From the NCBI GenBank assembly GCA_903847405.1, contig CAINDP010000034.1, positions 27,950 through 91,949 on the forward strand: a stretch of 64,000 nt of DNA, given 5' to 3'. Position 1 is the first letter of the stretch. Every line of letters begins with the position of its first letter. The notes below the pieces were generated by a model. The model had not been told where the DNA came from. It worked only from the letters and a program-made list of their open reading frames with translations, and ran no database searches. This DNA is from an uncultured Myxococcales bacterium (GTDB taxonomy: Bacteria > Myxococcota_A > UBA9042 > DTJE01). This document shows positions 1 to 64,000 of this stretch, one piece after another. Both the position numbers and the translations under genes were made by a program.

Positions 1-1
1 T

Positions 2-442
2 CAGCAGGAGGGTGTTTTCCCGGGCCAGTTCGTCGGTCCGGCGATCCAGATCCTTCACGTCGTTCTGCAGACGCAGGACCTCCCGGTTCGCGATTTCGCG
101 GATTTCACCCAGCAGCAGGCCCAGCAGGATGAACAGGTAGGCGGGGATGAACTGGCTCCATTCGGCCGTCAGGCGAAGCCCCCCCAGGTCCTTGTTCCAG
201 AAGAGGTATCCAATGTAGACGGCCGCGGACAGGAGGCCCGTGACGAAGCCGTCGAAGGTGCCGTACCGCGAGGCGATCAGGATCACCAGGAACAGGAAGG
301 GATGCGGACTGACGGTCAGGTACCCCGGATCGTCCGGGAAGAAGGCGGCGTTCAGCGCCACCAGCATCGCCAGGCCCAGCAATGCCTCGATGAGGCTCTC
401 GATCTGCCGGGAGTACCGGCTGGTCGAAACGCTCTTCGTCAT
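2..442 (-). CDS. PelD-like membrane protein, N-terminal part (runs off the window start)
   Basis: Not in the ORF track. ATG at 442 follows an AGGTGA RBS; it reads MTKSVSTSRYSRQIESLIEALLGLAMLVALNAAFFPDDPGYLTVSPHPFLFLVILIASRYGTFDGF..., giving TM helices then a coiled-coil-like stretch. The PHPF..vlliAsRYG pattern is typical of PelD N-termini, and it lies directly downstream of the DUF2194 gene. Confidence 0.65.
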   Translation of the reverse strand, partial: MTKSVSTSRYSRQIESLIEALLGLAMLVALNAAFFPDDPGYLTVSPHPFLFLVILIASRYGTFDGFVTGLLSAAVYIGYLFWNKDLGGLRLTAEWSQFIPAYLFILLGLLLGEIREIANREVLRLQNDVKDLDRRTDELARENTLLL

Positions 443-444
443 GG

Positions 445-2958
445 TCACCTCGCTGCCAGGGCGCGAACGCCCGAATCGGCGCCGCCCTCGCATCCCACGA
501 CCAGGATCCGCCGGTCCATCCGGACCACGTGCCGGCCGGACACCGGGTCCGTCACCACCACTTCGCCGCCATCGGCGCCGGCCTTGCAGCCCGCGGGCAG
601 CCGTACCAGAAGGGCCAGCGGGCCTTCCAACCCCGAGGCCCTCGTCACCGTCACCCGGGAGTCGCCCGTCGCCGCCACCGTCAGGCCTGTTTCGCCCAGC
701 CGGCGCACTTCGTCCGCGGCCCGCAGCGCCGTCATCGGGCGCAGGTACGGGAAGCGCCGCTTCATTTCGTCCATCCCGCGGACCCAGGAATCCCGCAGGC
801 GCGGCCACGGAAGGCCGCCCGAGCGCTCGGGGTCCAGGACGTCGTCCGGGTGGACGAAGTGCGTGGACACGACGACCGCCAGCAGGCCGTTCACCATGCC
901 CACGGCGGCCTCGCCCGTCAGCGACATCCCGGCCCAGGTCCGCGGCAGGTCCACCAGCGACGGCTGATCCGGGTCCGGGCCGAAGTCCTGCTCGGCCTCG
1001 ACGTCGGACCCGACGAACACGGACGCCAGCACGCGTACCTGGGGAACGGCGGCGACCAGGGCACGCTTGCCCGCCGCGTCGATCCAGTCGTTCGGGGGGA
1101 CGTAGACGACCGGGACGTTCTGGGGGCCGAACGTGGCATCGAACGCCCGGCCGGCCGCTTCCAGTTGGGCCCGCAGGGCGGCATCGTCCGGGAAGGGGCG
1201 GGTGACGCCGCCCGACAGGCCGGGCGAAACGTGGGTCATGCCGTGGAGTCCCACGGGAAAGTCGTCCGCGACGATCTGCGCCGCCAGTTCCCGCGAAGCG
1301 TCCCCGGTCGGTCCCGGCCAGGGCGGGCCGTAGGGCCCCGTGACGCGGTCGTCATACGTGAACATGGCGAGGAAGGTGGGCCGCGCGCCCAGGCGCTTCG
1401 ATGCATCCCGGAGGGTCCCGTAAAAATCGTCCCGGTAGAAGGCGGCGTCGGTCTTGCCCAGGGACGGCACGACGGCGCCGGTCATCGGGAGGGGGCAGTC
1501 GTCCACGAATTCCACGGTGGCGGCCAGGATCGGCATGGCCCAGCGGCCCTCGACGTCCAGCAGCGCCTGCACCATCACGCCCAGGGAGGCGCGGTCGGTC
1601 AGTTCGTAGGCGTTCAATGTCGCCACTTCGCCCCGGCCGGACGGGCAGCGCCACCACATCGGGATGTCGCCCTCGGGCGTGACGGCGTGGGCCGCGACGG
1701 TGCAGCGGGACGGCAGAACGGCCCGCAGGCCGGTGAACGCCGGCGTCGGAAGGTCGATGACGAACCCGCCCAGGCCGGGGAACGAGGCGGCCTCGAAGCG
1801 CAGACGGGACGCCTTGTAGGGCACCGGCGCCCCCCCCTCGTGGCCGAAGGCCGCCGCCAGGGGACGATCGCGGACCGGCAGCACGGACAGGGCCCGGCCG
1901 CCACCGGCCGCATGGTTGCGCACCAGGCCGGCCAGGTAGTCGTCCAGCGGCGAGGGCACCTCGGGCAGGGCCAGGACGATCCCGGCATAGGACGCCAGAT
2001 CCATGGGGCGCAGGGCCGATGCCGCGCCGACCGCCACGGTGGCCAGCGGCACCCCGGCATATGCCGCAGCCGTGCGCACCGCGGCCAGCGCCCGGCGGCT
2101 GTCCTCGGCGGCAGGGTCCACCACCACCAGGAGGGTGGCGGGCGCCGCGGGTCGGCGGGCCAGGGCCGCATGCAGGAACGCGTCCAAGTCCAGGTGCGAC
2201 ACGCGGGCATCCGCCAGCATGTCGTCGGCGGACAGGTAGCGGGACAGGGCCATCGCCCCGGTGCTGCTGGCGAACACCAGCGCCGAGGGCGGCAGGACGG
2301 CGTCGGTGCGCTGCCCGGACACCAGGACGCGGACGTCCGGGCGGGCCGGCGAGAACTGGTAGAAATGCCGGGTCACGGAGGAGGTCACCGCCTCGGGGGG
2401 ACCCAGGGACGGATCCAGGACGCCCACCCGGAACTTCGCCGGGTCGTCCGTCCACCAGGCCTCGTAGCGCACGCCCAGGGCCAGGAAGGCCCGGTTGACG
2501 ACGTCCGCCGCCAGGAAGGTTCCCGTCCCGGCGTCCTGGAAGGCGCCGAACGCCCCGATCACCACGACGCGCACGCCCGACTCGGAGGTTTCCCGCAGGA
2601 ATTCCACCAGGTCGCGGGCACGGGGGATGCGGCCGTCCTTGAAGCCCGTGATCACGGCCCGGGCGCCCGCGACGTCGGTCGCGGACGGGGGGCCGCCGGC
2701 GGCATCGCGCCACTCCACCAGGAATCCCTGGCGGCGCAGCGCATCCGCCACGGCGCCCGACAACGGGTTGTGCTGGACGGTCGAGCCCTCGGTGGAATCG
2801 AACAGGCAGACCACGCGATCCCCGGGGACCAGCGGGTTGACGGCGACGGAACGAAGCGCCCGGGCGCCCGCCGGAACCGCGAAGACCACCGCAGCCGCCA
2901 TGACGGCAGCGACGCGCCTCCCTCGGTCACCGGAAAGCCCTGAAGGCGCCCGCACCAT
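445..2958 (-). CDS. DUF2194-family PelA-like polysaccharide deacetylase-type protein
   Basis: ATG at 2958 after GGAGG; N-terminal signal/TM segment. The C-terminal half has FVDDCPLP, GLHGMTH, YVPPND and HFVHPDDVLDPERS motifs, as in DUF2194 (PelA deacetylase-like) proteins. Confidence 0.7.
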   Translation of the reverse strand: MVRAPSGLSGDRGRRVAAVMAAAVVFAVPAGARALRSVAVNPLVPGDRVVCLFDSTEGSTVQHNPLSGAVADALRRQGFLVEWRDAAGGPPSATDVAGARAVITGFKDGRIPRARDLVEFLRETSESGVRVVVIGAFGAFQDAGTGTFLAADVVNRAFLALGVRYEAWWTDDPAKFRVGVLDPSLGPPEAVTSSVTRHFYQFSPARPDVRVLVSGQRTDAVLPPSALVFASSTGAMALSRYLSADDMLADARVSHLDLDAFLHAALARRPAAPATLLVVVDPAAEDSRRALAAVRTAAAYAGVPLATVAVGAASALRPMDLASYAGIVLALPEVPSPLDDYLAGLVRNHAAGGGRALSVLPVRDRPLAAAFGHEGGAPVPYKASRLRFEAASFPGLGGFVIDLPTPAFTGLRAVLPSRCTVAAHAVTPEGDIPMWWRCPSGRGEVATLNAYELTDRASLGVMVQALLDVEGRWAMPILAATVEFVDDCPLPMTGAVVPSLGKTDAAFYRDDFYGTLRDASKRLGARPTFLAMFTYDDRVTGPYGPPWPGPTGDASRELAAQIVADDFPVGLHGMTHVSPGLSGGVTRPFPDDAALRAQLEAAGRAFDATFGPQNVPVVYVPPNDWIDAAGKRALVAAVPQVRVLASVFVGSDVEAEQDFGPDPDQPSLVDLPRTWAGMSLTGEAAVGMVNGLLAVVVSTHFVHPDDVLDPERSGGLPWPRLRDSWVRGMDEMKRRFPYLRPMTALRAADEVRRLGETGLTVAATGDSRVTVTRASGLEGPLALLVRLPAGCKAGADGGEVVVTDPVSGRHVVRMDRRILVVGCEGGADSGVRALAAR

Positions 2959-3025
2959 CCGATCGTCCTCCGTCACCGGTTCCGTCCGGGTCCCGCACCG
3001 CGCCGGACCCGGGGACTGGCCCCGG

Positions 3026-5188
3026 TCACGCCTTTTCGCGGCCGTCGCGGGCCAGGGCACGCAGGCGCAGGACCACCAGCAGGACGAGGACCGGCGTGAG
3101 GATGAAGAAGACCAGGTAGGCCATGTTGTACCGCGACGGCGCCGGGGCCGGCTGCGGCACCTCCAGCACGGGCACCATCTTGCCGTCCTTTTCCTCGAAG
3201 CGGACCTTGGCCGGGTCGAACTGGGCGACCGGGTCGGCCTGGGTGGGCGGCAGCAGGACCTTCAGTTCGTCGTCGGAGGTGGCGGCGGCCAGCGTGCCGC
3301 GAACCCACTCCACCTTGCCGGGCGCGTACAGGTGCGGCGCGGCCAGGCCGATCTCGTCGTCCGACCGGCCCGTGACCGCCAGGACCTTGCGCCCGCCGTC
3401 GGGCATGCGCACCAGGGACAGGAAGCCCGCCGTGTTCAGGATGTCCCCCCGGCCCTGGATTTCCCGGCCGGACAGTTCCTTCGGCAGGGTCGTCGACCAC
3501 AGGGGATCCGGGAGCATCGCCCCGAGGGGCCCGACGACCAGCAGGTTCAAGGTCGACTTCTGGGCGGCCGTCAACTGCTTCGCGGACGTGAACAGGAGGT
3601 CCACCCAGTTGGGCGACCGCAGGCTCTGGCTGAGGTAGGCGACGATGTTGAAAGCCGCCGACATCGCGCCGTCGCTGAGCGGGTCCATCACGACCACGCC
3701 CAGCCTGTCGAAGCGATTCCACCGCAGGAACATGTAGGGGTAGTTCGCCAGCGTTTCGTCGGACGCCGAATCCACGGGCAGGTACAGCAGGGTGTCGTTG
3801 TGCAGCGTGAACCAGGCCATTTCGGGGTGGTTGTAGTAGCAGTCCGGATCCCCGATATCCAGGAACAGTTCCATTTCAAAGGTCAGGAAGCGCGTGTTCA
3901 GGTACTGCAGCGGGATCTTGATGTCCCAGGTGTTCCGGGGCGCGGTGTCCTTGGTCAGGCGCAGGCTGCGGACCGGCTCCCCGTTGACCTTCACCAGCAG
4001 CGAGGAGGACTGCGGCAGCAGCAGTTCGCTGTGGCTCATCGCGACGCGCAGGAACGCGCCGTCCTTCACCTTGCCCACGAAGGGGTTCGGCATCGTGAAC
4101 GTGATGGAATGGTAGAACTTTCCGCGGGCCTGCAGGTCGGTCATCTTGAGGTCCTGCAGACGGACCATGAAGGCCGCGTCCTGGCGCCCGTCGGCCGCCG
4201 CCTCGAAGACCGGGGGCTTGTCGAACGTCACCGAGGGCCCCTTCAGGTTGCGCACGGTGGCCGGGGTCTTCAGGTGGTCCGACACCAGCTTGAGGGCCGC
4301 GTCGTCACGGCCGGTGGCGACCAGCAGCCGGCGGTAGGGGTTGAAGGGCGACTTGAACTCCATGAGGGCGCCGCCGGGCTCGCCGGCCACGGTGTCCAGG
4401 GGCAGCGGAATGCGCCAGGGCGAGCCGGTCAGACGCTTCACGAACTCCAGCCCGCCGGCCACGATGATCTGGCGCGACTTCAGGTCCGCCGGATCGACCC
4501 GATCGGCCGCGACCACCCGGAACCCGCCCGCGCCCAGGCCCACGTCCTGGCCCAGGACCACCGCCAGGGCGCCGACCAGGTCCAGCTCGGCCGCCGTCGG
4601 GGCCGACGGGACCACGATGACCGCGTGGATCTTTTCCTTGTCCTTCGTGTACAGCAGGTCGGGATTCGCGTAGTCCGACGGGAACTTGTCCAGGTCCGGG
4701 ACGATTTCCTTTTCGGTGTAGGGCACCTGCAGCCGGGATTCCTTTTCCAGCAGGGTCCACAGCGCCGGGTTGTGCACGTCGTCGCACAGGTCCTTCAGGT
4801 CGGACCGCATCTTGACGACCAGCGTCAGGACGTTCATCCCGCCCTTCAGCAGCTTCCCGGGAACCTGCACCACCAGCTGGGCGTTCCGCAGGTTGCCGTT
4901 GTCCAGGTAGACGCTTTCGATGGGACTGCCGTTCACCTGGACGCTCAGCGTGGACAGCTGGCGCACGACGATCGGCGTGTGCGAGAACCGCAGGTCCAGG
5001 GTCGCCGGCTCCGGGAACTCCCAGTCCTCCGACAGCTCGAACCAGAATTCCTTGGTGACGTAGACACCCTTCACCGTCGAGTTCGCGCCGGACATGAAGT
5101 CGATGGTCACGCCTCGGGCGAAGGCGGACAGCGACCCCAGGAGGGTCATCGCGAACATCGCGGAAACCAGCAAGCGTCGAAACTTCAT
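3026..5188 (-). CDS. BcsB-like periplasmic polysaccharide copolymerase subunit
   Basis: Signal peptide; two repeats of the BcsB pattern (L.FSH(T/S)..l....S.L.V.VNG.P(I/V).S..L); CDDVHNPALW motif; single C-terminal TM anchor. Confidence 0.75.
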   Translation of the reverse strand: MKFRRLLVSAMFAMTLLGSLSAFARGVTIDFMSGANSTVKGVYVTKEFWFELSEDWEFPEPATLDLRFSHTPIVVRQLSTLSVQVNGSPIESVYLDNGNLRNAQLVVQVPGKLLKGGMNVLTLVVKMRSDLKDLCDDVHNPALWTLLEKESRLQVPYTEKEIVPDLDKFPSDYANPDLLYTKDKEKIHAVIVVPSAPTAAELDLVGALAVVLGQDVGLGAGGFRVVAADRVDPADLKSRQIIVAGGLEFVKRLTGSPWRIPLPLDTVAGEPGGALMEFKSPFNPYRRLLVATGRDDAALKLVSDHLKTPATVRNLKGPSVTFDKPPVFEAAADGRQDAAFMVRLQDLKMTDLQARGKFYHSITFTMPNPFVGKVKDGAFLRVAMSHSELLLPQSSSLLVKVNGEPVRSLRLTKDTAPRNTWDIKIPLQYLNTRFLTFEMELFLDIGDPDCYYNHPEMAWFTLHNDTLLYLPVDSASDETLANYPYMFLRWNRFDRLGVVVMDPLSDGAMSAAFNIVAYLSQSLRSPNWVDLLFTSAKQLTAAQKSTLNLLVVGPLGAMLPDPLWSTTLPKELSGREIQGRGDILNTAGFLSLVRMPDGGRKVLAVTGRSDDEIGLAAPHLYAPGKVEWVRGTLAAATSDDELKVLLPPTQADPVAQFDPAKVRFEEKDGKMVPVLEVPQPAPAPSRYNMAYLVFFILTPVLVLLVVLRLRALARDGREKA

Positions 5189-5302
5189 GCGTCACCCCCT
5201 GATCGGTCTGGCCGCAGCCCACGGAGGAGGAGGCGATCGCCCCTGGCGAATCGTTCCCCGCGCGCCCGCATGGGCTGTCAGCGTTCGAACTCCGTGCGGG
5301 GG

Positions 5303-5331
5303 ATTATAGACGCGCACGCAACCGAGGTAAA
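5303..5331 (-). promoter_or_regulatory. Sigma70-like promoter of the bcsB/pel operon
   Basis: Minus strand TTTACC-17 bp-TATAAT, about 115 bp upstream of the ATG at 5188. Confidence 0.5.
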
Positions 5332-5406
5332 GCCTCAACATCCAGACAGGTTTCGGATGGTTGCATCGACCGACATCGGGAGGGAAGTCGCGGGTGGGGC
5401 ACGGGA

Positions 5407-6438
5407 TCAGGCGCGAACCGGGAATCGGCGGCGCAGCATCGGGATCAGCGCACCCAGGGCCAGAAGCATCAGGGCCAGGGGCGAACCGGCGCCGGGCGAG
5501 GACTGGCAGCCGCTGCCGCCGGAGGGCGTGGCGGCGGCGCTCTCGGCGGCGCCGGGAGTGGCCGGGGGCGTCGTGACGTCGCCGTCCTTGCCGGTCGTGA
5601 TCACGTCGCCGGTGTTGACCGGCACGCTGGTGTCCGGTTCCGGGGTGCCGGTGGCATACCCGATGGCCGCCCAGCCCGTGGGCAGGCAGACCTTCTCGGC
5701 GGTCGGGGCCGGGCAGTTGCAGGTGTCGCACGGGCAGTCCGGCGTGTCCGGGGCGCACGCGCAGGCCGGGCAGGCGCAGTCGCCCCCGGTCGTCCGCTGG
5801 ATGCACTCGAATCCGGCGGCGCAATCGGCGTCGGCGATGCACGCCGTTTCCTTCGGCTGGCACCACGAACCCGTCGTCTGGCACGTCGGCTCGGTGGGCT
5901 CGGGGCAGTCGCAGGCGGGGCACTCCGAATCCGGGGCGCAGGGCGCGCAGGCGCAGGACGTCCCGCTGCAGACTTCCTCGGCCTTGCAGGCCCAGCCGTC
6001 CTTGCAGTCGCCGTCGGCGGCGCACTGGACCGGGTGATACACGCAGAAATTGCCGGTGGTCGGCGTGCAGGTGAACTGCACGTCGCACGACGGGCACTCG
6101 CAAGGCAGGCACTCGCCCTCGGCCGGGCAGGCGCAGGTGCAGGGCGAGCATCCGCCCGAGACACAGGGAATTTCGACCGGGTCGCACGTGAATCCCGTCG
6201 GACAGTCCGCGTCTGCGGCGCAACTGCCGTCCCAGGGCGCGGCAACGCAGAACCCCTGGACGTCGCAGGCGGTCGCGTCCGGGCAGTCGGAATCGGGTGC
6301 GCAGGCCGGGACGCTGCAGGGGGCCGCCATGCAGACCTGGCCCTTGGCGCAGTCGCTGTCGACCGTGCACGGCGCGTCGGCTCCGCGAGCCGGGACGGCC
6401 AGGAACAACAGGGTCGCGAGCGTCAGCGTGAACTTCAT
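5407..6438 (-). CDS. Secreted Cys-rich repeat protein with MYXO-CTERM-like tail
   Basis: ATG at 6438 after GGAGG; signal peptide; repeated CxxDxDC and CxCxxCxC units; C-terminus GGSGCQSSPGAGSPLALMLLALGALIPMLRRR. Confidence 0.75.
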   Translation of the reverse strand: MKFTLTLATLLFLAVPARGADAPCTVDSDCAKGQVCMAAPCSVPACAPDSDCPDATACDVQGFCVAAPWDGSCAADADCPTGFTCDPVEIPCVSGGCSPCTCACPAEGECLPCECPSCDVQFTCTPTTGNFCVYHPVQCAADGDCKDGWACKAEEVCSGTSCACAPCAPDSECPACDCPEPTEPTCQTTGSWCQPKETACIADADCAAGFECIQRTTGGDCACPACACAPDTPDCPCDTCNCPAPTAEKVCLPTGWAAIGYATGTPEPDTSVPVNTGDVITTGKDGDVTTPPATPGAAESAAATPSGGSGCQSSPGAGSPLALMLLALGALIPMLRRRFPVRA

Positions 6439-6520
6439 GGAGGCCTCCTCCCCGCGCGCGGCGGGTTGCGTTCCAGGAAGATTGTACGCGCTTTCCGGGA
6501 CGTTGACGACCGGGGAGGCC

Positions 6521-7696
6521 TCAGAACGTGAACGAAACGCGGGTGAGGATGTTGTACTTCGACAGCCGGCCGATGGGCACCCCGCCAATCACCGTCGTAT
6601 CCGGCCGCTCGGCGGTCCAGACCGGCGCCTCGACGGCCACGGCCAGCCGGAAGAAGGCGATCTTGAACTGGAGTCCGCCCGTGAAGTACAGGGCGTTGTA
6701 GGCCGTGGCATTGGCCAGGGGGACCAGGCCGTTCAGTTCGGCCAGGACGTTCAGGAAGAACGAGGGGAACAGCACCATGCCCAGGCCGTACTTCAGCACG
6801 TGCACCGAGTCCGCGGGCGGGGCGTCGCGCACGCCCACCTGGGCCAGGTACTCCAGGTGCGCCATCAGCAGGATCCACTGGGCGGCATCCAGCCCCAGCA
6901 CGATGTAGGGCGCCAGCCCCAGGTACTGATGCATGGTCTTGGGCGCCTGGAACAGGTCGGCGCGCAGCGACTCGTCGGCCGTGCGGGTGCCCGTCGGCAG
7001 GTAGGCGGACAGGCCTCCCGTGACCCCGTACGAAACGCTGCCCTTCGTCCAGATCCCGCCGGACCGGAGATCCAGCGTGACGTTGCCCAGGCTGGCGTCG
7101 GTGCCGCCGCTGCGGATGCGCAGCATGAAGGGAAAGGACGCGCCGACCTCGATGTACTTCGTGTTGACGCGGACGAACGGCTCCATCAACAGGTTCACGG
7201 AATTTTCGGCCCTCGAGGCGATCCGGGCGGCGTAGACGGCGTCCTGTCGCTGCTGGGGCGTCGCCTCGCTGATGTGGGTCACGACCTGCGCACGGACGTT
7301 CGGGTCCGTCACGCCCGCGGCCTTCAGGGCGGCATCCAGTTGCGCCGGGGTCATCTGGGCGGCGGCCTGCACCTGGTTCCAGGTGGCGTCGGGGACGTTC
7401 TTCAACTGCTCCATGGCCGTGTTCACGTCCGTGGCGCAAGTCACGTCGCCGGGGGACGCCTGCTGGCACTGCTGGATGGCCTTGTTCTTGATGTCGTCCT
7501 TCAGGTAGCCCAGCACGGCCGACATGGGCGACGTTCCCACGCTGAGGCCGAACTGGACGGTCTGGCTTTCCTTCGGGGGCTTGATGCCGCGACCCGTCAT
7601 CAGTTCGGCCCCGCCGAAGGGCTTCGGCTTCCCGAGGGCCGGGGACGCGACGCACAGGACGATCGCCAGGGCGGGGGCCAGCAGGCGGGATCGCAT
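6521..7696 (-). CDS. Putative outer-membrane beta-barrel protein
   Basis: Signal peptide, helical N-terminal domain, amphipathic beta-strands, and a terminal RVSFTF resembling a BAM beta-signal. Confidence 0.55.
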   Translation of the reverse strand: MRSRLLAPALAIVLCVASPALGKPKPFGGAELMTGRGIKPPKESQTVQFGLSVGTSPMSAVLGYLKDDIKNKAIQQCQQASPGDVTCATDVNTAMEQLKNVPDATWNQVQAAAQMTPAQLDAALKAAGVTDPNVRAQVVTHISEATPQQRQDAVYAARIASRAENSVNLLMEPFVRVNTKYIEVGASFPFMLRIRSGGTDASLGNVTLDLRSGGIWTKGSVSYGVTGGLSAYLPTGTRTADESLRADLFQAPKTMHQYLGLAPYIVLGLDAAQWILLMAHLEYLAQVGVRDAPPADSVHVLKYGLGMVLFPSFFLNVLAELNGLVPLANATAYNALYFTGGLQFKIAFFRLAVAVEAPVWTAERPDTTVIGGVPIGRLSKYNILTRVSFTF

Positions 7697-7778
7697 CGGG
7701 CACCTTTTCGTCGGGCAGGGCCCGGAGTGGACATCATTCTAGTGAATCGGGGGCCGGGGTGGGAAGTCGGCGCAGGCC

Positions 7779-10403
7779 TCACCGCGGCCGGTTGGGGGGC
7801 GGGGGCGTTGCGTGGGCGGGGTCCTCGGGCCAGGAATGGCGCGGATAGCGGCGCCGCAACTCGCGGGCCAGGGCCGGGTAGTGCCGCTCCCAGAACCCGG
7901 CCAGGTCGGTGGTCACCTGGACGTCGCGGCCCGCCGGCGTCAGCAGGTGCAGCACCACGGGCTCGCCGCCGCCCAGCACCGCGGGCCCCCGGGCCAGGCC
8001 GAAGAAGTCCTGCAGGCGCGACGCGGCGGAGGGCGGTTCGCCGGCCGGGTAGTCGATCCGCAGGGTCCGGCCGCCGGGGAGGCGGAACGACGTCGGCGCC
8101 AGGGCGTCCAGGGCGCGACGCTGGCCCGGGTCCAGGCGGGAGGACAGGGCGTCCAGGACACCGCGACGGCGCACGTCCGCCAGGGACCGGCAGCCCTGGC
8201 AGGCGTCCCGTCGCACGGCGTCGAGGTCCGCCGCATCGAACGACGGAAGGCCCAGGTCGGGCCGGCGGGCCCGCAGGAAGGCCACGCGGGCCAGCCAGGC
8301 GTCCGGGTCCTCGCGGTCGGCGGCCAGCGCGGCGAACGGTCGATCCCGGAGCCCGATCGCCAGGGCGGCGGCGACCGCCTCGGGCGCGCCCGGGAACGCG
8401 CGTTCCTCCAGCACCAGGCAGTCGTATGCCAGGCGACGCACCGACTCCACCCGGTCGGCGCCGGGCAGGAAGCGCACCTCGGTGGTTTCCCGGACCTCGT
8501 CGAACCGGCCCTCGATGAGGTCGTTTTCGTCCAGGGGTCGCGCCGAGCGCACCTGGAGGACCAGGGCCCGGCTGCCCGCGCGCTCGGAGGCGTCGGCGGC
8601 GATGACCAGGCGTCCTTCGGGAAGAAGGGCGTCGGCGGGGAGTTCGGCCGTGCCCCCCGAGGACAGGGCCAGTTCCAGGGCGCCCGCCCGGGCCAGCCCC
8701 GGAAGGGTCGAGCGACGGACCCGGCCCACACGGTCCGGAAAGCCGGCCAGCAGGGCCAGGGTCAGGGCGCGATCGCGGCCGCCCCCGTCCGCCGAACCGA
8801 TCCCCCCGGCCAGCCCGGCCCTGCGGGCCACGGACTCCAGGTGCGAGGCCGCCCGGCGCACCGCGGTCACCGCGACCGGATCCAGGTCGGCGTGCCGCCC
8901 TCCCGCGCACAGCAATCCCACCGCCTCGACGGGATCCAGGAAGCCCTCGGGGAGTCCCGACAATGCGTCGGACGCAGGGCCGGCGGACGTCGTTCGATCC
9001 GACTGCAGCATCCGCCGGGCGCCCGTCGAGCGACGCACGTCGCGTTCCGCCAGCACCGCGGCCAGCAGGCATCCTTCCGCCAGGCGTCCCCGGGCACCGG
9101 CCTCGGCGACCAGGCGTCCCAGCCGCGGGTGGGCGGGAAGGCCGGCGACGCGGACGCCCAGGTCGGTTACGCAGCCGTCCGCGCCGACCAGTTCCAGGCG
9201 GCGCAGCAGGACCTCGGCGGCCTCCAGGGCGGCCCGGGGCGGAGGATCCAGCCAGGGGACGCCGGCGGCCGGATCGATGCCGGCGGCACGCAGCAGCAGC
9301 ACGGCGTCGGCGAGGTCCGCCCGCGCGATTTCGGGGACGTCGGCCGCGGGCCGCCCGTCGTGATCGGACCGCGTGAACAGCCGGACGCACCGACCGGGCC
9401 CCACGCGTCCCGCGCGCCCGGTCCGCTGGGCGACCGAGGCCTGCGACACGGCCCCGACCCGCAGGGACGGCAGGCCCGACCAGGGGCTGTGGACCAGGCG
9501 GCGCGCCAGGCCGGAGTCCACCACCGCGGTCACGCCCTCGACCGTGATGGAGGTTTCGGCGACGTTGGTGGACAGGATGATCTTGGGGCGATCGCCGGGT
9601 TGCACGGCCCGGTCCTGCTCCTCGGGCGGCAGGTCGCCGTGCAGCGGCAGGACCAGGCGCCCGCTGCGACGGGCCAGGTCCGCCAGGGCGTCCCGGCATC
9701 GCCGGATCTCGGCCGCCCCGGGCAGGAACACCAGGATGTCCCCCTCGTCGGCGGCGACCAGGCGCTCCACCGACTGGGCGACCCGGGCCTCCAGGGGCCG
9801 CGCATCCGGGCTCGCCGCGTGCTCGACGGCCACGTCGAAGCGCCGCCCTTCCGCCCGAACCGCGGTGGCGTCCAGCGTCGCGGCCAGTCCCTCGGCATCC
9901 AGGGTCGCCGACATGATCACCAGCCGCAGGTCCGGCCGAGGCCCGGCCCGCAGCCGCCGCAGCAGCGCCAGGCACAGGTCCGCGTCCAGGCTGCGTTCGT
10001 GGAACTCGTCCAGCACGACCGCGCCGACGCCGGCCAGCGTCGGGTCGGCCAGCAGCCTGCGCACCAGCACGCCCTCGGTGACGTACCACAGGCGCGTGGC
10101 CGGGCCGCCCACGGACTCGAACCGCACCTTCCAGCCGACCGTGCCGCCCGGCGCCTCCCCGCGCTCGGCCGCGACGCGCCGGGCCGCCATGCGGGCCGCC
10201 AGCCGGCGCGGCTGCAGCACGACGATCTCGCCGTCGCCGCAAAGGCCGGAATCCAGGAGGGCCGGGGGAAGCCGCGTGGTCTTGCCCGACCCCGGCGGCG
10301 CCGCCAGGACCAGCACGGGGCGCTGCCGGAGGGCCGAAACCACCCCGGGCAGAACCTCGTCCACCGGCAGGGACACGCGTCCCGAGGCGGTCGTCCCTGT
10401 CAT
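7779..10403 (-). CDS. hrpB: ATP-dependent RNA helicase HrpB
   Basis: APPGSGKTT, DEFHER, MSAT, STNVAETSITV and QRTGRAGR motifs; HrpB C-terminus (RLQDFFG...QVTTDLAGFW...RRRYPRHSWPEDP). Confidence 0.95.
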   Translation of the reverse strand: MTGTTASGRVSLPVDEVLPGVVSALRQRPVLVLAAPPGSGKTTRLPPALLDSGLCGDGEIVVLQPRRLAARMAARRVAAERGEAPGGTVGWKVRFESVGGPATRLWYVTEGVLVRRLLADPTLAGVGAVVLDEFHERSLDADLCLALLRRLRAGPRPDLRLVIMSATLDAEGLAATLDATAVRAEGRRFDVAVEHAASPDARPLEARVAQSVERLVAADEGDILVFLPGAAEIRRCRDALADLARRSGRLVLPLHGDLPPEEQDRAVQPGDRPKIILSTNVAETSITVEGVTAVVDSGLARRLVHSPWSGLPSLRVGAVSQASVAQRTGRAGRVGPGRCVRLFTRSDHDGRPAADVPEIARADLADAVLLLRAAGIDPAAGVPWLDPPPRAALEAAEVLLRRLELVGADGCVTDLGVRVAGLPAHPRLGRLVAEAGARGRLAEGCLLAAVLAERDVRRSTGARRMLQSDRTTSAGPASDALSGLPEGFLDPVEAVGLLCAGGRHADLDPVAVTAVRRAASHLESVARRAGLAGGIGSADGGGRDRALTLALLAGFPDRVGRVRRSTLPGLARAGALELALSSGGTAELPADALLPEGRLVIAADASERAGSRALVLQVRSARPLDENDLIEGRFDEVRETTEVRFLPGADRVESVRRLAYDCLVLEERAFPGAPEAVAAALAIGLRDRPFAALAADREDPDAWLARVAFLRARRPDLGLPSFDAADLDAVRRDACQGCRSLADVRRRGVLDALSSRLDPGQRRALDALAPTSFRLPGGRTLRIDYPAGEPPSAASRLQDFFGLARGPAVLGGGEPVVLHLLTPAGRDVQVTTDLAGFWERHYPALARELRRRYPRHSWPEDPAHATPPPPNRPR

Positions 10404-10465
10404 CTGCTCCCCATTCCCGTCGCGGGCGGCCTATCATACCCGCGTCGTCTCCCTGGGGAACCTCG

Positions 10466-10891
10466 ATGGACTCTCCGCACCACTGGCTGATGAAGACCGA
10501 GCCGGGAACCTTCGCCTGGAGCGACCTGGTCGAACGGGGGACCGATCCCTGGGACGGCGTCCGCAACGCCCAGGCCCGGAATCACCTGCGATCCATGACC
10601 GTCGGCGACCTGGCGCTGATCTACCACTCGGGCGACGAGCGCCGGATCGTCGGCGTGGCCCGCGTCGCGTCCCTGCCCTACCCCGATTCCACCAGCGACG
10701 ATCCCCGGTGGGTCATGGTGGACGTCGAGCCGCTGCAGGCGCTGCCGCGCTCCGTCACCCTGGCCGACGTCAAGGCCGACCCGGTCCTGTCCACCCTGGC
10801 CATCGTGCGCCAGCCCCGCCTGTCCGTGGCGCCGGTCACCCTGGAGCAGTTCGAGCGAATCCTGAAGATGGGCGGGATCGACGAGGGGTGA
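10466..10891 (+). CDS. EVE-domain protein
   Basis: WLMKTEP...WDGVRNAQARN...GDLALIYHS...RLSVAPV. Confidence 0.92.
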   Translation: MDSPHHWLMKTEPGTFAWSDLVERGTDPWDGVRNAQARNHLRSMTVGDLALIYHSGDERRIVGVARVASLPYPDSTSDDPRWVMVDVEPLQALPRSVTLADVKADPVLSTLAIVRQPRLSVAPVTLEQFERILKMGGIDEG

Positions 10892-10913
10892 GGGGAGCGG
10901 GGCGGGGGCAGGA

Positions 10914-10960
10914 TTCGTCCACGTCGACGTCCACGTCCACGTGCACGTCGAAGTCCACGA
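10914..10960. repeat. Intergenic GTSSAC-hexamer element, copy 1
   Basis: ttc-gtccac-gtcgac-gtccac-gtccac-gtgcac-gtcgaa-gtccac-ga; a near-identical element lies at 21093-21145. Confidence 0.8.
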
Positions 10961-10965
10961 ACGAT

Positions 10966-11835
10966 TCAGGGCCCGCGGACGCACTTGATGGCGGCGCTCT
11001 GCATGCCGGACATCGAGGGCGGCACGTTGATGCCGGCGTCGAAGAACGTGACGTACCACGCCCGCTTGTCGCCGGTGGACGAGGCCTTGACCTGCGTGGC
11101 CGACCAGTACAGGTTGCAGTACCACTCGAACGTGTTGTCCATGTAGCACTTGCGGGTCGGGTCGCCGATCTTTTCCACCGGGCCCAGGTTCATGCCGCAG
11201 CCGTCGCAGGCCGACGTGCGGGCGGTTTCGAGGATGGTCGTGGCGACGATCGGGCAGGCGCCGCCGTCGCCCGTGTTCGCGTCGCAACCGATGATCAGTT
11301 CGCGCAGTTCCACGATGGTCGGCAGGTGCCAGTCCGTGAACCCGCCGTACCGCTGCTTGTTCAGGTCGGTACAGTACGTCCGGGCGTCGTCCAGCAGCGA
11401 CGAGAACCCCATGCCCTTCATCCAGGTCCGCTGGGTGTTCGTGTCCAGCATCGTGCCGTCGCAGTTGTCCTGGAGGCCCCACGGGCTTTTCGGGTACTCG
11501 CAGGGCGGGCCCGGGTCCGTGGGACCCTCGTCGGCCGGGCCCGGGTCCACGGCCACGGGGTTGTCAACCACGCCCGGATCCACGGCCGGCGAATCCTTGC
11601 CCGGGTCCGTCGGAGTGCCCGGATCCCCCGCGTCGGCCGGGGGCGTGCCCGGGTCCTCGCCGTCGGGCGTCGCGATCACGTCGTCCGGCTGCGGGCGGTC
11701 GCCGTAGAAGATGTCGATGGGGCCGCCCGGGTCCAGCGTGACCAGGCCCTCGTCGGTTCCCCCCGAAGAGGAACTGCAGGCCACGAAGGCGGCCATGGCC
11801 AGGCCGCCCAGGATGCCGAGGATCGTCAACCGCAT
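10966..11835 (-). CDS. DUF1566 (Lcl C-terminal) domain lipoprotein
   Basis: Lipobox FVAC; DPG-rich linker; DNCDGTMLDTNTQRTW, GGFTDWHLPTIVEL, YWSAT, AWYVTF and KCVR motifs. Confidence 0.85.
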   Translation of the reverse strand: MRLTILGILGGLAMAAFVACSSSSGGTDEGLVTLDPGGPIDIFYGDRPQPDDVIATPDGEDPGTPPADAGDPGTPTDPGKDSPAVDPGVVDNPVAVDPGPADEGPTDPGPPCEYPKSPWGLQDNCDGTMLDTNTQRTWMKGMGFSSLLDDARTYCTDLNKQRYGGFTDWHLPTIVELRELIIGCDANTGDGGACPIVATTILETARTSACDGCGMNLGPVEKIGDPTRKCYMDNTFEWYCNLYWSATQVKASSTGDKRAWYVTFFDAGINVPPSMSGMQSAAIKCVRGP

Positions 11836-11920
11836 CGTGCACTCCTCCAAACGGGCGAAGGATACGGTGTCCGTGCCGAAAAATCGACAGGCTCGAGCGG
11901 CCGATCCCACGTGGGCAGCG

Positions 11921-13585
11921 TCAGGCGCGAATCCGGAACTCCTTCCACGCCTGGTGGTTCAGTTCGTCGCGGAAGCGCGGATCCGACACCGAAATGAGGT
12001 TCCGGACGAACCGGTGCTGGTCGACGCCGGACATCTGCGCCACGCCGTGCTCGGTCACCAGGAAGAACCGCGCGCCCTCGCGGCCGCCCATGACGTCCGG
12101 GCCGATGTAGGAAATCGGCGTGCCCATGGGCTGGAACGGGAAGATCGAACTGCGCAGCTTGCCTTCGGGCGTCGTGTGCGTGGACTTCATGCAGAAGTAC
12201 CCGATGCCGCCCCGGGACAGGCCGCGATTGATGGTCGCGCCGCCGCCCACGCCGCTGAAGTGGTTCCGGTCCCGGCCGCCCGCGTTGATGTGCCCCTGGA
12301 AGTCGATGGACAGGCAGTTGTTGATGCCCATGCCATAGTGGAAGGCCTCGGGAATGACCACGCGGGACGCCGGCGCGATGATGAGGTTCGGGTTGTTGTC
12401 CAGCTTCTTGTAGAAGTCGCTGCCCTCGGTGCAAATCGTGAACGTCGCCACCAGCTTGCCGTCCAGCACCGTGCGACGGCCGTCCTTTTCGATGAAGTGG
12501 GTGCCGCTGATCTTGCCCGCCTCGAACAGGTCCAGCGTGAAGGGCTCCAGCATTTCGGTGTAGCAGCGGCCGGTCCACGACGACGACTTGAGGTCCTTGA
12601 TGACCAGGACGCCGGTGCCGCCGAAGCCCACCTGGATGGCCCGCCCCTGCGTGTACCGCAGGTTCTGCTCGATGTGGTTCACCGCGTTCTGGGCGATGGT
12701 CACCTCGGAATGCGCCGGGTTGTCCAGGGCGTTGGCGGGCAGGGCCGGCAGGCGGCCGTCGTTGTCCTCGACCACGAACAGTTTCCCGGCCCGCGCCAGA
12801 CCCTCGAACCGGCTGGCGTGGATCGTGTTGGCCGCGTACTCGTCGCCATAGCCGCGCGTGAAGGGGTACTTCGGGTTCATGTACAGCAGGATGTTGATGG
12901 TCTTCAGGCGCAGGGCCTTTTCCAGGATCTCGCCGTTCGCGCCGTTCGCCAGGCCGTGCGACAGTTCGCCCTTTTCGTTCGGGGGCGTCATCGTCATCAC
13001 GAAGGTGTCGACCTGCGGATTGTCGTCCGGGTCGTACCCCATGCTGTCCACGGCGTCGGGGAAGTGGATGGACTGCATGCGGGTGATGCCCATGCGCGTG
13101 GTGTTGCGGCCGACGTAGTCGGGATACAGCGCGCGGGTCAGGAAGTTCGACGGGATCACGGCGTTCGTCGCCGGCCCGATGAAGGCCGACGTGAACGTGA
13201 TGCGGCGGCGGTGCAGTTCCTCGTAGTGCCCGATCAGGCGCTTCAGGCCTTCCAGCTTCTTGGTGACGGCGTTGACCTTCCGGGCGAACCGGCCCAGGGA
13301 GGAATCCGATGCGGAACTGGCTGCCAGGTCCGCCAGGGCGCCCTTGCTCTTCAGCGCCGAGCCCAGGCACAGTTCGTAGGGCGCCATGAACAGGGCCTGC
13401 CGGATGTCCAGCCCCGTGATGTCCTCGCGTTCGATGTGGCCCCACAGCGAGTCGTAGAACGTCGTGGGTTCGGACGTGGCGAAGCCGGAGGCCACGGTCA
13501 TGCCCGAACGCACCGCGCGGCGCAGCGCCTCGTCGTTCGGCAGGACGCAGTCGGCGAAGAACGCGGGAACATTCGTATACGGCAT
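11921..13585 (-). CDS. Acetyl-CoA hydrolase/CoA-transferase family protein
   Basis: IQVGFGG, YTEM (catalytic Glu position), INNCLSIDFQG, SGVGG and LVTEHGVA motifs. Confidence 0.8.
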   Translation of the reverse strand: MPYTNVPAFFADCVLPNDEALRRAVRSGMTVASGFATSEPTTFYDSLWGHIEREDITGLDIRQALFMAPYELCLGSALKSKGALADLAASSASDSSLGRFARKVNAVTKKLEGLKRLIGHYEELHRRRITFTSAFIGPATNAVIPSNFLTRALYPDYVGRNTTRMGITRMQSIHFPDAVDSMGYDPDDNPQVDTFVMTMTPPNEKGELSHGLANGANGEILEKALRLKTINILLYMNPKYPFTRGYGDEYAANTIHASRFEGLARAGKLFVVEDNDGRLPALPANALDNPAHSEVTIAQNAVNHIEQNLRYTQGRAIQVGFGGTGVLVIKDLKSSSWTGRCYTEMLEPFTLDLFEAGKISGTHFIEKDGRRTVLDGKLVATFTICTEGSDFYKKLDNNPNLIIAPASRVVIPEAFHYGMGINNCLSIDFQGHINAGGRDRNHFSGVGGGATINRGLSRGGIGYFCMKSTHTTPEGKLRSSIFPFQPMGTPISYIGPDVMGGREGARFFLVTEHGVAQMSGVDQHRFVRNLISVSDPRFRDELNHQAWKEFRIRA

Positions 13586-13750
13586 CGTAACCCCCCAAGA
13601 CTGAAAGTGCGTCGTACCTCCGGGGCGCAGGCGAATCCTACGAACCCTACACGGGTCCGATAACTACCATTTACCGCAGGGACCCGGCAAGACGGGCTTT
13701 TGAGGGATGTTTTGCGTCCGATTTACCGTCCGGCATTCCCGCGTCCGCGG

Positions 13751-14641
13751 TCAGGGGACGGGACCGCACCCGCACAGGCCCAGGGGCCCCAACTGGCACT
13801 GGCCCCGGACGTCGTTCAGCAGCAGGCACTTTTCGGCCGTGCACTGGGGGTTCAGATCCTCGCCGCACGGGTCGTCGCGGGAATCGACGCACGTACAACT
13901 CGTGCCGTCCGGGCGGCAGCGGCCGGGACGATCGAACCCCAGGTCGCAGAGGTTGCCCCAGCACTGGGGATTCAGCGCGCTGCCGCAAGGGTCCTTGGCC
14001 GTCTTGCATCCGCACGTCAGGTCCAGCCCGGCCCCCTGGCACATGCCCAGGACCCCGCCTTTCAGCCAGCACTGGAAGGGCGTGCACGCCGTCACCGGCT
14101 TGACCAGACCGCAGACGTCGACCCGGGCGCACCCACATTTTTCGGTGCCGGTCGGCCGCGTGCACAGGCCGTAGTTCCCGTCCCCGAGGTCGCACAGGCG
14201 ACGAAGGCATTGGGGATTGAGGACGGTCGAACAGGGACCGGGCGCCCCCTGGCAGACACACTTGGCAAGGCCGGTGACGTCCAGGGCGCACGCGTCGTTC
14301 GTGGTGGTCGGGTCGCCATCATCGCAGGCGGCCGCGGTGCAGTTGGGGTTCAGCGCCGCCCCGCAGGGTTCCGTCGGCGGAACGTCGTCCCCGGGCGCAT
14401 CGACGGCCGGAACGTCCACGGTCGGAACGTCGTCCGCGGGGGTATCGAGGGTCGGGGTGTCGATGCCCGACAGGTCCGGCGCCACACCGTCCGCGCCGGG
14501 ATCCACCGCCAGGGGCACGTCCGCCGGAACGTCCTGCAGGCCCTGGAAGTCCACGGCCGCGACGGTGACCTTGCACCCGGCGACGGCCCACAGAACCAGC
14601 ATCGCCCCGAGGGCGGTCGTTCGGAGTCCCCGGCGAACCAT
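13751..14641 (-). CDS. Cys-rich repeat lipoprotein
   Basis: Lipobox VAGC; DVP-rich linker; four PC...LNP(Q/N)C repeats. Confidence 0.7.
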   Translation of the reverse strand: MVRRGLRTTALGAMLVLWAVAGCKVTVAAVDFQGLQDVPADVPLAVDPGADGVAPDLSGIDTPTLDTPADDVPTVDVPAVDAPGDDVPPTEPCGAALNPNCTAAACDDGDPTTTNDACALDVTGLAKCVCQGAPGPCSTVLNPQCLRRLCDLGDGNYGLCTRPTGTEKCGCARVDVCGLVKPVTACTPFQCWLKGGVLGMCQGAGLDLTCGCKTAKDPCGSALNPQCWGNLCDLGFDRPGRCRPDGTSCTCVDSRDDPCGEDLNPQCTAEKCLLLNDVRGQCQLGPLGLCGCGPVP

Positions 14642-14714
14642 GTGGATCCTCCCTGCGTCTTGTCGGAAGCAATCATACTACTGCTACAGGGGAACGGGGA
14701 ACCCGGCAGCGCCG

Positions 14715-15959
14715 TTAGCGGATCATGCCCTGCAGGCGACCGTAGGGCGGAAGGGGACCGACGAGGGGGCGGGCGTACTCCAGGAAGGCCTCGGTCACGT
14801 TGTTGCCGTCCGGGACCAGGAACGAATCGGGCATCGCGCGGGTCTCGCGGGCCACGTTCGCCAGTTCGGTGTGCTCGTACCGGACGCGGTACTCGCCGGG
14901 CTCGCGGATCATCACGACCGAGCCGTCGTGGTGCTCGCCGGTGGCCAGCGCAACCGCCTGGCGACCGCACTCGCGGGCCTCCGAGGCGTCCACCTCGGAC
15001 ACGACGCCCGGGAACGAGCGCTGCAGGTACCCCAGAGTGTCGGCACGCACGCGCAGGCCCAGGCCCAGGCGCTTTTCGGTGCTGAGGCCGTCCTTGACGT
15101 GCTGGGCCAGCCAGTCGCCCAGGGCGCCGCTGCCCGACAACTGGATGTTCGCGTGGGTGTCCTTTTCGACGGACCGCGCGGACTTTTCGGCCATGATTTC
15201 GGCCATCGTGCGCTTCAGCGGGTCGGTGCCGTCGATGATGCCTTCCGACACGGCCACCACGCAGCGGCCCAGGCGGCGGTACACGTCCTCGACGTCGGAC
15301 AGGAAGCGATCCAGGAAGAACGGCCGCTCGGGCACATACACCAGGTGCGGGCCGTCGTCGGGCCACTTGCGGGCCAGGGCCGAGGCCGCCGTCAGGAAGC
15401 CCGCGTTGCGGCCCATGACGATGTCGATCTTGATGCCCGGGAGCGCCCGGTTGTCCAGGTTGTCCCCCAGGAAGGCGCTGGCCACGAACCGGGCGGCGCT
15501 GCCGTACCCGGGGCAGTGGTCGGTGACCCGGAGGTCGTTGTCCACGGTCTTCGGCACGTGGAAGCAGCGCAGGTCGTAGTTCGCCGCGTGCGCCGCCTGG
15601 CTGACGATGTTGACGGTTTCCGCCGAGTCGTTGCCGCCGATGTAGAAGTAGTAGCGGACGTCGTGCTTCCGCATCACCTCGAACATCTTGTAGCAGTCTT
15701 CGGCCTTCGGCTTCTGGCGCACGGAACCCAGGGCCGAGGACGGCGTGCGGGCGACCTCCTCCAGGACGTCCCGCGACTCCGCGAAGAGGTCCACGAAGTC
15801 CTCCCGCAGGATGCCCTTGACGCCGTGCCGCGCACCCAGCAACTGCTGGATCACGCCGGACGAACGGGCGGCTTCGATGACGCCCACCAGGCTCTGGTTG
15901 ATGACCGCCGTGGGGCCACCGGACTGCCCGACGACCGCGTTTCCCCGAATGCCCGCCAT
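14715..15959 (-). CDS. pfp: Phosphofructokinase, probably PPi-dependent
   Basis: GQSGGPTAVIN, GGNDS and PKTVDND carry the Asp/Lys signature residues of PPi-type enzymes; also MGRNAG and GYLQR. Confidence 0.85.
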   Translation of the reverse strand: MAGIRGNAVVGQSGGPTAVINQSLVGVIEAARSSGVIQQLLGARHGVKGILREDFVDLFAESRDVLEEVARTPSSALGSVRQKPKAEDCYKMFEVMRKHDVRYYFYIGGNDSAETVNIVSQAAHAANYDLRCFHVPKTVDNDLRVTDHCPGYGSAARFVASAFLGDNLDNRALPGIKIDIVMGRNAGFLTAASALARKWPDDGPHLVYVPERPFFLDRFLSDVEDVYRRLGRCVVAVSEGIIDGTDPLKRTMAEIMAEKSARSVEKDTHANIQLSGSGALGDWLAQHVKDGLSTEKRLGLGLRVRADTLGYLQRSFPGVVSEVDASEARECGRQAVALATGEHHDGSVVMIREPGEYRVRYEHTELANVARETRAMPDSFLVPDGNNVTEAFLEYARPLVGPLPPYGRLQGMIR

Positions 15960-16138
15960 GATCGTTTCCCCCTCTGGATGGGCCGCCGTCCGTCCCTCGC
16001 GATGCACCGAAGGATGCCCTGCTTTTAAGGGAGGACGGCGCGTACGTCAAGACGCGATGGGACAAGGGGAAGGCGGGCTGGAGGGGGGATGCGTCTTTCG
16101 GGGGGAGGTATGATGTCGGGGCGTCCCTGGAGGCATCG

Positions 16139-17050
16139 ATGGCTCTCGTCGACACCCACGTCCACCTGGCCGACATGCCGCTGGCCGGCGACCTGCCGGG
16201 CGTGCTGGCGAGGGCGCGGGCGGCGGGGGTGGACGCCTTCGTGGTCCCGTCGGGGGACGAAGCGACGTCCCGGGCGGCCCGGGACCTGGCGCGACGGCAC
16301 CCCGGCGAGGTGTTCGCTGCGGCGGGCCTGCATCCTTCGTTCCTCCCGAGCGCGCAGGCGCAGGCGATGGGTTTCCTCAGGAAACTCTCGCCGGAGCCGA
16401 AGCCGACTCGGGACGATCCAGTGGACCCGGGGACCGATGGCGCCCCCGCGCTGGCCTGGCTGGAAACGATGCTGGCCGAGGGAGGGTTCGTCGCCGTGGG
16501 CGAAACCGGCCTGGACGACGTGATTCCCCGGGCCGATCTGGACGCCCAGGAACGGGTCTTCCGGGCCCAGGCCGGCATGGCCCGGGAGGCGGGGCTTCCC
16601 CTGATCGTCCACGTCCGGGGGGCCTTCGAACGACTGGTGCGCGTGCTGGAGTCCATCGGCCCCGGCGGGCCCGGGGGCGTCCTGCACGCCTTCGGCGGGT
16701 CGGCGGAAATCGCGGCGCGCCTGCGACGCCTGGGCTTCCTGCGCGGGGTGGCGGGCGGCGTGACCCGCCCGGAAGCCGTGAAGCTCCGCGCCGCGGTGGC
16801 CCGGACGCCGCTGGACGCCCTGGTGCTGGAAACGGATGCCCCGTACATCGGGACCTTTCGGCGGCCAAAGGGGACCGTCGAACCGGCCGACGTGGCCGAC
16901 ATCCGGGATGCGGTGGCGATGCTGCATGGAGTGGCGCCCGGGGAGGTCGAGGCCAGGACCTCGGCGGCCGCGCGGTCGCTGTTCCGGCTCAGTCCCGCGA
17001 CGTCGAACTCGGGAGGCTCCGACCCAGGGCCACGGCCGAACAGGCAATGA
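16139..17050 (+). CDS. TatD-family metal-dependent hydrolase
   Basis: DTHVH, GLHP, VGETGLD, IVHVR, VLHAF and LETDAPY motifs. Confidence 0.92.
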   Translation: MALVDTHVHLADMPLAGDLPGVLARARAAGVDAFVVPSGDEATSRAARDLARRHPGEVFAAAGLHPSFLPSAQAQAMGFLRKLSPEPKPTRDDPVDPGTDGAPALAWLETMLAEGGFVAVGETGLDDVIPRADLDAQERVFRAQAGMAREAGLPLIVHVRGAFERLVRVLESIGPGGPGGVLHAFGGSAEIAARLRRLGFLRGVAGGVTRPEAVKLRAAVARTPLDALVLETDAPYIGTFRRPKGTVEPADVADIRDAVAMLHGVAPGEVEARTSAAARSLFRLSPATSNSGGSDPGPRPNRQ

Positions 17051-17672
17051 ACCCCACGATCGTGACCAGGACCATCCACTCGGTGACGGCCAGTCCCCAG
17101 ACGTCCGTCCGCGGCACGCCCGACAAGGGATCCAGCATCCGGAAATCCGGCGCCCCGGTCAGGTAGGGCCACGCCAGGAACGCAGCGAAGGCGAGGGCCG
17201 TGGCCGCCGCCGGCACCAGCAGCCAGCGCGGCAGTTTCCGGCCCCGGTCGCGCAGGATGGCCACCGCAAACAGGATCACCGTCACCAGGCCGCCGTCGAA
17301 GAAGGTGAAGGCGGCCGTCAGGTGCGGCGGAAGGTCGTTCATCGGATACAGCCCCACCGCGGACGTGCCCAGCCCCGACACCACCCCGGCGATGCCGGCG
17401 GCCCACCCCAGGCGGGTGCCCACATGGCGCCCCAGGAACAGCAGGAAGGCCGCCATCAGGAGGCCCGAGACCACCAGGCTGCCGTTGAACAGCCAGGCCA
17501 GGGACGACACGCCGACCTCGCCCAGTTCCGAAATGAAATGGTTGAGGGGCGAGTAGGCTTCGCCGGCCTTGCCCGTGTAGGCCAGCGCGGGCAGCAGGAC
17601 GCCCGGCACCAGGAGCAGGGGCCCCAGCAGTCCGCCCAGCCGCGCCATTCGCCCCGGGCCGCTTCGCGTCAT
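16989..17672 (-). CDS. DUF998-family membrane protein
   Basis: ATG overlaps the PBP stop (ATGA); YSPLNHFISELG motif; several TM helices; EW near the C-terminus. Confidence 0.75.
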   Translation of the reverse strand: MTRSGPGRMARLGGLLGPLLLVPGVLLPALAYTGKAGEAYSPLNHFISELGEVGVSSLAWLFNGSLVVSGLLMAAFLLFLGRHVGTRLGWAAGIAGVVSGLGTSAVGLYPMNDLPPHLTAAFTFFDGGLVTVILFAVAILRDRGRKLPRWLLVPAAATALAFAAFLAWPYLTGAPDFRMLDPLSGVPRTDVWGLAVTEWMVLVTIVGFIACSAVALGRSLPSSTSRD

Positions 17673-19837
17673 TCCACCGCTCCCAGCTTCACGAAATCCA
17701 CGAAGAACGGGACCGCCGTGTTGCCGCCCGTGGCGCCGTGCATGGGCAACCGGTCGTCGTACCCCACCAGGATCGTCACGACTCGGCGGCCATCGGACCC
17801 GGCGAACCACGCCTCCCGCGACCGGTTCGACGTGCCCGTCTTGCCCCACGCCGGGACGGGGAGGTTCGCCGCCGCCTTCGCCGTGCCGCTGACCACGGCC
17901 TCCCGCAAGGCGCCCCGGACCCACTTCGCGATCCACTGTGGGAGGATCCGGGAGGGTCGGGAGCGGTGGGCCAGCAGCGACTTTCCGTCGGCGTCCACCA
18001 CGTCGGACACCAGGTACGGCGTGTCGTGCAGGCCGTTGGCCGCGAACACGGACATCGCGTTGGCCAGGGCCAGGGGGCTGACTTCCGCGCTGCCCAGGGC
18101 CAGGGACAGGTCGGACGGGATCCCGCCGTCCACGCCCACCGCCGTCAGCAGGTCCGCCACCAGGGCCACGCCCACCTGCGACAGGACCTTCACCGCGACG
18201 ACATTCACCGACTTCGCCAGGGCCTCGGCCAGCCCGTACTCGCGGCCGTCGTAGCCCCCTTCGTAGTTCCGGGGTGTCCAACTGCGTCCCCGCCCGCCGC
18301 GGAACGACACCGCCGTGTTGGCCACGGCAGTGTTCGCGGACAGCCCGGAGTTCAGCGCCGCGGCATACAGGAAGGGCTTCACGGTGGACCCCATGGGTCG
18401 GCGGGACTGGATCGCACGGTTGAACGGACGGGCCTCGAAGGACTCCCCTCCGACCAGGGCCAGGACCGCCCGGGTCTGGGGATCCAGCACGGCCATCGCG
18501 GCCTGGGGCCCGGGTTCGGCGTTGACCCGCGTCTCGCCGGCCGCCGCTCCGTCGGGCGTCGTGCCCGGGGCTTTCGACACGCGCAGGTCGCCGGCGCCCT
18601 TCGCGCAGACGGCGTAGGGATCGGGATGGCCCGCCAGCACCACGCGGGCCAGCGACGCCGGGTCCAGCAGCGCCCGTTCGCCCGCGGCCTCCACCTCGAT
18701 GCGTCCCAGGGCGCGATCGCACCGGACCACCCGCGCCTCCACGGCATGCGGCGCCTCGGGCAGCCCCTCGTCGTCGGACCCGTCGGTCAAAGCGTCCTCG
18801 CGGGTGGCCGCCGCCTCGTCGGCCTCCCGGGTCCGCCCGTTCGCCCACAGTCGCGACAGGCCCAGGGCCACCGCCGCCTCGGCCGCATCCGACGTCGCCA
18901 GGTCCAGCGTGGTCCCCACCGTCAGGCCGTCGTGCAACAGCCGCCCGACACCGAACAGCCGGGTCACCTCGCGCCGCACCGCGTCCACGAAGTACGGGGC
19001 CGCACCCAGCCGCGAATCCTCCCGGGCCCACAGGCGCACCGGGGCTGCGGCCGCCCGCTCCGCGTCGTCCACCTTGGCGTACCCCAGCTCCACCATGCGC
19101 CGCAGCACGTAGCGCCGACGGCCCAGGGCGCCTTCGGGGTTCTTCAGGGGCGAGTTGGCCTCGGGCGCGGACACCAGCCCGGCCAGCAGCGCGGCTTCGC
19201 CCAGGTCCAGATCCACGGCGCGCTTGCCGAACCAGAACCGGGCGGCCTCCTCGAACCCGTACCGCCCGGCGCCCAGGTACACCTCGGTCAGGTACATCGC
19301 GAGGATCTCGTCCTTGGAACGGGACGCCTCCAGGCGGCGCGCCAGCAGCAGTTCCTTGAACTTCCGCTGCCAGGTCCGCTCGGGCCCCAGCAGGACCTGC
19401 TTGACCACCTGCTGCGTCAGCGTGGAGCCGCCCTGGGCAACGCGCCCCTTCCAGAGGTTGACCATCATCGCCCGGGCGATGCCCCCGTACGACAGGCCTT
19501 CGTGCGTCCGGAAGTCGGCGTCCTCGGCGGCCAGGATCGCGTTTTCAACCAGCGGCGGGATCCGGTCGGGGCTCATCAGGGTGCGGCGCTCGGTGAAGAA
19601 CTCGGCGATGACCGTGCCGTCGGCCGCCAGCACGCGGCTGACCTTCGGCACCGCCCGGGCGTATTCCTCGAAGGTGGGGACGTCCGGCAGGCGGGACTCG
19701 ACCAGGGCGACGACGACCGTCACCGCCGCCAGGCCCAGGATCGCGCCCGCCGCGACGACGCCCAGGGCGATCGTGAACGACCGCCACCCACTGCCGCCCC
19801 GCGACCGCCTCCGCTTCGGAACCTTTCGACCCGCCAT
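17669..19837 (-). CDS. Class A penicillin-binding protein (PBP1A-like)
   Basis: Transglycosylase motifs EDADF, QGGSTLTQQ and RKFKE; transpeptidase motifs STVK, SVN and KTG. Confidence 0.93.
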   Translation of the reverse strand: MAGRKVPKRRRSRGGSGWRSFTIALGVVAAGAILGLAAVTVVVALVESRLPDVPTFEEYARAVPKVSRVLAADGTVIAEFFTERRTLMSPDRIPPLVENAILAAEDADFRTHEGLSYGGIARAMMVNLWKGRVAQGGSTLTQQVVKQVLLGPERTWQRKFKELLLARRLEASRSKDEILAMYLTEVYLGAGRYGFEEAARFWFGKRAVDLDLGEAALLAGLVSAPEANSPLKNPEGALGRRRYVLRRMVELGYAKVDDAERAAAAPVRLWAREDSRLGAAPYFVDAVRREVTRLFGVGRLLHDGLTVGTTLDLATSDAAEAAVALGLSRLWANGRTREADEAAATREDALTDGSDDEGLPEAPHAVEARVVRCDRALGRIEVEAAGERALLDPASLARVVLAGHPDPYAVCAKGAGDLRVSKAPGTTPDGAAAGETRVNAEPGPQAAMAVLDPQTRAVLALVGGESFEARPFNRAIQSRRPMGSTVKPFLYAAALNSGLSANTAVANTAVSFRGGRGRSWTPRNYEGGYDGREYGLAEALAKSVNVVAVKVLSQVGVALVADLLTAVGVDGGIPSDLSLALGSAEVSPLALANAMSVFAANGLHDTPYLVSDVVDADGKSLLAHRSRPSRILPQWIAKWVRGALREAVVSGTAKAAANLPVPAWGKTGTSNRSREAWFAGSDGRRVVTILVGYDDRLPMHGATGGNTAVPFFVDFVKLGAVE

Positions 19838-19928
19838 CCGGACCTCCCGGCGGCCGACGATACCACCTGCGACGACCGCACGCCCACGGGACGCTGCGGT
19901 GACGCCCCAGGGTCCGAAAATGGGGAGA

Positions 19929-20090
19929 AAATGGGGACAGACACCGATTATTCAAGGTCCGGACGTGGTCTGTCAGTACAAGGACTTGCGGAACCCGCGC
20001 GGAAGAAGGGGACAGCCTCCTCCTTCCAGGGGCATCAGGGGTTGAGCGTGGGAACGGGGACTTGCAGAGAATCGGTGTCTGTCCCCATTT
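19929..20090. repeat. 162-bp element bounded by a perfect 21-bp inverted repeat (REPIN/MITE-like)
   Basis: aaatggggacagacaccgatt at 19929-19949 and its exact reverse complement at 20070-20090. Confidence 0.8.
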
Positions 20091-20127
20091 CCCCCGGCGT
20101 GGCCGCCCCAGTCCGCCCCCCCGTCCG

Positions 20128-20156
20128 TTGACCCTCACCCGGGTTCCGGCTAGCAT
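20128..20156 (+). promoter_or_regulatory. Sigma70-like promoter of folD
   Basis: TTGACC-17 bp-TAGCAT upstream of a GGAGG RBS and the ATG at 20184. Confidence 0.55.
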
Positions 20157-20183
20157 TCGCCCGTCTTTCCACCGGAGGTCCCC

Positions 20184-21050
20184 ATGCCCGCCCAGGTCAT
20201 CGACGGGAAGGCCATCGCCGCCCAGGTCCGCAACGAGGTCCGCATGGCCGTGGACCGCCTGAAGGCCCAGGGCGTGACGCCCGGCCTGCACGTGGTCCTC
20301 GTGGGGGACGATCCCGCATCGGCCGTGTACGTCCGCAACAAGGGCAAGGCCTCCGAGGAAGTCGGCATCGCCGGCGTGACCCATCACCTGCCGGCCGAAA
20401 CGTCCGAGGCGGACCTGCTGGTGCTGCTGCGCGAACTGAACGCGTCACCGGGCGTGGATGGCGTGCTGGTCCAGTTGCCCTTGCCGAAGCACATCGACGC
20501 CAACCGGATCACCGACGCCCAGGACGCCGCCCGGGACGTGGACGGCTTCCACCCGGTGAACCTGGGCCTGCTGCTGTCCGGCCGCGACGGCCTGGTCGCC
20601 TGCACGCCCGCCGGCTGCATGCGCCTGATCGATTCGACGGGCATCGATCTGGCGGGCAAGCGCGCCGTGGTCGTGGGCCGCAGCCTGATCGTGGGCAAGC
20701 CCATGGCCCTGCTGCTGATGCAGCGCAACGCCACGGTCACGGTCTGCCATTCGCGCACGCAGGACCTCAAGACCCGCGTGTCCGAGGCCGACATCGTCGT
20801 CGCCGCCATCGGCAAGGCCCGCATGATCAAGGGCGACTGGATCAAGCCCGGCGCGGTCGTCATCGACGTGGGCATGAACCGGGGCGACGACGGCAAACTG
20901 TGCGGCGACGTGGACTACGCCGCGGCCGCCGAGCACGCCGGCTTCATCACGCCCGTCCCCGGCGGCGTGGGCCCCATGACCATCGCCTTCCTGCTGCGGA
21001 ACACGGTCCTGGCCTGCGCGGCCCGCCGCGGCCTGTCCAACCCGTTCTGA
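20184..21050 (+). CDS. folD: Bifunctional methylenetetrahydrofolate dehydrogenase/cyclohydrolase
   Basis: [27 protein letters not shown] and [11 protein letters not shown] motifs. Confidence 0.96.
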
Positions 21051-21092
21051 CCGCCCTCCCCTCGCGGCATTCCACCGGCAGGAACACGGCGC

Positions 21093-21145
21093 TTCGTCCA
21101 CCTCGACGTCCACGTCCACATGCACGTCCGCGTCGAGGTCCACGA
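21093..21145. repeat. Intergenic GTSSAC-hexamer element, copy 2
   Basis: Same hexamer order as 10914-10960, with one extra unit and a few substitutions. Confidence 0.8.
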
Positions 21146-21270
21146 TGTCGGCTGCACGGCCCAGGCGGCCGGCGAGTCGATCGCCGACGAAGGCCCGAGG
21201 TTCTTTTGCCTTGACTCGCGCGGGAGGTTCCTGTATTCGGTGCCCCGGACCGCTCTGGGAGTCTGCAATC

Positions 21271-22371
21271 GTGAGTTCACACGCCGACGCCAGGAAGACC
21301 TTCCTGTACGACGAACATATCAAGGCCGGCGGCAAGATGGTGCCCTTCGCCGGGTACTGGATGCCCGTCCAGTTTGAAGGGATCGCGGCCGAGCACCACA
21401 GGGTCCGCACCAAGGTCGGCCTGTTCGACGTCAGCCACATGGGCGAGGTTCTGTTCCGGGGCCCCCGTGCCCTGTCGGTGGTCCAGCGCATCACGACCAA
21501 CAACGTCGGCACCGTTTCCCCGGGGAAGGCGGTCTACACCCCCGTCTGCCTGCCCACGGGCGGCATCGTCGACGACATGATCTTCTACAAGGTGTCGGAC
21601 ACCGAGTGGTTCGTCTGCGTCAACGCATCCAACAAGGACAAGGATTTCCAGTGGTTCGTCCGCCAGGCGGAAGGCGAGTGCGAAGTGCTGGACCTGTCCG
21701 AGCAGTACTCGCAGGTCGCGGTCCAGGGCCCGAACGGCCCGGCCCTGCTGGCCCGCATCTTCGGCGACGACGTCCTGGGCATGAAGCCGTTCACCTTCGT
21801 CAAGAAGGACTTCCAGGGCGCCGAGGTCATCCTGGCCACCACCGGCTACACCGGCGAGAAGGGCGGCGAAATCTACGTCCCGAACGCGGTGGTCGCCGAC
21901 CTGTGGCGCACGCTGCTGGCGAAGGGCGAGGATCTGGGCGTGGCCCCGATCGGCCTGGGAGCCCGGGATTCCCTGCGCCTGGAAATGAAGTACTGCCTGT
22001 ACGGCAACGACATCGACGAAACGACCACCCCGGTCGAAGCGGGCCTGTCCTGGACCGTGAAGTTCGACAAGGGCGACTTTGTCGGCCGCGACGTGCTGGT
22101 CCGCCAGCGCGACGAGGGCTGCAGCCGGTCGCTGGTCGCGTTCGTGGTCGAAGGCAAGGGCATTCCGCGCCACGGCTACCCGGTCCTGGCGGGCGATCGC
22201 GAGATCGGCCACGTCACGTCGGGCACGCTGTCCCCCACCCTGGGAATCGCGGTCGGCATGGCGTACGTCGCCAGGCCCAACGACGAGATCGGTTCGAAGC
22301 TCACGATTGATATCAAGGGTTTGAGGAAGGTCGAGGCGCGGGTGGTACAGTCCCCGCTGGTGAAGCGTTAG
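21271..22371 (+). CDS. gcvT: Glycine cleavage system T protein
   Basis: GTG start after GGAG; FAGYWMPVQF, LFDVSHMGE, TGYTGEKGGE and GLGARDSLRLE motifs. Confidence 0.95.
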   Translation: MSSHADARKTFLYDEHIKAGGKMVPFAGYWMPVQFEGIAAEHHRVRTKVGLFDVSHMGEVLFRGPRALSVVQRITTNNVGTVSPGKAVYTPVCLPTGGIVDDMIFYKVSDTEWFVCVNASNKDKDFQWFVRQAEGECEVLDLSEQYSQVAVQGPNGPALLARIFGDDVLGMKPFTFVKKDFQGAEVILATTGYTGEKGGEIYVPNAVVADLWRTLLAKGEDLGVAPIGLGARDSLRLEMKYCLYGNDIDETTTPVEAGLSWTVKFDKGDFVGRDVLVRQRDEGCSRSLVAFVVEGKGIPRHGYPVLAGDREIGHVTSGTLSPTLGIAVGMAYVARPNDEIGSKLTIDIKGLRKVEARVVQSPLVKR

Positions 22372-22388
22372 GGCGAAGGGAGGGCACG

Positions 22389-22790
22389 ATGTCGGTCCCC
22401 AAGGACTACCGGTACACAGAGAGCCACGAGTGGGTGCGGATCGAGGAGGACAACGTCGTCACGATCGGCATCACCGACTACGCGCAGGAAAAGCTGGGCG
22501 ACATCGTCAGCATCGATCTGCCCCGCGTCGGCGATGAAGTCGAGCGCGGCGAGCCGATCGGCATGATCGATTCGCAGAAGGCGTCGACCGAGGTCTTCGC
22601 GCCCGTCAGCGGCGTGGTCCTCGAGGTCAACGAGCTGCTGAACGACGATCCGGCCGTGATCAACACGGACCCCTACGAAGAGGGTTGGCTGGTCCGGATC
22701 GAGGTCGAGGACGTCGAGCAGATCGACGAGCTCCAGAGCGCGGACGACTACGAGGAACTGCTGGGCAAGCTGGACGACGAAGAGGGCTGA
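22389..22790 (+). CDS. gcvH: Glycine cleavage system H protein
   Basis: YTESHEW, GITDYAQEKLGD, lipoyl-Lys in DSQKA, and PVSG...INTDPYEEGW. Confidence 0.95.
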   Translation: MSVPKDYRYTESHEWVRIEEDNVVTIGITDYAQEKLGDIVSIDLPRVGDEVERGEPIGMIDSQKASTEVFAPVSGVVLEVNELLNDDPAVINTDPYEEGWLVRIEVEDVEQIDELQSADDYEELLGKLDDEEG

Positions 22791-22848
22791 AGCCCCCGTT
22801 CCCGCTTCGCGCCCGGTTCCCCCGTCCCTCGGCAAGGAGCACCACGTC

Positions 22849-24174
22849 ATGGACTTCACCCCGCATACGGATGCCGAAGTCGCCGAAATGCTGAAGGTCA
22901 TCGGCGTCCCGACGATCGACGACCTGTTCCAGGCGATTCCGGAAATCTTCCAGATCACGACCCCGTTGGCCCTGCCGCCTGCGCTGGACGAGGCCCAGGT
23001 GCTGACGTACGTCCGCGACCTCGCGGCCAAGAACGCAGGCGCCAGCGCCCTGTCGTTCCTGGGCGCCGGGGCCTATGACCATTACGTGCCCGCCGCCGTG
23101 CACCACCTGACGTCGCGGGGCGAGTTCCTGACCACGTACACGCCCTACCAGCCCGAAGTGTCCCAGGGGACGCTGCAGGCCCAGTTCGAGTACCAGACCA
23201 TGGTCGCCTCCCTGCTGGGCATGGACGTGGCCAACGCGTCGATGTACGAGGGTTCCACGGGATGCGCCGAGGCCGCCCTGATGGCCGTGCGGCACACGCG
23301 TCGCCCGAAGGTGGCCGTGTCCCGGGCGGTCCACCCCCAGTACCGCGACGTCCTGCGCACCTACCTGGGCAACGACGCCATCGTGGAAGTGCCCTTCGAC
23401 GCGACCGGCGCGACGGACCTGGCGGCGCTGGGTGCGATCCTGGGGCCCGACGTCGGCGGCGTGGTCCTGCAGTCGCCGAACTTCCTGGGCGTGGTCGAGG
23501 ACCTGCAGGCCGCTGCCGATCTGGCCCACGGTGCCGGCGCCCTGATGATCGCCACGTTCACCGAGGCCCTGGCGTACGGCATGCTGGAAGCCCCCGGGAA
23601 CCTCGGCGCGGACCTCGCGGCCGGCGAAGGCCAGTCCCTGGGCCTGCCGCTGTCGTGGGGCGGTCCGTACATCGGTTTCTTCGCGGTCAAGCAGCCCTTC
23701 GTCAAGGGCATGCCCGGCCGCCTGATCGGCCAGACGAAGGACGTCAACGGCAAGCCCTGCTTCGCCCTGACGCTGGCCGCCCGCGAGCAGCACATCCGCC
23801 GCGAGCGCGCCTCCTCGAACATCTGCACGAACGAGGGACTGTGCGCCCTGGCGGTGGCGATCCACCTGTCGCTGCTGGGAAAGACCGGCCTGGGGCGCCT
23901 GGCCCGCTGGAACCATCACCGGGCCGAACTGCTGAAGGCGCGCATCGCCGCGCTGCCCGGCGTGTCCCTCCCGTTGTCGGGCCCGACGTTCAACGAATTC
24001 GTCGTCCGGCTGCCCGGTCCCGCCGCGGACGTCGTCGCGCGCCTGGGCCGCGACGGAATCGTCCCGGGAATCGACCTGGGCCGCTTCCTGCCTGAACGGG
24101 CGGACTGCCTGCTGATCGCGGTGACGGAGCAGCGCACCGACGCGGATTTCGATCGCCTGATTGCCTCCTTGTGA
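22849..24174 (+). CDS. gcvPA: Glycine dehydrogenase subunit 1
   Basis: FLGAGAY, YTPYQPEVSQG, NASMYEG and REQHIRRERASSNICTN motifs; 441 aa, i.e. the split form. Confidence 0.95.
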   Translation: MDFTPHTDAEVAEMLKVIGVPTIDDLFQAIPEIFQITTPLALPPALDEAQVLTYVRDLAAKNAGASALSFLGAGAYDHYVPAAVHHLTSRGEFLTTYTPYQPEVSQGTLQAQFEYQTMVASLLGMDVANASMYEGSTGCAEAALMAVRHTRRPKVAVSRAVHPQYRDVLRTYLGNDAIVEVPFDATGATDLAALGAILGPDVGGVVLQSPNFLGVVEDLQAAADLAHGAGALMIATFTEALAYGMLEAPGNLGADLAAGEGQSLGLPLSWGGPYIGFFAVKQPFVKGMPGRLIGQTKDVNGKPCFALTLAAREQHIRRERASSNICTNEGLCALAVAIHLSLLGKTGLGRLARWNHHRAELLKARIAALPGVSLPLSGPTFNEFVVRLPGPAADVVARLGRDGIVPGIDLGRFLPERADCLLIAVTEQRTDADFDRLIASL

Positions 24175-24181
24175 CCCATGC

Positions 24182-24209
24182 TTGACCTGCCCTCCCCCTC
24201 GGCTACAAT
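24182..24209 (+). promoter_or_regulatory. Sigma70-like promoter
   Basis: TTGACC-16 bp-TACAAT upstream of a GGAGG RBS and the GTG at 24241. Confidence 0.55.
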
Positions 24210-24240
24210 GCGAGGGGATCAATTTCCGTGGAGGTGGCCG

Positions 24241-24801
24241 GTGTCTGCAAGCCGTTTCACGGCCCTGTTGGGGGGGGCTGCCCTCGCCCTGCTGGTCGTC
24301 GCCTGTCAAACCAAGGACGATTTCGAGCAGTGCGCCATGACCGAAAGGGTCCAGGCAGACTGCAAGGCAGCCATCGCGGTCGGCAGCGACCAGTGCAGCG
24401 AGGCCGAGGTCTTCTGCTACGACTCGTGCGTGGTGAAGGACCATCCTCAGTGCGTCGATGGCCCCTGCGTCATGTACGAAAGCCGGTTGATTGGCGAAGT
24501 GCAGCCGGTCAACTCGGCCGAGGTGTCCTTCTGCACGATCCCCTGCCACGGGGAAACGTGCACGGCCGACGCGACCTGCCGCAAGATCCTCAGCCTGAAG
24601 ACGTCGTGCACGAAGGATCTGGAGTGCACGGCCAACTCGCCGTGGTCCCGCTGCGAAACGCCTCGTTTCTGCGAAACCAGCAGGAAGGAATGCGAAACGG
24701 CGGCGGACTGCACCGGCGAAGCGTGCCTGCCCGACGACGCGGCCGCGAAGTTCTGCACCTACAAGTTCTGCATTCCGGAAAAGTACACGCCCAGCGTCTG
24801 A
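24241..24801 (+). CDS. Cys-rich lipoprotein
   Basis: GTG after GGAGG; lipobox VVAC; Cys-rich throughout. Confidence 0.7.
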   Translation: MSASRFTALLGGAALALLVVACQTKDDFEQCAMTERVQADCKAAIAVGSDQCSEAEVFCYDSCVVKDHPQCVDGPCVMYESRLIGEVQPVNSAEVSFCTIPCHGETCTADATCRKILSLKTSCTKDLECTANSPWSRCETPRFCETSRKECETAADCTGEACLPDDAAAKFCTYKFCIPEKYTPSV

Positions 24802-24832
24802 AGGCGCATCCCCGCAGCATCAGCACCCCGGT

Positions 24833-25567
24833 TCATGGCTCGGGCATGCCCTCGATCACGACGGGCTCGGCCTGCTCGGGAAGGTGTGCGCGCCCTGAAA
24901 AGTCGATGTAGTGCCCGGACCGGGCCGCCTTGGTTTCCAGGTAGAAGCGGTTGTGGACGTTCGGCGGCATCACGTGCGGGATGCGGCCGCTCACGTGCAC
25001 GCCCAGGTCCTGCAACTGCTTCATCTTGTCGGGGTTGTTCGTCATCACCTGGACGGACTTCATGCCGAGGGTGGAGATCATGTGCGCCGCCACCGCGTAG
25101 TCGCGCTCGTCATCCCGGAAGCCCAGCGCCCGGTTCGCTTCCACGGTGTCCAGGCCCCGGTCCTGCAACGCGTAGGCACGCACCTTGTTGATCAGCCCGA
25201 TGCCGCGGCCTTCCTGGCGCAGGTACAGCACCGCGCCGCACTCCAGGGTCCCGACCTTCCGCAGCGCCGCTTCCAACTGGTCCCTGCAGTCGCACCGCAG
25301 GGACCCCAGCGCATCCCCGGTCAGGCACTCGCTGTGCATGCGGATCGGCACGTTCTCCCGGCCCACGACGTCGCCGTGGAGGATCGCCACGTGTTCCTTC
25401 CCGTCCCGGTTGTTCCAGAACGCCATGATGTGGAAGTCCCCGAAGCGCGTCGGCAGCACGGCCACGCTGACCGGGCGGACGCACAGGCGCCTCGGGCCCA
25501 GCCCCTCGCATTCGTGCTCGCGCTCGTGGGCGACGATTTCTTCCAGGTGGATCAGGGTGTCGTTCAT
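24833..25567 (-). CDS. ribA: GTP cyclohydrolase II
   Basis: RMHSECLTGDALGSLRCDC, QEGRGIGL, DERDY and TNNPDK motifs. Confidence 0.93.
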   Translation of the reverse strand: MNDTLIHLEEIVAHEREHECEGLGPRRLCVRPVSVAVLPTRFGDFHIMAFWNNRDGKEHVAILHGDVVGRENVPIRMHSECLTGDALGSLRCDCRDQLEAALRKVGTLECGAVLYLRQEGRGIGLINKVRAYALQDRGLDTVEANRALGFRDDERDYAVAAHMISTLGMKSVQVMTNNPDKMKQLQDLGVHVSGRIPHVMPPNVHNRFYLETKAARSGHYIDFSGRAHLPEQAEPVVIEGMPEP

Positions 25568-26619
25568 CCGATGGTCCTTTCGGCCAGGCGGGCCGCCAGC
25601 AGGCGCCCCGACGTCCATGCAGCCTGGACGCCGCCGCCCTCGGCAAACACCTCGCCGGCGATGCCCAGGGTTCGCCCTCCGGCGCCCTCCACCACCAGCG
25701 GTCCCGACAGTTCGTTGCCCGATTCGATCCGCCCGAACTGCCAGTGGCGCACCTGGGTCCAGGCCGGGTGAGCCACCCACTCGCCGTAAAGGCGCGCGCC
25801 TTCCGACAGCAGCGACTGCGTCCAGGAGGCCACCGGTTCCCCCGCGTGCTGCCGCGACCATCGGGCCGCCGCCTGGATCACCAGGACGGTCCACCTGGGG
25901 TCCTGCCGCTTGGCCGAATCGTGCACCACGTCCTTGAGGATCGAGGAGGTTTCCGGGAAGGCGACGTCCCACGCCGGGGCGGGCACGTCGGTGGGATACC
26001 CGGCGATCACCGTCAGGCAGGGCACGCTGGCCGCCACCATCCGCAAGAGGTGCCGGGCGCCCTCCAGTTCCAGGTCGCCCGGTGGCAGGCCGTCCACGAG
26101 GGCCAGCGTTTCTTCCGTGGCCATGGCCAGGACGACCGTTCGCGCACGCGCCGTGCCGCCACCCGCCAGGTCCAGGCGCCACAGGTCGTCCTCGGCGTGC
26201 AACCCGACCACCGTGGTCACCAGGCGTGCATCGAGGCCCGCAACCATCATCTTCGGGAAGGCCGTGACACCCTCGGCAAACGCAACGCGCCGCTCGTTCG
26301 GCGCGAAGGCATCGGGCTGGCAGGGGGCGCCCGTGCCCTCGACGCGCGAGGGCCAGCCCTCCAGGAGGGTCGCGCCCGGCACGGAGTGGAGGGCGTCCAG
26401 GAACGCCGGATCCGACCCGTGGAGGAACGCGACGCCGTGGTCGACAGGCTGGCCGTCGACGCGCCGGGTGGCGCACCGCCCGCCCACGCCGCGCCCGCGA
26501 TCCAGCAGGGTCACCGGGATGCCCCGGTGGGCAAGGTCCCGGGCGCAGGCCAATCCGGCGATACCGGCACCCACCACCAGGACACCCGGGTGGGGATCGA
26601 GCGGGAAGATTGCATTCAT
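25564..26619 (-). CDS. Renalase-like FAD/NAD(P)-dependent oxidoreductase
   Basis: VVGAGIAG, GRGVGGRCATRR, DHG and C-terminal AGE...GVQAAWTSG motifs. Confidence 0.85.
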   Translation of the reverse strand: MNAIFPLDPHPGVLVVGAGIAGLACARDLAHRGIPVTLLDRGRGVGGRCATRRVDGQPVDHGVAFLHGSDPAFLDALHSVPGATLLEGWPSRVEGTGAPCQPDAFAPNERRVAFAEGVTAFPKMMVAGLDARLVTTVVGLHAEDDLWRLDLAGGGTARARTVVLAMATEETLALVDGLPPGDLELEGARHLLRMVAASVPCLTVIAGYPTDVPAPAWDVAFPETSSILKDVVHDSAKRQDPRWTVLVIQAAARWSRQHAGEPVASWTQSLLSEGARLYGEWVAHPAWTQVRHWQFGRIESGNELSGPLVVEGAGGRTLGIAGEVFAEGGGVQAAWTSGRLLAARLAERTIG

Positions 26620-26715
26620 GACGGGATTGTGGGCCATCGGCCGGAGGAGCGCAACCGGGAACGGCGTCGGGTTCGTGATTGGAACGGGGTTTTGGGGCGG
26701 GCCGGGTGGGACGGG

Positions 26716-27345
26716 GGAGGACGTGACTTCGTGGAGGGCCGGGTCCGGGGGTGCCGGGAGAGGACGTGACTCCCTGGAGGGCCGGGTCCCGGTGGTGCCA
26801 CGGGGGACCGTTGTCCGGCCGGGGGCTCTGCCCCCGGCCGGCAACTGCCTACTCGGCGCGGGCCGTTCATTATTTCCCCCGCAAGGTGGCCCGCGCCTCC
26901 GGAGGCCCCCCCGTTGGCACCCCCGGCCCCGGCCCGCGGTTGTCCGCAGAGTTGGGCACCCCCGGACCCGGCCCGCGGTTGTCCGTCGAGGTGGGGCTCC
27001 CGGACCCGGCCCTCGGTCGTCCGTCGTGCAGGCACCCCCGGACCCGGCCCGCGATCGACCGTCGAAGTCGAACCCGGCGCCTGGGGTCGGCGGGTGCGGG
27101 AGGCGGCCGAGTGGCGGTGCCTGCGGCGCTCCAATGTTTCGGGATCAGTTTGCTGGGGGGGCTGCTTCGCTTCCTCAATGCGACATGCGACCGCGGGCCG
27201 GGTCCGGGGGTGCTCCGGAGGGGCTCCGCAGCCGGCGGTACCTTGCGGGGGCAAACACGATCCCGCCGGCGAGGACAGAGGTGCGAACGGGGGCATCGCC
27301 CCCGGGCGCACCGTCCCCGGAGGGGCACCCCCGGAACCGGCCCTC
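26716..27345. repeat. Cluster of about 8 copies of GGCACCCCCGGACCCGGCCC in both orientations
   Basis: Reverse copies near 26736, 26779 and 27195; forward copies at 26916, 26955, 26994 and 27031 (period 37-39 bp) and near 27324. Confidence 0.8.
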
Positions 27346-27374
27346 AGGGGCGGAACGCTATCAACAGCGGGCTC

Positions 27375-29135
27375 CTACGCCCCCCGCCGCAGCACGCGCC
27401 CGGGCAGGGGGTCGGGGTGGAAGCCGTCGGGGTCCACGACGACGTGCCCGTTGATGAAGACCGTGTGGATGCCTTCGGGGTAGTGCGCCGGGTCCTGGGC
27501 GGTGGAGCGCGAGGTCAGGCGGTGTGCGTCGAAGACCACAAGGTCCGCGAAGGCGCCCTCGCGGATGCGGCCCCGATTCCGGATTCCCATCTGGTCGGCC
27601 GGGAGGGAGGTGGCCCGGCGGATGCCTTCCGCCATCGTCACGACGCCGCGATCCCGGGCGTAACTGCCCAGCCACCGCGGGTAGGCGTCGTAGAAGAGGT
27701 GCGACGGCATGCCGAAGCCCAGCAGGATCGTGTCGGTGACGATGGACACGTGGGGGTTGGACAGCGCGGCCAGGACGGAGCGCTCGACGAAGGGATCGCC
27801 CGGCCAGGTCGCGGTTTCGAACACCAGCACGCGCCCCTGCTCCTCGACCAGCAGGTCGCAGGCCACGTCGAAGGGGTGCCGGCCCGACTCGTCGCCGATC
27901 TGCTGCAGGCTCATGCCCTCCAGGCGCTTGTTGTGCGGCAGCGTCACGGACATGATGAAGGCCGCATCCCAGCCCATGACCTTGAACACGTTGAAGGACC
28001 ACGAATCCCGCCCGCGGTGGGGCCAGGCCACGTCGCCGTCCTGGATGCTCCGGAGGATCTGGGCGCGCTGATGGGGATCCTTCAGGCGTTCCAGCATCGC
28101 CCGAATCCCGCCCTGCAGCGTCCACGGCGGGAAGAAGGCCAGCAGGTGCGTGAACCCCGCGGACGTCGGCATCCCGTCGAAGCCGATGGGCTCGCCCGCG
28201 TCGGCGGCCTTGAAGGCCTTTTCCATGCGGCTGGCCAGCAGCCCGTCCACCGGGATGGGCAGCGGCAGGGCCTCGTACAGGCGGCTGCCCAGGTTCACGG
28301 CCGCGCGCGCCAGCAGGTCCAGCGGCCACTTCAGGCGCGGGATGCAGAACAGGTGGCTGACCTGCAGCGGGACCTCGGCGGATCGGCAGACGTCCATGAC
28401 CTCGTCCAGGGCCTGGACCATCGTGTCCGAGTTGTACGACCGCAGGTGCGAGGTGAAGATCCCGTTGTACCGGTGGAGCACGCGGGCCAGTTCCGTCAAT
28501 TCGTGGGAGTCCGACGCCAGGCCCGGGAAGTACATGAGGCCCGTGGACATCCCCAGTGCGCCCGCCTCCATGCAATCCGCCAGCATGCCTTTCAGGGCCC
28601 GCAGGTCGTCGGGGTTCGCCGTTTCGTTCCGGTCGCCCATGGCGTTCAGTCGGAGGATGCCGTGGGGCGCCAGGAACCCGGCGTTCAGCAGCATGCCCTG
28701 GGACTCGCACGTGTCCAGCATCTGGCCGAACGTGCTCCAGTGGACGTTGTCCTCCTGGGGCGCCCCCAGGAAGAAGTCGAAGAACGTGAAGATGTCGGCG
28801 GCGTTTTCGGGGAACACCGGCGCCATGGACACGCCGCAGTTCCCGCCCACGAACGTGGTGATGCCCTGGCGGACCAGCGGCTCCAGGATCGACGCGTGGT
28901 CCGGGCGCACCGCCGTCATGTCGGCGTGGGAGTGTGCGTCGATGAAGCCCGGGCACAGCGCCAGGCCCCGGGCATTCACCCGGCGCCGGGCGGTCGCGTC
29001 GGCCAGGTCCCCGATGGCGGCGATGCGGTCCGCCTTCACCCCGACGTCGGCCGTGAAGGGGTTGCGCCCCGTCCCGTCGTAGACCTGCGCTCCCTCAATG
29101 ACGACGTCGAACCGGGGAGCAGTCTTCACAGCCAC
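27375..29135 (-). CDS. N-acyl-D-amino-acid deacylase (amidohydrolase)
   Basis: PGFIDAHSH, QGITT..GNCG, STGLMY, SHLR and ADLVVFD motifs; GTG start after GGAGG. Confidence 0.88.
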   Translation of the reverse strand: MAVKTAPRFDVVIEGAQVYDGTGRNPFTADVGVKADRIAAIGDLADATARRRVNARGLALCPGFIDAHSHADMTAVRPDHASILEPLVRQGITTFVGGNCGVSMAPVFPENAADIFTFFDFFLGAPQEDNVHWSTFGQMLDTCESQGMLLNAGFLAPHGILRLNAMGDRNETANPDDLRALKGMLADCMEAGALGMSTGLMYFPGLASDSHELTELARVLHRYNGIFTSHLRSYNSDTMVQALDEVMDVCRSAEVPLQVSHLFCIPRLKWPLDLLARAAVNLGSRLYEALPLPIPVDGLLASRMEKAFKAADAGEPIGFDGMPTSAGFTHLLAFFPPWTLQGGIRAMLERLKDPHQRAQILRSIQDGDVAWPHRGRDSWSFNVFKVMGWDAAFIMSVTLPHNKRLEGMSLQQIGDESGRHPFDVACDLLVEEQGRVLVFETATWPGDPFVERSVLAALSNPHVSIVTDTILLGFGMPSHLFYDAYPRWLGSYARDRGVVTMAEGIRRATSLPADQMGIRNRGRIREGAFADLVVFDAHRLTSRSTAQDPAHYPEGIHTVFINGHVVVDPDGFHPDPLPGRVLRRGA

Positions 29136-29202
29136 GAGGGCCTCCAACCGGGGAGTCGTGGGAGTGTACCAGACACGACGCGTTCGCCGCGATGCGCAAT
29201 GG

Positions 29203-29219
29203 AAATGGGGACAGACACC
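29203..29219. repeat. Single copy of the aaatggggacagacacc repeat arm
   Basis: 17-bp identity to the inverted-repeat arm at 19929. Confidence 0.75.
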
Positions 29220-29224
29220 ATTTT

Positions 29225-30415
29225 CTAGATTCCCTGCCGCAGGGTCCGGGCCATGCAGCGGGCGAGGTTCCCGTCGTCGTCGCGGTCGTGCATGGAGCCC
29301 CCCATGCAGGCCGCCCACTCCCGGCAGGAGGCGCAGGGCCCCCGGCGCAGGCGGGCGCGGTCGCGGAAGGGCCGGAAGCGGTCGCGCCAGACCTCCGACA
29401 CGCGCTGGGTGCCGGCGTCGCCCTGGACGTTGAACCCCGAGTGGATGACCGGGCAGCCGACGATGCGGCCGTCGTGCTCGATGCCCAGGACCGTCAGGCC
29501 GGCCCGGCAGTACAGGAAGGACCCGCGCAGCAGGCCCCCCTCCCACTCCAGGCCGCACCAGCCGTCGTCCACGAACTCGATTTCGATCGTGCGCCGGCCC
29601 TCGCGAAACGCCACGCGCTGCTCGGCCAGCCAGGACAGGACGCGGCGCAGATCCCCGGGCGTCAGCACCTCCTCCGGCGCATCGGCCGCCCGCCCCACGG
29701 GGAAGATCGCCGACAGGCGGGCGAACCGGATGCCCAGGTCCTCGAACCGCTGGAACACGCCGGGCACCTCGGGCAGGTTCAGGGGCGACGCAGCGCAGAT
29801 GGTCGTCAGGCCCAGTTCGGGGTACCGCTGCTGCACGTACTCGATCGCGCGCCAGGTCCAGGCCCCTGCCGAGGCGTCGCCACGCAGGACGCGCTGGGCC
29901 GGGCCCGTTCCGTCCACCGAGATCGTGGGGCACCGCATGCCCGCCTCCACCAGGCGGTCGATCAGCGTCAGGTCCCGGCCATAGGCGACGCCGTTGGAGT
30001 CAACGGCCACGGTCCGGAATCCCAGGCGCACCATGTGCCCGACGATGTCCACCAGGTCCGGCCGCAGGGTCGCCTCGCCGCCCGTGATGCCGATCATGAT
30101 CGACGCCGGGTCGAAGTCCTCGGCCATCTCCGCGAAGATGCGCTTCACCTCGTCGGTGGACAGGTCCGCGCCCGGGCTTTCCTCGGAGGGCAGCACGCAG
30201 TACCGGCAGCGCAGGTTGCAGCGCCGGGTGGCCATCCAGATGACGTAGCGCAGCGTGGGGTTCGCCAGGACGTGATGGAAGTTCGACCGCCACTCGGCGA
30301 GGCTGGCGCGGAAGGCCGGGTCCCGGACGCGGGCGGCCTGGATCGCCGGCAGGGACGCGGCGAAGGCCGCCGACGGGGCACAGGGCTGGCCGGGGTCGCT
30401 GGGCCGGTCGGGCAT
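29225..30415 (-). CDS. Radical SAM/SPASM enzyme resembling the rSAM/lipoprotein-system family
   Basis: CNLRCRYC, ITGGE and ISVDG; SPASM motifs CRAG..GC and CASC...CMGG...C; start overlaps the stop of the upstream lipoprotein (TGATG). Confidence 0.85.
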   Translation of the reverse strand: MPDRPSDPGQPCAPSAAFAASLPAIQAARVRDPAFRASLAEWRSNFHHVLANPTLRYVIWMATRRCNLRCRYCVLPSEESPGADLSTDEVKRIFAEMAEDFDPASIMIGITGGEATLRPDLVDIVGHMVRLGFRTVAVDSNGVAYGRDLTLIDRLVEAGMRCPTISVDGTGPAQRVLRGDASAGAWTWRAIEYVQQRYPELGLTTICAASPLNLPEVPGVFQRFEDLGIRFARLSAIFPVGRAADAPEEVLTPGDLRRVLSWLAEQRVAFREGRRTIEIEFVDDGWCGLEWEGGLLRGSFLYCRAGLTVLGIEHDGRIVGCPVIHSGFNVQGDAGTQRVSEVWRDRFRPFRDRARLRRGPCASCREWAACMGGSMHDRDDDGNLARCMARTLRQGI

Positions 30416-31272
30416 CACGGCGTCTTCACGCAGGCGGTAGTGATGCCCACGTCCGCGCAGGTCGCGCCCTCGGGGCATGGCGTCCCGGCGGGATCGCACA
30501 CGATCGGCAGGCAGACCTCGGTGGGCGCGATGCAGAACAATCCGGGCGGGCAGTATTCCCGGCAGAAGTGCTGGGGCGACGCGCAGTCCTGTGCCGATGC
30601 GCACCGCTGCCCGAGGCCGACCAGGGGCGGGGTCAACCGGGCGCACACCTTCATCGTGGACCCGCTGGACTTCAGGTCATAGGGAAAGCAGACCGCCCCC
30701 TCGGGGCACGCGTCGTTCGTCCCGCAGGGCTTCGGGATGCAGATCGGCTCGTTGCACCCGGGAGCCGGGGCGATGCAGAACAAGGCGACTTCGCAGAAGT
30801 ACTCCTGGCCGCAGTCCGCGTCCGCCACGCACGGCGCCAGGAACCCGCCCAACGCGGGCACCGGCGACACGTCGGTCCCCGGGTCGAACGGAGCGATCGC
30901 GATGATGTCCGGCGGCGCATCGGACGGCCCCGGGTCGAACGGCGCGATGGCGATCATCTCGGGCGGCAGGTCGCCGGGTCCCGGATCGAACGGGGCGATC
31001 GCGATCATCTCGGGCCAGGCGTCGATGGGCCCCGGGTCGAACGGCGGGGCGATGGCGATGATTTCGGGATCCACCCAGCCGTCGGGCATGTCGGGGCGGT
31101 CGGCCACGATGTCCGCGGGAGCGTCGGCCATATCCTTGCCGTCGTCCTTCGCGCACCCGGTCAGCCCCAGGGGCGCCAGGATCATCAGCGCCCCGCCCGT
31201 GTACATCCGCCGGCGGTCCATCCACCGGGGACGACGCGATGCCTGCGCGGAACACTCCCCGTGCTTCGCCAT
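30415..31272 (-). CDS. Lipoprotein with four IAIAP(P)FDPG cassettes and a Cys-rich C-terminal domain; candidate rSAM substrate
   Basis: Arg-rich N-terminus, lipobox LTGC, four 17-18 aa repeats at 30878-31071, Cys-rich tail. Start codon uncertain. Confidence 0.7.
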   Translation of the reverse strand: MAKHGECSAQASRRPRWMDRRRMYTGGALMILAPLGLTGCAKDDGKDMADAPADIVADRPDMPDGWVDPEIIAIAPPFDPGPIDAWPEMIAIAPFDPGPGDLPPEMIAIAPFDPGPSDAPPDIIAIAPFDPGTDVSPVPALGGFLAPCVADADCGQEYFCEVALFCIAPAPGCNEPICIPKPCGTNDACPEGAVCFPYDLKSSGSTMKVCARLTPPLVGLGQRCASAQDCASPQHFCREYCPPGLFCIAPTEVCLPIVCDPAGTPCPEGATCADVGITTACVKTP

Positions 31273-31372
31273 GATCCCTGCCTCGCCGAAATCCACGTCC
31301 ATCATACGAAAAATGGGGGGACAGAGTCCACGTTTCCGGCTACCTTCGCCCCAACACCCGGAGGCACCCGAC

Positions 31373-32077
31373 ATGCCGCGCGCGAATGGACGCCCCCTCG
31401 ATCAGTTGCGAGAAGTCCGCATCATCACCGGCGTCCAGAAGGACCCCTGGGGATCGGTGCAGATCGCCTTCGAAGATACCGTCGTCCTGGTTGCGGCCAC
31501 GGTCGCCGAGCAGGTCCCTCCGTGGCTGAAGGGCAAGGGACGCGGCTGGATCACGGCCGAGTACTCCATGCTCCCGGGCTCGACGCCGGGCCGCCAGGGC
31601 CGCGTCCAGAAGGGTCGCTCGGAAGAAATCCAGCGCCTGGTCGGCCGCTCCCTGCGCGCCATGGTGGACCTGACGGCCCTGGGCGAACGCCTGATCACGG
31701 TGGACTGCGACGTGATCCAGGCCGACGCCGGAACGCGCTGCGCCGCGATCACCGGGGGATGCGTGGCCGTGGAACTGGCGATCGCCCGCCTGCTGAAGGA
31801 GGGCCTCCTGACAGCCTCGCCCGTCCGGCGCCGCGTCTGCGCCGTGTCCTGCACCGTGACCGACGGGGTCCCCATGCTGGACCCGGACTACTCGGAAGAC
31901 CACCGCGCCGACGTGGACGCGAACTTCGTGTTCTGCGACGACGGGCGCCTGGTGGAAATCCAGGGGACGGCAGAGGGCGAACCCTTTGACACCCCGACCC
32001 TGGAAGCCCTGCTGCGCCTGGCCCGGCAAGGCGCCGACACGCTGTTCCAGATCCAGAAGAACACGATCGGCCGGTGA
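31373..32077 (+). CDS. rph: Ribonuclease PH
   Basis: GWITAEYSMLP, EIQRLVGRSLR, DVIQADAGTR, DYSED and EIQGTAEG motifs. Confidence 0.95.
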   Translation: MPRANGRPLDQLREVRIITGVQKDPWGSVQIAFEDTVVLVAATVAEQVPPWLKGKGRGWITAEYSMLPGSTPGRQGRVQKGRSEEIQRLVGRSLRAMVDLTALGERLITVDCDVIQADAGTRCAAITGGCVAVELAIARLLKEGLLTASPVRRRVCAVSCTVTDGVPMLDPDYSEDHRADVDANFVFCDDGRLVEIQGTAEGEPFDTPTLEALLRLARQGADTLFQIQKNTIGR

Positions 32078-32180
32078 TCGGCCCCCGAGGACTGGCAGGA
32101 ACCGGCGCGAGGATCAGGTATAATGCCGCCGGTCCGGCCCCCGCTGTTGACGGATGGGGCCGGCATCGGACGGAGGCTGG

Positions 32181-33278
32181 ATGTCTGGCGTGTTGAAGCG
32201 GTCGATCGTCGAGGGAATCCAGGCCGTCTGCCTGCCTTCGCCCGGCGGCGAGGAATGGTTCGTGTCGGCGGATGCCCCGCACGGGGGCGACGCAGGCACG
32301 CTGCAGCAGTCGGCCCGGGGATTCCTGGGCGCCCACGGGCTGAAGGCCGTCGCCGGCCTGGCGTTCGGCGCCTGTGACGCGGGTCGTCCCGCGGACGGGC
32401 TCCCGTGGCCCGTGACGTGGGCCGGCGCGGACGGCGGCGTGGTATCCCCGGCGACCGGGATCCAGGTCCATGCGGTCACCGGGCTGACGATGGAACCGGT
32501 GGTCCTGGACGGCCTGGTGGTGGGCCACGTGGTGGACGCCCCGGACGCGCGCTGGTGCGTCCTGTCGGGGGTCGGCCCGGCCGACGGATCCGCCGATCGC
32601 GCGACGCAGGCCCGCAGCGTCTTCGAGCGCCTGGAAGCCACGCTGGCATCGGCCGGGCTGGGGCTGCCGGACCTCGCCCGGACCTGGCTGTACCTGGATC
32701 GGATCCTCGAGTGGTACGACGACTTCAACCGCGTCCGCACCGAATTCTTCACCCAGCGCGGCGTTTTCGACGGCCTGGTTCCGGCCAGCACGGGCATCGG
32801 CGCCGGCAACCCGCAGGGGTACGCGATGGTGGCCGGCGCCCTGGCCATCCGCCCCCGCAACGGCAGCGTCGCCGTCGTCGAGGTGGCCTCGCCGCTGCAG
32901 TGCACGGCCCGGGCCTACCGCAGCTCGTTCAGCCGCGCGGTCGAAATCCGGCGCCCCGGCATCCGGCGGCTGCTGGTCTCCGGCACGGCCAGCATCGCCC
33001 CCGACGGGGCTACCGCCTGGCCCACCGACGTCCGCAAGCAGGTCGACCTGACCCTGGACGTGGTGGAAGGAATCCTGCAATCCCGCCAGATGGGCTGGGC
33101 GGACATCACCCGCTCGGTCGCGTACTTCCCGGACCTGGCGAACGCGCACCACCTGGACGCCGCCCTGCGGGAACGGGGGATTGCCGCGATGCCGTTGACC
33201 CTGGCGAAGGGCGACGTATGCCGGGACGACCTGCTGTTCGAACTGGAGGCCGACGCGGCTGTGGTCGCAGGCCTCTGA
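32181..33278 (+). CDS. YjgF/RidA-fold protein related to FkbO/Hyg5-type enzymes
   Basis: RTWLYL, PASTGIG, FSRA, SGTASI and DVCRDDLLFELE motifs. Confidence 0.7.
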   Translation: MSGVLKRSIVEGIQAVCLPSPGGEEWFVSADAPHGGDAGTLQQSARGFLGAHGLKAVAGLAFGACDAGRPADGLPWPVTWAGADGGVVSPATGIQVHAVTGLTMEPVVLDGLVVGHVVDAPDARWCVLSGVGPADGSADRATQARSVFERLEATLASAGLGLPDLARTWLYLDRILEWYDDFNRVRTEFFTQRGVFDGLVPASTGIGAGNPQGYAMVAGALAIRPRNGSVAVVEVASPLQCTARAYRSSFSRAVEIRRPGIRRLLVSGTASIAPDGATAWPTDVRKQVDLTLDVVEGILQSRQMGWADITRSVAYFPDLANAHHLDAALRERGIAAMPLTLAKGDVCRDDLLFELEADAAVVAGL

Positions 33279-33359
33279 CCCCGTCACCCCCATCGGATCG
33301 ATTCACCCGCAACGCCCGTCACGGCACAACCGACCCATCACCCGTCCATCCACGGAATC

Positions 33360-35432
33360 CTAGAAAGGGGTGACCACGGTCGGAGGCGGCTGCTGGGGCG
33401 GCGGAGGCGGAGGCGGCGGCGGCGGCACGGGCGGCGGCGGCGGCGGCGGCGGCGCCGGGTCGAACAGGGGCATGAAGTAGACCATTTCCGACGTCACGAC
33501 CGGCGGGGTCGTGACGGTGCCCGGCGGGTAGACCCAGTCCAGGAACTCCTGGTTCAACTTGCGGTACATCCAGTAGGACTCGATGCGCAGTTCGGTCACG
33601 CCCGGAGGCAGCACGAACGCGTAGTCGTCCTCGGTCACGCGGTGGAACTCGATCGCCCGGGTGACGATCTTTTCCTTGATCTGCCAGACGCGGTCGCGGT
33701 CGACCGGCTTGCCGTCCTCGCCCATCATGTACCCGCCCATCCGGTGGGCCTCCGGGTCGATCGCGTGGCCCGCCCCGATTTCCCCGACGTTGAACAGGAC
33801 GTTCCCCGCCTGATCGGTCACCTTCACCTTCTGCCAGGCCTCGATCAGGTCCAGGGGCCCGCCGGGGAACAGGTGATCGACGGTCGCGTTGATCGTCAGG
33901 ATCCGGAACTTGAACTCGGCGCCGACGACCGGGTCCGACATGGGCATCGCCTTCTGGACGATCCACAGCATCCGGTTCTTGGCCAGGTCGCGGGGCTCCC
34001 AGAAACTGCCCCAGCCCTCCAGTTGCACCGGCAGCAGTCCCCGGCTGAACTTCTGGAAGATTTCAACCACGTCCGGCTGCCCCAGCACCGTCGGCATGAT
34101 CGAGTTGGTTCCCGGGAAGATGTGGTTCATTTCCTTGCTGTTCAGGCCCAACTGGTCCCGCGGCTGCATGTGGCAGTGGATGCACTTCGGCTTCACCAGC
34201 GGGGTGTCCTTGGTCGGCTTGATCTGCAGGCGATGGCAGGCCTGGCAGTACTCGTCCTCGAAGTACAGCGGCTTGCGGAACACCCGGGCGTGGCCGAAGG
34301 GGTTCAGTTCGATCAGCCGGCGGTTCAGGGGCCCGATCGCGTCGCGCCCGCCCTCGTCGAACATCCGCAGGTGGTTCAGGTCCAGTTTGACCGTGATGTC
34401 GCTCTTGCGCGGATCCTCCCAGGGACGGACCGAGTCGATCTGGTGGCAGAAGGTGCAGGAGTAGTTGATTTCGGTGAAGGCGCCCGACAGCTTCTTGGTG
34501 CGGTCGAACATCATCCGGGGGTAGTGGCAGCCCCCGCAGGTGATCTGGTTGTGCTCGCCGATTTCCGACGCCAGCAGCGCGACGTTCTTCTGCAGGTACG
34601 TCGTGTGCATCGAGCGCCCGTGCGCCGATTTCGTCAGGTCGCTGAGGAGGTTCGGATGGCATCCGGCGCCGTCGCCGCAACTGTCGGTGCGGGTGGCCAG
34701 GTCCGGCTCGTTGAAATCCTTGGGCAGGATGTCCTGCTCATCGGGACCGCGACGCTCGATCGCGAACGTCGACAGGTGGAAACGGTACAGCGGCGATTCG
34801 GGGCGGTTGACCAGGTCCAGGCCCAGGATCAGGACCAGAAGGACCGCGACCGAAATCCAGATCCTGCGGTTGGCGGCGAAGACCGGCGCGGGCGCGGGAA
34901 CGTCCGCCCCGCCCGCCGACTTCGAGGCCCGCCAGTCCGCGAACGCCCAGGCGATCAGAACCGGCACGAACACGAATCCCGCCGCACGGTGCAGGACCAG
35001 CACGCCCTCCAGGCCGCGCCCGCCCAGCGCGATGCCGAACAGCGTTCCGGTGACCGCCATGACCGTGAAGGTGTAAAGGGTGACGAGGTCCAGGAACCGG
35101 GCCAGCGGCCTGCGGTGCCGGATCGCCAGGAACAGCGGCCACGCGCCCAGCACCAGCATGTTCCCCATCAAGGACGGCCAGCGTGCCGACGCGCCCGTGA
35201 ACACGGCGGTCGTGACGAGGGCCGGAAGGACCGCCCGCAACCCCAGGTCGCGCGTGGTTTCCGGCGTGCGCCGGACCAGCAGCCGGGCCACGAAGGGTAT
35301 CGAGGCCAGGATCCCGACCAGGGGGTGGAACAGCAGGTTTGCCTTGTAGACCAGCGTCCAGGACTCGGAAAACAGGACCCAGAAGCCCGTGACGATCGCC
35401 AGGAACATGAGCGGTCCGCTGCGCCTGGTCAT
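33360..35432 (-). CDS. Membrane-anchored multiheme c-type cytochrome 1
   Basis: ATGA overlap with the upstream gene; N-terminal TM block; CGDGAGCH, CGGCH, CTFCH, CQACH and CIHCH; DHLFP domain; Pro-rich tail. Confidence 0.85.
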   Translation of the reverse strand: MTRRSGPLMFLAIVTGFWVLFSESWTLVYKANLLFHPLVGILASIPFVARLLVRRTPETTRDLGLRAVLPALVTTAVFTGASARWPSLMGNMLVLGAWPLFLAIRHRRPLARFLDLVTLYTFTVMAVTGTLFGIALGGRGLEGVLVLHRAAGFVFVPVLIAWAFADWRASKSAGGADVPAPAPVFAANRRIWISVAVLLVLILGLDLVNRPESPLYRFHLSTFAIERRGPDEQDILPKDFNEPDLATRTDSCGDGAGCHPNLLSDLTKSAHGRSMHTTYLQKNVALLASEIGEHNQITCGGCHYPRMMFDRTKKLSGAFTEINYSCTFCHQIDSVRPWEDPRKSDITVKLDLNHLRMFDEGGRDAIGPLNRRLIELNPFGHARVFRKPLYFEDEYCQACHRLQIKPTKDTPLVKPKCIHCHMQPRDQLGLNSKEMNHIFPGTNSIMPTVLGQPDVVEIFQKFSRGLLPVQLEGWGSFWEPRDLAKNRMLWIVQKAMPMSDPVVGAEFKFRILTINATVDHLFPGGPLDLIEAWQKVKVTDQAGNVLFNVGEIGAGHAIDPEAHRMGGYMMGEDGKPVDRDRVWQIKEKIVTRAIEFHRVTEDDYAFVLPPGVTELRIESYWMYRKLNQEFLDWVYPPGTVTTPPVVTSEMVYFMPLFDPAPPPPPPPPVPPPPPPPPPPQQPPPTVVTPF

Positions 35433-37666
35433 GCGTCCTGACTCCCTGCCCGACGGAACGAGGCCGCCACGGCGATCAGCGAGATCCCGGCCGCGATCAT
35501 CGCGAGCCCGGAATACCCCACCAGAAGGATCGGGGGCTTGAAGCAGAACAGCGAGAAGCCGCCACCCAGCAGCCACCAGGCCAGGGCGACGTGCTGCAGT
35601 TCCTCCTTGACCCGGGCCAGCACGGTGGAAAGGGCCATCCCCGCCCCGAGGCCCGCGGCCAGCGGAGCGACATTGACCCACTGCGAACGGTGCAGTCCGT
35701 ACAGGGCGGCAAGCCCGCCCGCGAACAGCACGGCCGCCAGCGCCGCCACGATCGGCGAGCGGGCCCAGCGTCCGACGGCCAGGAAACCGATGGCGGTGCC
35801 CGCGACGAAGACCATTTCCAGGACGTTCCACGACGGTATCCCGAAGGGCGCGAGGATCAGCGCGTTGTGGCAGGCGAAGATGGTTTCGGCAAGGCCGGCC
35901 GCCAGCCCGGCCCCTGCGGCAGCCGCGCCCCACCCCAGGCCGACGCCGTTGCGGGCCCGGGTGCGACGGACGAAGGACCGGATGACCAGCAGGAACAGGG
36001 CCGACAGCCCCAGGTGGATGAACCCGATCGTCCGCTGCATCGAGTTCTGCAGGAACGGCTTGTCGTCGGAGGTCCGGCAGGATTCCCGGTCCTGGGGGGT
36101 GATCTTCACGAAGCCGCTGAGCCGCTGCAGGTGCCGGTCGGTTTCCGCGATCCGTTCCCCGTCCCGCGACGCCACGACGAAGAGCAGCGGGGAGCCGCTG
36201 AGCGGGAAGAACGACAGCGTGGTCCAGTAGACCAGCGTCGATACGTCGTCCGGGAAACTGGCGACGAACCAGTCCGCCTCGCGCGTTTCCGACGACCCCC
36301 AGTCGATGAACAGGACCCCGCCCGGCTTCAGCAGGCGATCGAAGATCAGCCGCGTCCCCTCCTCGGTCAGCAGGAAGTGCTCGGCGAACACGTAGCTGCG
36401 GGGCAGGATGTAGGTCTTGGTCCCGATGCCGCTGTAGAACACGTAGTCGTACTTCTTGCCCTGGTCCGCCAGTTCCTCGAGGTTCGTCCGCCAGTCCCCC
36501 GTCAGGACCAGGGAGGTCGGCCGCGACATCGCCTTCCCCAGGTACTCCTCGTGGCCCGGGCGCAGGAATTCGGCGATCTTCGGGTCGTACTCGATGGTCG
36601 AGTTGTTGTTCTCGCCGCCCAGGAACAGTTCGATCGCACGGACGTTGGTGGCGATGGACCGGCCGACGTCGATCACGTCCAGGGGCTGCCGATCCGCCGG
36701 CGGAATCACGGCCGCGCCCGAGGCTGCCGGGGCCGTTGCGACCGGGGACTTCCCGAGCCCCTCGCCGACACGCTCGGGCTCCAGGACCACCTTGTTGCCG
36801 GTGCCCTCGCCGTGCTGCGACACCTTGTGGAAGGGGTCCAGGATCGCCTTGTACATGAACTCGGTTTCGGCCGGGACCCAGTCGGTGTCCCTGCACGAGA
36901 ACATCATCATGATGTTGTCCACGACGACACCCAGGCAGCGGTCGTCCATGAACGTGATGAAGTCGCACTTGACGTCGTGGCCGTAGCCGCCGTCCAGGTA
37001 CTTGTACTCGGTCAGGCCGAAGTTGAAGAACGTCCGCTGCGGATAGACCTGGAACAGCGTGACGACGGTCACGATCGCGGCGACCCCGACCGCCGCCGGA
37101 ATCGCGCGCAGCAGCAGCACCAGCGCCAGGCACAGGCCGCCCGCGAACAGCAGGTGCGGACCCAGCGGGCTGAACCCGTAGGCCAGGCCGACACCCAGGG
37201 CCTGGCCCACCAGGAACGCCCCGATCGGCCCCCGAAGGCGTCCGGCCCCGGCCAGGATCGAACCGAACCCCCACCCCATCGGCAGGAACAGCGCCGGCAC
37301 GACCAGCACCGTGATCAGCAGCGAGATCTGGTTCGCGATGCCGGATTTCGGCAACGGAACGGGGTAGTAGAGCTTGCTCATGATGGCCATGCTGGTGAAG
37401 TCGCGGTTGGTGAAGGCGGCATAGACGACGGCCAGGGCCGCAACCGCCATCACCGCTTCGCCCAACCGCCCCAGCCGGCCCCGCTTTGCGGCCACCCCGA
37501 ACGCGAACAGCGTCATGGCCAGCCCGATTTCCAGGGCGGACCCGAAACTGACCATCATGAGGGGTTCGAGGACGCTGATGTGGGAAATCAGGACGAACCC
37601 GGCAACCAGACCCAGGGCAGCCGCCCGCCACCACACACGCACGGAACCCGCATCGCCCGACGGCAT
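35429..37666 (-). CDS. Membrane protein with a central spermidine-synthase-like (class I SAM-fold) domain
   Basis: TM blocks at both ends; IEYDP, LLTEEG...LLKPGGVL and TSDDKPF motifs typical of TM-fused aminopropyltransferase-like proteins. Confidence 0.65.
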   Translation of the reverse strand: MPSGDAGSVRVWWRAAALGLVAGFVLISHISVLEPLMMVSFGSALEIGLAMTLFAFGVAAKRGRLGRLGEAVMAVAALAVVYAAFTNRDFTSMAIMSKLYYPVPLPKSGIANQISLLITVLVVPALFLPMGWGFGSILAGAGRLRGPIGAFLVGQALGVGLAYGFSPLGPHLLFAGGLCLALVLLLRAIPAAVGVAAIVTVVTLFQVYPQRTFFNFGLTEYKYLDGGYGHDVKCDFITFMDDRCLGVVVDNIMMMFSCRDTDWVPAETEFMYKAILDPFHKVSQHGEGTGNKVVLEPERVGEGLGKSPVATAPAASGAAVIPPADRQPLDVIDVGRSIATNVRAIELFLGGENNNSTIEYDPKIAEFLRPGHEEYLGKAMSRPTSLVLTGDWRTNLEELADQGKKYDYVFYSGIGTKTYILPRSYVFAEHFLLTEEGTRLIFDRLLKPGGVLFIDWGSSETREADWFVASFPDDVSTLVYWTTLSFFPLSGSPLLFVVASRDGERIAETDRHLQRLSGFVKITPQDRESCRTSDDKPFLQNSMQRTIGFIHLGLSALFLLVIRSFVRRTRARNGVGLGWGAAAAGAGLAAGLAETIFACHNALILAPFGIPSWNVLEMVFVAGTAIGFLAVGRWARSPIVAALAAVLFAGGLAALYGLHRSQWVNVAPLAAGLGAGMALSTVLARVKEELQHVALAWWLLGGGFSLFCFKPPILLVGYSGLAMIAAGISLIAVAASFRRAGSQDA

Positions 37667-37820
37667 TGGACCACCCCGCGTTCGCCGGACGGTATCGAAT
37701 CGCCACAATTGCGTCAAGCGAGGCGGCCCGCGAGGGCGCAGGGCCCGCGTGGTTGACGCATGGGGCTCCCCTTCAATAGAATCCGCCCATTCCGCGGTTC
37801 GGGCCGCCGGAGAACCAACC

Positions 37821-39721
37821 ATGCCGGACCTCGCCTCCCCCGGGAACGGAGGGCCCTCGGGCCCGGCCGTGCAGCAGCCCCGCACCGATCCCCGCCGGGC
37901 CGTCCGGAAGGCCCTCGACCGGGCCCGGTCGGCCCGCGGCAAGGTCGCCGACCTGTTCGCGCCGCTGCAGTTCCTGCCCGCCCCGTTCAAGGTGGCCCTG
38001 ATCGCCGTGGATTCGGCCGCCGTCACGGTGGCCGGCTACTGGTTCCTGCGGGCACTGCTGTTGCGGCCGACGGGCTACTCGACGAACCAGGAGGCGGCGG
38101 TCATCGGCGTGGGCCTGGGGCTCCTGCTGGTCCTGTCGCACCTGGTCATGCCGTTCAAGAAGGAACGGACGTGCGGCAACCTGGTCCTGCAGTTCGTGAT
38201 CTGGTTCGGGCTGGCCGCCGCGTTCACGGCCCTGGCGGACTCCGCGATCCGGCCGGGCTGGGACTGGTCCTGGCTGCGCGTCGAAATGATCAAGATTCCC
38301 TTGTGGTTCGGCGTGCTGGTCCCGCTGATGCCGGTGTTCACGGCGATCGTGGCCGTGGTCGCGGCGGCGCTGGCGTGGATCGCCCTGGAGCACCCGAAGA
38401 GCAACTGGGTCCGGTGGGTCCCGACCGCGGCCCTGGTGGCGCTGGTCTACATGGCCCACACGCGGTTCCCGGCGCCCGGCGCCTACGAGCCCGAGGGCTC
38501 CGAACCCCTGGCGATCCGGTTTTCGCTGCTGTTCTGCAGCCCGCTGTTCGTGATCGTGGGGCTGCTGTGGGCCCGGCGTCGCCTGGCCGCCTTCCGCCTG
38601 GTGCCCGCGGCGTTCTACTGCGCGATGATCGGGCTGAACTACATGGGCCTGCTGCCCGTCCACGACGTGTCGGAGATGCTCCCCCAGGCCAGTTCGACCG
38701 ACCACACGATCTTCCAGCAACCGGGCGTCAGCCGGTTCTTCCCGCCGGCCTCGACCCGACCCGACCAGTCCTTCCTGTTCCTGCGCGACATGGCCAGCGT
38801 GGACAACCGCCTGTACGTCAGCTACGGCCCGACGTGCGGCGTGTTCGGGTTCGACCTGGCGAACGGCGCGGAAACGAACCTGGAGTTCGAGGGCACCATG
38901 CGGCACATGGTGGTGGCGCCGACGGCAACCACCTGTGGGGCCTGAACTGGCAGCACGGCCGGTTCCTTTCCCTGAACACCCAGCCCTCCCCTTCGATGGC
39001 GTGCGCCCAGGATCTGTTCGGGATGGACCTGAAGACGCCCTGGTGGATCATCGCCCAGAACGATCGGATCTTCGTGTCGAACGTCACCCCGCCGGTCCTG
39101 GCGGAACTGACCCCGTCCAGCCCGGGCCTGGGCTGCCCCCTGACGCTGAAGCGATCGATCAACTTCCACACGAACGGCTACACGGGCTTCACCGACGGCG
39201 CCTTCGCCATGCACCTGGACGAGGCCCGCAACCGCCTGTACGTGGTGGTCGGGATGCTGGAAGGCACGACCATGATGGGCCTGCTGGAAATCGACCTCGA
39301 CACGTTCAAGGTGGTGCGCGAACTGCGCCTGCCCGCCGGCAGCACCATGGAAGCGGTTCCCGAGCGGGGCACGGTCCTGCTGCCCGCCTACTGGGGACCC
39401 GAAATCTACGAGGTCAACCTGGAGCAGATGGCGATCGTGAACACGTTCACGGCCGTGCCCAGCGTGCTGGCCCTGCGCTATGACCCGAAGCGGAAGCTGA
39501 TCTTCGCGCTGTCGCGGGCGGCGGGGCAGATGGCCGTGATCGACTACGCCACGGGGAAGACCCTGCGGACCGACAGCGTCGGGGCCAAGCCGGAAGCGAT
39601 CTGGCTGGATCCCGACGGGTCGCGGATGTTCCTGGGCAGCGGCCTGGGCATCCTGAAGTTCGACATCGACACGTTCCTGCCGCCGGGCGATCGTTCGACG
39701 GCCGGCGCCGCGGCGCCCTGA
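37821..39721 (+). pseudogene. TM + YVTN/YncE-like beta-propeller protein with a one-base frameshift near 38920
   Basis: One frame reads ...RHMVVAP and stops at 38945; another frame continues DGNHLWGLNW...DEARNRLYV...YDPKRKLIF. Adding one base at gcgcc|gac restores VVAPDGNHLW. Could be a sequencing error. Confidence 0.65.
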
Positions 39722-39725
39722 CCGG

Positions 39726-41777
39726 TCACGGCACGGCCGGCACCCCCTGCACCACCGGGAACTGCCGCAGGGTCCGGGCCACGAAGGGCGCCGGGTTCGT
39801 GACGTAGGGCCCGTACGCCCACTCCCAGTAGTCCTGGTTCAACTTCCGGTACCGCCACTCGGCTTCCACGTTCAGCAGCCGGCCGCAGTCCGTCGCCAGG
39901 CGCATTTCGTAGGCGTCGATCCCGACCGCGCCCGGAAGGATTTCGCGGTCCAGGACCTTTTCGCGGATCTGCCAGACCCGGTTGTGCGTCAGGACGTGAC
40001 CGTCCATGCCGATCACCTGGCCGCCCATCTGGTGGCTGCCCGCCTGCACCTGGTTCGCCGCGTCCAGCCCGCCGCTTTCGAACAGCAGCCGGCCCGTTTC
40101 GTCGGTCACCCGCACCGCCAGCCACACTTCCTGGAGGTCCATTGCCGACGAGGGGAAGGCGTGGCCGACCCCGACGTTCCGGGTCAGGACCCGGAAGGGG
40201 ATCGTCGTCCCGGGCGCCAGGGGTCCGTCGAACTCCACCGTCATGTCCAGGTAGTCGAAGTCGCCCAGGCGCTCCACGTCGTCCCGCACGCGCGGAAAGA
40301 CCTGGGTTCCGTAGGCGAAGCCCAGCGCGCGCTCCAGGAACTGGCCCTGCATCCAGCGTTCCGTCAGCCGCGCCACCTGCGGCGTGCCCAGCAGCGCCGG
40401 GATCACCGTGTTCGATCCCAGGAACAGGTGGTTTTTCGCGCGGCCCGACAGTTCCAGGTCGCTGCGGGGCTCCATGTGGCACTGGACGCAGGTCCGGCCC
40501 TGGACGACCCCCCGCAACTGCAGGTGGTGGCAGGCCATGCAGAAGCGGTCCTCGGATTGCAGCGGGTTCTTGAACGCGCGGCCGTGGGCGCGGACGTTCA
40601 GGCGGATCAGCAACCCCGTCAGCAGGTCCATGTCCCCGCCCGCCCGCTCGGCGTCCAGGAACATCGAGAGGTGGTCCGCGGGCAGGTCGATGGAATAACT
40701 GGACTTCCGCGGGTCCTCGGACTGCGAGACGTCGGAAATGACGTGGCAGAACACGCAGGACATGTTTTCGCGCTGCACGTAGTCCTCGGTGCGGCCGCCC
40801 CCGGTGAACAGCACGGTCGGCGTGTGGCAGCCGGCGCACAGCACCTGGTTGGGACGCCCGATCTCGGTGGCCAGGAGGGCCAGGTTCTTCTGCAGGTGCG
40901 GCGTGGCGTACGAGGCATGGTGGACCGAGTTCCGGTGATCCTCCAGCAGGTCGGCGTGGCACTGGTCCGTCGCCCCGCAACTGGCGCTGATGTCCACCCA
41001 CCGGGCGTCGATCGGGAACGGCACGACGTCGCGCTCCTCGGGCAGGCGCCGTTCCAGGGGGATCGTGGACAGGTGGACCGTCGCCTCCCGGGCCGCCGGA
41101 GCGGGCTGCCACAGCCGGCCGATCCCGTTGACCGCCGACGGGACCCCGACCGCCAGCGCGGCCGCCACGCCCACCGCAAGGGCCAGTTCCCGGACCCGGC
41201 CGCGCACCCCGCCGACCAGCGCCAGGAAGCCGACGAGGGCGGCGAGGCCCCCGGCGACGGAGTGGAAGTACAGGACCACCGCCAGCGACCGGCCGCCCCC
41301 CAGGACCAGGAACGACATCCCCGAAACCAGCGCCATGCTCCACGCGGCCAGACCGGCCGCCTGGGCGCCGGTCCCGGGAACGTCCAGACCCGACAGATCC
41401 ACGCGCCGGCCCCGGACGAACAGGACCAGGCAGGCGGCCGCCATCAGGGCAAACAGCCGCCCCGAAAAGACGTTCACCTCGTCGGCCGTGAAGTAGGGGT
41501 AAGGGAACACCCGGAAGCACCCCAGGGTGACCAGGGCGGCGAAGGCCAGCAGCAGTTCCGGCGACAGGCCCGGCGTGTGCGAAACCAGGTCCGCCGACGC
41601 CTTGCGGATCGCCCAGGCCGCCACCCCGATCCCCAGCAGCGGGTGCAGCAGCAGGTTCAGACGGAAGTAGGGGCTCCATGAGGCGGACACCACGTTCAGC
41701 AGGCCGGACAGAACGACCAGCAGGAACGCCGCCTTCCATCCCCAGGCGACCCAGGCCCGCAACAGGCGCTGCTTCAT
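39726..41777 (-). CDS. Membrane-anchored multiheme c-type cytochrome 2
   Basis: TM block; CGATDQCH, CAGCH, CVFCH, CMACH and CVQCH; GHAFP domain; clearly paralogous to 33360-35432. Confidence 0.88.
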   Translation of the reverse strand: MKQRLLRAWVAWGWKAAFLLVVLSGLLNVVSASWSPYFRLNLLLHPLLGIGVAAWAIRKASADLVSHTPGLSPELLLAFAALVTLGCFRVFPYPYFTADEVNVFSGRLFALMAAACLVLFVRGRRVDLSGLDVPGTGAQAAGLAAWSMALVSGMSFLVLGGGRSLAVVLYFHSVAGGLAALVGFLALVGGVRGRVRELALAVGVAAALAVGVPSAVNGIGRLWQPAPAAREATVHLSTIPLERRLPEERDVVPFPIDARWVDISASCGATDQCHADLLEDHRNSVHHASYATPHLQKNLALLATEIGRPNQVLCAGCHTPTVLFTGGGRTEDYVQRENMSCVFCHVISDVSQSEDPRKSSYSIDLPADHLSMFLDAERAGGDMDLLTGLLIRLNVRAHGRAFKNPLQSEDRFCMACHHLQLRGVVQGRTCVQCHMEPRSDLELSGRAKNHLFLGSNTVIPALLGTPQVARLTERWMQGQFLERALGFAYGTQVFPRVRDDVERLGDFDYLDMTVEFDGPLAPGTTIPFRVLTRNVGVGHAFPSSAMDLQEVWLAVRVTDETGRLLFESGGLDAANQVQAGSHQMGGQVIGMDGHVLTHNRVWQIREKVLDREILPGAVGIDAYEMRLATDCGRLLNVEAEWRYRKLNQDYWEWAYGPYVTNPAPFVARTLRQFPVVQGVPAVP

Positions 41778-43321
41778 GGGACGACGCCCTCCCTGCCCGC
41801 CGGGGGCGTGACGGCCGGGGGCGTGACGGCCGGGGGCGTCGCGACCGGGGGCCTCGCCCGCTCGGGCGGCAGCCAGCGCAGGGCAAAGCCGTGGTCGGGC
41901 AGCGGGGATCCGGGCTTTTCGGTGTCAGCGTCCTCCGACCGGGGCATGTGGCACGTCACGCAGCCCGACCCGCCCCGGCACGCCGGGGTCATCCGGGGCT
42001 GCTGGTGGTACGGCCGGGAAATCCACTCGGGGGGGGTTCCCTCGGGGTCGTACCCCGGGACCGGCCGGAAGCGGTGGCAGGCGATGCACACGCGATCGTC
42101 CTTGTAGTCCGGGCTGTCGAAGTCGCTGCGGTGTTCCGGGAGGAAGGGGATCACCGACCAGCTTTCGGCCGTGATGCGTCCGTAGTATTCGGGATATCGG
42201 AACGCCAGGGCGCCGTTGGCCGGCACGTCCTCCAGGGCGCGCAGGCCGTGGCACACCAGGCACGAGATGCCTTCCCGCCGGCCGTCGGGGCTGGACAGCC
42301 CCTTCGCGAAATCGACCTGGCCGGAGTACAGCGATATCGGGTCGTGGCAGCCCGCGCAGACCCGGCCGAAGGCCACGCCACGGGTCCGCACCGCGGCCTC
42401 CAGATCGCGCCGGTACCGCCAGGTCACCGAGTTGCGATGGGCCGAATCGCGCCATTGGCTGAGCACGATGGGGTGGCACCAGTCCTCGGCGCCGCATCCC
42501 GCGGACTGCCCCAGGAACTGGCTGCGGATATAGCCGCCTTCCGCCAGGCGGGCGGGGCTGGGCGCCAGGTCGACCACGCCGGGCAGGGCCCGCTGGTCCG
42601 GCGGCGCGACCAGGTTCCACACCCCGGAATCGATCGGCAGCAGCGCGAAGCCGACGGTCACGGCCCCGGCGACGACCACCGCTGCGGCCGTGCGGGCCCA
42701 GGTCAGGCGATCCAGGATCCGGAACGGACGGACGTCGGCCGGCGCGGCGCCGTTCCGCCTGCGGCGCAGCGACATCCCGATGTGCACCAGGACCAGCGGC
42801 GTACCGACGACCAGCAGCGCCGCATGGGTCGGCAGCAACTGCCCCTTGATCGCCAGGAGCCCCATCAGGGCGCCGGCCCACAGGGACGCCTTCAGCAGCA
42901 TCCACCCGAAGCGGGTCACCCCGGGCAGCCACCGCGGCGCGTCGGTCCAGACGCTGCGGACGTGCAGGAACAGGTACGGGACGAACACCAGCAGGAAGAA
43001 CCGTCCCGCCAGCATGTGCAGCATCCGCAGCCGGAACCCGGCCGGTTCGTACCGGGGGACCAGCATGGGCGCCACGGCCGACACGCTCAGCACCAGGAAC
43101 AGGACGAAGGTGACGAACAGCATCGCCTGCGCCAGGCGCGGCCGGGCAGGCGACGCGAACCCGTAGAGGGCCCCGATGAACAGCGCCGCGTTCAGCGGCA
43201 TGTCGATCAGGAAGTACGACCCCAGCACGAAGGCGCCCCCCAGGAACAGGGCGTCGATCGCGCCGATGCCGAAGAACAGGTCGAACAGGATCTTCTTGCC
43301 GACCCGGCGTGTCGTCGTCAT
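41774..43321 (-). CDS. Membrane-anchored multiheme c-type cytochrome 3 (short form)
   Basis: ATGA overlap with the rSAM stop; TM block; CGAEDWCH, CAGCH, CLVCH, CIACH and CVTCH; lacks the GHxFP domain; ends in PPAVT repeats. Confidence 0.85.
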   Translation of the reverse strand: MTTTRRVGKKILFDLFFGIGAIDALFLGGAFVLGSYFLIDMPLNAALFIGALYGFASPARPRLAQAMLFVTFVLFLVLSVSAVAPMLVPRYEPAGFRLRMLHMLAGRFFLLVFVPYLFLHVRSVWTDAPRWLPGVTRFGWMLLKASLWAGALMGLLAIKGQLLPTHAALLVVGTPLVLVHIGMSLRRRRNGAAPADVRPFRILDRLTWARTAAAVVVAGAVTVGFALLPIDSGVWNLVAPPDQRALPGVVDLAPSPARLAEGGYIRSQFLGQSAGCGAEDWCHPIVLSQWRDSAHRNSVTWRYRRDLEAAVRTRGVAFGRVCAGCHDPISLYSGQVDFAKGLSSPDGRREGISCLVCHGLRALEDVPANGALAFRYPEYYGRITAESWSVIPFLPEHRSDFDSPDYKDDRVCIACHRFRPVPGYDPEGTPPEWISRPYHQQPRMTPACRGGSGCVTCHMPRSEDADTEKPGSPLPDHGFALRWLPPERARPPVATPPAVTPPAVTPPAGREGVVP

Positions 43322-44817
43322 GGACATCCGGCGGAGGTCCCCTTTCCAGCGCGGCGAGCGCGCTCCCACGCGCCCAGCACCCACTGCATCAGGTCCCGCT
43401 CGACCAGGCCCCGGAAGAAGAAATGGCGGGTGCGGAAGCGCGCGATCGGCCGGTACAGGCGGGCCAGCGCCACGGCCCAGGACGGCATCCCGTACTCGCC
43501 CGCCTTGTCGTCCAGGAACATGGACGTGAAGTACAGCGCCTCGTAGAAGCGCCGCCGGCCCAGATCCAGGTTCGCCGCCGAGTGATCGACTTCGGCCCAG
43601 GCCGCCAGCGTCCGGGGCGCCTCCATGCCCAGGGCCACGGCCTGGTCGAACATGTCGGTGCCCGGGTACGGCGAGAAGTTGTAGAAGGGCGAAATCCGGA
43701 TGTTCGGGTTCAGGCGCAGCAGTTCCAGGGCCAGTTCGACGGTCTGGCGCACGTCCTCGTCGGTTTCCGAAGGCAGCCCGCACATGAAGCTGCAGTAGAT
43801 GTTGATGGGATGGCCCGCCAGGCGGGTCGCGACCTCCCGCACGTCCTCGACGGTGCCGGTCTTGCGCACCAGCGTGCGGATCCGCGGGGAGCCCGACTCG
43901 ATCCCGACGCTCATCCGGGTGCAGCCCGCGGCGACCAGGAGGTCCAGTTCGGCGACGGTCAGGTGCTTCAGCCCCAGGATGTCGATCCCCTGGACCTGCC
44001 AGGTGATCCCCAGGGGCTGGATTCCCGCGGCGATGGCCATGGCCCGCGCCTTGTCGGCGAAGAACATGTCGTCCACGAAATAGACGTCCCGGACCCCGTG
44101 CGACGCCACCAGGTGCCGGACCTGCTCCAGCGTCCGTTCGGCCGACAGCCCCCGCCAGCGCCGTCCGTTGAACACGCCGTTGTAGCAGTAGCCGCAACGA
44201 AACGGGCATCCCCGGGAGCTCTGCAGGTAGATGGAGCGCCGTCCCTTGTAGGTCGGCTGGTACCGGGCCACGTCCACGAGGTGCCACGGGGGGGTCGGCA
44301 GTTCGTCGAGGTTTTCGATCAGTTCCGGCGGCGACCCGTGGACCCCGTCGGCGTCCTTCCACCAGACCCCGGGGATCCCCACAGGTGCCTTCCCCTCGGC
44401 GACGGCCCGGGCCAGGGCGGGCAACGTGTATTCGCCTTCGCCCTGGACGACGAAGTCGGCGCGAGGGTCCTGCAGGGTCGTTTCGGCGGGCAGAAGGCTG
44501 GGATGGACGCCGCCCCAGGCGATCGGGACCTCGGGCCGGGCGGCCCGCACCACGTCGCACATGTCCAGGGCGCTGCGGATCATCGGCCCGGTGAACGCCG
44601 TCACGCCCACCAGCAGCGGCGCGGGGTCCAGTTCGGCCCGCAGGCGTTCCTGCCAGTCGGCCCCGTGGATGCGTCGATCGAAAATCCGGACGTCCCAGTC
44701 GCGGACGGCCACCGACGCCGCGTGCAGCAGCGACAGGGGAAGGGCGGGACTGGAACGCATCCCGTCCCACTCGCCCACGGCGGGCTGAAGCAGCAGGATT
44801 CGCGGACGCGCGCTCAT
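43318..44817 (-). CDS. B12-binding radical SAM enzyme 1
   Basis: WGGVHPS, GEGE, SRGCPFRCGYC, FVDDMF, GIESG and PYPGT motifs. Confidence 0.9.
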   Translation of the reverse strand: MSARPRILLLQPAVGEWDGMRSSPALPLSLLHAASVAVRDWDVRIFDRRIHGADWQERLRAELDPAPLLVGVTAFTGPMIRSALDMCDVVRAARPEVPIAWGGVHPSLLPAETTLQDPRADFVVQGEGEYTLPALARAVAEGKAPVGIPGVWWKDADGVHGSPPELIENLDELPTPPWHLVDVARYQPTYKGRRSIYLQSSRGCPFRCGYCYNGVFNGRRWRGLSAERTLEQVRHLVASHGVRDVYFVDDMFFADKARAMAIAAGIQPLGITWQVQGIDILGLKHLTVAELDLLVAAGCTRMSVGIESGSPRIRTLVRKTGTVEDVREVATRLAGHPINIYCSFMCGLPSETDEDVRQTVELALELLRLNPNIRISPFYNFSPYPGTDMFDQAVALGMEAPRTLAAWAEVDHSAANLDLGRRRFYEALYFTSMFLDDKAGEYGMPSWAVALARLYRPIARFRTRHFFFRGLVERDLMQWVLGAWERARRAGKGTSAGCP

Positions 44818-44949
44818 CGCAACCCGGGGGAAGGACCGCGCTACTCTACTGAAATCCCGGACCGCGGGCAACCGGGCGCCCGGGGCCCGGGACGTGTCGA
44901 CGGCCCCCGGATTTCCCACTAGAATCCCGGGCGGACGGCGAGGCGCTGC

Positions 44950-46002
44950 ATGGATTTCGTGACCCACATGGCAACCGGGGCGCTGGTGGCCCAGAGCGTC
45001 TGCCCTCCCGAGCACCGCTGGGCCTTCGCCCTGGTGGGGGCCGGGGCCGCCGTGGTGCCCGACATCGACTTCGTCGCCCGGCTGGGGAAGAACGACCTGT
45101 CGTTCCTGAAGAACCACCGAGGCCTGACCCACTCGCTGCTGGCGATCCCGATCATCGCGACGGCGGCCGCGGCCAGCGGGAACCTTCTGTTCGACGCGCC
45201 CTTCTGGCCCCTGGCGGCGACGTGCGTCCTGGCGGCCTTCTCGCACCTGGTCCTGGACGTGACGACGCACGCGTCGGGCATCGCCTGGCTGTGGCCGCAC
45301 AGGAAACGCCTGACCTGGTCCCTGTTCATCGGGCTGAACCCGCTGACCTCCTCGGCCCGCTGCAGCGAACGGCGCGTCGGCACCTGCGTGCGATGCTCCA
45401 TGCACAGCGCGATCCTGAACCCCTTCGTGGCCCTGGTCCTGGCGGGCTTCCTGGCAAGCCTGGCGGCCCCCTCCTGGGCGCTGGCCAGCCGGATCAGCCT
45501 GGGCGTTGCCGCGCTGTACCTGGGGGCCGTCGGATGGATCCGCTGGCGCGCGTCCCGGTTGCTGCGCAAATCCCTGGGCGACGACGGGGCCGGCGGCGCG
45601 ATCGAGGTCCTGCGGGCGTTCCCGGCCGGTTTCAGCCCGATGCGCTGGCTGGGCCTGGTCGGCACCGATCGCGGCGTGCGCCTGTTCGACGTGAACGCCC
45701 TGACCGGACGGGTCGAACCGCGGTCGGACATGCCGCCCTCGGAGGACAGCCCGGTCGTGCAGGCGACGCTGGACACGGCCACGGTCCGGGAGTTCCTGGG
45801 CCAGGCGATGCACCCGTACGCCCGGTCCTACGCGGTCGCCGGGGGCTCGGTGGTCATCTGGCGCGACCTGGCCCTGGCCTTTTCGCCGGTGGTCAGCCTG
45901 TATACCGCACGCGTGGTTCTGGACGGGCAGCGGCGGGTCGTGGCCGAACGCTTCCTGGAGCGCTGGGCCGTGCCGCCCGATACGAGGACGCTGGCTCCCT
46001 GA
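44950..46002 (+). CDS. Membrane metal-dependent hydrolase (YdjM-like)
   Basis: MD.VTH, PDID, HRGLTHS and SHLVLD motifs. Confidence 0.85.
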   Translation: MDFVTHMATGALVAQSVCPPEHRWAFALVGAGAAVVPDIDFVARLGKNDLSFLKNHRGLTHSLLAIPIIATAAAASGNLLFDAPFWPLAATCVLAAFSHLVLDVTTHASGIAWLWPHRKRLTWSLFIGLNPLTSSARCSERRVGTCVRCSMHSAILNPFVALVLAGFLASLAAPSWALASRISLGVAALYLGAVGWIRWRASRLLRKSLGDDGAGGAIEVLRAFPAGFSPMRWLGLVGTDRGVRLFDVNALTGRVEPRSDMPPSEDSPVVQATLDTATVREFLGQAMHPYARSYAVAGGSVVIWRDLALAFSPVVSLYTARVVLDGQRRVVAERFLERWAVPPDTRTLAP

Positions 46003-46014
46003 ACCCGCCGGGGC

Positions 46015-47397
46015 TCAGGACTTCCTGGGCGCGCCGGGACCGGCGGCGGGGGCCCGCAGTCGCCGCAGCCACCCACGTTCCGCGCGGCCGTTCACCAGGG
46101 AGCGCCACAGGCCGGTCCCGGACACCGCCAGGTCGCGCAGATCCTTCCCGTCCGCCCCGCGCAGCACCTGCCACAGCCAGCGGACGTCGGAGTAGTAGGC
46201 CAGGTACATCAGGTTGCGGGCGGCCAGGGTCCACCGCTCCGGGTCGGGCCCGAACCCCGGCGACCGGGCGCCATCGAAGTCGCTGCCCTGGCGCACCGTG
46301 GCCACGTTGAACGAAACGTAGTCGGGCCGCAGCCGTGCGGCCAGGCGGTAGGTCCGCAGCAGCGTCGTCGGCGTTTCGCCGGGCAGACCCAGCACGAAGT
46401 GGCCGCCCACCTTCAGCCCCGCGGCCTTGCACGTCCGCACCGCCGACTCCAGGACCGCGTCGTCCAGGTTCTTCCCGTAGGTGCGCCGCAGGTCCCGGTC
46501 GCCGCTTTCCAGGCCGATCTGCACCAGCCGGCATCCCGCGCCCGCCATCGCCCGGACCAGGGGCGGGTCCAGGCAGTCCGCCCGGGCATAGGCGTGCCAG
46601 GTCAGGCCGGACCGCTGCAGCGCCGCGCAGACCGCCAGGGAGTGGCCCCGGACGGCGCCGAAGGACATGTCCTTCACGAAGACGTGGCGGAACCCCCACC
46701 GCTGCATGGCCTCCAGTTCCTGAACGACGTTCGCGATGTCCCGCAGGCGGTGCCCCGAGGCCCCCGAGTTGCAGAACCGGCAGCGGTACGGGCAGCCGAA
46801 GTCCGTCATGACCGTGGCGAAGCGCACGCCGCCCAGCAGCGGCATCCGGTACGCGTCCCCCGGGAACGCGAGGTGCCGGGGGACGGGCATCCGGAAGGAC
46901 GCCTGCCGGCGCGGCATCGAGGCGCCCGGGGCCGCGGCGTCCCCGCGAAGGAACAGGCCCGGCAGCGCCCCCCGTTCACCCAGAACATGTCGGGCCAGGG
47001 CGTCGCCGACGAAATCCTTCAGGACGCCTTCGACCCCCGGATGCCCGGCCAGGTAGGCCGCCGGGTCCGCGCAGGCAGCCTCACCGGAAACGATCAGCCG
47101 CCGCGTCCCCAGCGCCGCCATGAACGCGTCGTCTTCCGGCGCCGACAGGGGCGAGGTCAGCAGGTAGACCAGCGCCGGGTCGCATTCCGAAACGCGCCGC
47201 AGGCACTCCTCGACGGACAGGCGCTCGGCGATGGCGTCGATGACCTGGAAGCCGATGCCGTGATGGTCCAGCCACCCGGTCTGGGCCAGGAGGTCGATGG
47301 GCTGCCACAGGTAGCCGGCCTTGGCGACCGACGAACACCAATAGTCCCGCAGGATGGACGCGGGCCAGGGAGGATTCAGCAGCAGGACGGGGGTCAT
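46015..47397 (-). CDS. B12-binding radical SAM enzyme 2
   Basis: LLLNPP, GCPYRCRFC, GLESG and GLPGET motifs; ATGA overlap with the upstream gene. Confidence 0.85.
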   Translation of the reverse strand: MTPVLLLNPPWPASILRDYWCSSVAKAGYLWQPIDLLAQTGWLDHHGIGFQVIDAIAERLSVEECLRRVSECDPALVYLLTSPLSAPEDDAFMAALGTRRLIVSGEAACADPAAYLAGHPGVEGVLKDFVGDALARHVLGERGALPGLFLRGDAAAPGASMPRRQASFRMPVPRHLAFPGDAYRMPLLGGVRFATVMTDFGCPYRCRFCNSGASGHRLRDIANVVQELEAMQRWGFRHVFVKDMSFGAVRGHSLAVCAALQRSGLTWHAYARADCLDPPLVRAMAGAGCRLVQIGLESGDRDLRRTYGKNLDDAVLESAVRTCKAAGLKVGGHFVLGLPGETPTTLLRTYRLAARLRPDYVSFNVATVRQGSDFDGARSPGFGPDPERWTLAARNLMYLAYYSDVRWLWQVLRGADGKDLRDLAVSGTGLWRSLVNGRAERGWLRRLRAPAAGPGAPRKS

Positions 47398-48797
47398 CGC
47401 AGCCACCGGACCACCCGCCGCGCGATCTGCAGCGCGTGATCCCGCGAACGGACCTGGGCCAGCAGTCGCACCATCCGGGAGGGCCGCAGGTAGAACCGGA
47501 AGAAGGCCGACCGGTGCAGCGCCTTCAGTTCGCCCGGCGCCAGGCTGGCCGGGGAGTAGGCGACCTCGGCGAAGGTGGCCGCGTTCCAGTCCACCGTGTC
47601 CATCCGTCCCTCGGCCGCGACCTCGTCCCAACTGGCCGTGCCGGGCAGGGGATGGAACAGCATGAAGTGGGCGAAATCCAGGGGCAGGTCCAGGGCCAGC
47701 CGGGTGGTCGCCAGGATTTCGTCCCGGGTTTCGCCCGGGAAGCCCAGCACGAAGAACCCCCGCGTTTCGATCCCCTCCTCGGCCAGCAGGGCGATCTGGC
47801 GCCGGACGCCGTCGATCGTCAGGCCCTTGCGCAGGTTCCCCAGCACCCGCGCCACGCCGGATTCGATCCCGATGGCGACCGAGTAGCAGCCCGCCTGGCG
47901 CATGTGGCGCAGCAGGGCCCGGTCCAGGCGATCCAGGCGCACCCCGTTCGGGAGGCACCAGTGGATGCGGAACGGCAGCGACAGAAGGCCGTCACAGAGG
48001 GCGTGCACGTACGAAACGTCCCAGGTGAGGTTGTCGTCCACGAAGGCGATTTCCCGGACCCCGAACTCGTCGTGGAGACGGCGGATTTCGTCCAGGACCT
48101 GCGCGACCGGGCGATACCGGACGGTCCGGCCGTGGATCAGGCTGCCCGCGCAGAAGCTGCACGAGTAGGGGCACCCGCGGGAGGCTGAAACCGGCGCGAC
48201 GGGGGCCTCCCGGTAGAAGGCCCCGTGAGGGCTGGCGGGATAGGTCCGGGGATCCAGCAGGTCCCACCGGGGCATCGCCGCGGTCTGCAGGTCCGTGACG
48301 CACCGGGGATTCGCCGTGACGTGCCCCGCGGGGTCGCGCCAGACCAGCCCGGGAATCGCAGCGAACCCGTCGATCGCGGGCGCGCTGCGGGCCCCGCCGC
48401 GCCCTTCCAGGGCATCCAGCAGCATCGGCAGCCCGTTTTCGGCCTCGCCCTGGAACGCGAAATCGATGGCCGGCCCCAGCAGATCCATCGTTTCGACGGG
48501 GCACACGGACGGATGGGGCCCGCCCACGATCAGCCAGACGTCGGGCAGCGCGGCCCGGACGGCGCGCAGGCAGTCGCCGGCGACCTGGGACCCGAAGGTT
48601 CCCATCTGGACGCCGACCACGTCGGCCCGGAACGCCTTGACGGCCTCCACCAGGCCCGACGTCCCCAGCCCCAGGCGGATGCAGTCCAGGATCCCGACGT
48701 CGTGAGGGGCGTGCACGGCTGCGGCAAGGAACCCCAGTCCCAGCGGGGGCTGGATGGAATCGGTGCGTTCCTTCGCCTTGACCAGGAGGATTCGCAT
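47394..48797 (-). CDS. B12-binding radical SAM enzyme 3
   Basis: PPLGLG, GGPHPS, GEAE, SRGCPYSCSFC, FVDDNL, GIESG and PLPGT motifs. Confidence 0.9.
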   Translation of the reverse strand: MRILLVKAKERTDSIQPPLGLGFLAAAVHAPHDVGILDCIRLGLGTSGLVEAVKAFRADVVGVQMGTFGSQVAGDCLRAVRAALPDVWLIVGGPHPSVCPVETMDLLGPAIDFAFQGEAENGLPMLLDALEGRGGARSAPAIDGFAAIPGLVWRDPAGHVTANPRCVTDLQTAAMPRWDLLDPRTYPASPHGAFYREAPVAPVSASRGCPYSCSFCAGSLIHGRTVRYRPVAQVLDEIRRLHDEFGVREIAFVDDNLTWDVSYVHALCDGLLSLPFRIHWCLPNGVRLDRLDRALLRHMRQAGCYSVAIGIESGVARVLGNLRKGLTIDGVRRQIALLAEEGIETRGFFVLGFPGETRDEILATTRLALDLPLDFAHFMLFHPLPGTASWDEVAAEGRMDTVDWNAATFAEVAYSPASLAPGELKALHRSAFFRFYLRPSRMVRLLAQVRSRDHALQIARRVVRWLR

Positions 48798-49056
48798 CCC
48801 CGTCGAGCCCCCGTCGTTCCAATGGTCCCGCACGTACCCTGTGGATTCCGGTTTGCGCGCGGATGACGGTACCAGCCCCGGCACGGGCTGTCAACGCGCC
48901 CCGGGGTCTGGTTTCCCAATGGCATCGGGGACATCCTCGCTTCCGGCGGGGTGCCCCTGCGGGACCTTCTGGACGCCGGTCCCGGTCGTGCTACCCTTTC
49001 CCCCGGACGACGGATCCCAGACACCCCCGGTGCCGCATCCGGGGCGGGAGTGCGCA

Positions 49057-50346
49057 ATGAAGGACACGGGATTTCCGGACCGGCCCCTCGAAATGGCGCG
49101 GGGCCGGATCGAGGCCGATCCGCGGGCGATGCTGAACACGGCGGTCGACCTGCTCCGGGGGCCGATTCCCGGGAGTCCGGGCACCGACGTCGAAACGTTC
49201 GAACGCGCCATCGCGAACCGCGTGGGGCGGCGCCACGGCGTGGCGGTCGGGTCGGGGAAGGCCGCGCTGATCCTGGCGCTGAAGGCGCTGCGGCTGCCGC
49301 CGGACAGCGAGGTCGTGCTGCCCGCGTTCCTGGTCCCGGAGGTCGTCGCCGTGATCTTGGGCACGGGCCTGCGACCGCGGATCGTGGACGTGGATCCGCG
49401 GACCTTCAACCTGGATCCCGCTGCCGTCGCGGCCGCGGCCCGTCCGACCGTCCGCGTCGTGCTGCCGGTCCACCTGTTCGGCACGCCGTGCGACATCGCG
49501 GCGATCCAGGAGGTGTCGCGACAGTGTGGCGCCGTCGTGATCGAGGACGCCGCGCAGGCCCTCGGCGCCGAAATCGGGGGCCGGGCCGCGGGCAGCTTCG
49601 GCCGCATGTCCTATTTCAGCTTCGGCGTGTTCAAGAACCTGAACACGCTGCTGGGCGGCATGATCCTGACGGACGACGACGACCTGGCCCGGGACCTTCG
49701 GGTGCTGCAGCGCGCGCTGCGGCCGCCGAACCGCCGGGAACTGGCCGAGGCGTGGATGCACTGGCTGGCGCTGGGGGCGGCCACCCATCCCGTCACCTTC
49801 CGGGGGATCGTGGGGCCGGTCGTGTCCGCGATGGAGCGCCTGTCGGCGGGCTGGAGCCGCCGGGCCGCCCTCAAGCCCCCGGCGGAGTACCGGACGCCCT
49901 CGATCGACGTTTCGAAATTCATGGTCGGGTTCTCGGACGTGCAGGCCCGCCTGGGCCTGACGATGCTGCCCCGCCTGGACCCGGCGGCGGCCGTGCGCGT
50001 CCGGAACGCCGACAGTCTGGACCGGTCGCTGGCGGGCATCCCGGGTGTCGCGACGCAGGCCGTGCCGGCGGGCGGCCGGTCGATCCGGTGGAACTACCCC
50101 ATGCTGATCCCCGACCGGGACCGCGTCCTTCCGGACGTCCGAAGGGCCTCGGGCTTCGACCTGGCCCCGGGCTACACCCCGGACCTTTCGGCCATCCCCG
50201 CCTTCCGCGAATACTCCTGCCCCTGCCCCGTGGCGGCCCGGGCCGATGCGACGCACGTGTATGTGCCCGTCCATCCCGACCTGGCGCCCGGGACGTTCGA
50301 GGCCGCCGCGGACCGTCTGGCGAACGTGCTCCGGGCCGTCACCTAG
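49057..50346 (+). CDS. DegT/DnrJ/EryC1/StrS PLP-dependent aminotransferase
   Basis: PVHLFG, VIEDAAQA, SFGVFK (PLP Lys) and GGM motifs. Confidence 0.85.
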   Translation: MKDTGFPDRPLEMARGRIEADPRAMLNTAVDLLRGPIPGSPGTDVETFERAIANRVGRRHGVAVGSGKAALILALKALRLPPDSEVVLPAFLVPEVVAVILGTGLRPRIVDVDPRTFNLDPAAVAAAARPTVRVVLPVHLFGTPCDIAAIQEVSRQCGAVVIEDAAQALGAEIGGRAAGSFGRMSYFSFGVFKNLNTLLGGMILTDDDDLARDLRVLQRALRPPNRRELAEAWMHWLALGAATHPVTFRGIVGPVVSAMERLSAGWSRRAALKPPAEYRTPSIDVSKFMVGFSDVQARLGLTMLPRLDPAAAVRVRNADSLDRSLAGIPGVATQAVPAGGRSIRWNYPMLIPDRDRVLPDVRRASGFDLAPGYTPDLSAIPAFREYSCPCPVAARADATHVYVPVHPDLAPGTFEAAADRLANVLRAVT

Positions 50347-50371
50347 CCCCGCCCGGGCACCCGCACCCTCG

Positions 50372-50400
50372 TTGACTTCGCCATGCACGGAACGTAGCAT
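50372..50400 (+). promoter_or_regulatory. Sigma70-like promoter, probably driving a leaderless transcript
   Basis: TTGACT-17 bp-TAGCAT ends 6 nt before the ATG at 50407; no RBS. Confidence 0.5.
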
Positions 50401-50406
50401 CCGCCC

Positions 50407-52038
50407 ATGCGTATCTGCCTGGTCAACTCGCAGTTCGAATTGCTGGGCGTGGAATACGTCAGCGCCATGCTGAAGCAGGCAGGCCACCAGGTCGTCCTGG
50501 TCCACGATCCCCGCCTGTTCCAGGATTCCTTCCAGATGAACGCCCCGCTGGCCCGGATGTTCGCCCTGGACCGGCGGACCGTGGACGAGGCGGCGGCAAC
50601 CAACGCCGACGTCTATGCCCTGTCGGTGTCCAGCCCGGACTGGGGCTGGGCCCGTGCGATGACGACGGCCCTGAAGGCCCGCACCGGCAAGCCCATCATC
50701 GTCGGCGGCGTGCACTGCTCGGCCTCCACCGAATCCGTTGCCCGGCACCCCGCGATCGACTACGTCGTGACCGGCGAAGCCGAGGACGCCATCGTGGACC
50801 TGATCGCGGCCCTGGAATCCGGGCGCGATCCCGCGGCTCTGCAGAACGTCAGCATGGTCCGGGACGGCACCTTCATCGGCAACCCGAACCGCCCGCTGGT
50901 CGTGGATCTGGACCGCCTGCCCTTTTCCGACAAGAGCATCTTCTACGACATCTCGGGACACTTCCGGCACGGCTACAACATCATGGCGTCCCGCGGGTGT
51001 CCCAAGGCGTGCAGCTACTGCCTGAACAGTTGGTACCGCTTCAAGTTCCCGAACGAGCATGACTGGTGGCGGGTCCGCTCGGTCGAAAACGTCATCGACG
51101 AACTGGAGCAGGCCAAGGCCCTGTACAAACCGAACCACTTCCGCTTCGTAGACGACGAATTCGCCTACGACCGCCAGTGGTTCCTGAAGTTCGTGCCCGA
51201 GTACAAGAAGCGCATCGGCGTGCCCTACCGCATCTTCCTGGACGCCGACAACTGCGACGAGGAACTGGTCCGCCTGCTGGACGAGTCCGGCTGCTTCGAG
51301 GCCGAGGTGGGCGTCCAGACGATCTCCCGGGAACTGCGGTCGAAGGTGTTCCAGCGGTCCCAGATCCCGGGCAAGGTCGTCGAAACGATCGACCTGTTCG
51401 CGAAGACGCGGACCACCCTGGTGATGGACAACATCCTGGGGTACCCCGATCAGACCCCCGAGGACCTGGCCGAACTGATCGAGTTCTACCGGGACCATCG
51501 CCCCAGCCGGGTCCAGAACCTGTGGCTGCGCTTCTGGCCGGGCACGCCCATCATCGAAATCACGCGGGAAAAGGGCTACTTCACGGCGGAACAGGCGAAG
51601 GCGCTGAACGAGGAGCCCGCGAACCGGGCCTGCGTCATCGGGGACGAGGTGAAGCGTCCCTGGGAACGCCGGGCATCGGCCCTGATCTACGCGGCCTTCT
51701 TCGTCCCCAAGTGGTTCACGACGTTCTGGGTCACCAACCTGCGCTTCGTGCGGTTCCCGGCGCTGCCCGAGTGGCTGGCCTACATGCTGACGAACCTGGG
51801 GAACACCCAGATCAGCATGTACGGGCGGCGGTTCGCGCACCGGTACATGAAATACAGCCTGTATCGCCTGGCGGGACCGTTCCGGAAGCTGGTGGATCGC
51901 GTGTTCTTCGGAGGACGCAGCCCGCTGGCGGGAAGGTACTCGACCCGGGTGGACATCACTCCGCGGGCGTCTGCCCGTCCCCTGGCCCCGCCCCCAGAAC
52001 CGCTTCCCGCGTCATCGGCCGCATCGGATGCCGGTTGA
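50407..52038 (+). CDS. B12-binding radical SAM enzyme 4
   Basis: LGVEYVSAMLK, GGVH, GEAE, SRGCPKACSYC, FVDDEF and WPGT motifs. Confidence 0.9.
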   Translation: MRICLVNSQFELLGVEYVSAMLKQAGHQVVLVHDPRLFQDSFQMNAPLARMFALDRRTVDEAAATNADVYALSVSSPDWGWARAMTTALKARTGKPIIVGGVHCSASTESVARHPAIDYVVTGEAEDAIVDLIAALESGRDPAALQNVSMVRDGTFIGNPNRPLVVDLDRLPFSDKSIFYDISGHFRHGYNIMASRGCPKACSYCLNSWYRFKFPNEHDWWRVRSVENVIDELEQAKALYKPNHFRFVDDEFAYDRQWFLKFVPEYKKRIGVPYRIFLDADNCDEELVRLLDESGCFEAEVGVQTISRELRSKVFQRSQIPGKVVETIDLFAKTRTTLVMDNILGYPDQTPEDLAELIEFYRDHRPSRVQNLWLRFWPGTPIIEITREKGYFTAEQAKALNEEPANRACVIGDEVKRPWERRASALIYAAFFVPKWFTTFWVTNLRFVRFPALPEWLAYMLTNLGNTQISMYGRRFAHRYMKYSLYRLAGPFRKLVDRVFFGGRSPLAGRYSTRVDITPRASARPLAPPPEPLPASSAASDAG

Positions 52039-53041
52039 TCTTGCGGATCACGGTGTCCATGAACTGCGGATCGTCCACGGCGATGCAGTGCGGCGCCTTC
52101 TTCTGCAGGCAGGGTTCGGCCAGCATGCGGGCCCAGGCGTCCTTCAGGGGCACCTGCTTCAGGTTGCCGTAGCTCATCTGGATCATCGCGCACGGCAGCA
52201 CGTCCCCGAATGCGGAAATGCTGATCTTCTCGCCGCCGGCCGCGCAGCATTCCACCAGGTAGTTGCTGGAGCCGTCCCACCGCACGTGGGGCAACTGCCG
52301 GTACGCCTCGAACTGCGCCCGGTGCTCGGGCGTCAGGGACACCTGCCCGTGCCGTTCCCAGTTCCCCACCGTGGCGGCCAGGTGCATGGTGTGCGTCACG
52401 CCCGATCGCCGGGTGAATTCCACCAGGCGGCCGACGGTGCCGTCCTCCATGTTGTCGCGCGTGACCGTGGTGTTGATGACCACGCCGATCCCCGCCGCCT
52501 TCGCCAGTTTGATCCCGGCCATCGCGGCGGCATACACGCCCTTCCGGCCCCGGAAGCGGTCGTGGCGCTCGGCGTCGTCGTAGTCCATGCTGATGGCGAT
52601 GTAGCCCAGGCCCGCCGCGGCCAGTCGACGAACCCGTTCCGGGGTCAGTTCCAGCCCGTTGGTGCTCAGCGTGGCGATGGCGCGGTGGGGCGGGATCGCG
52701 GCGATCAGTTCGTCCAGCCGCGGGTAGCACAGCGGCTCGCCGCCGACGAAGTTGATGATGATCGCGCCCAGTTCCAGGCTCTGATCGATCGCCGACCGCA
52801 TCTGGTCGAACGTCATCGGTTCCTGGGTCGTGTTGATCATCGGGCTGGCGTAGCAGTGCTCGCACTTGCACTGGCAGTCGAACGTCACCGAGAAGTCGAC
52901 GGTGCGCAGGGCCTTGCCCCCGGCGGCCAGGCGGGCGTAGTTCATCAGGATCTTCGGCAGCAGCCGGGGGTGCCGGGCGACCTCCGGGATCAGGATGGGC
53001 AGCTTGCGGTTCAGGCGGACGACGGTCTTCAGGATGCTCAT
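51956..53041 (-). CDS. Radical SAM enzyme with twitch/SPASM-like C-terminus
   Basis: CQCKCEHC, GGEP, STNG and CAAG...GDVLPC...GNL motifs. Confidence 0.85.
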   Translation of the reverse strand: MSILKTVVRLNRKLPILIPEVARHPRLLPKILMNYARLAAGGKALRTVDFSVTFDCQCKCEHCYASPMINTTQEPMTFDQMRSAIDQSLELGAIIINFVGGEPLCYPRLDELIAAIPPHRAIATLSTNGLELTPERVRRLAAAGLGYIAISMDYDDAERHDRFRGRKGVYAAAMAGIKLAKAAGIGVVINTTVTRDNMEDGTVGRLVEFTRRSGVTHTMHLAATVGNWERHGQVSLTPEHRAQFEAYRQLPHVRWDGSSNYLVECCAAGGEKISISAFGDVLPCAMIQMSYGNLKQVPLKDAWARMLAEPCLQKKAPHCIAVDDPQFMDTVIRKINRHPMRPMTREAVLGAGPGDGQTPAE

Positions 53042-54360
53042 GGGACGGCTCCTTCGAGGCCCCCGCCTGCGGTGCCCCGGGTGATCACGTTGTGGATGTC
53101 GAAAGGCACCAGGCCCGTCCGGGTCATGAAGGCCATGTGGCAGTTCGACGCGTCCTCCAGGTCGATGCTGTTCGCGGACAGGAACTTTTCGACCACGACG
53201 AACTTGATGAACGGGGGCGTGTATTCCTGCTGGTACAACAGCAGTTTCGGCAGCGCCGCCAGGACCTGCGCCGCGCGGACCGCGTGCCGGGCCGCGAACA
53301 CCGGGTCGAACAGCCGCACCAGGGGATAGTACTCGTCGCCCTCGAACACCAGCACCATGGGCAGCGTGCTCATCTTCGGCCGCAGGTTCGGCGACTTCAG
53401 CACGCGGTACAGACGCCCCAGCCACTTCGTGGTTTCGACGAAATCCGACACGGTGATCCGCCCGCCCGTTTCCCGCTCGACGTGCTTCAACGCGCTGGAC
53501 ATGGGCGTTTCGACCGTCGGCAACCCGTTCCGGCCCTGGGACGCGTGGGGATAGAAGTTGACCCAGAACGCCCGCGGGTTCCGGCCCAGGAAGCGGATGA
53601 TCGGCCCGATTTCCGAGGTGTTCACGCCTTCGGCCAGCATGGTCCCCAACTGGACCTTGAATCCCATCGACGACATCCGCTCGATCGCGTCCAGCTTGTG
53701 CTGGACCATGGCCTTGCCGCGCAGCGTCAGCGACACCTCGTCGGAAAACCCGTCGAACTGCAGGATCACCCACGTCAGGCCGGCCTCGCGCAGGCGCATC
53801 AGGAACGCCGGGTCGGTGCGGACGCCGTTGGTGGCCAGGCGGGGGATGTAGCCCCGGGCGACGATCGCGCGCACCAGGTCCGGAAGGTCCTCCCGCAGCG
53901 TCGGTTCCCCGCCGAACAGCACCACGTTCGGCCGGCGCACGCGGCCCAGCAGGCCGGGCTTCACGGGCGGCAGCCGCGACACGATCGCGTCGATGGACGG
54001 CTCGTTGGCGCAGGCCCCCACCGCGTCGGTGCAGCAGACCGGGCAGCGCAGGTTGCATCGGTCGGTGACGTCCACCTGGATGTTGTAGGTCTTGGGCAGG
54101 CAGCCGTCGCAGGGTTCCCCCTTCACGCACTGCAGCGTCCTGCACCAGACGTCGTCCCCGACCACGTCGGCGAACCGCTGGAACAGGTCGGCGTCCGGCC
54201 ACAGCAGGGCCTCGGCGGACCCATGGTCGGCGCACGTGCGGACGATCCACACGTCCCCGTCCCGCCGCTCCAGCAGGGCGGGAACGACCTTGCGGCACTC
54301 CAGGCACAGCCCCTGCGTCCGGCGCAGCAGCGTCCCCCGGGGTGCGATTTCACCAGCCAT
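53038..54360 (-). CDS. Tetraether-synthase (Tes/MJ0619, COG1964)-like radical SAM enzyme
   Basis: N-terminal TQGLCLEC...RTCADHG metal site, CNLRCPVC, GGEPT, QFDG and C-terminal NCHMAF...GLVPFDIHN. Confidence 0.75.
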   Translation of the reverse strand: MAGEIAPRGTLLRRTQGLCLECRKVVPALLERRDGDVWIVRTCADHGSAEALLWPDADLFQRFADVVGDDVWCRTLQCVKGEPCDGCLPKTYNIQVDVTDRCNLRCPVCCTDAVGACANEPSIDAIVSRLPPVKPGLLGRVRRPNVVLFGGEPTLREDLPDLVRAIVARGYIPRLATNGVRTDPAFLMRLREAGLTWVILQFDGFSDEVSLTLRGKAMVQHKLDAIERMSSMGFKVQLGTMLAEGVNTSEIGPIIRFLGRNPRAFWVNFYPHASQGRNGLPTVETPMSSALKHVERETGGRITVSDFVETTKWLGRLYRVLKSPNLRPKMSTLPMVLVFEGDEYYPLVRLFDPVFAARHAVRAAQVLAALPKLLLYQQEYTPPFIKFVVVEKFLSANSIDLEDASNCHMAFMTRTGLVPFDIHNVITRGTAGGGLEGAVP

Positions 54361-54507
54361 GTGACCCCCGATCCAGCCAGGATGCCAGCGCCACCCGCGC
54401 GGTGCGCCAGTGTAGCAGATTCCCCCGGGCCACGGCCACGCCCGCGGGGCCCCGGGGCATTGACCCGACCCGGTGGAACACGGATACTCGGCCGGACGGA
54501 GGACGGC

Positions 54508-56256
54508 GTGGAGGCTCCCAAACTCGCCGGGGCTCGATGGGCGTCCACCACCCGGGCAGCCCTTCTGCTGGCCGACGCGGTCCTCTTCCTGGCCGTGTGG
54601 TACGTCCTGGTCGACGCGACCCTGATGGCCAGCGTCGACGTCCTTTCGCCCGTCGTTGCCCTGCTGCAGATCGTCCCCGTCCTGGGCGCCTGGCTGGCCG
54701 TCGGCTACCTGTTCCGGCGCAGCAGCCCGGACGCGACGCATTCCGCCCGGCACGCCGCCATCGACGGCGCCATCGCACTCCTCTGGTTCGTGGTCCTCCC
54801 GGCGCTGTTCGTCCACGGGTTCGTCTTCGCTTCGTTCACCGCGGAAAACCGCTGGATCGCCACGGAATGGCACCGGGTCGGCATGACCCTGGTCGCGACC
54901 ATCCACTCGGCCTGGTACCAGTTGCCGTTCATCATCGGCCTGATGTCCGCCCTGGTGGTGATGATGCTGGTCCCCCGGCTGCGGTGGCCCGCGCGCATCA
55001 TCGTGCTGATCCTCCTGGCCCTGATGCTGTTCCTGGACTATCGCGCCGAGGGCTATGCGAACCTGACGATGCCGCACTGGGCCTTCCCGCTGTTCCTGCT
55101 GTTCGCGGCCAGTTTCCTGCGCTCCAAGGCCTGGTTCGCCCGGGTGGCGGCCGCGAACGTCCCGGCGCTGATCATCCTGCTGTTCTACCTCGGGGCCAGC
55201 CCCCTGCCCTTCCTGCAGTCCCAGCCGGATCCGCAGTTCTTCACGCGGCTGTTCCCCGCCCAGGACATCCGGCACGAGGCCCTGCTGTTCTGGCGGGACG
55301 GATGGGTCGATCGCGACGGGCTGGACATGTTCCATAGTTTCGGGCCGTCCTCGGGCATGGCCCGGATCGACCTGGACACCGGCGCCTTCGCCGGGGAACC
55401 GATCACGTACCACGGGACGATCCGCTTCTTCTGGACCGACGATGCGTCCCCCTGGCTGTTCGGGGCCAACAACACCGTCAGCGAACTGCTGATGTTCCGG
55501 AAGGAGCCCTTCGCGCTGGCCCGGCGCATCCCCCTGGAGCGCGACGGGGCGTCGCGGGTGCCGTACGACATCACGGCCGCCCCCGCGCTGAACCGGCTGT
55601 TCCTGGCCTTCGAGAACCCCACCGGCATCGCGGCCTACGACATGACGACCCTGGAACCCGTCGGCGAGGTGCTCCTGCGCGAAGCGGGGCTGACGGAATT
55701 CGCCACGGCCGCGATCCGGGTCGCCAGCGAGCCCGCCAGCGGGAAACTGTTCGCCTCGTTCGGCAGCGTGGACCTGGGCAACAACTACCGGATCGCGCGG
55801 TTCGACGCCCGGACGCTGGCGGTCGAGGACCAGATCCTCGTCGATCTGCAGGGGGACAGTTTCATCCTGGCCCCGTCGATCAACCGGGCGTTCGCGGGCG
55901 ACTTCAGCCGCGGGCAGATTCTCGAGGTCGAACTGTTCCCGAAACTGCGCTTCCTGGGCTACATCCCGGGCCCCCTGTGCTCGCGATCGATGGCGTTCGA
56001 CGCGGGCCGGGGCTTCCTGTATGCGACCTCGATGGTCACGGGGGAGTTCCACGTGATCGACGTGGCCCGCAGGAAGACCCTGTACAGCACGTTCGTCGGC
56101 AACAAGGCGTCCAACGTCTTCTTCCACCGGGGGCTGGATCGGGTCTACGTTTCGTCCGCACGGGGCGTCTTCCTGTTCGATCCGGCGACCTTCGAACGGT
56201 CCCTGGGCGCCGGGGCCGACGCCGATTCGATTCCGGCAGCGGAAGTCCCACGATGA
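54508..56256 (+). CDS. TM + YVTN/YncE-like beta-propeller protein
   Basis: GTG start after GGAGG; multi-TM N-terminus followed by propeller-like repeats (NRLFL, GKLFA, MAFDAGRGFLY, DRVYVS). Confidence 0.7.
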   Translation: MEAPKLAGARWASTTRAALLLADAVLFLAVWYVLVDATLMASVDVLSPVVALLQIVPVLGAWLAVGYLFRRSSPDATHSARHAAIDGAIALLWFVVLPALFVHGFVFASFTAENRWIATEWHRVGMTLVATIHSAWYQLPFIIGLMSALVVMMLVPRLRWPARIIVLILLALMLFLDYRAEGYANLTMPHWAFPLFLLFAASFLRSKAWFARVAAANVPALIILLFYLGASPLPFLQSQPDPQFFTRLFPAQDIRHEALLFWRDGWVDRDGLDMFHSFGPSSGMARIDLDTGAFAGEPITYHGTIRFFWTDDASPWLFGANNTVSELLMFRKEPFALARRIPLERDGASRVPYDITAAPALNRLFLAFENPTGIAAYDMTTLEPVGEVLLREAGLTEFATAAIRVASEPASGKLFASFGSVDLGNNYRIARFDARTLAVEDQILVDLQGDSFILAPSINRAFAGDFSRGQILEVELFPKLRFLGYIPGPLCSRSMAFDAGRGFLYATSMVTGEFHVIDVARRKTLYSTFVGNKASNVFFHRGLDRVYVSSARGVFLFDPATFERSLGAGADADSIPAAEVPR

Positions 56257-58877
56257 TCCGTGACGAACACATGCCGGCGCGGGCGCTGGCGATTTCCGCC
56301 GTGGACGCCGTCGCCCTGACCTGCCTGGCCTGGCTGGCCGTCAACCCGTTGATCACCGCCGTCAGTCCCCGCCTGACCCCCGGGATCCAGGCCCTGATGC
56401 TGGGCCACGGCACCTTCGGCGTCGTCATGATGCCCCTGATCGCGGCCTTCGTGCCCCTGCGGATCTGGGCGGCCCGGGGGTTCACCCTCCAGGCAGCCTG
56501 GGGGACCACCCGGACGCTGGCCGCCATCGGGTGGCCCCTGGCCGCTTACGTGGCCGCGTCCCTGCTGTGCACGTGGCCCGAAATCGCCTGGCCCCTGGTC
56601 GTCGGGACGGCGTTCGTCGTGTTCCAGGCCCGCCGCCGGTCCCGGCCGGCCTGGCGGCGGCTGATCGACGTCGCGATCGTCCTGCCCCTGTACGCGGTGC
56701 TGTACCAGCACACCCGCAACAGCGCCGAGTTCCTGGCGGCCCTGGCCCTGCTGGTCCTGGAACTGGACTTCGCCGTCAAACCCCGTTGGAAACTCTGGAT
56801 GGCGCCCTACCTGGTCGTGATGCTGGCGTTCATCACGGAAAACTCCAGCCGGAACGGCGAGGGGGTCAAGGTCGCGACCTACGTCCTCGGGGCGCTGGGC
56901 CTGGCGCGGCTGGCCTGGGTGCTGGGGCGCGAAATCCTGTCCCCGGCCAGGGATCCGAAGCACCTGGCCGGGATCACGGCCACCTCGTTCCTGCTGATGG
57001 CGATCTTCGCGACCATGATGGCCGGCGGCATCAACGCGCTGAAGTTTTCCCACTACCTGCCGCCAATGGACTACCTCCACCACGCCTCGGCCGTCCTGTT
57101 CGTCGTGGCCCTGGCGGCGCACCTGGTGACGATCCGGGACCGCCTGCCCCGGGGACCGTGGACCGCCCGCCGCCTGCTTCCGCCGCTCCTGGGCGTCCTG
57201 GTCACGACCGCCTGCATCGCCGGGTTCGAGGTGCGGAACGTGGCCGATCAGGACGCCTTCGTGACGCCGATCGAGGACCTGCAGACCCTGCCCGCACGCA
57301 TGGAAATCGCCCGGCCCAGCGTCCACAGCGCCCTGACCGGGATGTACCTGCCGTCCCGGGATCGCTGGTACGAACCCCGGGCCCGCAGTTGCGGCGACGG
57401 GAGCCTCTGCCACGGGGAACTGGTCGCCCAGCACGACATTTCGGCCCACGGCCGGGCGATGACCAACGAAACGTTCAAGGCCCAACTGGCCGAGTTCATC
57501 CACCTGGAGGGCCGGGAGGCGGCGGACTACTGCCTGGCCTGCCATGCCCCCCTCGGCGTCATCCATTTCCCCGGCGACGGCTCCCGGGGGCCCGTGATCG
57601 ATCCCCTGACCACGACCGAGCCCGCGTTCATCATGGGCGTGTCGTGCGTCGCCTGCCATCGGGCCGAACCCGAACGGGACCCGTCCCGGATCGGCAACGC
57701 GTCCCTGACGATCCGCCCCCTCTGGCTGGAGCCCGACCGCTACCTGGGCGAGGAAAGCCCCGACGGGAACCGCCTGCACAACACCCTGATCATCGCCGCC
57801 AACGGCGTGCACCGACGAACGTACCGCGTTCCCAGGCCGGACTGGAACGCCATCTGCGGGGCCTGCCACCTGGTCAAGCTGCCGTCCACCCTGGCCCACG
57901 ACGGGGTCCCGCGGATCGCCGCCGACCACTTCCAGTCCTTCATGGATTCGCCCTTCGCGGCCGCGGGGGTGACCTGCGCGGACTGCCACCAGCAGCGGTT
58001 CAAGACCCGCCTGAACGCCTACAACACGGTCGATCACCACTACCTGGGCACGGGCGCCTCGCTGCCGTACGTCCCGGGCGACGTGTTCCCCACGCGGGAG
58101 TCCGTCGGCATCCTGGCCTTCCTGGGCGAAAGCCACGCCGCGGACGGCACGGTCCCCCAGGACCCGGATCCCCAGGTGAAGGCCCGGGCCTTCCGCAAGT
58201 TGACCGACGGCTTCCTGAACGGCATCGGCGACGTGTCGCTGCAGGCGGCGACCCCCGACGAACTGCCGGTCTGCCTGGACACGCTGGCCGCGAAGGCCGG
58301 CCGGTACGTGGTGCTGGACGAGCGGGCCCCCGGCACCGACTGGAGCACCAACGGGGGCCTGGCGCACGTGGACCTGCTGACGACGACGGTGCGGGTCGAT
58401 GCGACCGCGGCCGGCGCGATCGACCTGACCGTCCGGACGGTGAACAACTGCATCGGGCACACGTTCCCGTCCGGCGGCGGGATCAAGGGCTACCTGACGG
58501 TGGAGGTCCTGGACGCCCGGGGCGCGGTCCTGGCCCGGCACGGCGGCGCGGGTCCCGACGGCCTGCCGGTGGAAGCAACCACGCTGCTGGGCACCCGAAC
58601 CACGGACAAGGACGGCCAGCCGATCCGGAACCGCCGCTTCTGGAACGTGGACCGGATCGTGTACCAGCGCCTGCTGGTGCCCGGCGCGGAATCCAGCGAC
58701 GCGATCCGCCTGGCGCTGCCGCAAGGCGCCGTCCCGGCCCGGGTCACGGCCGAGTGGATGTATCTGAGGCCCGAGTTCTTCCGCAACCGCGAGCGCGGCG
58801 TGGGCGATCCGGTCCCGCCCATCCGCATCGGGTATGACGAAACCGACGTTCCGCGCCAGGAGGCCCCTTCGCGATAG
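56253..58877 (+). CDS. Membrane-anchored multiheme c-type cytochrome 4
   Basis: ATGA overlap; large TM block; CGDGSLCH, CLACH, CVACH, CGACH and CADCH; GHTFP domain. Confidence 0.88.
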   Translation: MIRDEHMPARALAISAVDAVALTCLAWLAVNPLITAVSPRLTPGIQALMLGHGTFGVVMMPLIAAFVPLRIWAARGFTLQAAWGTTRTLAAIGWPLAAYVAASLLCTWPEIAWPLVVGTAFVVFQARRRSRPAWRRLIDVAIVLPLYAVLYQHTRNSAEFLAALALLVLELDFAVKPRWKLWMAPYLVVMLAFITENSSRNGEGVKVATYVLGALGLARLAWVLGREILSPARDPKHLAGITATSFLLMAIFATMMAGGINALKFSHYLPPMDYLHHASAVLFVVALAAHLVTIRDRLPRGPWTARRLLPPLLGVLVTTACIAGFEVRNVADQDAFVTPIEDLQTLPARMEIARPSVHSALTGMYLPSRDRWYEPRARSCGDGSLCHGELVAQHDISAHGRAMTNETFKAQLAEFIHLEGREAADYCLACHAPLGVIHFPGDGSRGPVIDPLTTTEPAFIMGVSCVACHRAEPERDPSRIGNASLTIRPLWLEPDRYLGEESPDGNRLHNTLIIAANGVHRRTYRVPRPDWNAICGACHLVKLPSTLAHDGVPRIAADHFQSFMDSPFAAAGVTCADCHQQRFKTRLNAYNTVDHHYLGTGASLPYVPGDVFPTRESVGILAFLGESHAADGTVPQDPDPQVKARAFRKLTDGFLNGIGDVSLQAATPDELPVCLDTLAAKAGRYVVLDERAPGTDWSTNGGLAHVDLLTTTVRVDATAAGAIDLTVRTVNNCIGHTFPSGGGIKGYLTVEVLDARGAVLARHGGAGPDGLPVEATTLLGTRTTDKDGQPIRNRRFWNVDRIVYQRLLVPGAESSDAIRLALPQGAVPARVTAEWMYLRPEFFRNRERGVGDPVPPIRIGYDETDVPRQEAPSR

Positions 58878-58890
58878 GAGTTCACCGTCG

Positions 58891-60135
58891 ATGCTGACGA
58901 CGCACCTGCTGCTGGCCCTTGCCACGATTCTCGTGATGTCGCTGGTCTTCGGCATGCTCTTCCGGAAGATCGGCCAACCTCCCGTCATCGGGGACATCGT
59001 GGCCGGGATCGTGCTGGGTCCTTCGGTCCTGATGGCGCTGTGGCCCGATGTCGGCGACTTCCTGTTGCCCGCGGCGGTCGGCCCGGACCTGGGGGCCGTC
59101 ACCCACCTCGGCGTGATCCTCTTCATGTTCCTCGTCGGGCTGGAATTCAACTCGGAAGCGCTGCGCAGCCGCGCACGGACGATCATCGCCGTTTCGACGG
59201 CGGGCATCGTGGCGCCCTTCGCCCTGGGCGCATTGCTGGCCGTCGGGCTGTACGCCAGCGTCGCCCCGAAAGACGTCCCCCTGCCCATCTTCGCGATGTT
59301 CCTGGGCGTCGCGATGTCGGTCACGGCCTTCCCGGTCCTGGCCCGCATCCTGGCGGAACAGGGATTGACCCGCACCTCGCTGGGCACGATGGCCCTGGCC
59401 TGCGCCGCGGTGGCGGACATGGCCGCCTGGTGCCTGCTGGCCCTGGTCCTGGGCCTGGCCAACGACGCACCCCGGGATACCCTGGTCACCTTCGGGCTGG
59501 CCGTCGCCTACACGGTCGGCATGCTGGCGATCGCACGACCGCTGGTTCACCGCTGGTCCCGGCGGGTCGGGGACGACGGCCCCAGTCCCACGGTCCTTGG
59601 GGGCGTGATCCTGCTGCTCCTGCTGTCCGCGCTGGCCACCGACCAGATCGGGATCCACCCGATCATCGGGGCGTTCCTGTTCGGGATCCTGTTCCCCAGC
59701 GAGGGCAACCTGGCGCGCCTGCTCAAGGCACGGTTCGAGACGCTGGTCACGACGCTGTTCCTGCCGGTGTTCTTCGTCCATTCCGGCATGCGGACCGACC
59801 TGGGGCTGTTGTCCGGGGGGGCCGAGTGGCTGATGTGCGGCGCCATCGTCCTGGTGGCCTTCGCCGGGAAGTTCGGCGGCAGCTTCGTCGCGGCGCGATG
59901 GACGGGCCTGGACGACCGCCAGTCGGCGGCCCTGGGGGTCCTGATGAACAGCCGCGGCCTGGTGGAACTGATCGTCCTGGATATCGGCCTGGAAATGGGC
60001 ATCCTGTCGCCCGTGCTGTTCACGATGATGGTCGTGATGGCCCTGGTGACCACCTTCGCGACGACACCGTTGCTGCGCCTGCTGCTCCCGGCGCGTTCGA
60101 CCAGCCTCGATCGGCCCGCGCAGCCCGTGACTTGA
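58891..60135 (+). CDS. Cation:proton antiporter (CPA2/Kef-type)
   Basis: QPPVIGDIVAGIVLGPS, SVTAFPVLARIL and LMNSRGLVEL motifs. Confidence 0.9.
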   Translation: MLTTHLLLALATILVMSLVFGMLFRKIGQPPVIGDIVAGIVLGPSVLMALWPDVGDFLLPAAVGPDLGAVTHLGVILFMFLVGLEFNSEALRSRARTIIAVSTAGIVAPFALGALLAVGLYASVAPKDVPLPIFAMFLGVAMSVTAFPVLARILAEQGLTRTSLGTMALACAAVADMAAWCLLALVLGLANDAPRDTLVTFGLAVAYTVGMLAIARPLVHRWSRRVGDDGPSPTVLGGVILLLLLSALATDQIGIHPIIGAFLFGILFPSEGNLARLLKARFETLVTTLFLPVFFVHSGMRTDLGLLSGGAEWLMCGAIVLVAFAGKFGGSFVAARWTGLDDRQSAALGVLMNSRGLVELIVLDIGLEMGILSPVLFTMMVVMALVTTFATTPLLRLLLPARSTSLDRPAQPVT

Positions 60136-60214
60136 CCCCGCCCACCTCAAGTTCGATACTTTCGCCCGCCTGGGAAGCCGGGAACCTCCCTCCAGATCGG
60201 CAGCAGGGAACGCC

Positions 60215-62650
60215 ATGGGCAACCGCAAGATGGCCAGGAGCACGCAGAGGCTGATCTCCGCGCTCTTCGGGCTGGTGTCGGTGGTCGTCTTCCTGATGTT
60301 CGGAATCATCGCGCCCGCCACGATGATCGAAAACACCGTGGACGCCCTGAACGGCGAGGGGCCCGCCCTGGTGTTCATGTTCATCGGCGCCGCGGCCTTC
60401 ACCCTCAGCTTCGTGTTCCTGATCCTGCTGAACCGGCTGCGGCTGGCCATCATCCACCAGTTCGGCGGCGGCACCCAGGCCCCCGACGCCCCGGACAAGC
60501 CCGCCCGGATCTACAAGGTCGTCGGCGAACCCGGCCGGGTCGAGCGCTTCCTGCTGAAGGCGCTGATCGGCCTGTCGGTGGTGCTGTGCATCACGGGATA
60601 CGGCCAGTACTCGACGGTGACAATCGAGGACCTCTACGTCCAGCTCACGTACCTCCACACGGCGTTCGGGCTGCTGACCTTCCTGCTGCTGATGCCCTAC
60701 CTGTTCGTCCTGTCGCGCCGCCACTACGGCCTGAAACTGCAACTGCTGATCACCCTGTACCCGCTGATCTTCGTGATCATCCTGCAGAGCCCGGGTCCGT
60801 TGCTGGCCACCTTCATCGCGATGAACATCGTGATCCTGCCGCTGGGCATCTTCCTGCTGGCCCGGAACGAAACGCCCGGCCAGCGACGCCCCGCGCTGAT
60901 CGTGGCCGGCATCGCGCTGTTCGGGTTCGTGCTGGTCACCATGACCGGATCGTTCCCGGTGGTCGATCCCATCAACCTCCGGTTTTCGTTCCGGCATCGC
61001 AACCTGCACGCCTATCTGTCGCCGATCGCGGTCCTGCTGCCGCTGTATTTCTACTGGATTTCCCGGAAGGGACGGGACCTCCCGACCATCGCGACGACGC
61101 GGCTGCTGTACGCGTGCGGCCTGCTGATCTTCGCCGGCTCCGTCGCCGGCGCGTCGATGCACTGGGTCAAGGAATTCCGCCTGGAGGATCTGCGCCAGAA
61201 ATCCCAGATCCGGTCCGCCCCGCTGGTCAGCGAAACCGGGGACGATCCGGGCACGCTGCAGCCGGGCGTCCTGTCCGACGACACCTTCTGCGGGACGTGC
61301 CATCCCATCCCGATGCGCCAGTGGGCCCGCAGCATGCACGCCAATGCGGCGCGCACCGTCACGTTCCAGGCCGTCTTGACGTCGCTGGTTCAGCAGCACG
61401 GCCCCCAGATCGCGCTGGATTGCGCCGCCTGCCACGACCCCGAGGTGGCGCTGCTGAAGCGGCCGGAACTGCTGACGGACCCCGACCACCTGGCCCGCAG
61501 CCAGGGCGTCAGTTGCCGCACCTGCCACTACATGAACCTGACGGGCGAAAAAAACGCGCAGTACGGCCTGCAGATCCCCCGCAGCGATTTCTTCCCGGGC
61601 ACCCTGGAGGAGCGGCGCCTGCGGATCCTGGTGGGCGTCCAGGAGCACATCAACGACGTCACCAAGCCGATCACCCGGGACGGCAAGCAGTGCTCCGCGT
61701 GCCACTCCCTGCGGGCCACCCGGAAGGGGCACGAGATGATCCCCCTGGACAACGTCACCTCCTTCGAAAAGTCGTCCTTCGGCCCGAAGGTGCGGTGCCA
61801 GCGCTGCCACATGCCCCACATCGTGAAGGACAAGCACAGTTATTCGTGGATGGATCACTCGTTCTTCGGGATCCAGCAGGAACTGTCCCAGATCGTCATC
61901 GGGCAGACCCCCGAGATGCTGGACGAAATCCGGCTGTTCGAGGAGGACACGGGGCGGTTCCTGGCGGGCGAACTGCCGGTGCTGAACCTGATGGAAGCGA
62001 CGATGGACGAAACGTTCAAGTCCTACCGCTTCACGGACTACAAGTACCGCCTGCTGTCGGTCCTGGAGTCCATCAAGGTCGCCACCTACGGCAGCCATTT
62101 CTACATGTCGATCGGCCGGGCCCAGCGGAAGGGCGACAGCCTGGACCTGGTCCTGACGACCCTGAACATCAACGCCGGGCACGACTTCCCGTCCAGCCTG
62201 TTCGCGAACATCAACAACGTCTGGTTCGAACTGGCCGTGACCGACGCCGCGGGCGCCGAGGTGTTCCGATCGGGGTTCGAGCAGGACGATCTGACGCACC
62301 GGCTGGGCCGCATCGAGATCGACGGGAACGGGCAGGCGATCCAGCCGCGGGACTCCCTGAAGTACGAAACGATCATCAACAAGAAGTTCCTGGAGCCCGA
62401 CAAGGAGTACGAAGACGCCTGGTCGGTCCCCCTGGGCCCGGAAGTGAAGTTCCCCCTGACGCTGACCTACAAACTGCAGTACCACCGGTACAACGACGAC
62501 TTCGCGAAGTCGTTTTCGACCCCCGAAAAGGCCTGGTCGTTCCCGATCCGCACGATTTCGACGGAAACCTTCACCATCGAATCCTGCAGCCGGGAAGCGC
62601 CCGGGGACTGCACGCTGACCCCCCGCCCCGACTTCGATGAAAAGCAGTAG
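60215..62650 (+). CDS. Membrane-anchored multiheme c-type cytochrome 5
   Basis: TM block; five canonical motifs CGTCH, CAACH, CRTCH, CSACH and CQRCH; GHDFP domain. Confidence 0.9.
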   Translation: MGNRKMARSTQRLISALFGLVSVVVFLMFGIIAPATMIENTVDALNGEGPALVFMFIGAAAFTLSFVFLILLNRLRLAIIHQFGGGTQAPDAPDKPARIYKVVGEPGRVERFLLKALIGLSVVLCITGYGQYSTVTIEDLYVQLTYLHTAFGLLTFLLLMPYLFVLSRRHYGLKLQLLITLYPLIFVIILQSPGPLLATFIAMNIVILPLGIFLLARNETPGQRRPALIVAGIALFGFVLVTMTGSFPVVDPINLRFSFRHRNLHAYLSPIAVLLPLYFYWISRKGRDLPTIATTRLLYACGLLIFAGSVAGASMHWVKEFRLEDLRQKSQIRSAPLVSETGDDPGTLQPGVLSDDTFCGTCHPIPMRQWARSMHANAARTVTFQAVLTSLVQQHGPQIALDCAACHDPEVALLKRPELLTDPDHLARSQGVSCRTCHYMNLTGEKNAQYGLQIPRSDFFPGTLEERRLRILVGVQEHINDVTKPITRDGKQCSACHSLRATRKGHEMIPLDNVTSFEKSSFGPKVRCQRCHMPHIVKDKHSYSWMDHSFFGIQQELSQIVIGQTPEMLDEIRLFEEDTGRFLAGELPVLNLMEATMDETFKSYRFTDYKYRLLSVLESIKVATYGSHFYMSIGRAQRKGDSLDLVLTTLNINAGHDFPSSLFANINNVWFELAVTDAAGAEVFRSGFEQDDLTHRLGRIEIDGNGQAIQPRDSLKYETIINKKFLEPDKEYEDAWSVPLGPEVKFPLTLTYKLQYHRYNDDFAKSFSTPEKAWSFPIRTISTETFTIESCSREAPGDCTLTPRPDFDEKQ

Positions 62651-62701
62651 GGAAATTCGGGGACAGTCGTGTAGCATTGCTCGCCTTTCTGTCGCCGGGA
62701 G

Positions 62702-63724
62702 ATGGAAGCAGTGGAGTCCCCGCGGATCTCGGTGATCATCGCCCACTCCCGGGACGTCGTCCGGCACACCCTCGATTCCCTGGCCCGCCAGACCTTCGAC
62801 CACCGTGCGTTCGAGGTGTTCGTGATCGGCGGGGCCCCCGAGCACGTCACCCCCGACGCCTACGACTTCGCGGTGCGCTACTTCCGCTGCGACGACATGA
62901 ACCCGTCCCGGCGGCGCAACATCGGGATCCAGGCGTCGAAGGCCGAAATCATCGCCTTCATCGACGACGACGCGACGGCTGATGACGACTGGCTGAAAAA
63001 CGCCATGCGGCTGTTCGACGAGGATCCGTCCCTGGGCGTGATCGGCGGCCCGACCTTCCTGCCCCCGGGGGCGGGCCTGGGCGAGCACCTGACCTACAAG
63101 ATCGGCCACGCGGGCTTCTTCGGGAACGGGCACGAAAACCTGAAGGCGGATTCCGACGTCCTGAAGAAGGTGGTCGGGTACATCACGTCCTGCAACATGC
63201 TGGTCAACCGGGCCCGCCTGTCCGTGGACAACCATTTCGAAAGCCAGATCGGCTACGGCGGTGAAGACACGCTGTTCATCTACCGGGCCGCGCACCTGCT
63301 GGGATGCCGGGTCCTGTACAGCATGTCGGTGATCGTATACCACTCGCGCAAGGCGTTCGGATTCCGCTACCTGGCGACCCGCTTCCGGTACCGGGTGAAC
63401 AACGGGATGATGCTGTGGGCCCGTCCCGGCATCTACCTGGGCAACAAGCGCTTTTCCGCGGGGCTGGCCGTGGGCGGCACCCTGGTGGCAGGGGCGCTGA
63501 TCCGGCCCATCCTGCTGCCGTTGATGATCGTGCTGCACCAGTTCATCTCGCTGGGCTTCGCACTGAACTATCTGAAGGAAGACTACCGGCTTACGCTGCT
63601 GTTCCCGCCGGCGCTGCTGATCCAGCACATGGTCTACTTTTGCGGCATCGTGGTCGGATTCGTATCCTTGATCCACCCGGCCCAGCGGGCGCGGGTGCGG
63701 CAAATCCGGGCGAATTTGAAATGA
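62702..63724 (+). CDS. Family 2 glycosyltransferase with C-terminal TM helices
   Basis: ISVII, RNIG, AFIDDD and GED motifs. Confidence 0.88.
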   Translation: MEAVESPRISVIIAHSRDVVRHTLDSLARQTFDHRAFEVFVIGGAPEHVTPDAYDFAVRYFRCDDMNPSRRRNIGIQASKAEIIAFIDDDATADDDWLKNAMRLFDEDPSLGVIGGPTFLPPGAGLGEHLTYKIGHAGFFGNGHENLKADSDVLKKVVGYITSCNMLVNRARLSVDNHFESQIGYGGEDTLFIYRAAHLLGCRVLYSMSVIVYHSRKAFGFRYLATRFRYRVNNGMMLWARPGIYLGNKRFSAGLAVGGTLVAGALIRPILLPLMIVLHQFISLGFALNYLKEDYRLTLLFPPALLIQHMVYFCGIVVGFVSLIHPAQRARVRQIRANLK

Positions 63725-64000
63725 ACGTGCTGTTCGCCATCCCCCCCTGGAGCTTCCCGGAAATCTACCCCGCGTCCATGAGCCGCGCCGGCGGCCCCCT
63801 GGGCGATCGCTTCGGGACCATCACGGGCGCCACCGAACCCCTGGGCATGCTGTACATGGCGGCGGTGCTGCGCCGCGGCGGCTTCCGGCCCGCGGTCCAG
63901 GACGGGTTCAACATGCAGCCCGCGGACTGGCTGAACGGGATCATCGACGCGCACCCCGACGTGCTGGCCCTGACCCTGTCGGCGTTCTCGTGGGGCAAGG
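63721..64000 (+). CDS. B12-binding radical SAM enzyme 5, N-terminus only (truncated by the window end)
   Basis: Not in the ORF track. ATGA overlap with the GT2 stop; MNVLFAIPP...EPLGMLYMAAVLRRGG...PDVLALT is a typical B12-binding-domain start. Confidence 0.75.
   Translation, partial: MNVLFAIPPWSFPEIYPASMSRAGGPLGDRFGTITGATEPLGMLYMAAVLRRGGFRPAVQDGFNMQPADWLNGIIDAHPDVLALTLSAFSWGK

What the first reader, a model, noticed from the sequence alone, without database searches (positions are those of the whole stretch)
29225..31272. Radical SAM/SPASM enzyme coupled to a lipoprotein with repeated IAIAP cassettes: candidate new protein-modification system
Seen: a 1-bp stop/start overlap. The lipoprotein has four cassettes P(E/D)(I/M)IAIAP(P)FDPG with varied codons, which suggests selection on the peptide, and LFCIAP occurs twice more in its Cys-rich domain. 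Known: the enzyme's motifs (W..T.RCNL.C, CRAG, WRDRF.PFRDR...C..C...C.G..MH.RD) resemble, from memory, the rSAM/lipoprotein-system family TIGR04133, which is related to tyramine-excising spliceases that act on XYG sites. Seen: this partner has no YG dipeptide. Inference: the enzyme makes a different modification on an aliphatic/Pro/Phe motif of an exported lipoprotein.
Basis: partly seen in the sequence, partly recalled or inferred. Interest (0 to 1): 0.75.

Follow-up and report, generated by a model that had tools for sequence, protein, structure and literature searches.

The report
Radical SAM enzyme with IAIAP-repeat lipoprotein
A lake myxobacterium encodes a radical SAM enzyme directly coupled to an exported lipoprotein whose flexible tether repeats the peptide IAIAP, where all related enzyme-lipoprotein pairs repeat a tyrosine-glycine site instead, so this lineage probably makes a protein modification not yet described.

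Summary
Window 30415-31272(-) encodes a 285-aa lipoprotein with four P(E/D)(I/M)IAIAP(P)FDPG cassettes and no YG. Its stop overlaps by one base (TGATG) the start of a 396-aa rSAM/SPASM gene at 29225-30415(-).

The enzyme's best family is TIGR04133, matched full-length at 202.9 bits against a 425-bit cut-off, so it is a relative and not a member.

- All 9 loci that hold an intact or contig-truncated ortholog (72-88% identity) have an IAIAP-cassette lipoprotein immediately upstream.
- All 22 loci with paralogs (31-36% identity), two of them in this genome, have an adjacent lipoprotein with xxYG(P) repeats. This is the motif type of tyramine-excising spliceases.
- Two annotated TIGR04133/TIGR04134 pairs and a TIGR04103 locus also carry YG.
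- The IAIAP clade is monophyletic (100/99) and derived. It was found in one family only (6 of 401 phylum genomes).
- It has lost residues invariant in all YG enzymes and has gained Cys287.
- The cassettes lie in a predicted disordered tether.

Aligned on the following proline, Ile takes the place of Tyr and Ala that of Gly. I read the pair as a dedicated maturase and substrate whose target motif has switched. The chemistry is unknown; epimerisation, Ile excision and a -2 Da change are the candidates. This is a new variant of a known kind.

The parts
31301..31330 (-). Promoter-like site (TGGACT-18-TATGAT) upstream of the lipoprotein gene
   Evidence: Consensus scan found 1 site, against a mean of 0.1 in shuffles. 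This is a pattern match only.
30415..31272 (-). Lipoprotein gene (285 aa), the putative substrate
   Evidence: Translation. It has 22 homologs, all unnamed or 'hypothetical', and only 24 hits among 1.84 billion representatives. No curated family matches it.
31153..31272 (-). Signal peptide with lipobox LTGC40; its n-region RRPRW.DRRR.Y.GG..M.LAP is unusually conserved
   Evidence: Alignment A2 has Y24, G26, G27, M30, L32, A33, P34 and C40 invariant in 19 sequences.
30832..31152 (-). Pro/Asp/Glu-rich tether (residues 41-147) that carries the cassettes
   Evidence: AlphaFold2 gives pLDDT below 50 for nearly all of residues 26-137. The tether has no YG in 24 of 24 family members.
31030..31068 (-). 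Cassette 1, PEIIAIAPPFDPG
   Evidence: I74 is at least 90% conserved, and A75, P77 and D79 are invariant in A2.
30979..31014 (-). Cassette 2, PEMIAIAPFDPG
30928..30963 (-). Cassette 3, PEMIAIAPFDPG
30877..30912 (-). Cassette 4, PDIIAIAPFDPG
30418..30831 (-). Cys-rich folded domain (residues 148-285; the protein has 21 Cys in all, one of them the lipobox Cys40)
   Evidence: AlphaFold2 predicts beta-rich structure with block-mean pLDDT of 67-90. No solved fold matches at E <= 0.001; the best is Dickkopf at E 0.25.
30766..30783 (-). LFCIAP motif 1 inside the Cys-rich domain
   Evidence: C166 and I167 are invariant and P169 is at least 90% conserved in A2.
30523..30540 (-). LFCIAP motif 2 inside the Cys-rich domain
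   Evidence: C247 is invariant and I248 is at least 90% conserved in A2.
29225..30415 (-). Radical SAM/SPASM enzyme gene (396 aa)
   Evidence: Pfam Radical_SAM scores 60.7 bits and SPASM 26.2 bits. TIGR04133 scores 202.9 bits against a 425-bit cut-off. The AlphaFold2 model has mean pLDDT 91.1. Its nearest solved folds are SkfB, BlsE, anSME, SuiB and PqqE.
30197..30220 (-). CxxxCxxC radical SAM cluster motif (C66, C70, C73)
   Evidence: These Cys are universal in 53 aligned relatives.
29555..29557 (-). Cys287 codon, a clade-specific cysteine
   Evidence: Cys in 18 of 18 IAP-clade rows and in P0032. It is Leu in 97% of 34 YG-type/TIGR04133 rows and Tyr in the Nostoc TIGR04103 enzyme.
29255..29509 (-). 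SPASM cysteines C303, C321, C361, C364, C370 and C387 (the fourth Cys of CX2CX5CX3C is Ser374)

Best explanation
The two genes form a dedicated maturase-substrate pair.

Shown:
- A cytoplasmic rSAM/SPASM enzyme gene is translationally coupled to a lipoprotein gene.
- The lipoprotein's disordered, Pro/Asp-rich tether carries 3-6 copies of P-(E/D)-x-I-A-I-A-P-(P)-x-D-x-G.
- The enzyme belongs to the TIGR04133-like superfamily of lipoprotein-associated rSAM enzymes.
- All other examined members of that superfamily sit next to lipoproteins with x-Y-G(-P) sites, the motif type of tyramine-excising spliceases.
- This clade is a derived offshoot in which enzyme and motif changed together.

Inferred:
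- The enzyme binds the still unexported pre-lipoprotein, possibly through its unusually conserved signal peptide acting as a leader.
- Its 5'-deoxyadenosyl radical abstracts a hydrogen at the beta-branched Ile/Val of each x-I-A-P core.
- Aligned on the following Pro, that Ile/Val occupies the Tyr position of x-Y-G-P, and Ala occupies the Gly position.
- The modified protein is then exported and lipidated.

The chemical outcome is not known. My ranking, as shares of all possibilities:
- About 0.3: Calpha epimerisation of Ile (L-Ile to D-allo-Ile), with the clade-specific Cys287 as hydrogen donor. This would make the tether protease-resistant.
- About 0.2: splicease-like backbone excision of the Ile-derived amine, giving an alpha-keto-beta-amino residue.
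- About 0.15: another -2 Da change (cyclopropanation, desaturation or cross-link).
- The remainder: the cassettes are not modified.
For: Tight gene coupling is conserved.
- The rSAM start lies from one base before to about eight bases after the first base of the lipoprotein stop codon in all 9 ortholog loci.

Enzyme clade predicts motif in 31 of 31 loci.
- All 9 loci with an intact or contig-truncated ortholog have an IAP-cassette lipoprotein upstream: L001, L009-L013, L039, L040 and L042. L009 and L039 are near-copies.
- All 22 paralog loci have an adjacent YG-repeat lipoprotein. Twenty were found by regex. L015 and L031 were confirmed by inspection.

Records annotated as family members carry YG.
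- The Treponema and Parabacteroides TIGR04133 enzymes have TIGR04134 lipoproteins that read C-YGMP and CEYGSP just after the lipobox.
- A Nostoc TIGR04103 locus has a Nif11 precursor ending IALYGLPPELF.
- Spliceases act at XYG (PMC11414181, PMC9811515).

Phylogeny.
- The IAP clade has support 100/99.
- It groups with P0032 and with rSAM-M50 fusions at 100/99.
- With the root on the TIGR04103-like group, one change of the YG label suffices.

Clade-specific residues.
- E61, S75 (HCGS) and L116 are invariant in YG enzymes, including the TIGR04103 one. In the IAP clade they are M, L and T.
- C287 is gained.

Selection on the peptide.
- The IAIAP core is kept across 28 occurrences with synonymous codon variation.
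- There are 3-6 x[IV][AV]P cassettes in 23 of 24 family members and no YG in any tether.

Accessibility.
- The cassette region is predicted disordered (pLDDT below 50), whereas the enzyme model is confident at pLDDT 91.

Only the pair is conserved.
- The downstream amidohydrolase matches in only 3 of the 9 ortholog and remnant loci searched.

Precedent.
- RS-SPASM enzymes modify Ile or Val in repeated motifs: TigE on TIGSVS and TvgB on TVGG (abstracts of PMC10878394 and PMC9062424).
Against: - There is no experimental or expression evidence of any kind.
- The splicease activity of the YG-type (TIGR04133-like) enzymes is itself inferred from their partners' motif. It is not shown in any paper I could read.
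- The IAP and YG lipoproteins are not demonstrably homologous. hhalign gives probability 10% for the whole proteins and 14% for the signal peptides. The Ile-for-Tyr and Ala-for-Gly register therefore rests on anchoring at the following Pro, not on an alignment.
- Every IAP-type lipoprotein also has a conserved Cys-rich domain with C-I-(A/V)-P motifs, which could be the real or an additional target.
- Cys287 could be an auxiliary-cluster ligand rather than a hydrogen donor, because the fourth Cys of the SPASM CX2CX5CX3C motif is Ser374.
- By fold, the epimerase EpeE ranks only 36th to 41st.
Confidence: 0.6

Rival explanations
1. The enzyme is a Tyr-independent splicease. It excises the N, Calpha and side chain of Ile from A-I-A. 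It then joins the two carbonyls, which leaves an alpha-keto-beta-amino residue derived from the preceding Ala. The expected mass change is about -85.09 Da per cassette.
For: - The nearest relatives all pair with x-Y-G(-P) proteins.
- The cassette keeps the Pro(-Pro) that follows YG in those proteins and in the Nostoc precursor.
- The Tyr position holds beta-branched Ile or Val, which has a tertiary Cbeta-H.
- Spliceases tolerate many residues at position X (PMC9811515 passages).
Against: - Both the Tyr and the Gly of the motif are replaced.
- Residues invariant in all YG enzymes are lost.
- The sister lineages (P0032, L043/L044) also lack YG partners where these could be seen.
- In every paper I read, all reported splice sites are XYG.
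Confidence: 0.2
2. The cassettes are only a structural or sorting linker. The enzyme modifies another part of the lipoprotein. One candidate is the Cys-rich domain, for example by thioether formation at the conserved C-I-(A/V)-P motifs. Alternatively the enzyme modifies a different protein.
For: - All IAP-type lipoproteins carry 20-35 Cys with invariant C166-I167 and C247.
- Many SPASM enzymes make Cys-derived thioethers. SkfB and CteB are among the nearest folds.
Against: - Among the YG-type pairs, nine small partners have no Cys-rich domain at all and share only the repeated motif.
- The cassette core is more strictly conserved than its spacers.
- Enzyme clade and tether motif co-vary in 31 of 31 loci.
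Confidence: 0.15
3. The enzyme is a decaying or non-catalytic paralog that is kept only through operon linkage, and the lipoprotein is not modified.
For: - The stem branch is long and otherwise invariant residues are lost.
- One related locus (L045) holds a broken copy.
Against: - All three rSAM Cys, the GGE motif and six SPASM Cys are kept in 31 orthologs that have diverged to 42-85% identity, with 65% mean column identity.
- The AlphaFold2 model is confident.
- The pairing is conserved across three genera.
Confidence: 0.05

Closest known systems
TIGR04133 / TIGR04134 rSAM-lipoprotein system (NCBIfam 'hypothetical equivalog' models; function uncharacterised as far as I could find)
   Same: - An rSAM/SPASM enzyme is encoded next to a lipoprotein gene.
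- TIGR04133 is the best-scoring family, matched full-length (residues 39-391 to profile positions 7-348 of 350).
- The six SPASM Cys pattern is the same.
   Different: - The score is 202.9 bits against a 425-bit cut-off.
- The partner does not match TIGR04134, whereas real partners do at 43.7 and 207.1 bits.
- Real partners have YG directly after the lipobox. This one has none and carries IAIAP cassettes instead.
- About 18-20 positions invariant in the family are changed.
Tyramine-excising spliceases (PlpX/RhaX type, TIGR04103) and spliceotides
   Same: - Both are rSAM/SPASM enzymes acting on a ribosomal protein at a short repeated or tag-like motif followed by Pro.
- Both are binary enzyme-substrate systems.
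- In spliceases a leader helix activates the enzyme (PMC11414181). Here the conserved signal peptide may play that part.
   Different: - TIGR04103 scores only 102.7 bits against a 725-bit cut-off.
- There is no XYG site and no Nif11/NHLP leader.
- The substrate is an exported lipoprotein.
- The chemistry is unknown.
RS-SPASM cyclopropyl synthases TigE and TvgB
   Same: They modify Ile or Val inside short tandemly repeated motifs, TIGSVS and TVGG (abstracts of PMC10878394 and PMC9062424).
   Different: - Their defining Gly-Tyr-Trp motif is absent from P0001 and from all 31 orthologs.
- TigE was not among the solved-structure sequence matches at E <= 1e-5.
- The substrate here is a lipoprotein, not a small peptide.
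rSAM peptide epimerase EpeE (YydG)
   Same: - It is an rSAM enzyme with C-terminal auxiliary clusters.
- A mutant of its Cys223 is named in the PDB titles.
- From recall only: it acts on aliphatic residues of a ribosomal peptide, and Cys223 is the hydrogen donor.
   Different: - The fold match is only distant (ranks 36-41, E about 1e-8).
- Whether Cys287 is equivalent to the EpeE donor Cys was not tested.

Membership tests
TIGR04133 (rSAM_w_lipo) | HMM score at or above the curated cut-off of 425 bits | tested here: not met
   The score is 202.9 bits, E 6.4e-60, and 202.8 bits on the genome. The same-genome paralogs score 347.6 and 275.2 bits, also below the cut-off.
TIGR04133 (rSAM_w_lipo) | Radical SAM CxxxCxxC plus a SPASM domain | tested here: met
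   Pfam Radical_SAM and SPASM score above their gathering cut-offs. C66/C70/C73 and six SPASM Cys are conserved.
TIGR04133 (rSAM_w_lipo) | Adjacent lipoprotein gene | tested here: met
   The lipobox protein lies immediately upstream with a 1-base overlap. This arrangement is conserved in all 9 ortholog loci.
TIGR04133 (rSAM_w_lipo) | Partner belongs to TIGR04134 (lipo_with_rSAM) | tested here: not met
   P0002 has no TIGR04134 hit at E <= 1. The positive controls P0281 and P0282 hit at 43.7 and 207.1 bits.
Spliceases (TIGR04103, PlpX type) | HMM score at or above 725 bits | tested here: not met
   The score is 102.7 bits.
Spliceases (TIGR04103, PlpX type) | XYG splice motif in the substrate | tested here: not met
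   P0002 has no YG, and none of the 24 family members has YG in the tether.
Spliceases (TIGR04103, PlpX type) | Loss of a tyramine equivalent (-135 Da) with alpha-ketoamide formation | not testable with these tools
   This needs co-expression and MS/MS.
RS-SPASM cyclopropyl synthases (TigE/TvgB) | Gly-Tyr-Trp motif whose Tyr ligates auxiliary cluster I (PMC10878394 abstract) | tested here: not met
   GYW is absent from P0001 and from all 31 rows of alignment A1.
rSAM epimerases (EpeE/YydG type) | Catalytic hydrogen-donor Cys near the active site | tested here: inconclusive
   A clade-specific invariant Cys287 exists. Its position relative to SAM could not be measured. EpeE is only a distant fold match.

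The most novel reading that the evidence does not exclude
This clade is the first rSAM enzyme of splicease ancestry that works on a purely aliphatic site. It would either excise an isoleucine-derived amine from the backbone of an exported lipoprotein (Tyr-independent protein splicing) or install several D-residues or cyclopropyl residues in a lipoprotein tether. Either outcome would be a post-translational modification of a full-size envelope protein that has not been described, using the signal peptide as the leader.
Probability: 0.3. Interest if true: 0.9.

Novelty: new variant of a known kind. Interest (0 to 1): 0.7.

Why it matters
- Splicease genome mining has used YG-rich neighbours as its hook (PMC10849128 passage). 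A lineage whose target motif has become I-A is invisible to that search.
- This genome offers a natural experiment. It holds two YG-type pairs and one IAP-type pair of the same superfamily, so specificity and chemistry can be compared directly.
- If the IAP enzyme performs backbone excision at Ile, it widens the sequence space for enzymatic beta-amino-acid or ketoamide installation in proteins.
- If it epimerises or cyclises, it shows how an rSAM scaffold changes reaction outcome together with its substrate motif.
- It also points to rSAM modification of full-size, exported lipoproteins before secretion, which is a little-studied kind of envelope protein maturation.

Tried and rejected
Tools that did not run or gave nothing:
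- Complex prediction (enzyme alignment A1 + lipoprotein residues 1-140 + SAM + three 4Fe-4S) never ran. One search gave no usable answer. There is therefore no docking evidence either way.
- No RNA holder was listed for the locus, and read laying was not used.

Comparisons that were not significant:
- hhalign of IAP lipoproteins against YG lipoproteins gave probability 10%.
- hhalign of their signal peptides gave probability 14%.
- I therefore do not claim that the partners are homologous.
- The ESM Atlas gave only scores below 0.9, to Myxococcota Cys-rich proteins.
- The lipoprotein fold search gave nothing at E <= 0.001.

Ideas dropped:
- The downstream amidohydrolase (Amidohydro_3) as a third component. 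It matched in only 3 of the 9 ortholog and remnant loci searched.
- P0278, a 1003-aa hit of the lipoprotein profile at E 1.8e-4, is a TAL-effector-like repeat protein. It matched through its EQVVAIAS repeats and is spurious.
- Phocaeicola locus L058 has no upstream lipoprotein ORF of 60 aa or more. Downstream was not examined.

Literature searches:
- 'TIGR04133': 0 papers.
- 'spliceotide' + 'lipoprotein': 0 papers.
- 'IAIAP': 19 papers, none relevant among the 10 listed.
- SPASM + lipoprotein + radical SAM + precursor: 9 papers, none on such a system by title or abstract.
- The key survey (Scott et al., Chem 2022) and Haft & Basu 2011 are not held. I cannot say whether the YG-lipoprotein type is already catalogued there.
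Full report
**What is in the window**

On the minus strand, an ATG at 31272 opens a 285-aa protein. It has three parts:
- a signal peptide ending in the lipobox L-T-G-C40;
- a 107-residue Pro/Asp/Glu-rich stretch;
- a Cys-rich C-terminal half.

The stop codon TGA shares its last base (30415) with the ATG of a 396-aa protein that runs to 29225.

The four cassettes lie at 31030-31068, 30979-31014, 30928-30963 and 30877-30912. They read PEIIAIAPPFDPG, PEMIAIAPFDPG, PEMIAIAPFDPG and PDIIAIAPFDPG. They use different synonymous codons. LFCIAP occurs twice in the Cys-rich half. The protein has no YG.

In a six-frame translation of the whole 5.65-Mb assembly, IAIAP occurs 4 times in this ORF and 9 times elsewhere, always singly.

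A promoter-like site lies at 31330-31301. The flanking genes are housekeeping or unrelated: RNase PH, a RidA/chorismatase-like protein, an amidohydrolase, an amine oxidase and GTP cyclohydrolase II.

**The enzyme**

Pfam finds Radical_SAM and SPASM domains.

In NCBIfam the best model is TIGR04133 ('rSAM_w_lipo'). It matches end to end (residues 39-391 to profile positions 7-348 of 350). The score is 202.9 bits against a curated cut-off of 425. Next come TIGR04103 (102.7 bits, cut-off 725) and other SPASM families.

An AlphaFold2 model from 31 orthologs is confident (mean pLDDT 91.1, pTM 0.90). Its nearest solved folds are generic SPASM/twitch enzymes: SkfB, BlsE, anSME, SuiB, PqqE, ChlB and CteB.

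No solved structure matches at E <= 1e-5 other than PqqE, SkfB, GDGT-MAS, MoaA, anSME and entry 8wm2.

Conserved cysteines are C66/C70/C73 and C303, C321, C361, C364, C370 and C387. The fourth Cys of the canonical CX2CX5CX3C motif is Ser374.

**Relatives and their neighbours (the core result)**

The enzyme has about 30 close relatives at 58-85% identity. Identity then drops to 44% and 31%.

The same genome holds two full-length paralogs at 35-36% identity.
- The one on contig C13 has, immediately upstream, a 280-aa Cys-rich lipoprotein with VLYGP, AYYGP, VGYGPP and ASYGPPP.
- The one on C99 has, immediately downstream, a 111-aa lipoprotein with QVLYGPPP, QMMYGP and QVLYGPPP.

In 41 related genomes, 20 had a match at E <= 1e-30.
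- Five other genomes hold orthologs at 72-88% identity.
- The rest of the matches are paralogs at 31-36%.

Adding metagenome loci gives 9 loci with an intact or contig-truncated ortholog: L001, L009-L013, L039, L040 and L042. L041 duplicates L012, and L009 and L039 are near-copies.
- All 9 have a lipoprotein with (E/D)xIAIAP(P)xDxG cassettes directly upstream.
- In all 9, the enzyme's start lies from one base before to about eight bases after the first base of the lipoprotein's stop codon.

All 22 paralog loci have an adjacent lipoprotein with repeated xxYG(P/A/V/I).
- Twenty were found by pattern.
- L015 and L031 were confirmed on inspection.

One further locus, L045, holds only a broken enzyme gene (residues 86-125 and 293-396) and no lipoprotein match.

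Eight further enzyme clusters and lipoprotein clusters share the same longest-contig length. This suggests that they lie on the same contig, but I could not see those contigs.

**What annotated family members look like**

A tblastn of the C99 paralog against plasmid records found annotated TIGR04133 enzymes in Treponema saccharophilum and Parabacteroides distasonis. Each lies beside a 'radical SAM-associated putative lipoprotein'.
- These lipoproteins match TIGR04134 at 43.7 and 207.1 bits.
- They read ...TSC-YGMP... and ...SCGENGEIPCEYGSP..., so YG lies just behind the lipobox.

The same search found a Nostoc 'nif11-class peptide radical SAM maturase 3' (TIGR04103, the splicease class). It lies next to a Nif11 precursor ending ...GGRGSIALYGLPPELF.

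The literature I could read says the following.
- Spliceases excise a tyramine equivalent at XYG. All of Tyr except C1 is removed, and a new C-C bond joins C1 of Tyr to C1 of the upstream residue (passages of PMC9811515; PMC11414181, part 1 of 4 read; passages of PMC10533398 and PMC11626197).
- A survey mined YG-rich neighbours of rSAM-SPASM enzymes in 189 genera (passage of PMC10849128). The survey itself is not held.

So x-Y-G followed by Pro is the common feature of all partners in this superfamily except the clade in the window. P0002 and the myxobacterial YG lipoproteins match no curated family.

**Phylogeny**

*Careful tree.* This was a maximum-likelihood tree of 38 rows, rooted on the TIGR04103-like group.
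- The IAP clade has support 100/99 (ultrafast bootstrap / SH-aLRT).
- Its sister is P0032 (100/98).
- Next come two enzymes fused to a Peptidase_M50-like membrane domain, L043 and L044 (100/99).
- YG-type enzymes fall into at least three other lineages. One of them contains the TIGR04133-annotated enzymes.
- One change of the YG label suffices on this tree.

*Quick trees.* Trees of 62 and 64 rows agree.

*Caveat on labelling.* In the careful tree, 5 of the 9 rows labelled IAP have neighbours that I saw. The other 4 were labelled by identity alone (58-70% to P0001). The same holds for 7 of 18 rows.

*Distribution.* In an even sample of the phylum, the ortholog (E <= 1e-80) was found in 6 of 401 genomes. 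All six belong to one family and three genera.

*Origin.* Record titles call the relatives uncultured Myxococcales. The DNA is held by lake-water metagenome runs.

**Residues that changed with the motif**

I compared 18 IAP-clade rows with 34 YG-type/TIGR04133 rows and the Nostoc TIGR04103 enzyme (an earlier version is).

| Position | YG-type, TIGR04133 and TIGR04103 enzymes | IAP clade | Note |
|---|---|---|---|
| 61 | E, before the cluster motif | M | invariant in YG enzymes |
| 75 | S, in H-C-G-S | L | invariant in YG enzymes |
| 116 | L or F, after GGE | T | shared with the sister lineages |
| 136 | G | V | |
| 284 | E (Asn in the Nostoc enzyme) | D | shared with the sister lineages |
| 287 | L (Tyr in the Nostoc enzyme) | C | invariant in the IAP clade and in P0032 |

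There are also several small insertions. T116, G109, I110, D284 and R147 are shared with the sister lineages.

Upstream of both M50 fusions lies a conserved short ORF (...ETI[ED][FV]KWLEKLEM[ST]...NTVM[ST]H[WF]P) without YG. The whole branch therefore seems to have left YG substrates.

**The lipoprotein family**

A word-indexed search found 22 homologs, none named.

An exhaustive profile search of 1.84 billion representatives found 24 at E <= 1e-3. One of these is a spurious TAL-effector-like repeat protein.

Every member with an N-terminus has three features.
- A strikingly conserved signal peptide, R-R-P-R-W-L-x-R-R-x-L-Y-A-G-G-A-L-M-V-L-A-P-x-G-x-x-G-C. Y24, G26, G27, M30, L32, A33, P34 and C40 are invariant in 19 sequences.
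- A tether with 3-6 cassettes in 23 of 24 members and no YG in any of the 24.
- One or two Cys-rich modules that contain C-I-(A/V)-P.

The invariant cassette core is x-(I/V)-A-P. The following position is aromatic in only about half of the cassettes.

AlphaFold2 predicts the signal peptide and tether as disordered (pLDDT below 50 for nearly all of residues 1-137). It predicts the Cys-rich half as a beta-rich fold with block-mean pLDDT of 67-90. No solved structure matches that fold.

Profile comparison does not show homology between IAP and YG lipoproteins (probabilities 10% and 14%).

**How it most likely works**

Shown:
- a conserved, translationally coupled enzyme-lipoprotein pair;
- perfect co-variation of enzyme clade and tether motif (31 of 31 loci);
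- purifying selection on the cassette peptide;
- a disordered, accessible tether;
- an intact rSAM/SPASM catalytic scaffold with clade-specific changes.

Inferred:
- The cytoplasmic enzyme acts on the pre-lipoprotein before export.
- The conserved signal peptide serves as its recognition element, by analogy with the leader helix that activates binary spliceases (PMC11414181).
- Hydrogen abstraction occurs at the Ile/Val of x-I-A-P. Anchored on the following Pro, this residue sits where Tyr sits in x-Y-G-P, and Ala sits where Gly does.

The outcome cannot be read from sequence. I rank the candidates as follows.
- Epimerisation first. It rests on an aliphatic target, a gained invariant Cys that could be the hydrogen donor, and the EpeE precedent. 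The EpeE details are recalled apart from the PDB titles.
- Splice-type excision of Ile second.
- A -2 Da change third. Ile and Val in repeated motifs are cyclopropanated by the RS-SPASM enzymes TigE and TvgB (abstracts of PMC10878394 and PMC9062424). Their defining GYW motif is absent here.

About a third of the probability stays with 'the cassettes are not the target or are not modified'.

**Comparison, novelty and verdict**

The system works like the TIGR04133/TIGR04134 rSAM-lipoprotein pairs and, more distantly, like spliceases. It fails the membership tests of both: HMM cut-offs, partner family and YG motif.

It is a new variant of a known kind. It is a narrow, derived clade in which substrate motif and enzyme changed together.

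None of my literature searches found this pair or motif described. However, the main splicease survey could not be read.

Interest is 0.7. The comparative evidence is unusually clean, and a single co-expression and MS experiment would decide between ordinary and new chemistry. As yet no chemistry is shown, and the complex prediction could not be run (see Tried and rejected).

Noticed in passing
L043:498-3062(+) and L044:2513-5014(+), with upstream short ORFs at L043:227-451 and L044:2298-2486: The sister lineage of the IAP clade is an rSAM/SPASM enzyme fused to a Peptidase_M50-like membrane domain. It is preceded by a conserved short ORF ending ...ETI[ED][FV]KWLEKLEM[ST]...NTVM[ST]H[WF]P without YG. 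This is possibly an undescribed RiPP-like system.
   Followed up: partly
L002 (G000 contig C13) 1477-3456(-) and L003 (G000 contig C99) 1441-2921(+): The same genome holds two YG-type rSAM-lipoprotein pairs. Across genera their lipoproteins share an unusual conserved N-terminus, MLMVLMALI.LGR....TRWLWL.LSGG, ahead of the lipobox.
   Followed up: partly
L045:2501-2947: This metagenome locus holds a remnant of the IAP-clade enzyme gene. Only residues 86-125 and 293-396 match, which indicates an internal deletion. No lipoprotein match is present.
   Followed up: no
window 26680-27360: An intergenic stretch is packed with a GC-rich element of about 20 nt (GGCACCCCCGGACCCGGCCC). Four copies lie at 38-39-nt spacing, and further copies lie in inverted orientation.
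   Followed up: no
window 24178-24801(+): A second Cys-rich putative lipoprotein (207 aa...LLVVAC...) has no Pfam family. No rSAM gene lies next to it.
   Followed up: no
window 33360-37706(-): The C-terminal part of this long ORF carries several CxxCH haem-binding motifs and ends in a run of more than 20 prolines. It was not analysed.
   Followed up: no
L015:2624-3363(+): Two YG-lipoprotein genes lie in tandem downstream of one YG-type enzyme. The second is interrupted by a masked stretch of 100 N.
   Followed up: no

Follow-up and report, generated by a model that had tools for sequence, protein, structure and literature searches.

Membrane pentahaem cytochromes interleaved with radical SAM and sugar-handling genes in a partly conserved cluster of a lake-water bacterium

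The DNA analysed here, referred to as the window, is a stretch of 64,000 nt from a lake-water bacterium, and its positions 33360–64000 hold the larger part of a gene cluster that spans at least 35 kb and continues off the contig end. Gene mapping combined a codon-model gene caller with frame analysis of third-position GC (GC3) and was followed by Pfam searches. This part of the window encodes five paralogous cytochromes, seven radical SAM enzymes and two membrane beta-propeller proteins, along with a membrane protein of putative spermidine-synthase fold, a DegT aminotransferase, a GT2 glycosyltransferase, a YdjM-family protein and a CPA2 antiporter. Pfam matches and motifs thereby bear out the five cytochromes, seven radical SAM enzymes and membrane and sugar genes described in a first-pass annotation of this DNA. 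The radical SAM enzymes comprise B12-class (G, J, L, T and, less clearly, I), Tes/GDGT-MAS-like (N) and SPASM/twitch (M) proteins. The genes are the following:

33360–35432, minus strand: A, membrane pentahaem cytochrome of the core type (weak Pfam cytochrome matches)
35429–37666 (start 37636 or 37666), minus strand: B, about 10 membrane helices with a putative central spermidine-synthase-fold domain (Atlas matches; Pfam matches of a paralogue and a homologue)
37821–39721, plus strand: C/D, one membrane beta-propeller gene (C 37821–38945, D 38996–39721; colinear with O; a single ORF in the G001 orthologue)
39726–41777, minus strand: E, membrane pentahaem cytochrome, final gene of the G-F-E unit (Pfam, haem motifs)
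about 41774–43327, minus strand: F, short membrane pentahaem cytochrome without a C-terminal Ig-like domain (alignment)
43318–44817, minus strand: G, B12-binding radical SAM enzyme (PF02310, 53.9 bits; PF04055, 84.3 bits)
44950–46002, plus strand: H, YdjM-family membrane protein with a long C-terminal extension (PF04307, 85.2 bits; no NCBIfam match)
46015–47397, minus strand: I, class-B-like radical SAM enzyme (PF04055, 63.5 bits; PF02310 not detected by Pfam)
47394–48797, minus strand: J, B12-binding radical SAM enzyme (PF02310 and PF04055)
48919–50346 (start 48919 or 49057), plus strand: K, DegT/DnrJ/EryC1 sugar aminotransferase (PF01041, 207.9 bits against a cut-off of 19.8)
50407–52038, plus strand: L, B12-binding radical SAM enzyme (PF02310 and PF04055)
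51956–53041, minus strand: M, SPASM/twitch-type radical SAM enzyme (PF04055, 76.9 bits; partial SPASM)
53038–54360, minus strand: N, Tes/GDGT-MAS-like radical SAM enzyme (Zn_ribbon_HMPTM, PF23545, 50.9 bits against a cut-off of 27; PF04055, 71.7 bits)
54382–56256 (start 54382–54595), plus strand: O, membrane beta-propeller protein, paralogous to C/D and to G001 proteins (no Pfam match)
56253–58877, plus strand: P, membrane pentahaem cytochrome of a rare subfamily (structure match, motifs)
58891–60135, plus strand: Q, CPA2 cation:proton antiporter (PF00999, Na_H_Exchanger, 190.4 bits)
60215–62650, plus strand: R, membrane pentahaem cytochrome with five CXXCH motifs (Pfam, motifs)
62702–63724, plus strand: S, GT2 glycosyltransferase (PF00535, 50.9 bits)
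63721–64000 (full gene 63721–65142 on the contig), plus strand: T, B12-binding radical SAM enzyme, 5' end in the window (PF02310 and PF04055)

The cluster genes form eight tightly packed transcription units, and start and stop codons overlap as ATGA in seven instances, all of them real. These comprise the four that had been named earlier (rSAM1-cyt3-cyt2, synthase-like-cyt1, propeller-cyt4 and GT2-rSAM5) together with J-I, N-M and F-E. In the G-F-E unit, one radical SAM gene is linked in this way to two cytochrome genes, with overlaps on both sides of F; A likewise overlaps B, P overlaps O and S overlaps T, while the 3' end of L overlaps the convergent M by 83 nt. Genes O-P-Q-R-S-T-U-V constitute an eight-gene run on the same strand. 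Only 280 nt of T lie inside the window, and past position 64000 follow the rest of T, the B12 radical SAM gene U, the membrane propeller-like gene V and a cytochrome fragment at the contig end, which bring the totals to eight radical SAM genes, three propeller genes and six cytochromes. Annotation of this adjoining sequence, suggested earlier as a way of finding flippase, glycosyltransferase and nucleotide-sugar genes, thus added T, U, V and the cytochrome fragment, but no flippase or GT-C gene.

Intergenic gaps are about 260 nt long at most, and a precursor-peptide gene therefore has no room; no small ORF or precursor peptide gene was found between the cluster genes, and no PKS or NRPS domain was seen in the window, as the first-pass annotation had stated. 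According to Pfam, the cluster contains no fatty-acid, glycerol, ether-lipid, isoprenoid, flippase or GT-C gene, and no transporter, hydrolase battery or downstream catabolic genes. Nor did Pfam reveal a porin, quinol dehydrogenase or terminal reductase nearby, in line with the earlier remark that typical respiratory partners are missing.

Cytochromes A, E, F, P and R are paralogues (23–36% identity to E), and each combines 4–8 predicted membrane helices with five haem-c motifs downstream of them. The leading motif reads CXXCH in R and CX5CH in the other four. In A, the motifs lie at residues 252 (CX5CH), 299, 326, 396 and 417. An Ig-like domain is present in the cytochromes, and alignment shows that F has none at its C-terminus. 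Structure prediction and Foldseek, which had been proposed as a check, matched the periplasmic part of P to Thermochromatium tepidum cytochrome c552 (PDB 5ze8; E 3.2e-8). In the predicted model of P (pLDDT 73.6), residues 370–866 superpose on 5ze8 with a Z of 17.6 and an rmsd of 4.6, with 345 of 385 residues aligned. The traits of the c552/ExtKL type, namely the five motifs in each of the five proteins and the fold of P, identify the fold of the periplasmic haem domain. The arrangement of five haems followed by an Ig-like domain is shared with c552 and with the ExtKL/Gsu2801 pentahaem family described in the accessible text of PMC11976967. Unlike these, the cluster cytochromes add an N-terminal domain of 8–9 helices with invariant His, have CX5CH as the first motif in four of five cases and, in F, dispense with the Ig-like domain.

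Two membrane His are invariant across 36 diverse members of the cytochrome family. Four are found in F (residues 104, 122, 168 and 182), and four, spaced i/i+18 and i/i+14, in the P subfamily. The N-terminal helical domain probably holds one or two b-haems. Its top match among membrane proteins is the dihaem cytochrome b561 CybB (5oc0), with a Z of 9.2 over 149 of 174 residues, a value below the helical-bundle noise level, and the apparent likeness to CybB is offered as a lead only. Foldseek gave no match for this domain at E ≤ 0.001, VIA-align returned, besides CybB, only generic helical bundles, none of them significant, and a sequence search with profile A2 against the PDB gave nothing below E 0.098. 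Membrane modules joining haem b to multihaem c, such as CbcL in Geobacter and Hmc, Tmc and Dsr in sulfate reducers, connect periplasmic c-haems through membrane b-haems with the quinone pool or with cytoplasmic iron-sulfur proteins. The cluster cytochromes may work in a similar manner, the CybB score being the only hint.

No radical SAM gene of the cluster reaches a curated family cut-off in NCBIfam, while G, J, L, T and U all pass PF02310 and PF04055. Of the NCBIfam models, HpnJ (TIGR03471) ranks first or close to first for G, L, T and U (97–152 bits), and the best score, 152 bits for G, is far under its cut-off of 577.6. Hopanoid tailoring employs HpnH, the GT2 HpnI, the B12 radical SAM enzyme HpnJ and HpnP/HpnR. 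Besides HpnJ as the leading model, the cluster resembles hopanoid side-chain tailoring in having a GT2 gene adjoining a B12 radical SAM gene, as well as an aminotransferase. A hopanoid pathway was nevertheless rejected, given these HpnJ scores and the lack of a hopene cyclase (TIGR01507) in the genome, which is 96.7% complete. I matches the B12-class AprD4 model over residues 29–367 with 94 bits, below cut-off. M scores 23.3 bits on SPASM (PF13186; cut-off 21.5) over profile positions 1–49 of 67 and has five C-terminal Cys, and this half SPASM domain fits the 'twitch' form.

N, the sole gene of its kind in the genome, has orthologues in 7 of 401 genomes of the phylum and carries its radical SAM core, CX3CX2C, at residue 102. 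Residues 5–311 match residues 14–332 of PDB 7tol (Tes/GDGT-MAS) with E 4.9e-46. In NCBIfam, N scores 176 bits on TrsS and 160.5 bits on Tes (NF045702), both below cut-off, the latter over profile positions 2–308 of 486 and against a cut-off of 450. Membership of canonical Tes was rejected on this score. In archaeal tetraether lipid synthesis, Tes/GDGT-MAS acts alongside B12 radical SAM ring synthases and further radical SAM enzymes of lipids. The likeness to the archaeal tetraether pathway consists of a Tes-family zinc-ribbon enzyme beside several B12 radical SAM genes, and bacterial Tes homologues are proposed for branched tetraether synthesis in the accessible text of PMC8941075. The differences are that N falls short of the Tes cut-off and lacks the C-terminal part of the profile, that ether-lipid and isoprenoid genes are absent from the cluster, and that membrane cytochromes are no part of the archaeal pathway. 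In the accessible text of a 2026 review (PMC13459092), the word 'multiheme' does not occur.

The radical SAM enzymes could act on proteins or peptides rather than lipids, either in a RiPP-like pathway or by modifying the co-encoded cytochromes and propellers post-translationally before export. The B12 radical SAM matches include the RiPP methylases ApyD and rSAM_ocin_1, and M matches PqqE and sactipeptide maturase models, all below cut-off; cytochromes and neighbouring B12-class radical SAM genes are equal in number on the contig, six of each, and an M50 peptidase adjoins the related G-N-L genes of another genome, G217. Set against this, the short gaps leave no space for a precursor gene, the DegT and GT2 genes are left unexplained, N resembles a lipid-acting enzyme, and the paralogue counts do not match in a second cluster of the same genome, C216, with two cytochromes and six radical SAM genes. 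We regard protein modification as unlikely.

Among the remaining genes, B has no Pfam or NCBIfam match of its own. In the Atlas, however, all ten of its best-match clusters that have a family share the family or clan of the top match, PF01564 (Spermine_synth; cut-off 22.9), on which its paralogue in C216 scores 31.5 bits and its homologue in genome G259 33.1 bits. Acidic and Gly-rich motifs that the paralogues keep look degenerate in the alignment of B and its G001 orthologue. A and B are adjacent in all four loci of the close B family, whereas no cluster genes flank the distant B-like proteins of G054 and G131.

The two membrane propellers noted earlier are C/D and O, with the correction that C/D is one gene split by a 1-nt deletion near 38918 in this record. 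C aligns to O residues 236–348 and D to residues 436–604; the G001 orthologue is a single ORF of 590 aa, the DNA alignment with it shows one gap, and contigs from three other runs (X1, X2 and X4) carry an extra C after 38918. We therefore rejected the alternatives of two genuine genes and of a pseudogene.

On the sugar side, K scores 116–134 bits on the PseC, LegC, ArnB and DesI models without reaching the cut-off of any of these equivalogs. S has two predicted C-terminal membrane helices, at 260 and 306. Q scores 161 bits on TIGR00932, below cut-off. Polyprenol-phosphate sugar systems include ArnB/ArnC/ArnT, GtrABC and PgfS. The cluster type resembles them in its DegT aminotransferase, in its downstream multi-helix proteins with periplasmic domains and in the GT2 of C25, a third cluster of the same genome, which over its full length scores 216 bits on PgfS and 143 bits on ArnC, below cut-off. 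S is more distant than this GT2, however, and no flippase or GT-C fold was found.

The combination recurs within the same genome and in others. In C216, a gene resembling B and two cytochromes, one A-like and one P-like, accompany five B12 radical SAM genes and four membrane propeller genes. C25, which mirrors R-S-T, combines a cytochrome and a GT2 with one B12 radical SAM and one membrane propeller gene. In the sister species G001, an island inside an otherwise syntenic backbone carries A (67% identity), B (63%), intact C/D (58%), R (55%) and five B12 radical SAM genes, with no N at E ≤ 1e-40. G259, from another family of the same class, holds an eight-gene core of G, N, I, J, O, K, B and A within about 16 kb (G 57%, N 54% and A-like 30% identity, with O-like, B-like and DegT genes also there), accompanied by an SDR and a Rieske-type oxygenase and bounded by GlnRS. 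G217, from a third family, retains the radical SAM core as G-N-L and J-I. Between these lie multi-helix membrane proteins and a different, RoxA-like two-haem c-type protein, Rieske-type oxygenase subunits are also part of the cluster, and the family cytochrome closest to N lies about 12 kb away. The orthologues of G adjoin N in both G259 and G217 (57%), where the J-I pair is also kept, an L homologue (35%) follows G-N in G217, and in G011 N is adjacent to an M orthologue (58%). On two of three long metagenomic contigs, L019 and L022, the cytochrome is accompanied by B12 radical SAM genes.

Within the genome, 9 of 12 cytochrome paralogues, representing three loci only, have a cluster-type B12 radical SAM gene no more than 10 kb away, compared with 2.1% of all 4097 called ORFs; the proximity exceeds chance. 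The broad cytochrome family, on the other hand, is common (269 of 401 genomes), and in 16 of 20 fetched phylum loci no cluster gene accompanies it. The P subfamily has 16 relatives in 5.8 billion proteins, and P alone as a query in genome contigs found no related loci. Co-occurrence in other genomes, which the first-pass annotation had proposed examining, holds for the close subfamilies (G001, G259, G217, L019 and L022) and is mostly lacking in the broad cytochrome family. No description of this gene combination was found in the literature searched, and no characterised pathway matches it in NCBIfam models or the literature, as had been claimed. The cluster is partly conserved, and its combination of radical SAM, sugar-handling and membrane haem proteins appears to be previously undescribed.

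The same distribution could reflect two unrelated systems interleaved by rearrangement in one island. The haem b/c cytochromes, the propellers and B would then make up a periplasmic module for redox reactions or respiration, such as an electron-transfer chain or an oxidoreductase linked to quinol, next to a separate radical SAM/sugar natural-product pathway. Such independence would account for the cytochromes without cluster partners in those 16 loci and in contig L020, for G001 with cytochromes, B and propellers but no N, for G217 and G011 with the radical SAM core but no adjacent family cytochrome, and for the gene order, which differs among G000, G001 and G259; the accessible text of PMC11976967 also links the c552/ExtKL pentahaem family, to which the periplasmic domain belongs, to electron transfer. 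However, G, F and E are joined through ATGA, S-T shares its strand run with P and R, and C25 and L022 each again bring together a cytochrome, a GT2 and B12 radical SAM genes. In addition, the two modules are co-located in three genomes of two families, the G217 radical SAM cluster contains another c-type haem protein, and porin, quinol dehydrogenase and terminal reductase genes are missing from the vicinity. Two unrelated systems are, in our view, a possible but somewhat unlikely explanation.

The Rieske-type oxygenase subunits of G259 and G217 and the RoxA-like protein of G217 also bring to mind a catabolic system, in which radical SAM and B12 enzymes, haem and propellers would activate and degrade a recalcitrant substrate such as a lipid or methylated polymer, with paralogues extending the substrate range. 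The genome-wide expansion, with 38 B12 radical SAM-like ORFs, 12–14 cytochromes and at least nine membrane propellers, would suit this role. Yet Pfam showed no transporter, hydrolase battery or downstream catabolic genes in the cluster, DegT and GT2 are biosynthetic, and radical SAM enzymes consume SAM stoichiometrically and are poorly suited to bulk catabolism. We consider a catabolic function very unlikely.

We favour, with a probability of about 40%, the reading that the region makes up the greater part of an accessory cluster for the biosynthesis or tailoring of a membrane-embedded substrate, in which membrane lipid or glycolipid tailoring would be served by a dedicated haem b/c membrane redox module. 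The substrate that we infer would be a lipid chain or a lipid- or polyprenol-linked sugar, handled by two conserved modules. At the cytoplasmic face, N is predicted to activate inert alkyl carbons for C-C bond formation or a related reaction, G, L, J, I, T and U may methylate, cyclise or rearrange the substrate, M may perform an additional radical step, and K would build an amino sugar that S would attach. The second module would be membrane-bound, with soluble parts exposed to the periplasm. Here, five or more cytochromes, each with five c-haems on a cytochrome c552-type fold, could use these and the putative membrane b-haems to connect the periplasm with the membrane or quinone pool for electron transfer, in whichever direction and for whatever purpose electrons would flow. 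They would serve the periplasmic propellers (C/D, O and V) and B, all presumably handling the same substrate. The first-pass annotation had proposed a glycolipid or surface-glycan pathway. Its division into cytoplasmic radical steps and periplasmic haem steps stands because of the protein families, whereas the product is suggested by family resemblance, that of DegT, the GT2, the ArnC/PgfS-like GT2 of C25, the Tes-like enzyme and the HpnJ/AprD4-like radical SAM enzymes.

Lipid or glycolipid tailoring is favoured by the ATGA packing and the eight-gene run O to V, by recurrence in C216, C25, G001, G259, G217, G011, L019 and L022, by the constant adjacency of A and B in the close B family, by the invariant membrane His of the cytochromes, and by the matches of N to 7tol and of P to 5ze8. 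Against it count the missing lipid-synthesis, flippase and GT-C genes, the scores of N and the B12 radical SAM enzymes under their cut-offs, the broad cytochrome family that mostly stands alone, the lack of N in G001, the distance of about 12 kb to the cytochrome in G217, the lost motifs of B and its G001 orthologue, and a helical domain with no significant structural match.

Little is known of the enzymes behind the coupling, methylation and cyclisation of bacterial membrane-spanning lipids, which are widely used climate proxies, and a conserved bacterial cluster with a Tes-family enzyme and many B12 radical SAM enzymes is a concrete candidate for making them. A bolder and decidedly doubtful version of lipid tailoring is that the cluster makes membrane-spanning or radically remodelled lipids, with coupled, methylated or cyclised chains and an amino-sugar head group, like branched tetraethers, through its Tes-family and B12 radical SAM enzymes, and that the fused haem-b/pentahaem-c cytochromes act as dedicated transmembrane electron conduits, supplying or draining the radical enzymes and their partners in the periplasm. 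If so, radical SAM lipid chemistry would for the first time be seen coupled to multihaem cytochromes of the periplasm. If the modules are independent, the analysis still defines a rare conserved radical SAM core (G-N-L, J-I, M and DegT) and a widespread uncharacterised cytochrome architecture that combines a helical His-bearing domain with c552-type pentahaem and Ig-like domains. If the functional link between membrane multihaem cytochromes and radical SAM enzymes is true, it would represent a new means of electron supply or removal for radical chemistry.

The window has a G+C content of about 70%, so raw ORF lists are crowded with spurious frames. Genes were therefore called by third-position GC (GC3) frame analysis together with a codon-model caller trained on the genome, which gave 19 genes in the region 33360–64000. 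All of the DNA up to 33360 has housekeeping functions (RNase PH, glycine cleavage, FolD, PBP1 and PFK), which sets the left border of the cluster at this position. Rightwards, the cluster extends beyond the window to the end of the contig, with genes T, U and V and a cytochrome fragment. By Pfam search, the genes, lettered from the left border, were assigned as follows:

33360–64000: the part of the cluster inside the window
A, E, F, P and R: five cytochromes
G, J, L and T (in the window) and U (outside it): B12-binding radical SAM enzymes
I: class-B-like radical SAM enzyme, B12 domain undetected
M: SPASM/twitch radical SAM enzyme
N: radical SAM enzyme bearing a zinc-ribbon of Tes/GDGT-MAS type
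K: DegT; S: GT2; H: YdjM; Q: CPA2 antiporter
B, C, D, O and V: no matches in the Pfam search
51956–52038: 83 nt shared by the 3′ ends of the convergent genes L (+) and M (−)

The flank immediately left of the cluster (27375–33278) carries an amidohydrolase, a SPASM radical SAM gene (29225–30415) and an unknown 268-aa gene, along with RNase PH and an FkbO/RidA-like protein (32181–33278). Further left, at 445–5158, a DUF2194 protein adjoins a BcsB-like cellulose-synthase subunit.

The five cytochromes are paralogues (A, F, P and R share 23–36% identity with E), each beginning with a multi-helix domain, after which come five haem motifs. R has CXXCH as its first motif, A, E, F and P have CX5CH, and a C-terminal beta-rich domain with a GHxFP motif is present in A, E, P and R and absent from F. 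In the predicted model of P (pLDDT 73.6), residues 370–866 match T. tepidum cytochrome c552, which has five haems (Foldseek E 3.2e-8; Z 17.6, rmsd 4.6, 345/385 residues aligned); PMC11976967 assigns it, Geobacter ExtKL and Gsu2801 to the same pentahaem family. Two His of the helical domain are invariant across 36 diverse relatives, and the P subfamily has four, on two helices and spaced by 18 and 14 residues; we interpret these residues as one or two candidate b-haem sites. Residue 70 of P itself, one of the four candidate ligands, is Arg, the position being His in at least 90% of the subfamily, and residues 152–205 form a poorly modelled insert unique to P. When the helical domain was modelled separately (pLDDT 78.4), a structure search found no significant match. 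The dihaem cytochrome b561 CybB was the sole membrane haem protein among the generic helical-bundle matches (Z 9.2, 149/174 CybB residues aligned, not significant), and this predicted likeness offers no more than a lead.

The overall cytochrome architecture is not rare. Profile A2 of the family finds 431 representative proteins (E ≤ 1e-10), profile A3 has matches in 269 of the 401 sampled genomes of the phylum, and clusters of the same overall fold in the Atlas of predicted structures carry the label 'cytochrome c-552/4 domain'. The P subfamily is rare: a search of 5.8 billion proteins gave 16 matches, of which several are paralogues from this same genome, and the two remaining species of the genus yielded no P-type cytochromes. 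One in-frame TGA is present in each of five full-length membrane-cytochrome relatives (G280:C50, G280:C113, G068:C62, G217:C38 and G047:C330), which come from four genomes of family f24 and could be selenocysteine-containing multihaem cytochromes.

Protein B has about ten membrane helices surrounding a soluble domain. All ten of its best Atlas clusters with an assigned family share a family or clan with the top match, spermidine synthase (PF01564), and PF01564 is passed by a B paralogue on another contig (C216) and by a homologue in G259, a genome of another family; B and its orthologue from the sister species G001 have other residues in place of the Gly-rich and acidic motifs. O, C/D and V are members of one large set of paralogues, in which 4–6 N-terminal membrane helices precede a beta-propeller-like C-terminal part. 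C and D make up one gene: their G001 orthologue is an undivided ORF of 590 aa, and DNA alignment places one missing base in the record of the present genome. An extra C behind 38918 occurs in contigs of three other public runs from two studies, carried by a depth of 8.31/8.31 in X1, 9.3/9.3 in X2 and 4.5/10.8 in X4 (X5 has no coverage of the site), which makes an error of assembly or consensus the probable cause of the split. At 39526–39528, inside D, two extra C occur at roughly half the contig depth of X1 and X2, borne by a short 392-nt contig, and may represent a paralogue or strain variant.

Cytochromes, B12 radical SAM genes and membrane propellers are all strongly expanded in this genome. 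It holds 12 ORFs of cytochrome paralogues and, on two short contigs, further fragments (12–14 in all); B12 radical SAM-like ORFs number 38, and the membrane propellers have at least nine paralogues. Tandem cytochrome copies break the assembly at contigs C111 and C112 and at the end of the cluster contig, C34; C111 and C112 are too short for neighbourhood assessment. A cluster-type B12 radical SAM gene lies within 10 kb of 9 of the 12 cytochromes, compared with 2.1% of all 4097 ORFs, these nine representing three loci only (C34, C216 and C25). At the fourth locus, on C44, no such gene was found nearby. C216 repeats the pair of B-like and A-like genes together with five B12 radical SAM genes, and C25 repeats the order cytochrome, GT2, B12 radical SAM of R-S-T, its GT2 matching ArnC and PgfS over the full length of both.

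In the sister species, which belongs to the same genus, an island of about 20 kb (G001:C69, about 103–124 kb), set in a backbone syntenic with contig C135 of the present genome, contains counterparts of A (67%), B (63%) and R (55%) and an unsplit C/D (58%), as well as two more propeller genes of the membrane type and five genes for B12 radical SAM enzymes; no N was found in that genome at E ≤ 1e-40. A cluster of about 16 kb in G259, of the same class, contains G (57%), N (54%), I (36%) and J (40%) along with O-like, DegT, SDR, Rieske-type oxygenase subunit, membrane protein, B-like and A-like genes, and ends at GlnRS. In a third family (G217), the stretch between G-N-L and J-I encodes membrane proteins and another kind of c-type protein, with two haems, and on a 4-kb contig of G011 N (67%) adjoins M (58%). 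Among three long metagenome loci, the cytochrome is paired with B12 radical SAM genes in two (L019 and L022) and unpaired in L020.

The operon packing, with seven ATGA overlaps, the way the modules interleave and an eight-gene core that recurs in different families speak jointly for a single functional unit in this lineage. Several distributions count against a general link: no cluster gene lies near the broad cytochrome family in 16 of 20 loci, orthologues of N are confined to 7 of the 401 sampled genomes, and the close B family to 3, with two further distant matches without partners. The main rival, that two independent systems share one island, draws on this patchiness and has to account for the packing and the shared core; it is possible, and we consider it somewhat less probable than the single unit.

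As to what a single unit might do, all eight radical SAM proteins stay below the curated cut-off of every NCBIfam model. The B12 enzymes are closest to the HpnJ, AprD4 and BchE types, all below cut-off, and N, the sole Tes-family gene of the genome, aligns to the solved tetraether synthase, its score below the curated cut-off rejecting it as a Tes equivalog. The hopanoid pathway was ruled out, the genome lacking a hopene cyclase, and an Arn or Gtr system was rejected as the cluster showed neither a GT-C enzyme nor a flippase. A literature search found no paper combining multihaem cytochromes with B12 radical SAM clusters; the accessible text of a 2026 review of lipid radical SAM enzymes (PMC13459092) does not mention multihaem proteins, and that of a peat cytochrome preprint deals with porin-cytochrome clusters. 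A further rival is protein or peptide modification by the radical SAM enzymes, which we regard as unlikely and place below the shared island; catabolism, with the Rieske-type subunit of G259 on one side and DegT and GT2 on the other, ranks below the shared island as well and appears more improbable still.

Taken as one functional unit, the families would point to chemistry at the membrane on a hydrophobic or sugar substrate; this substrate and every reaction are what we infer from the observed gene content, folds and conservation. Given that the c-haems are periplasmic, and assuming the same for the propeller domains, we propose that the unit would combine radical tailoring in the cytoplasm, sugar attachment, in which DegT would supply and GT2 attach an amino sugar, and a periplasmic step that would be served by a haem b/c electron path.
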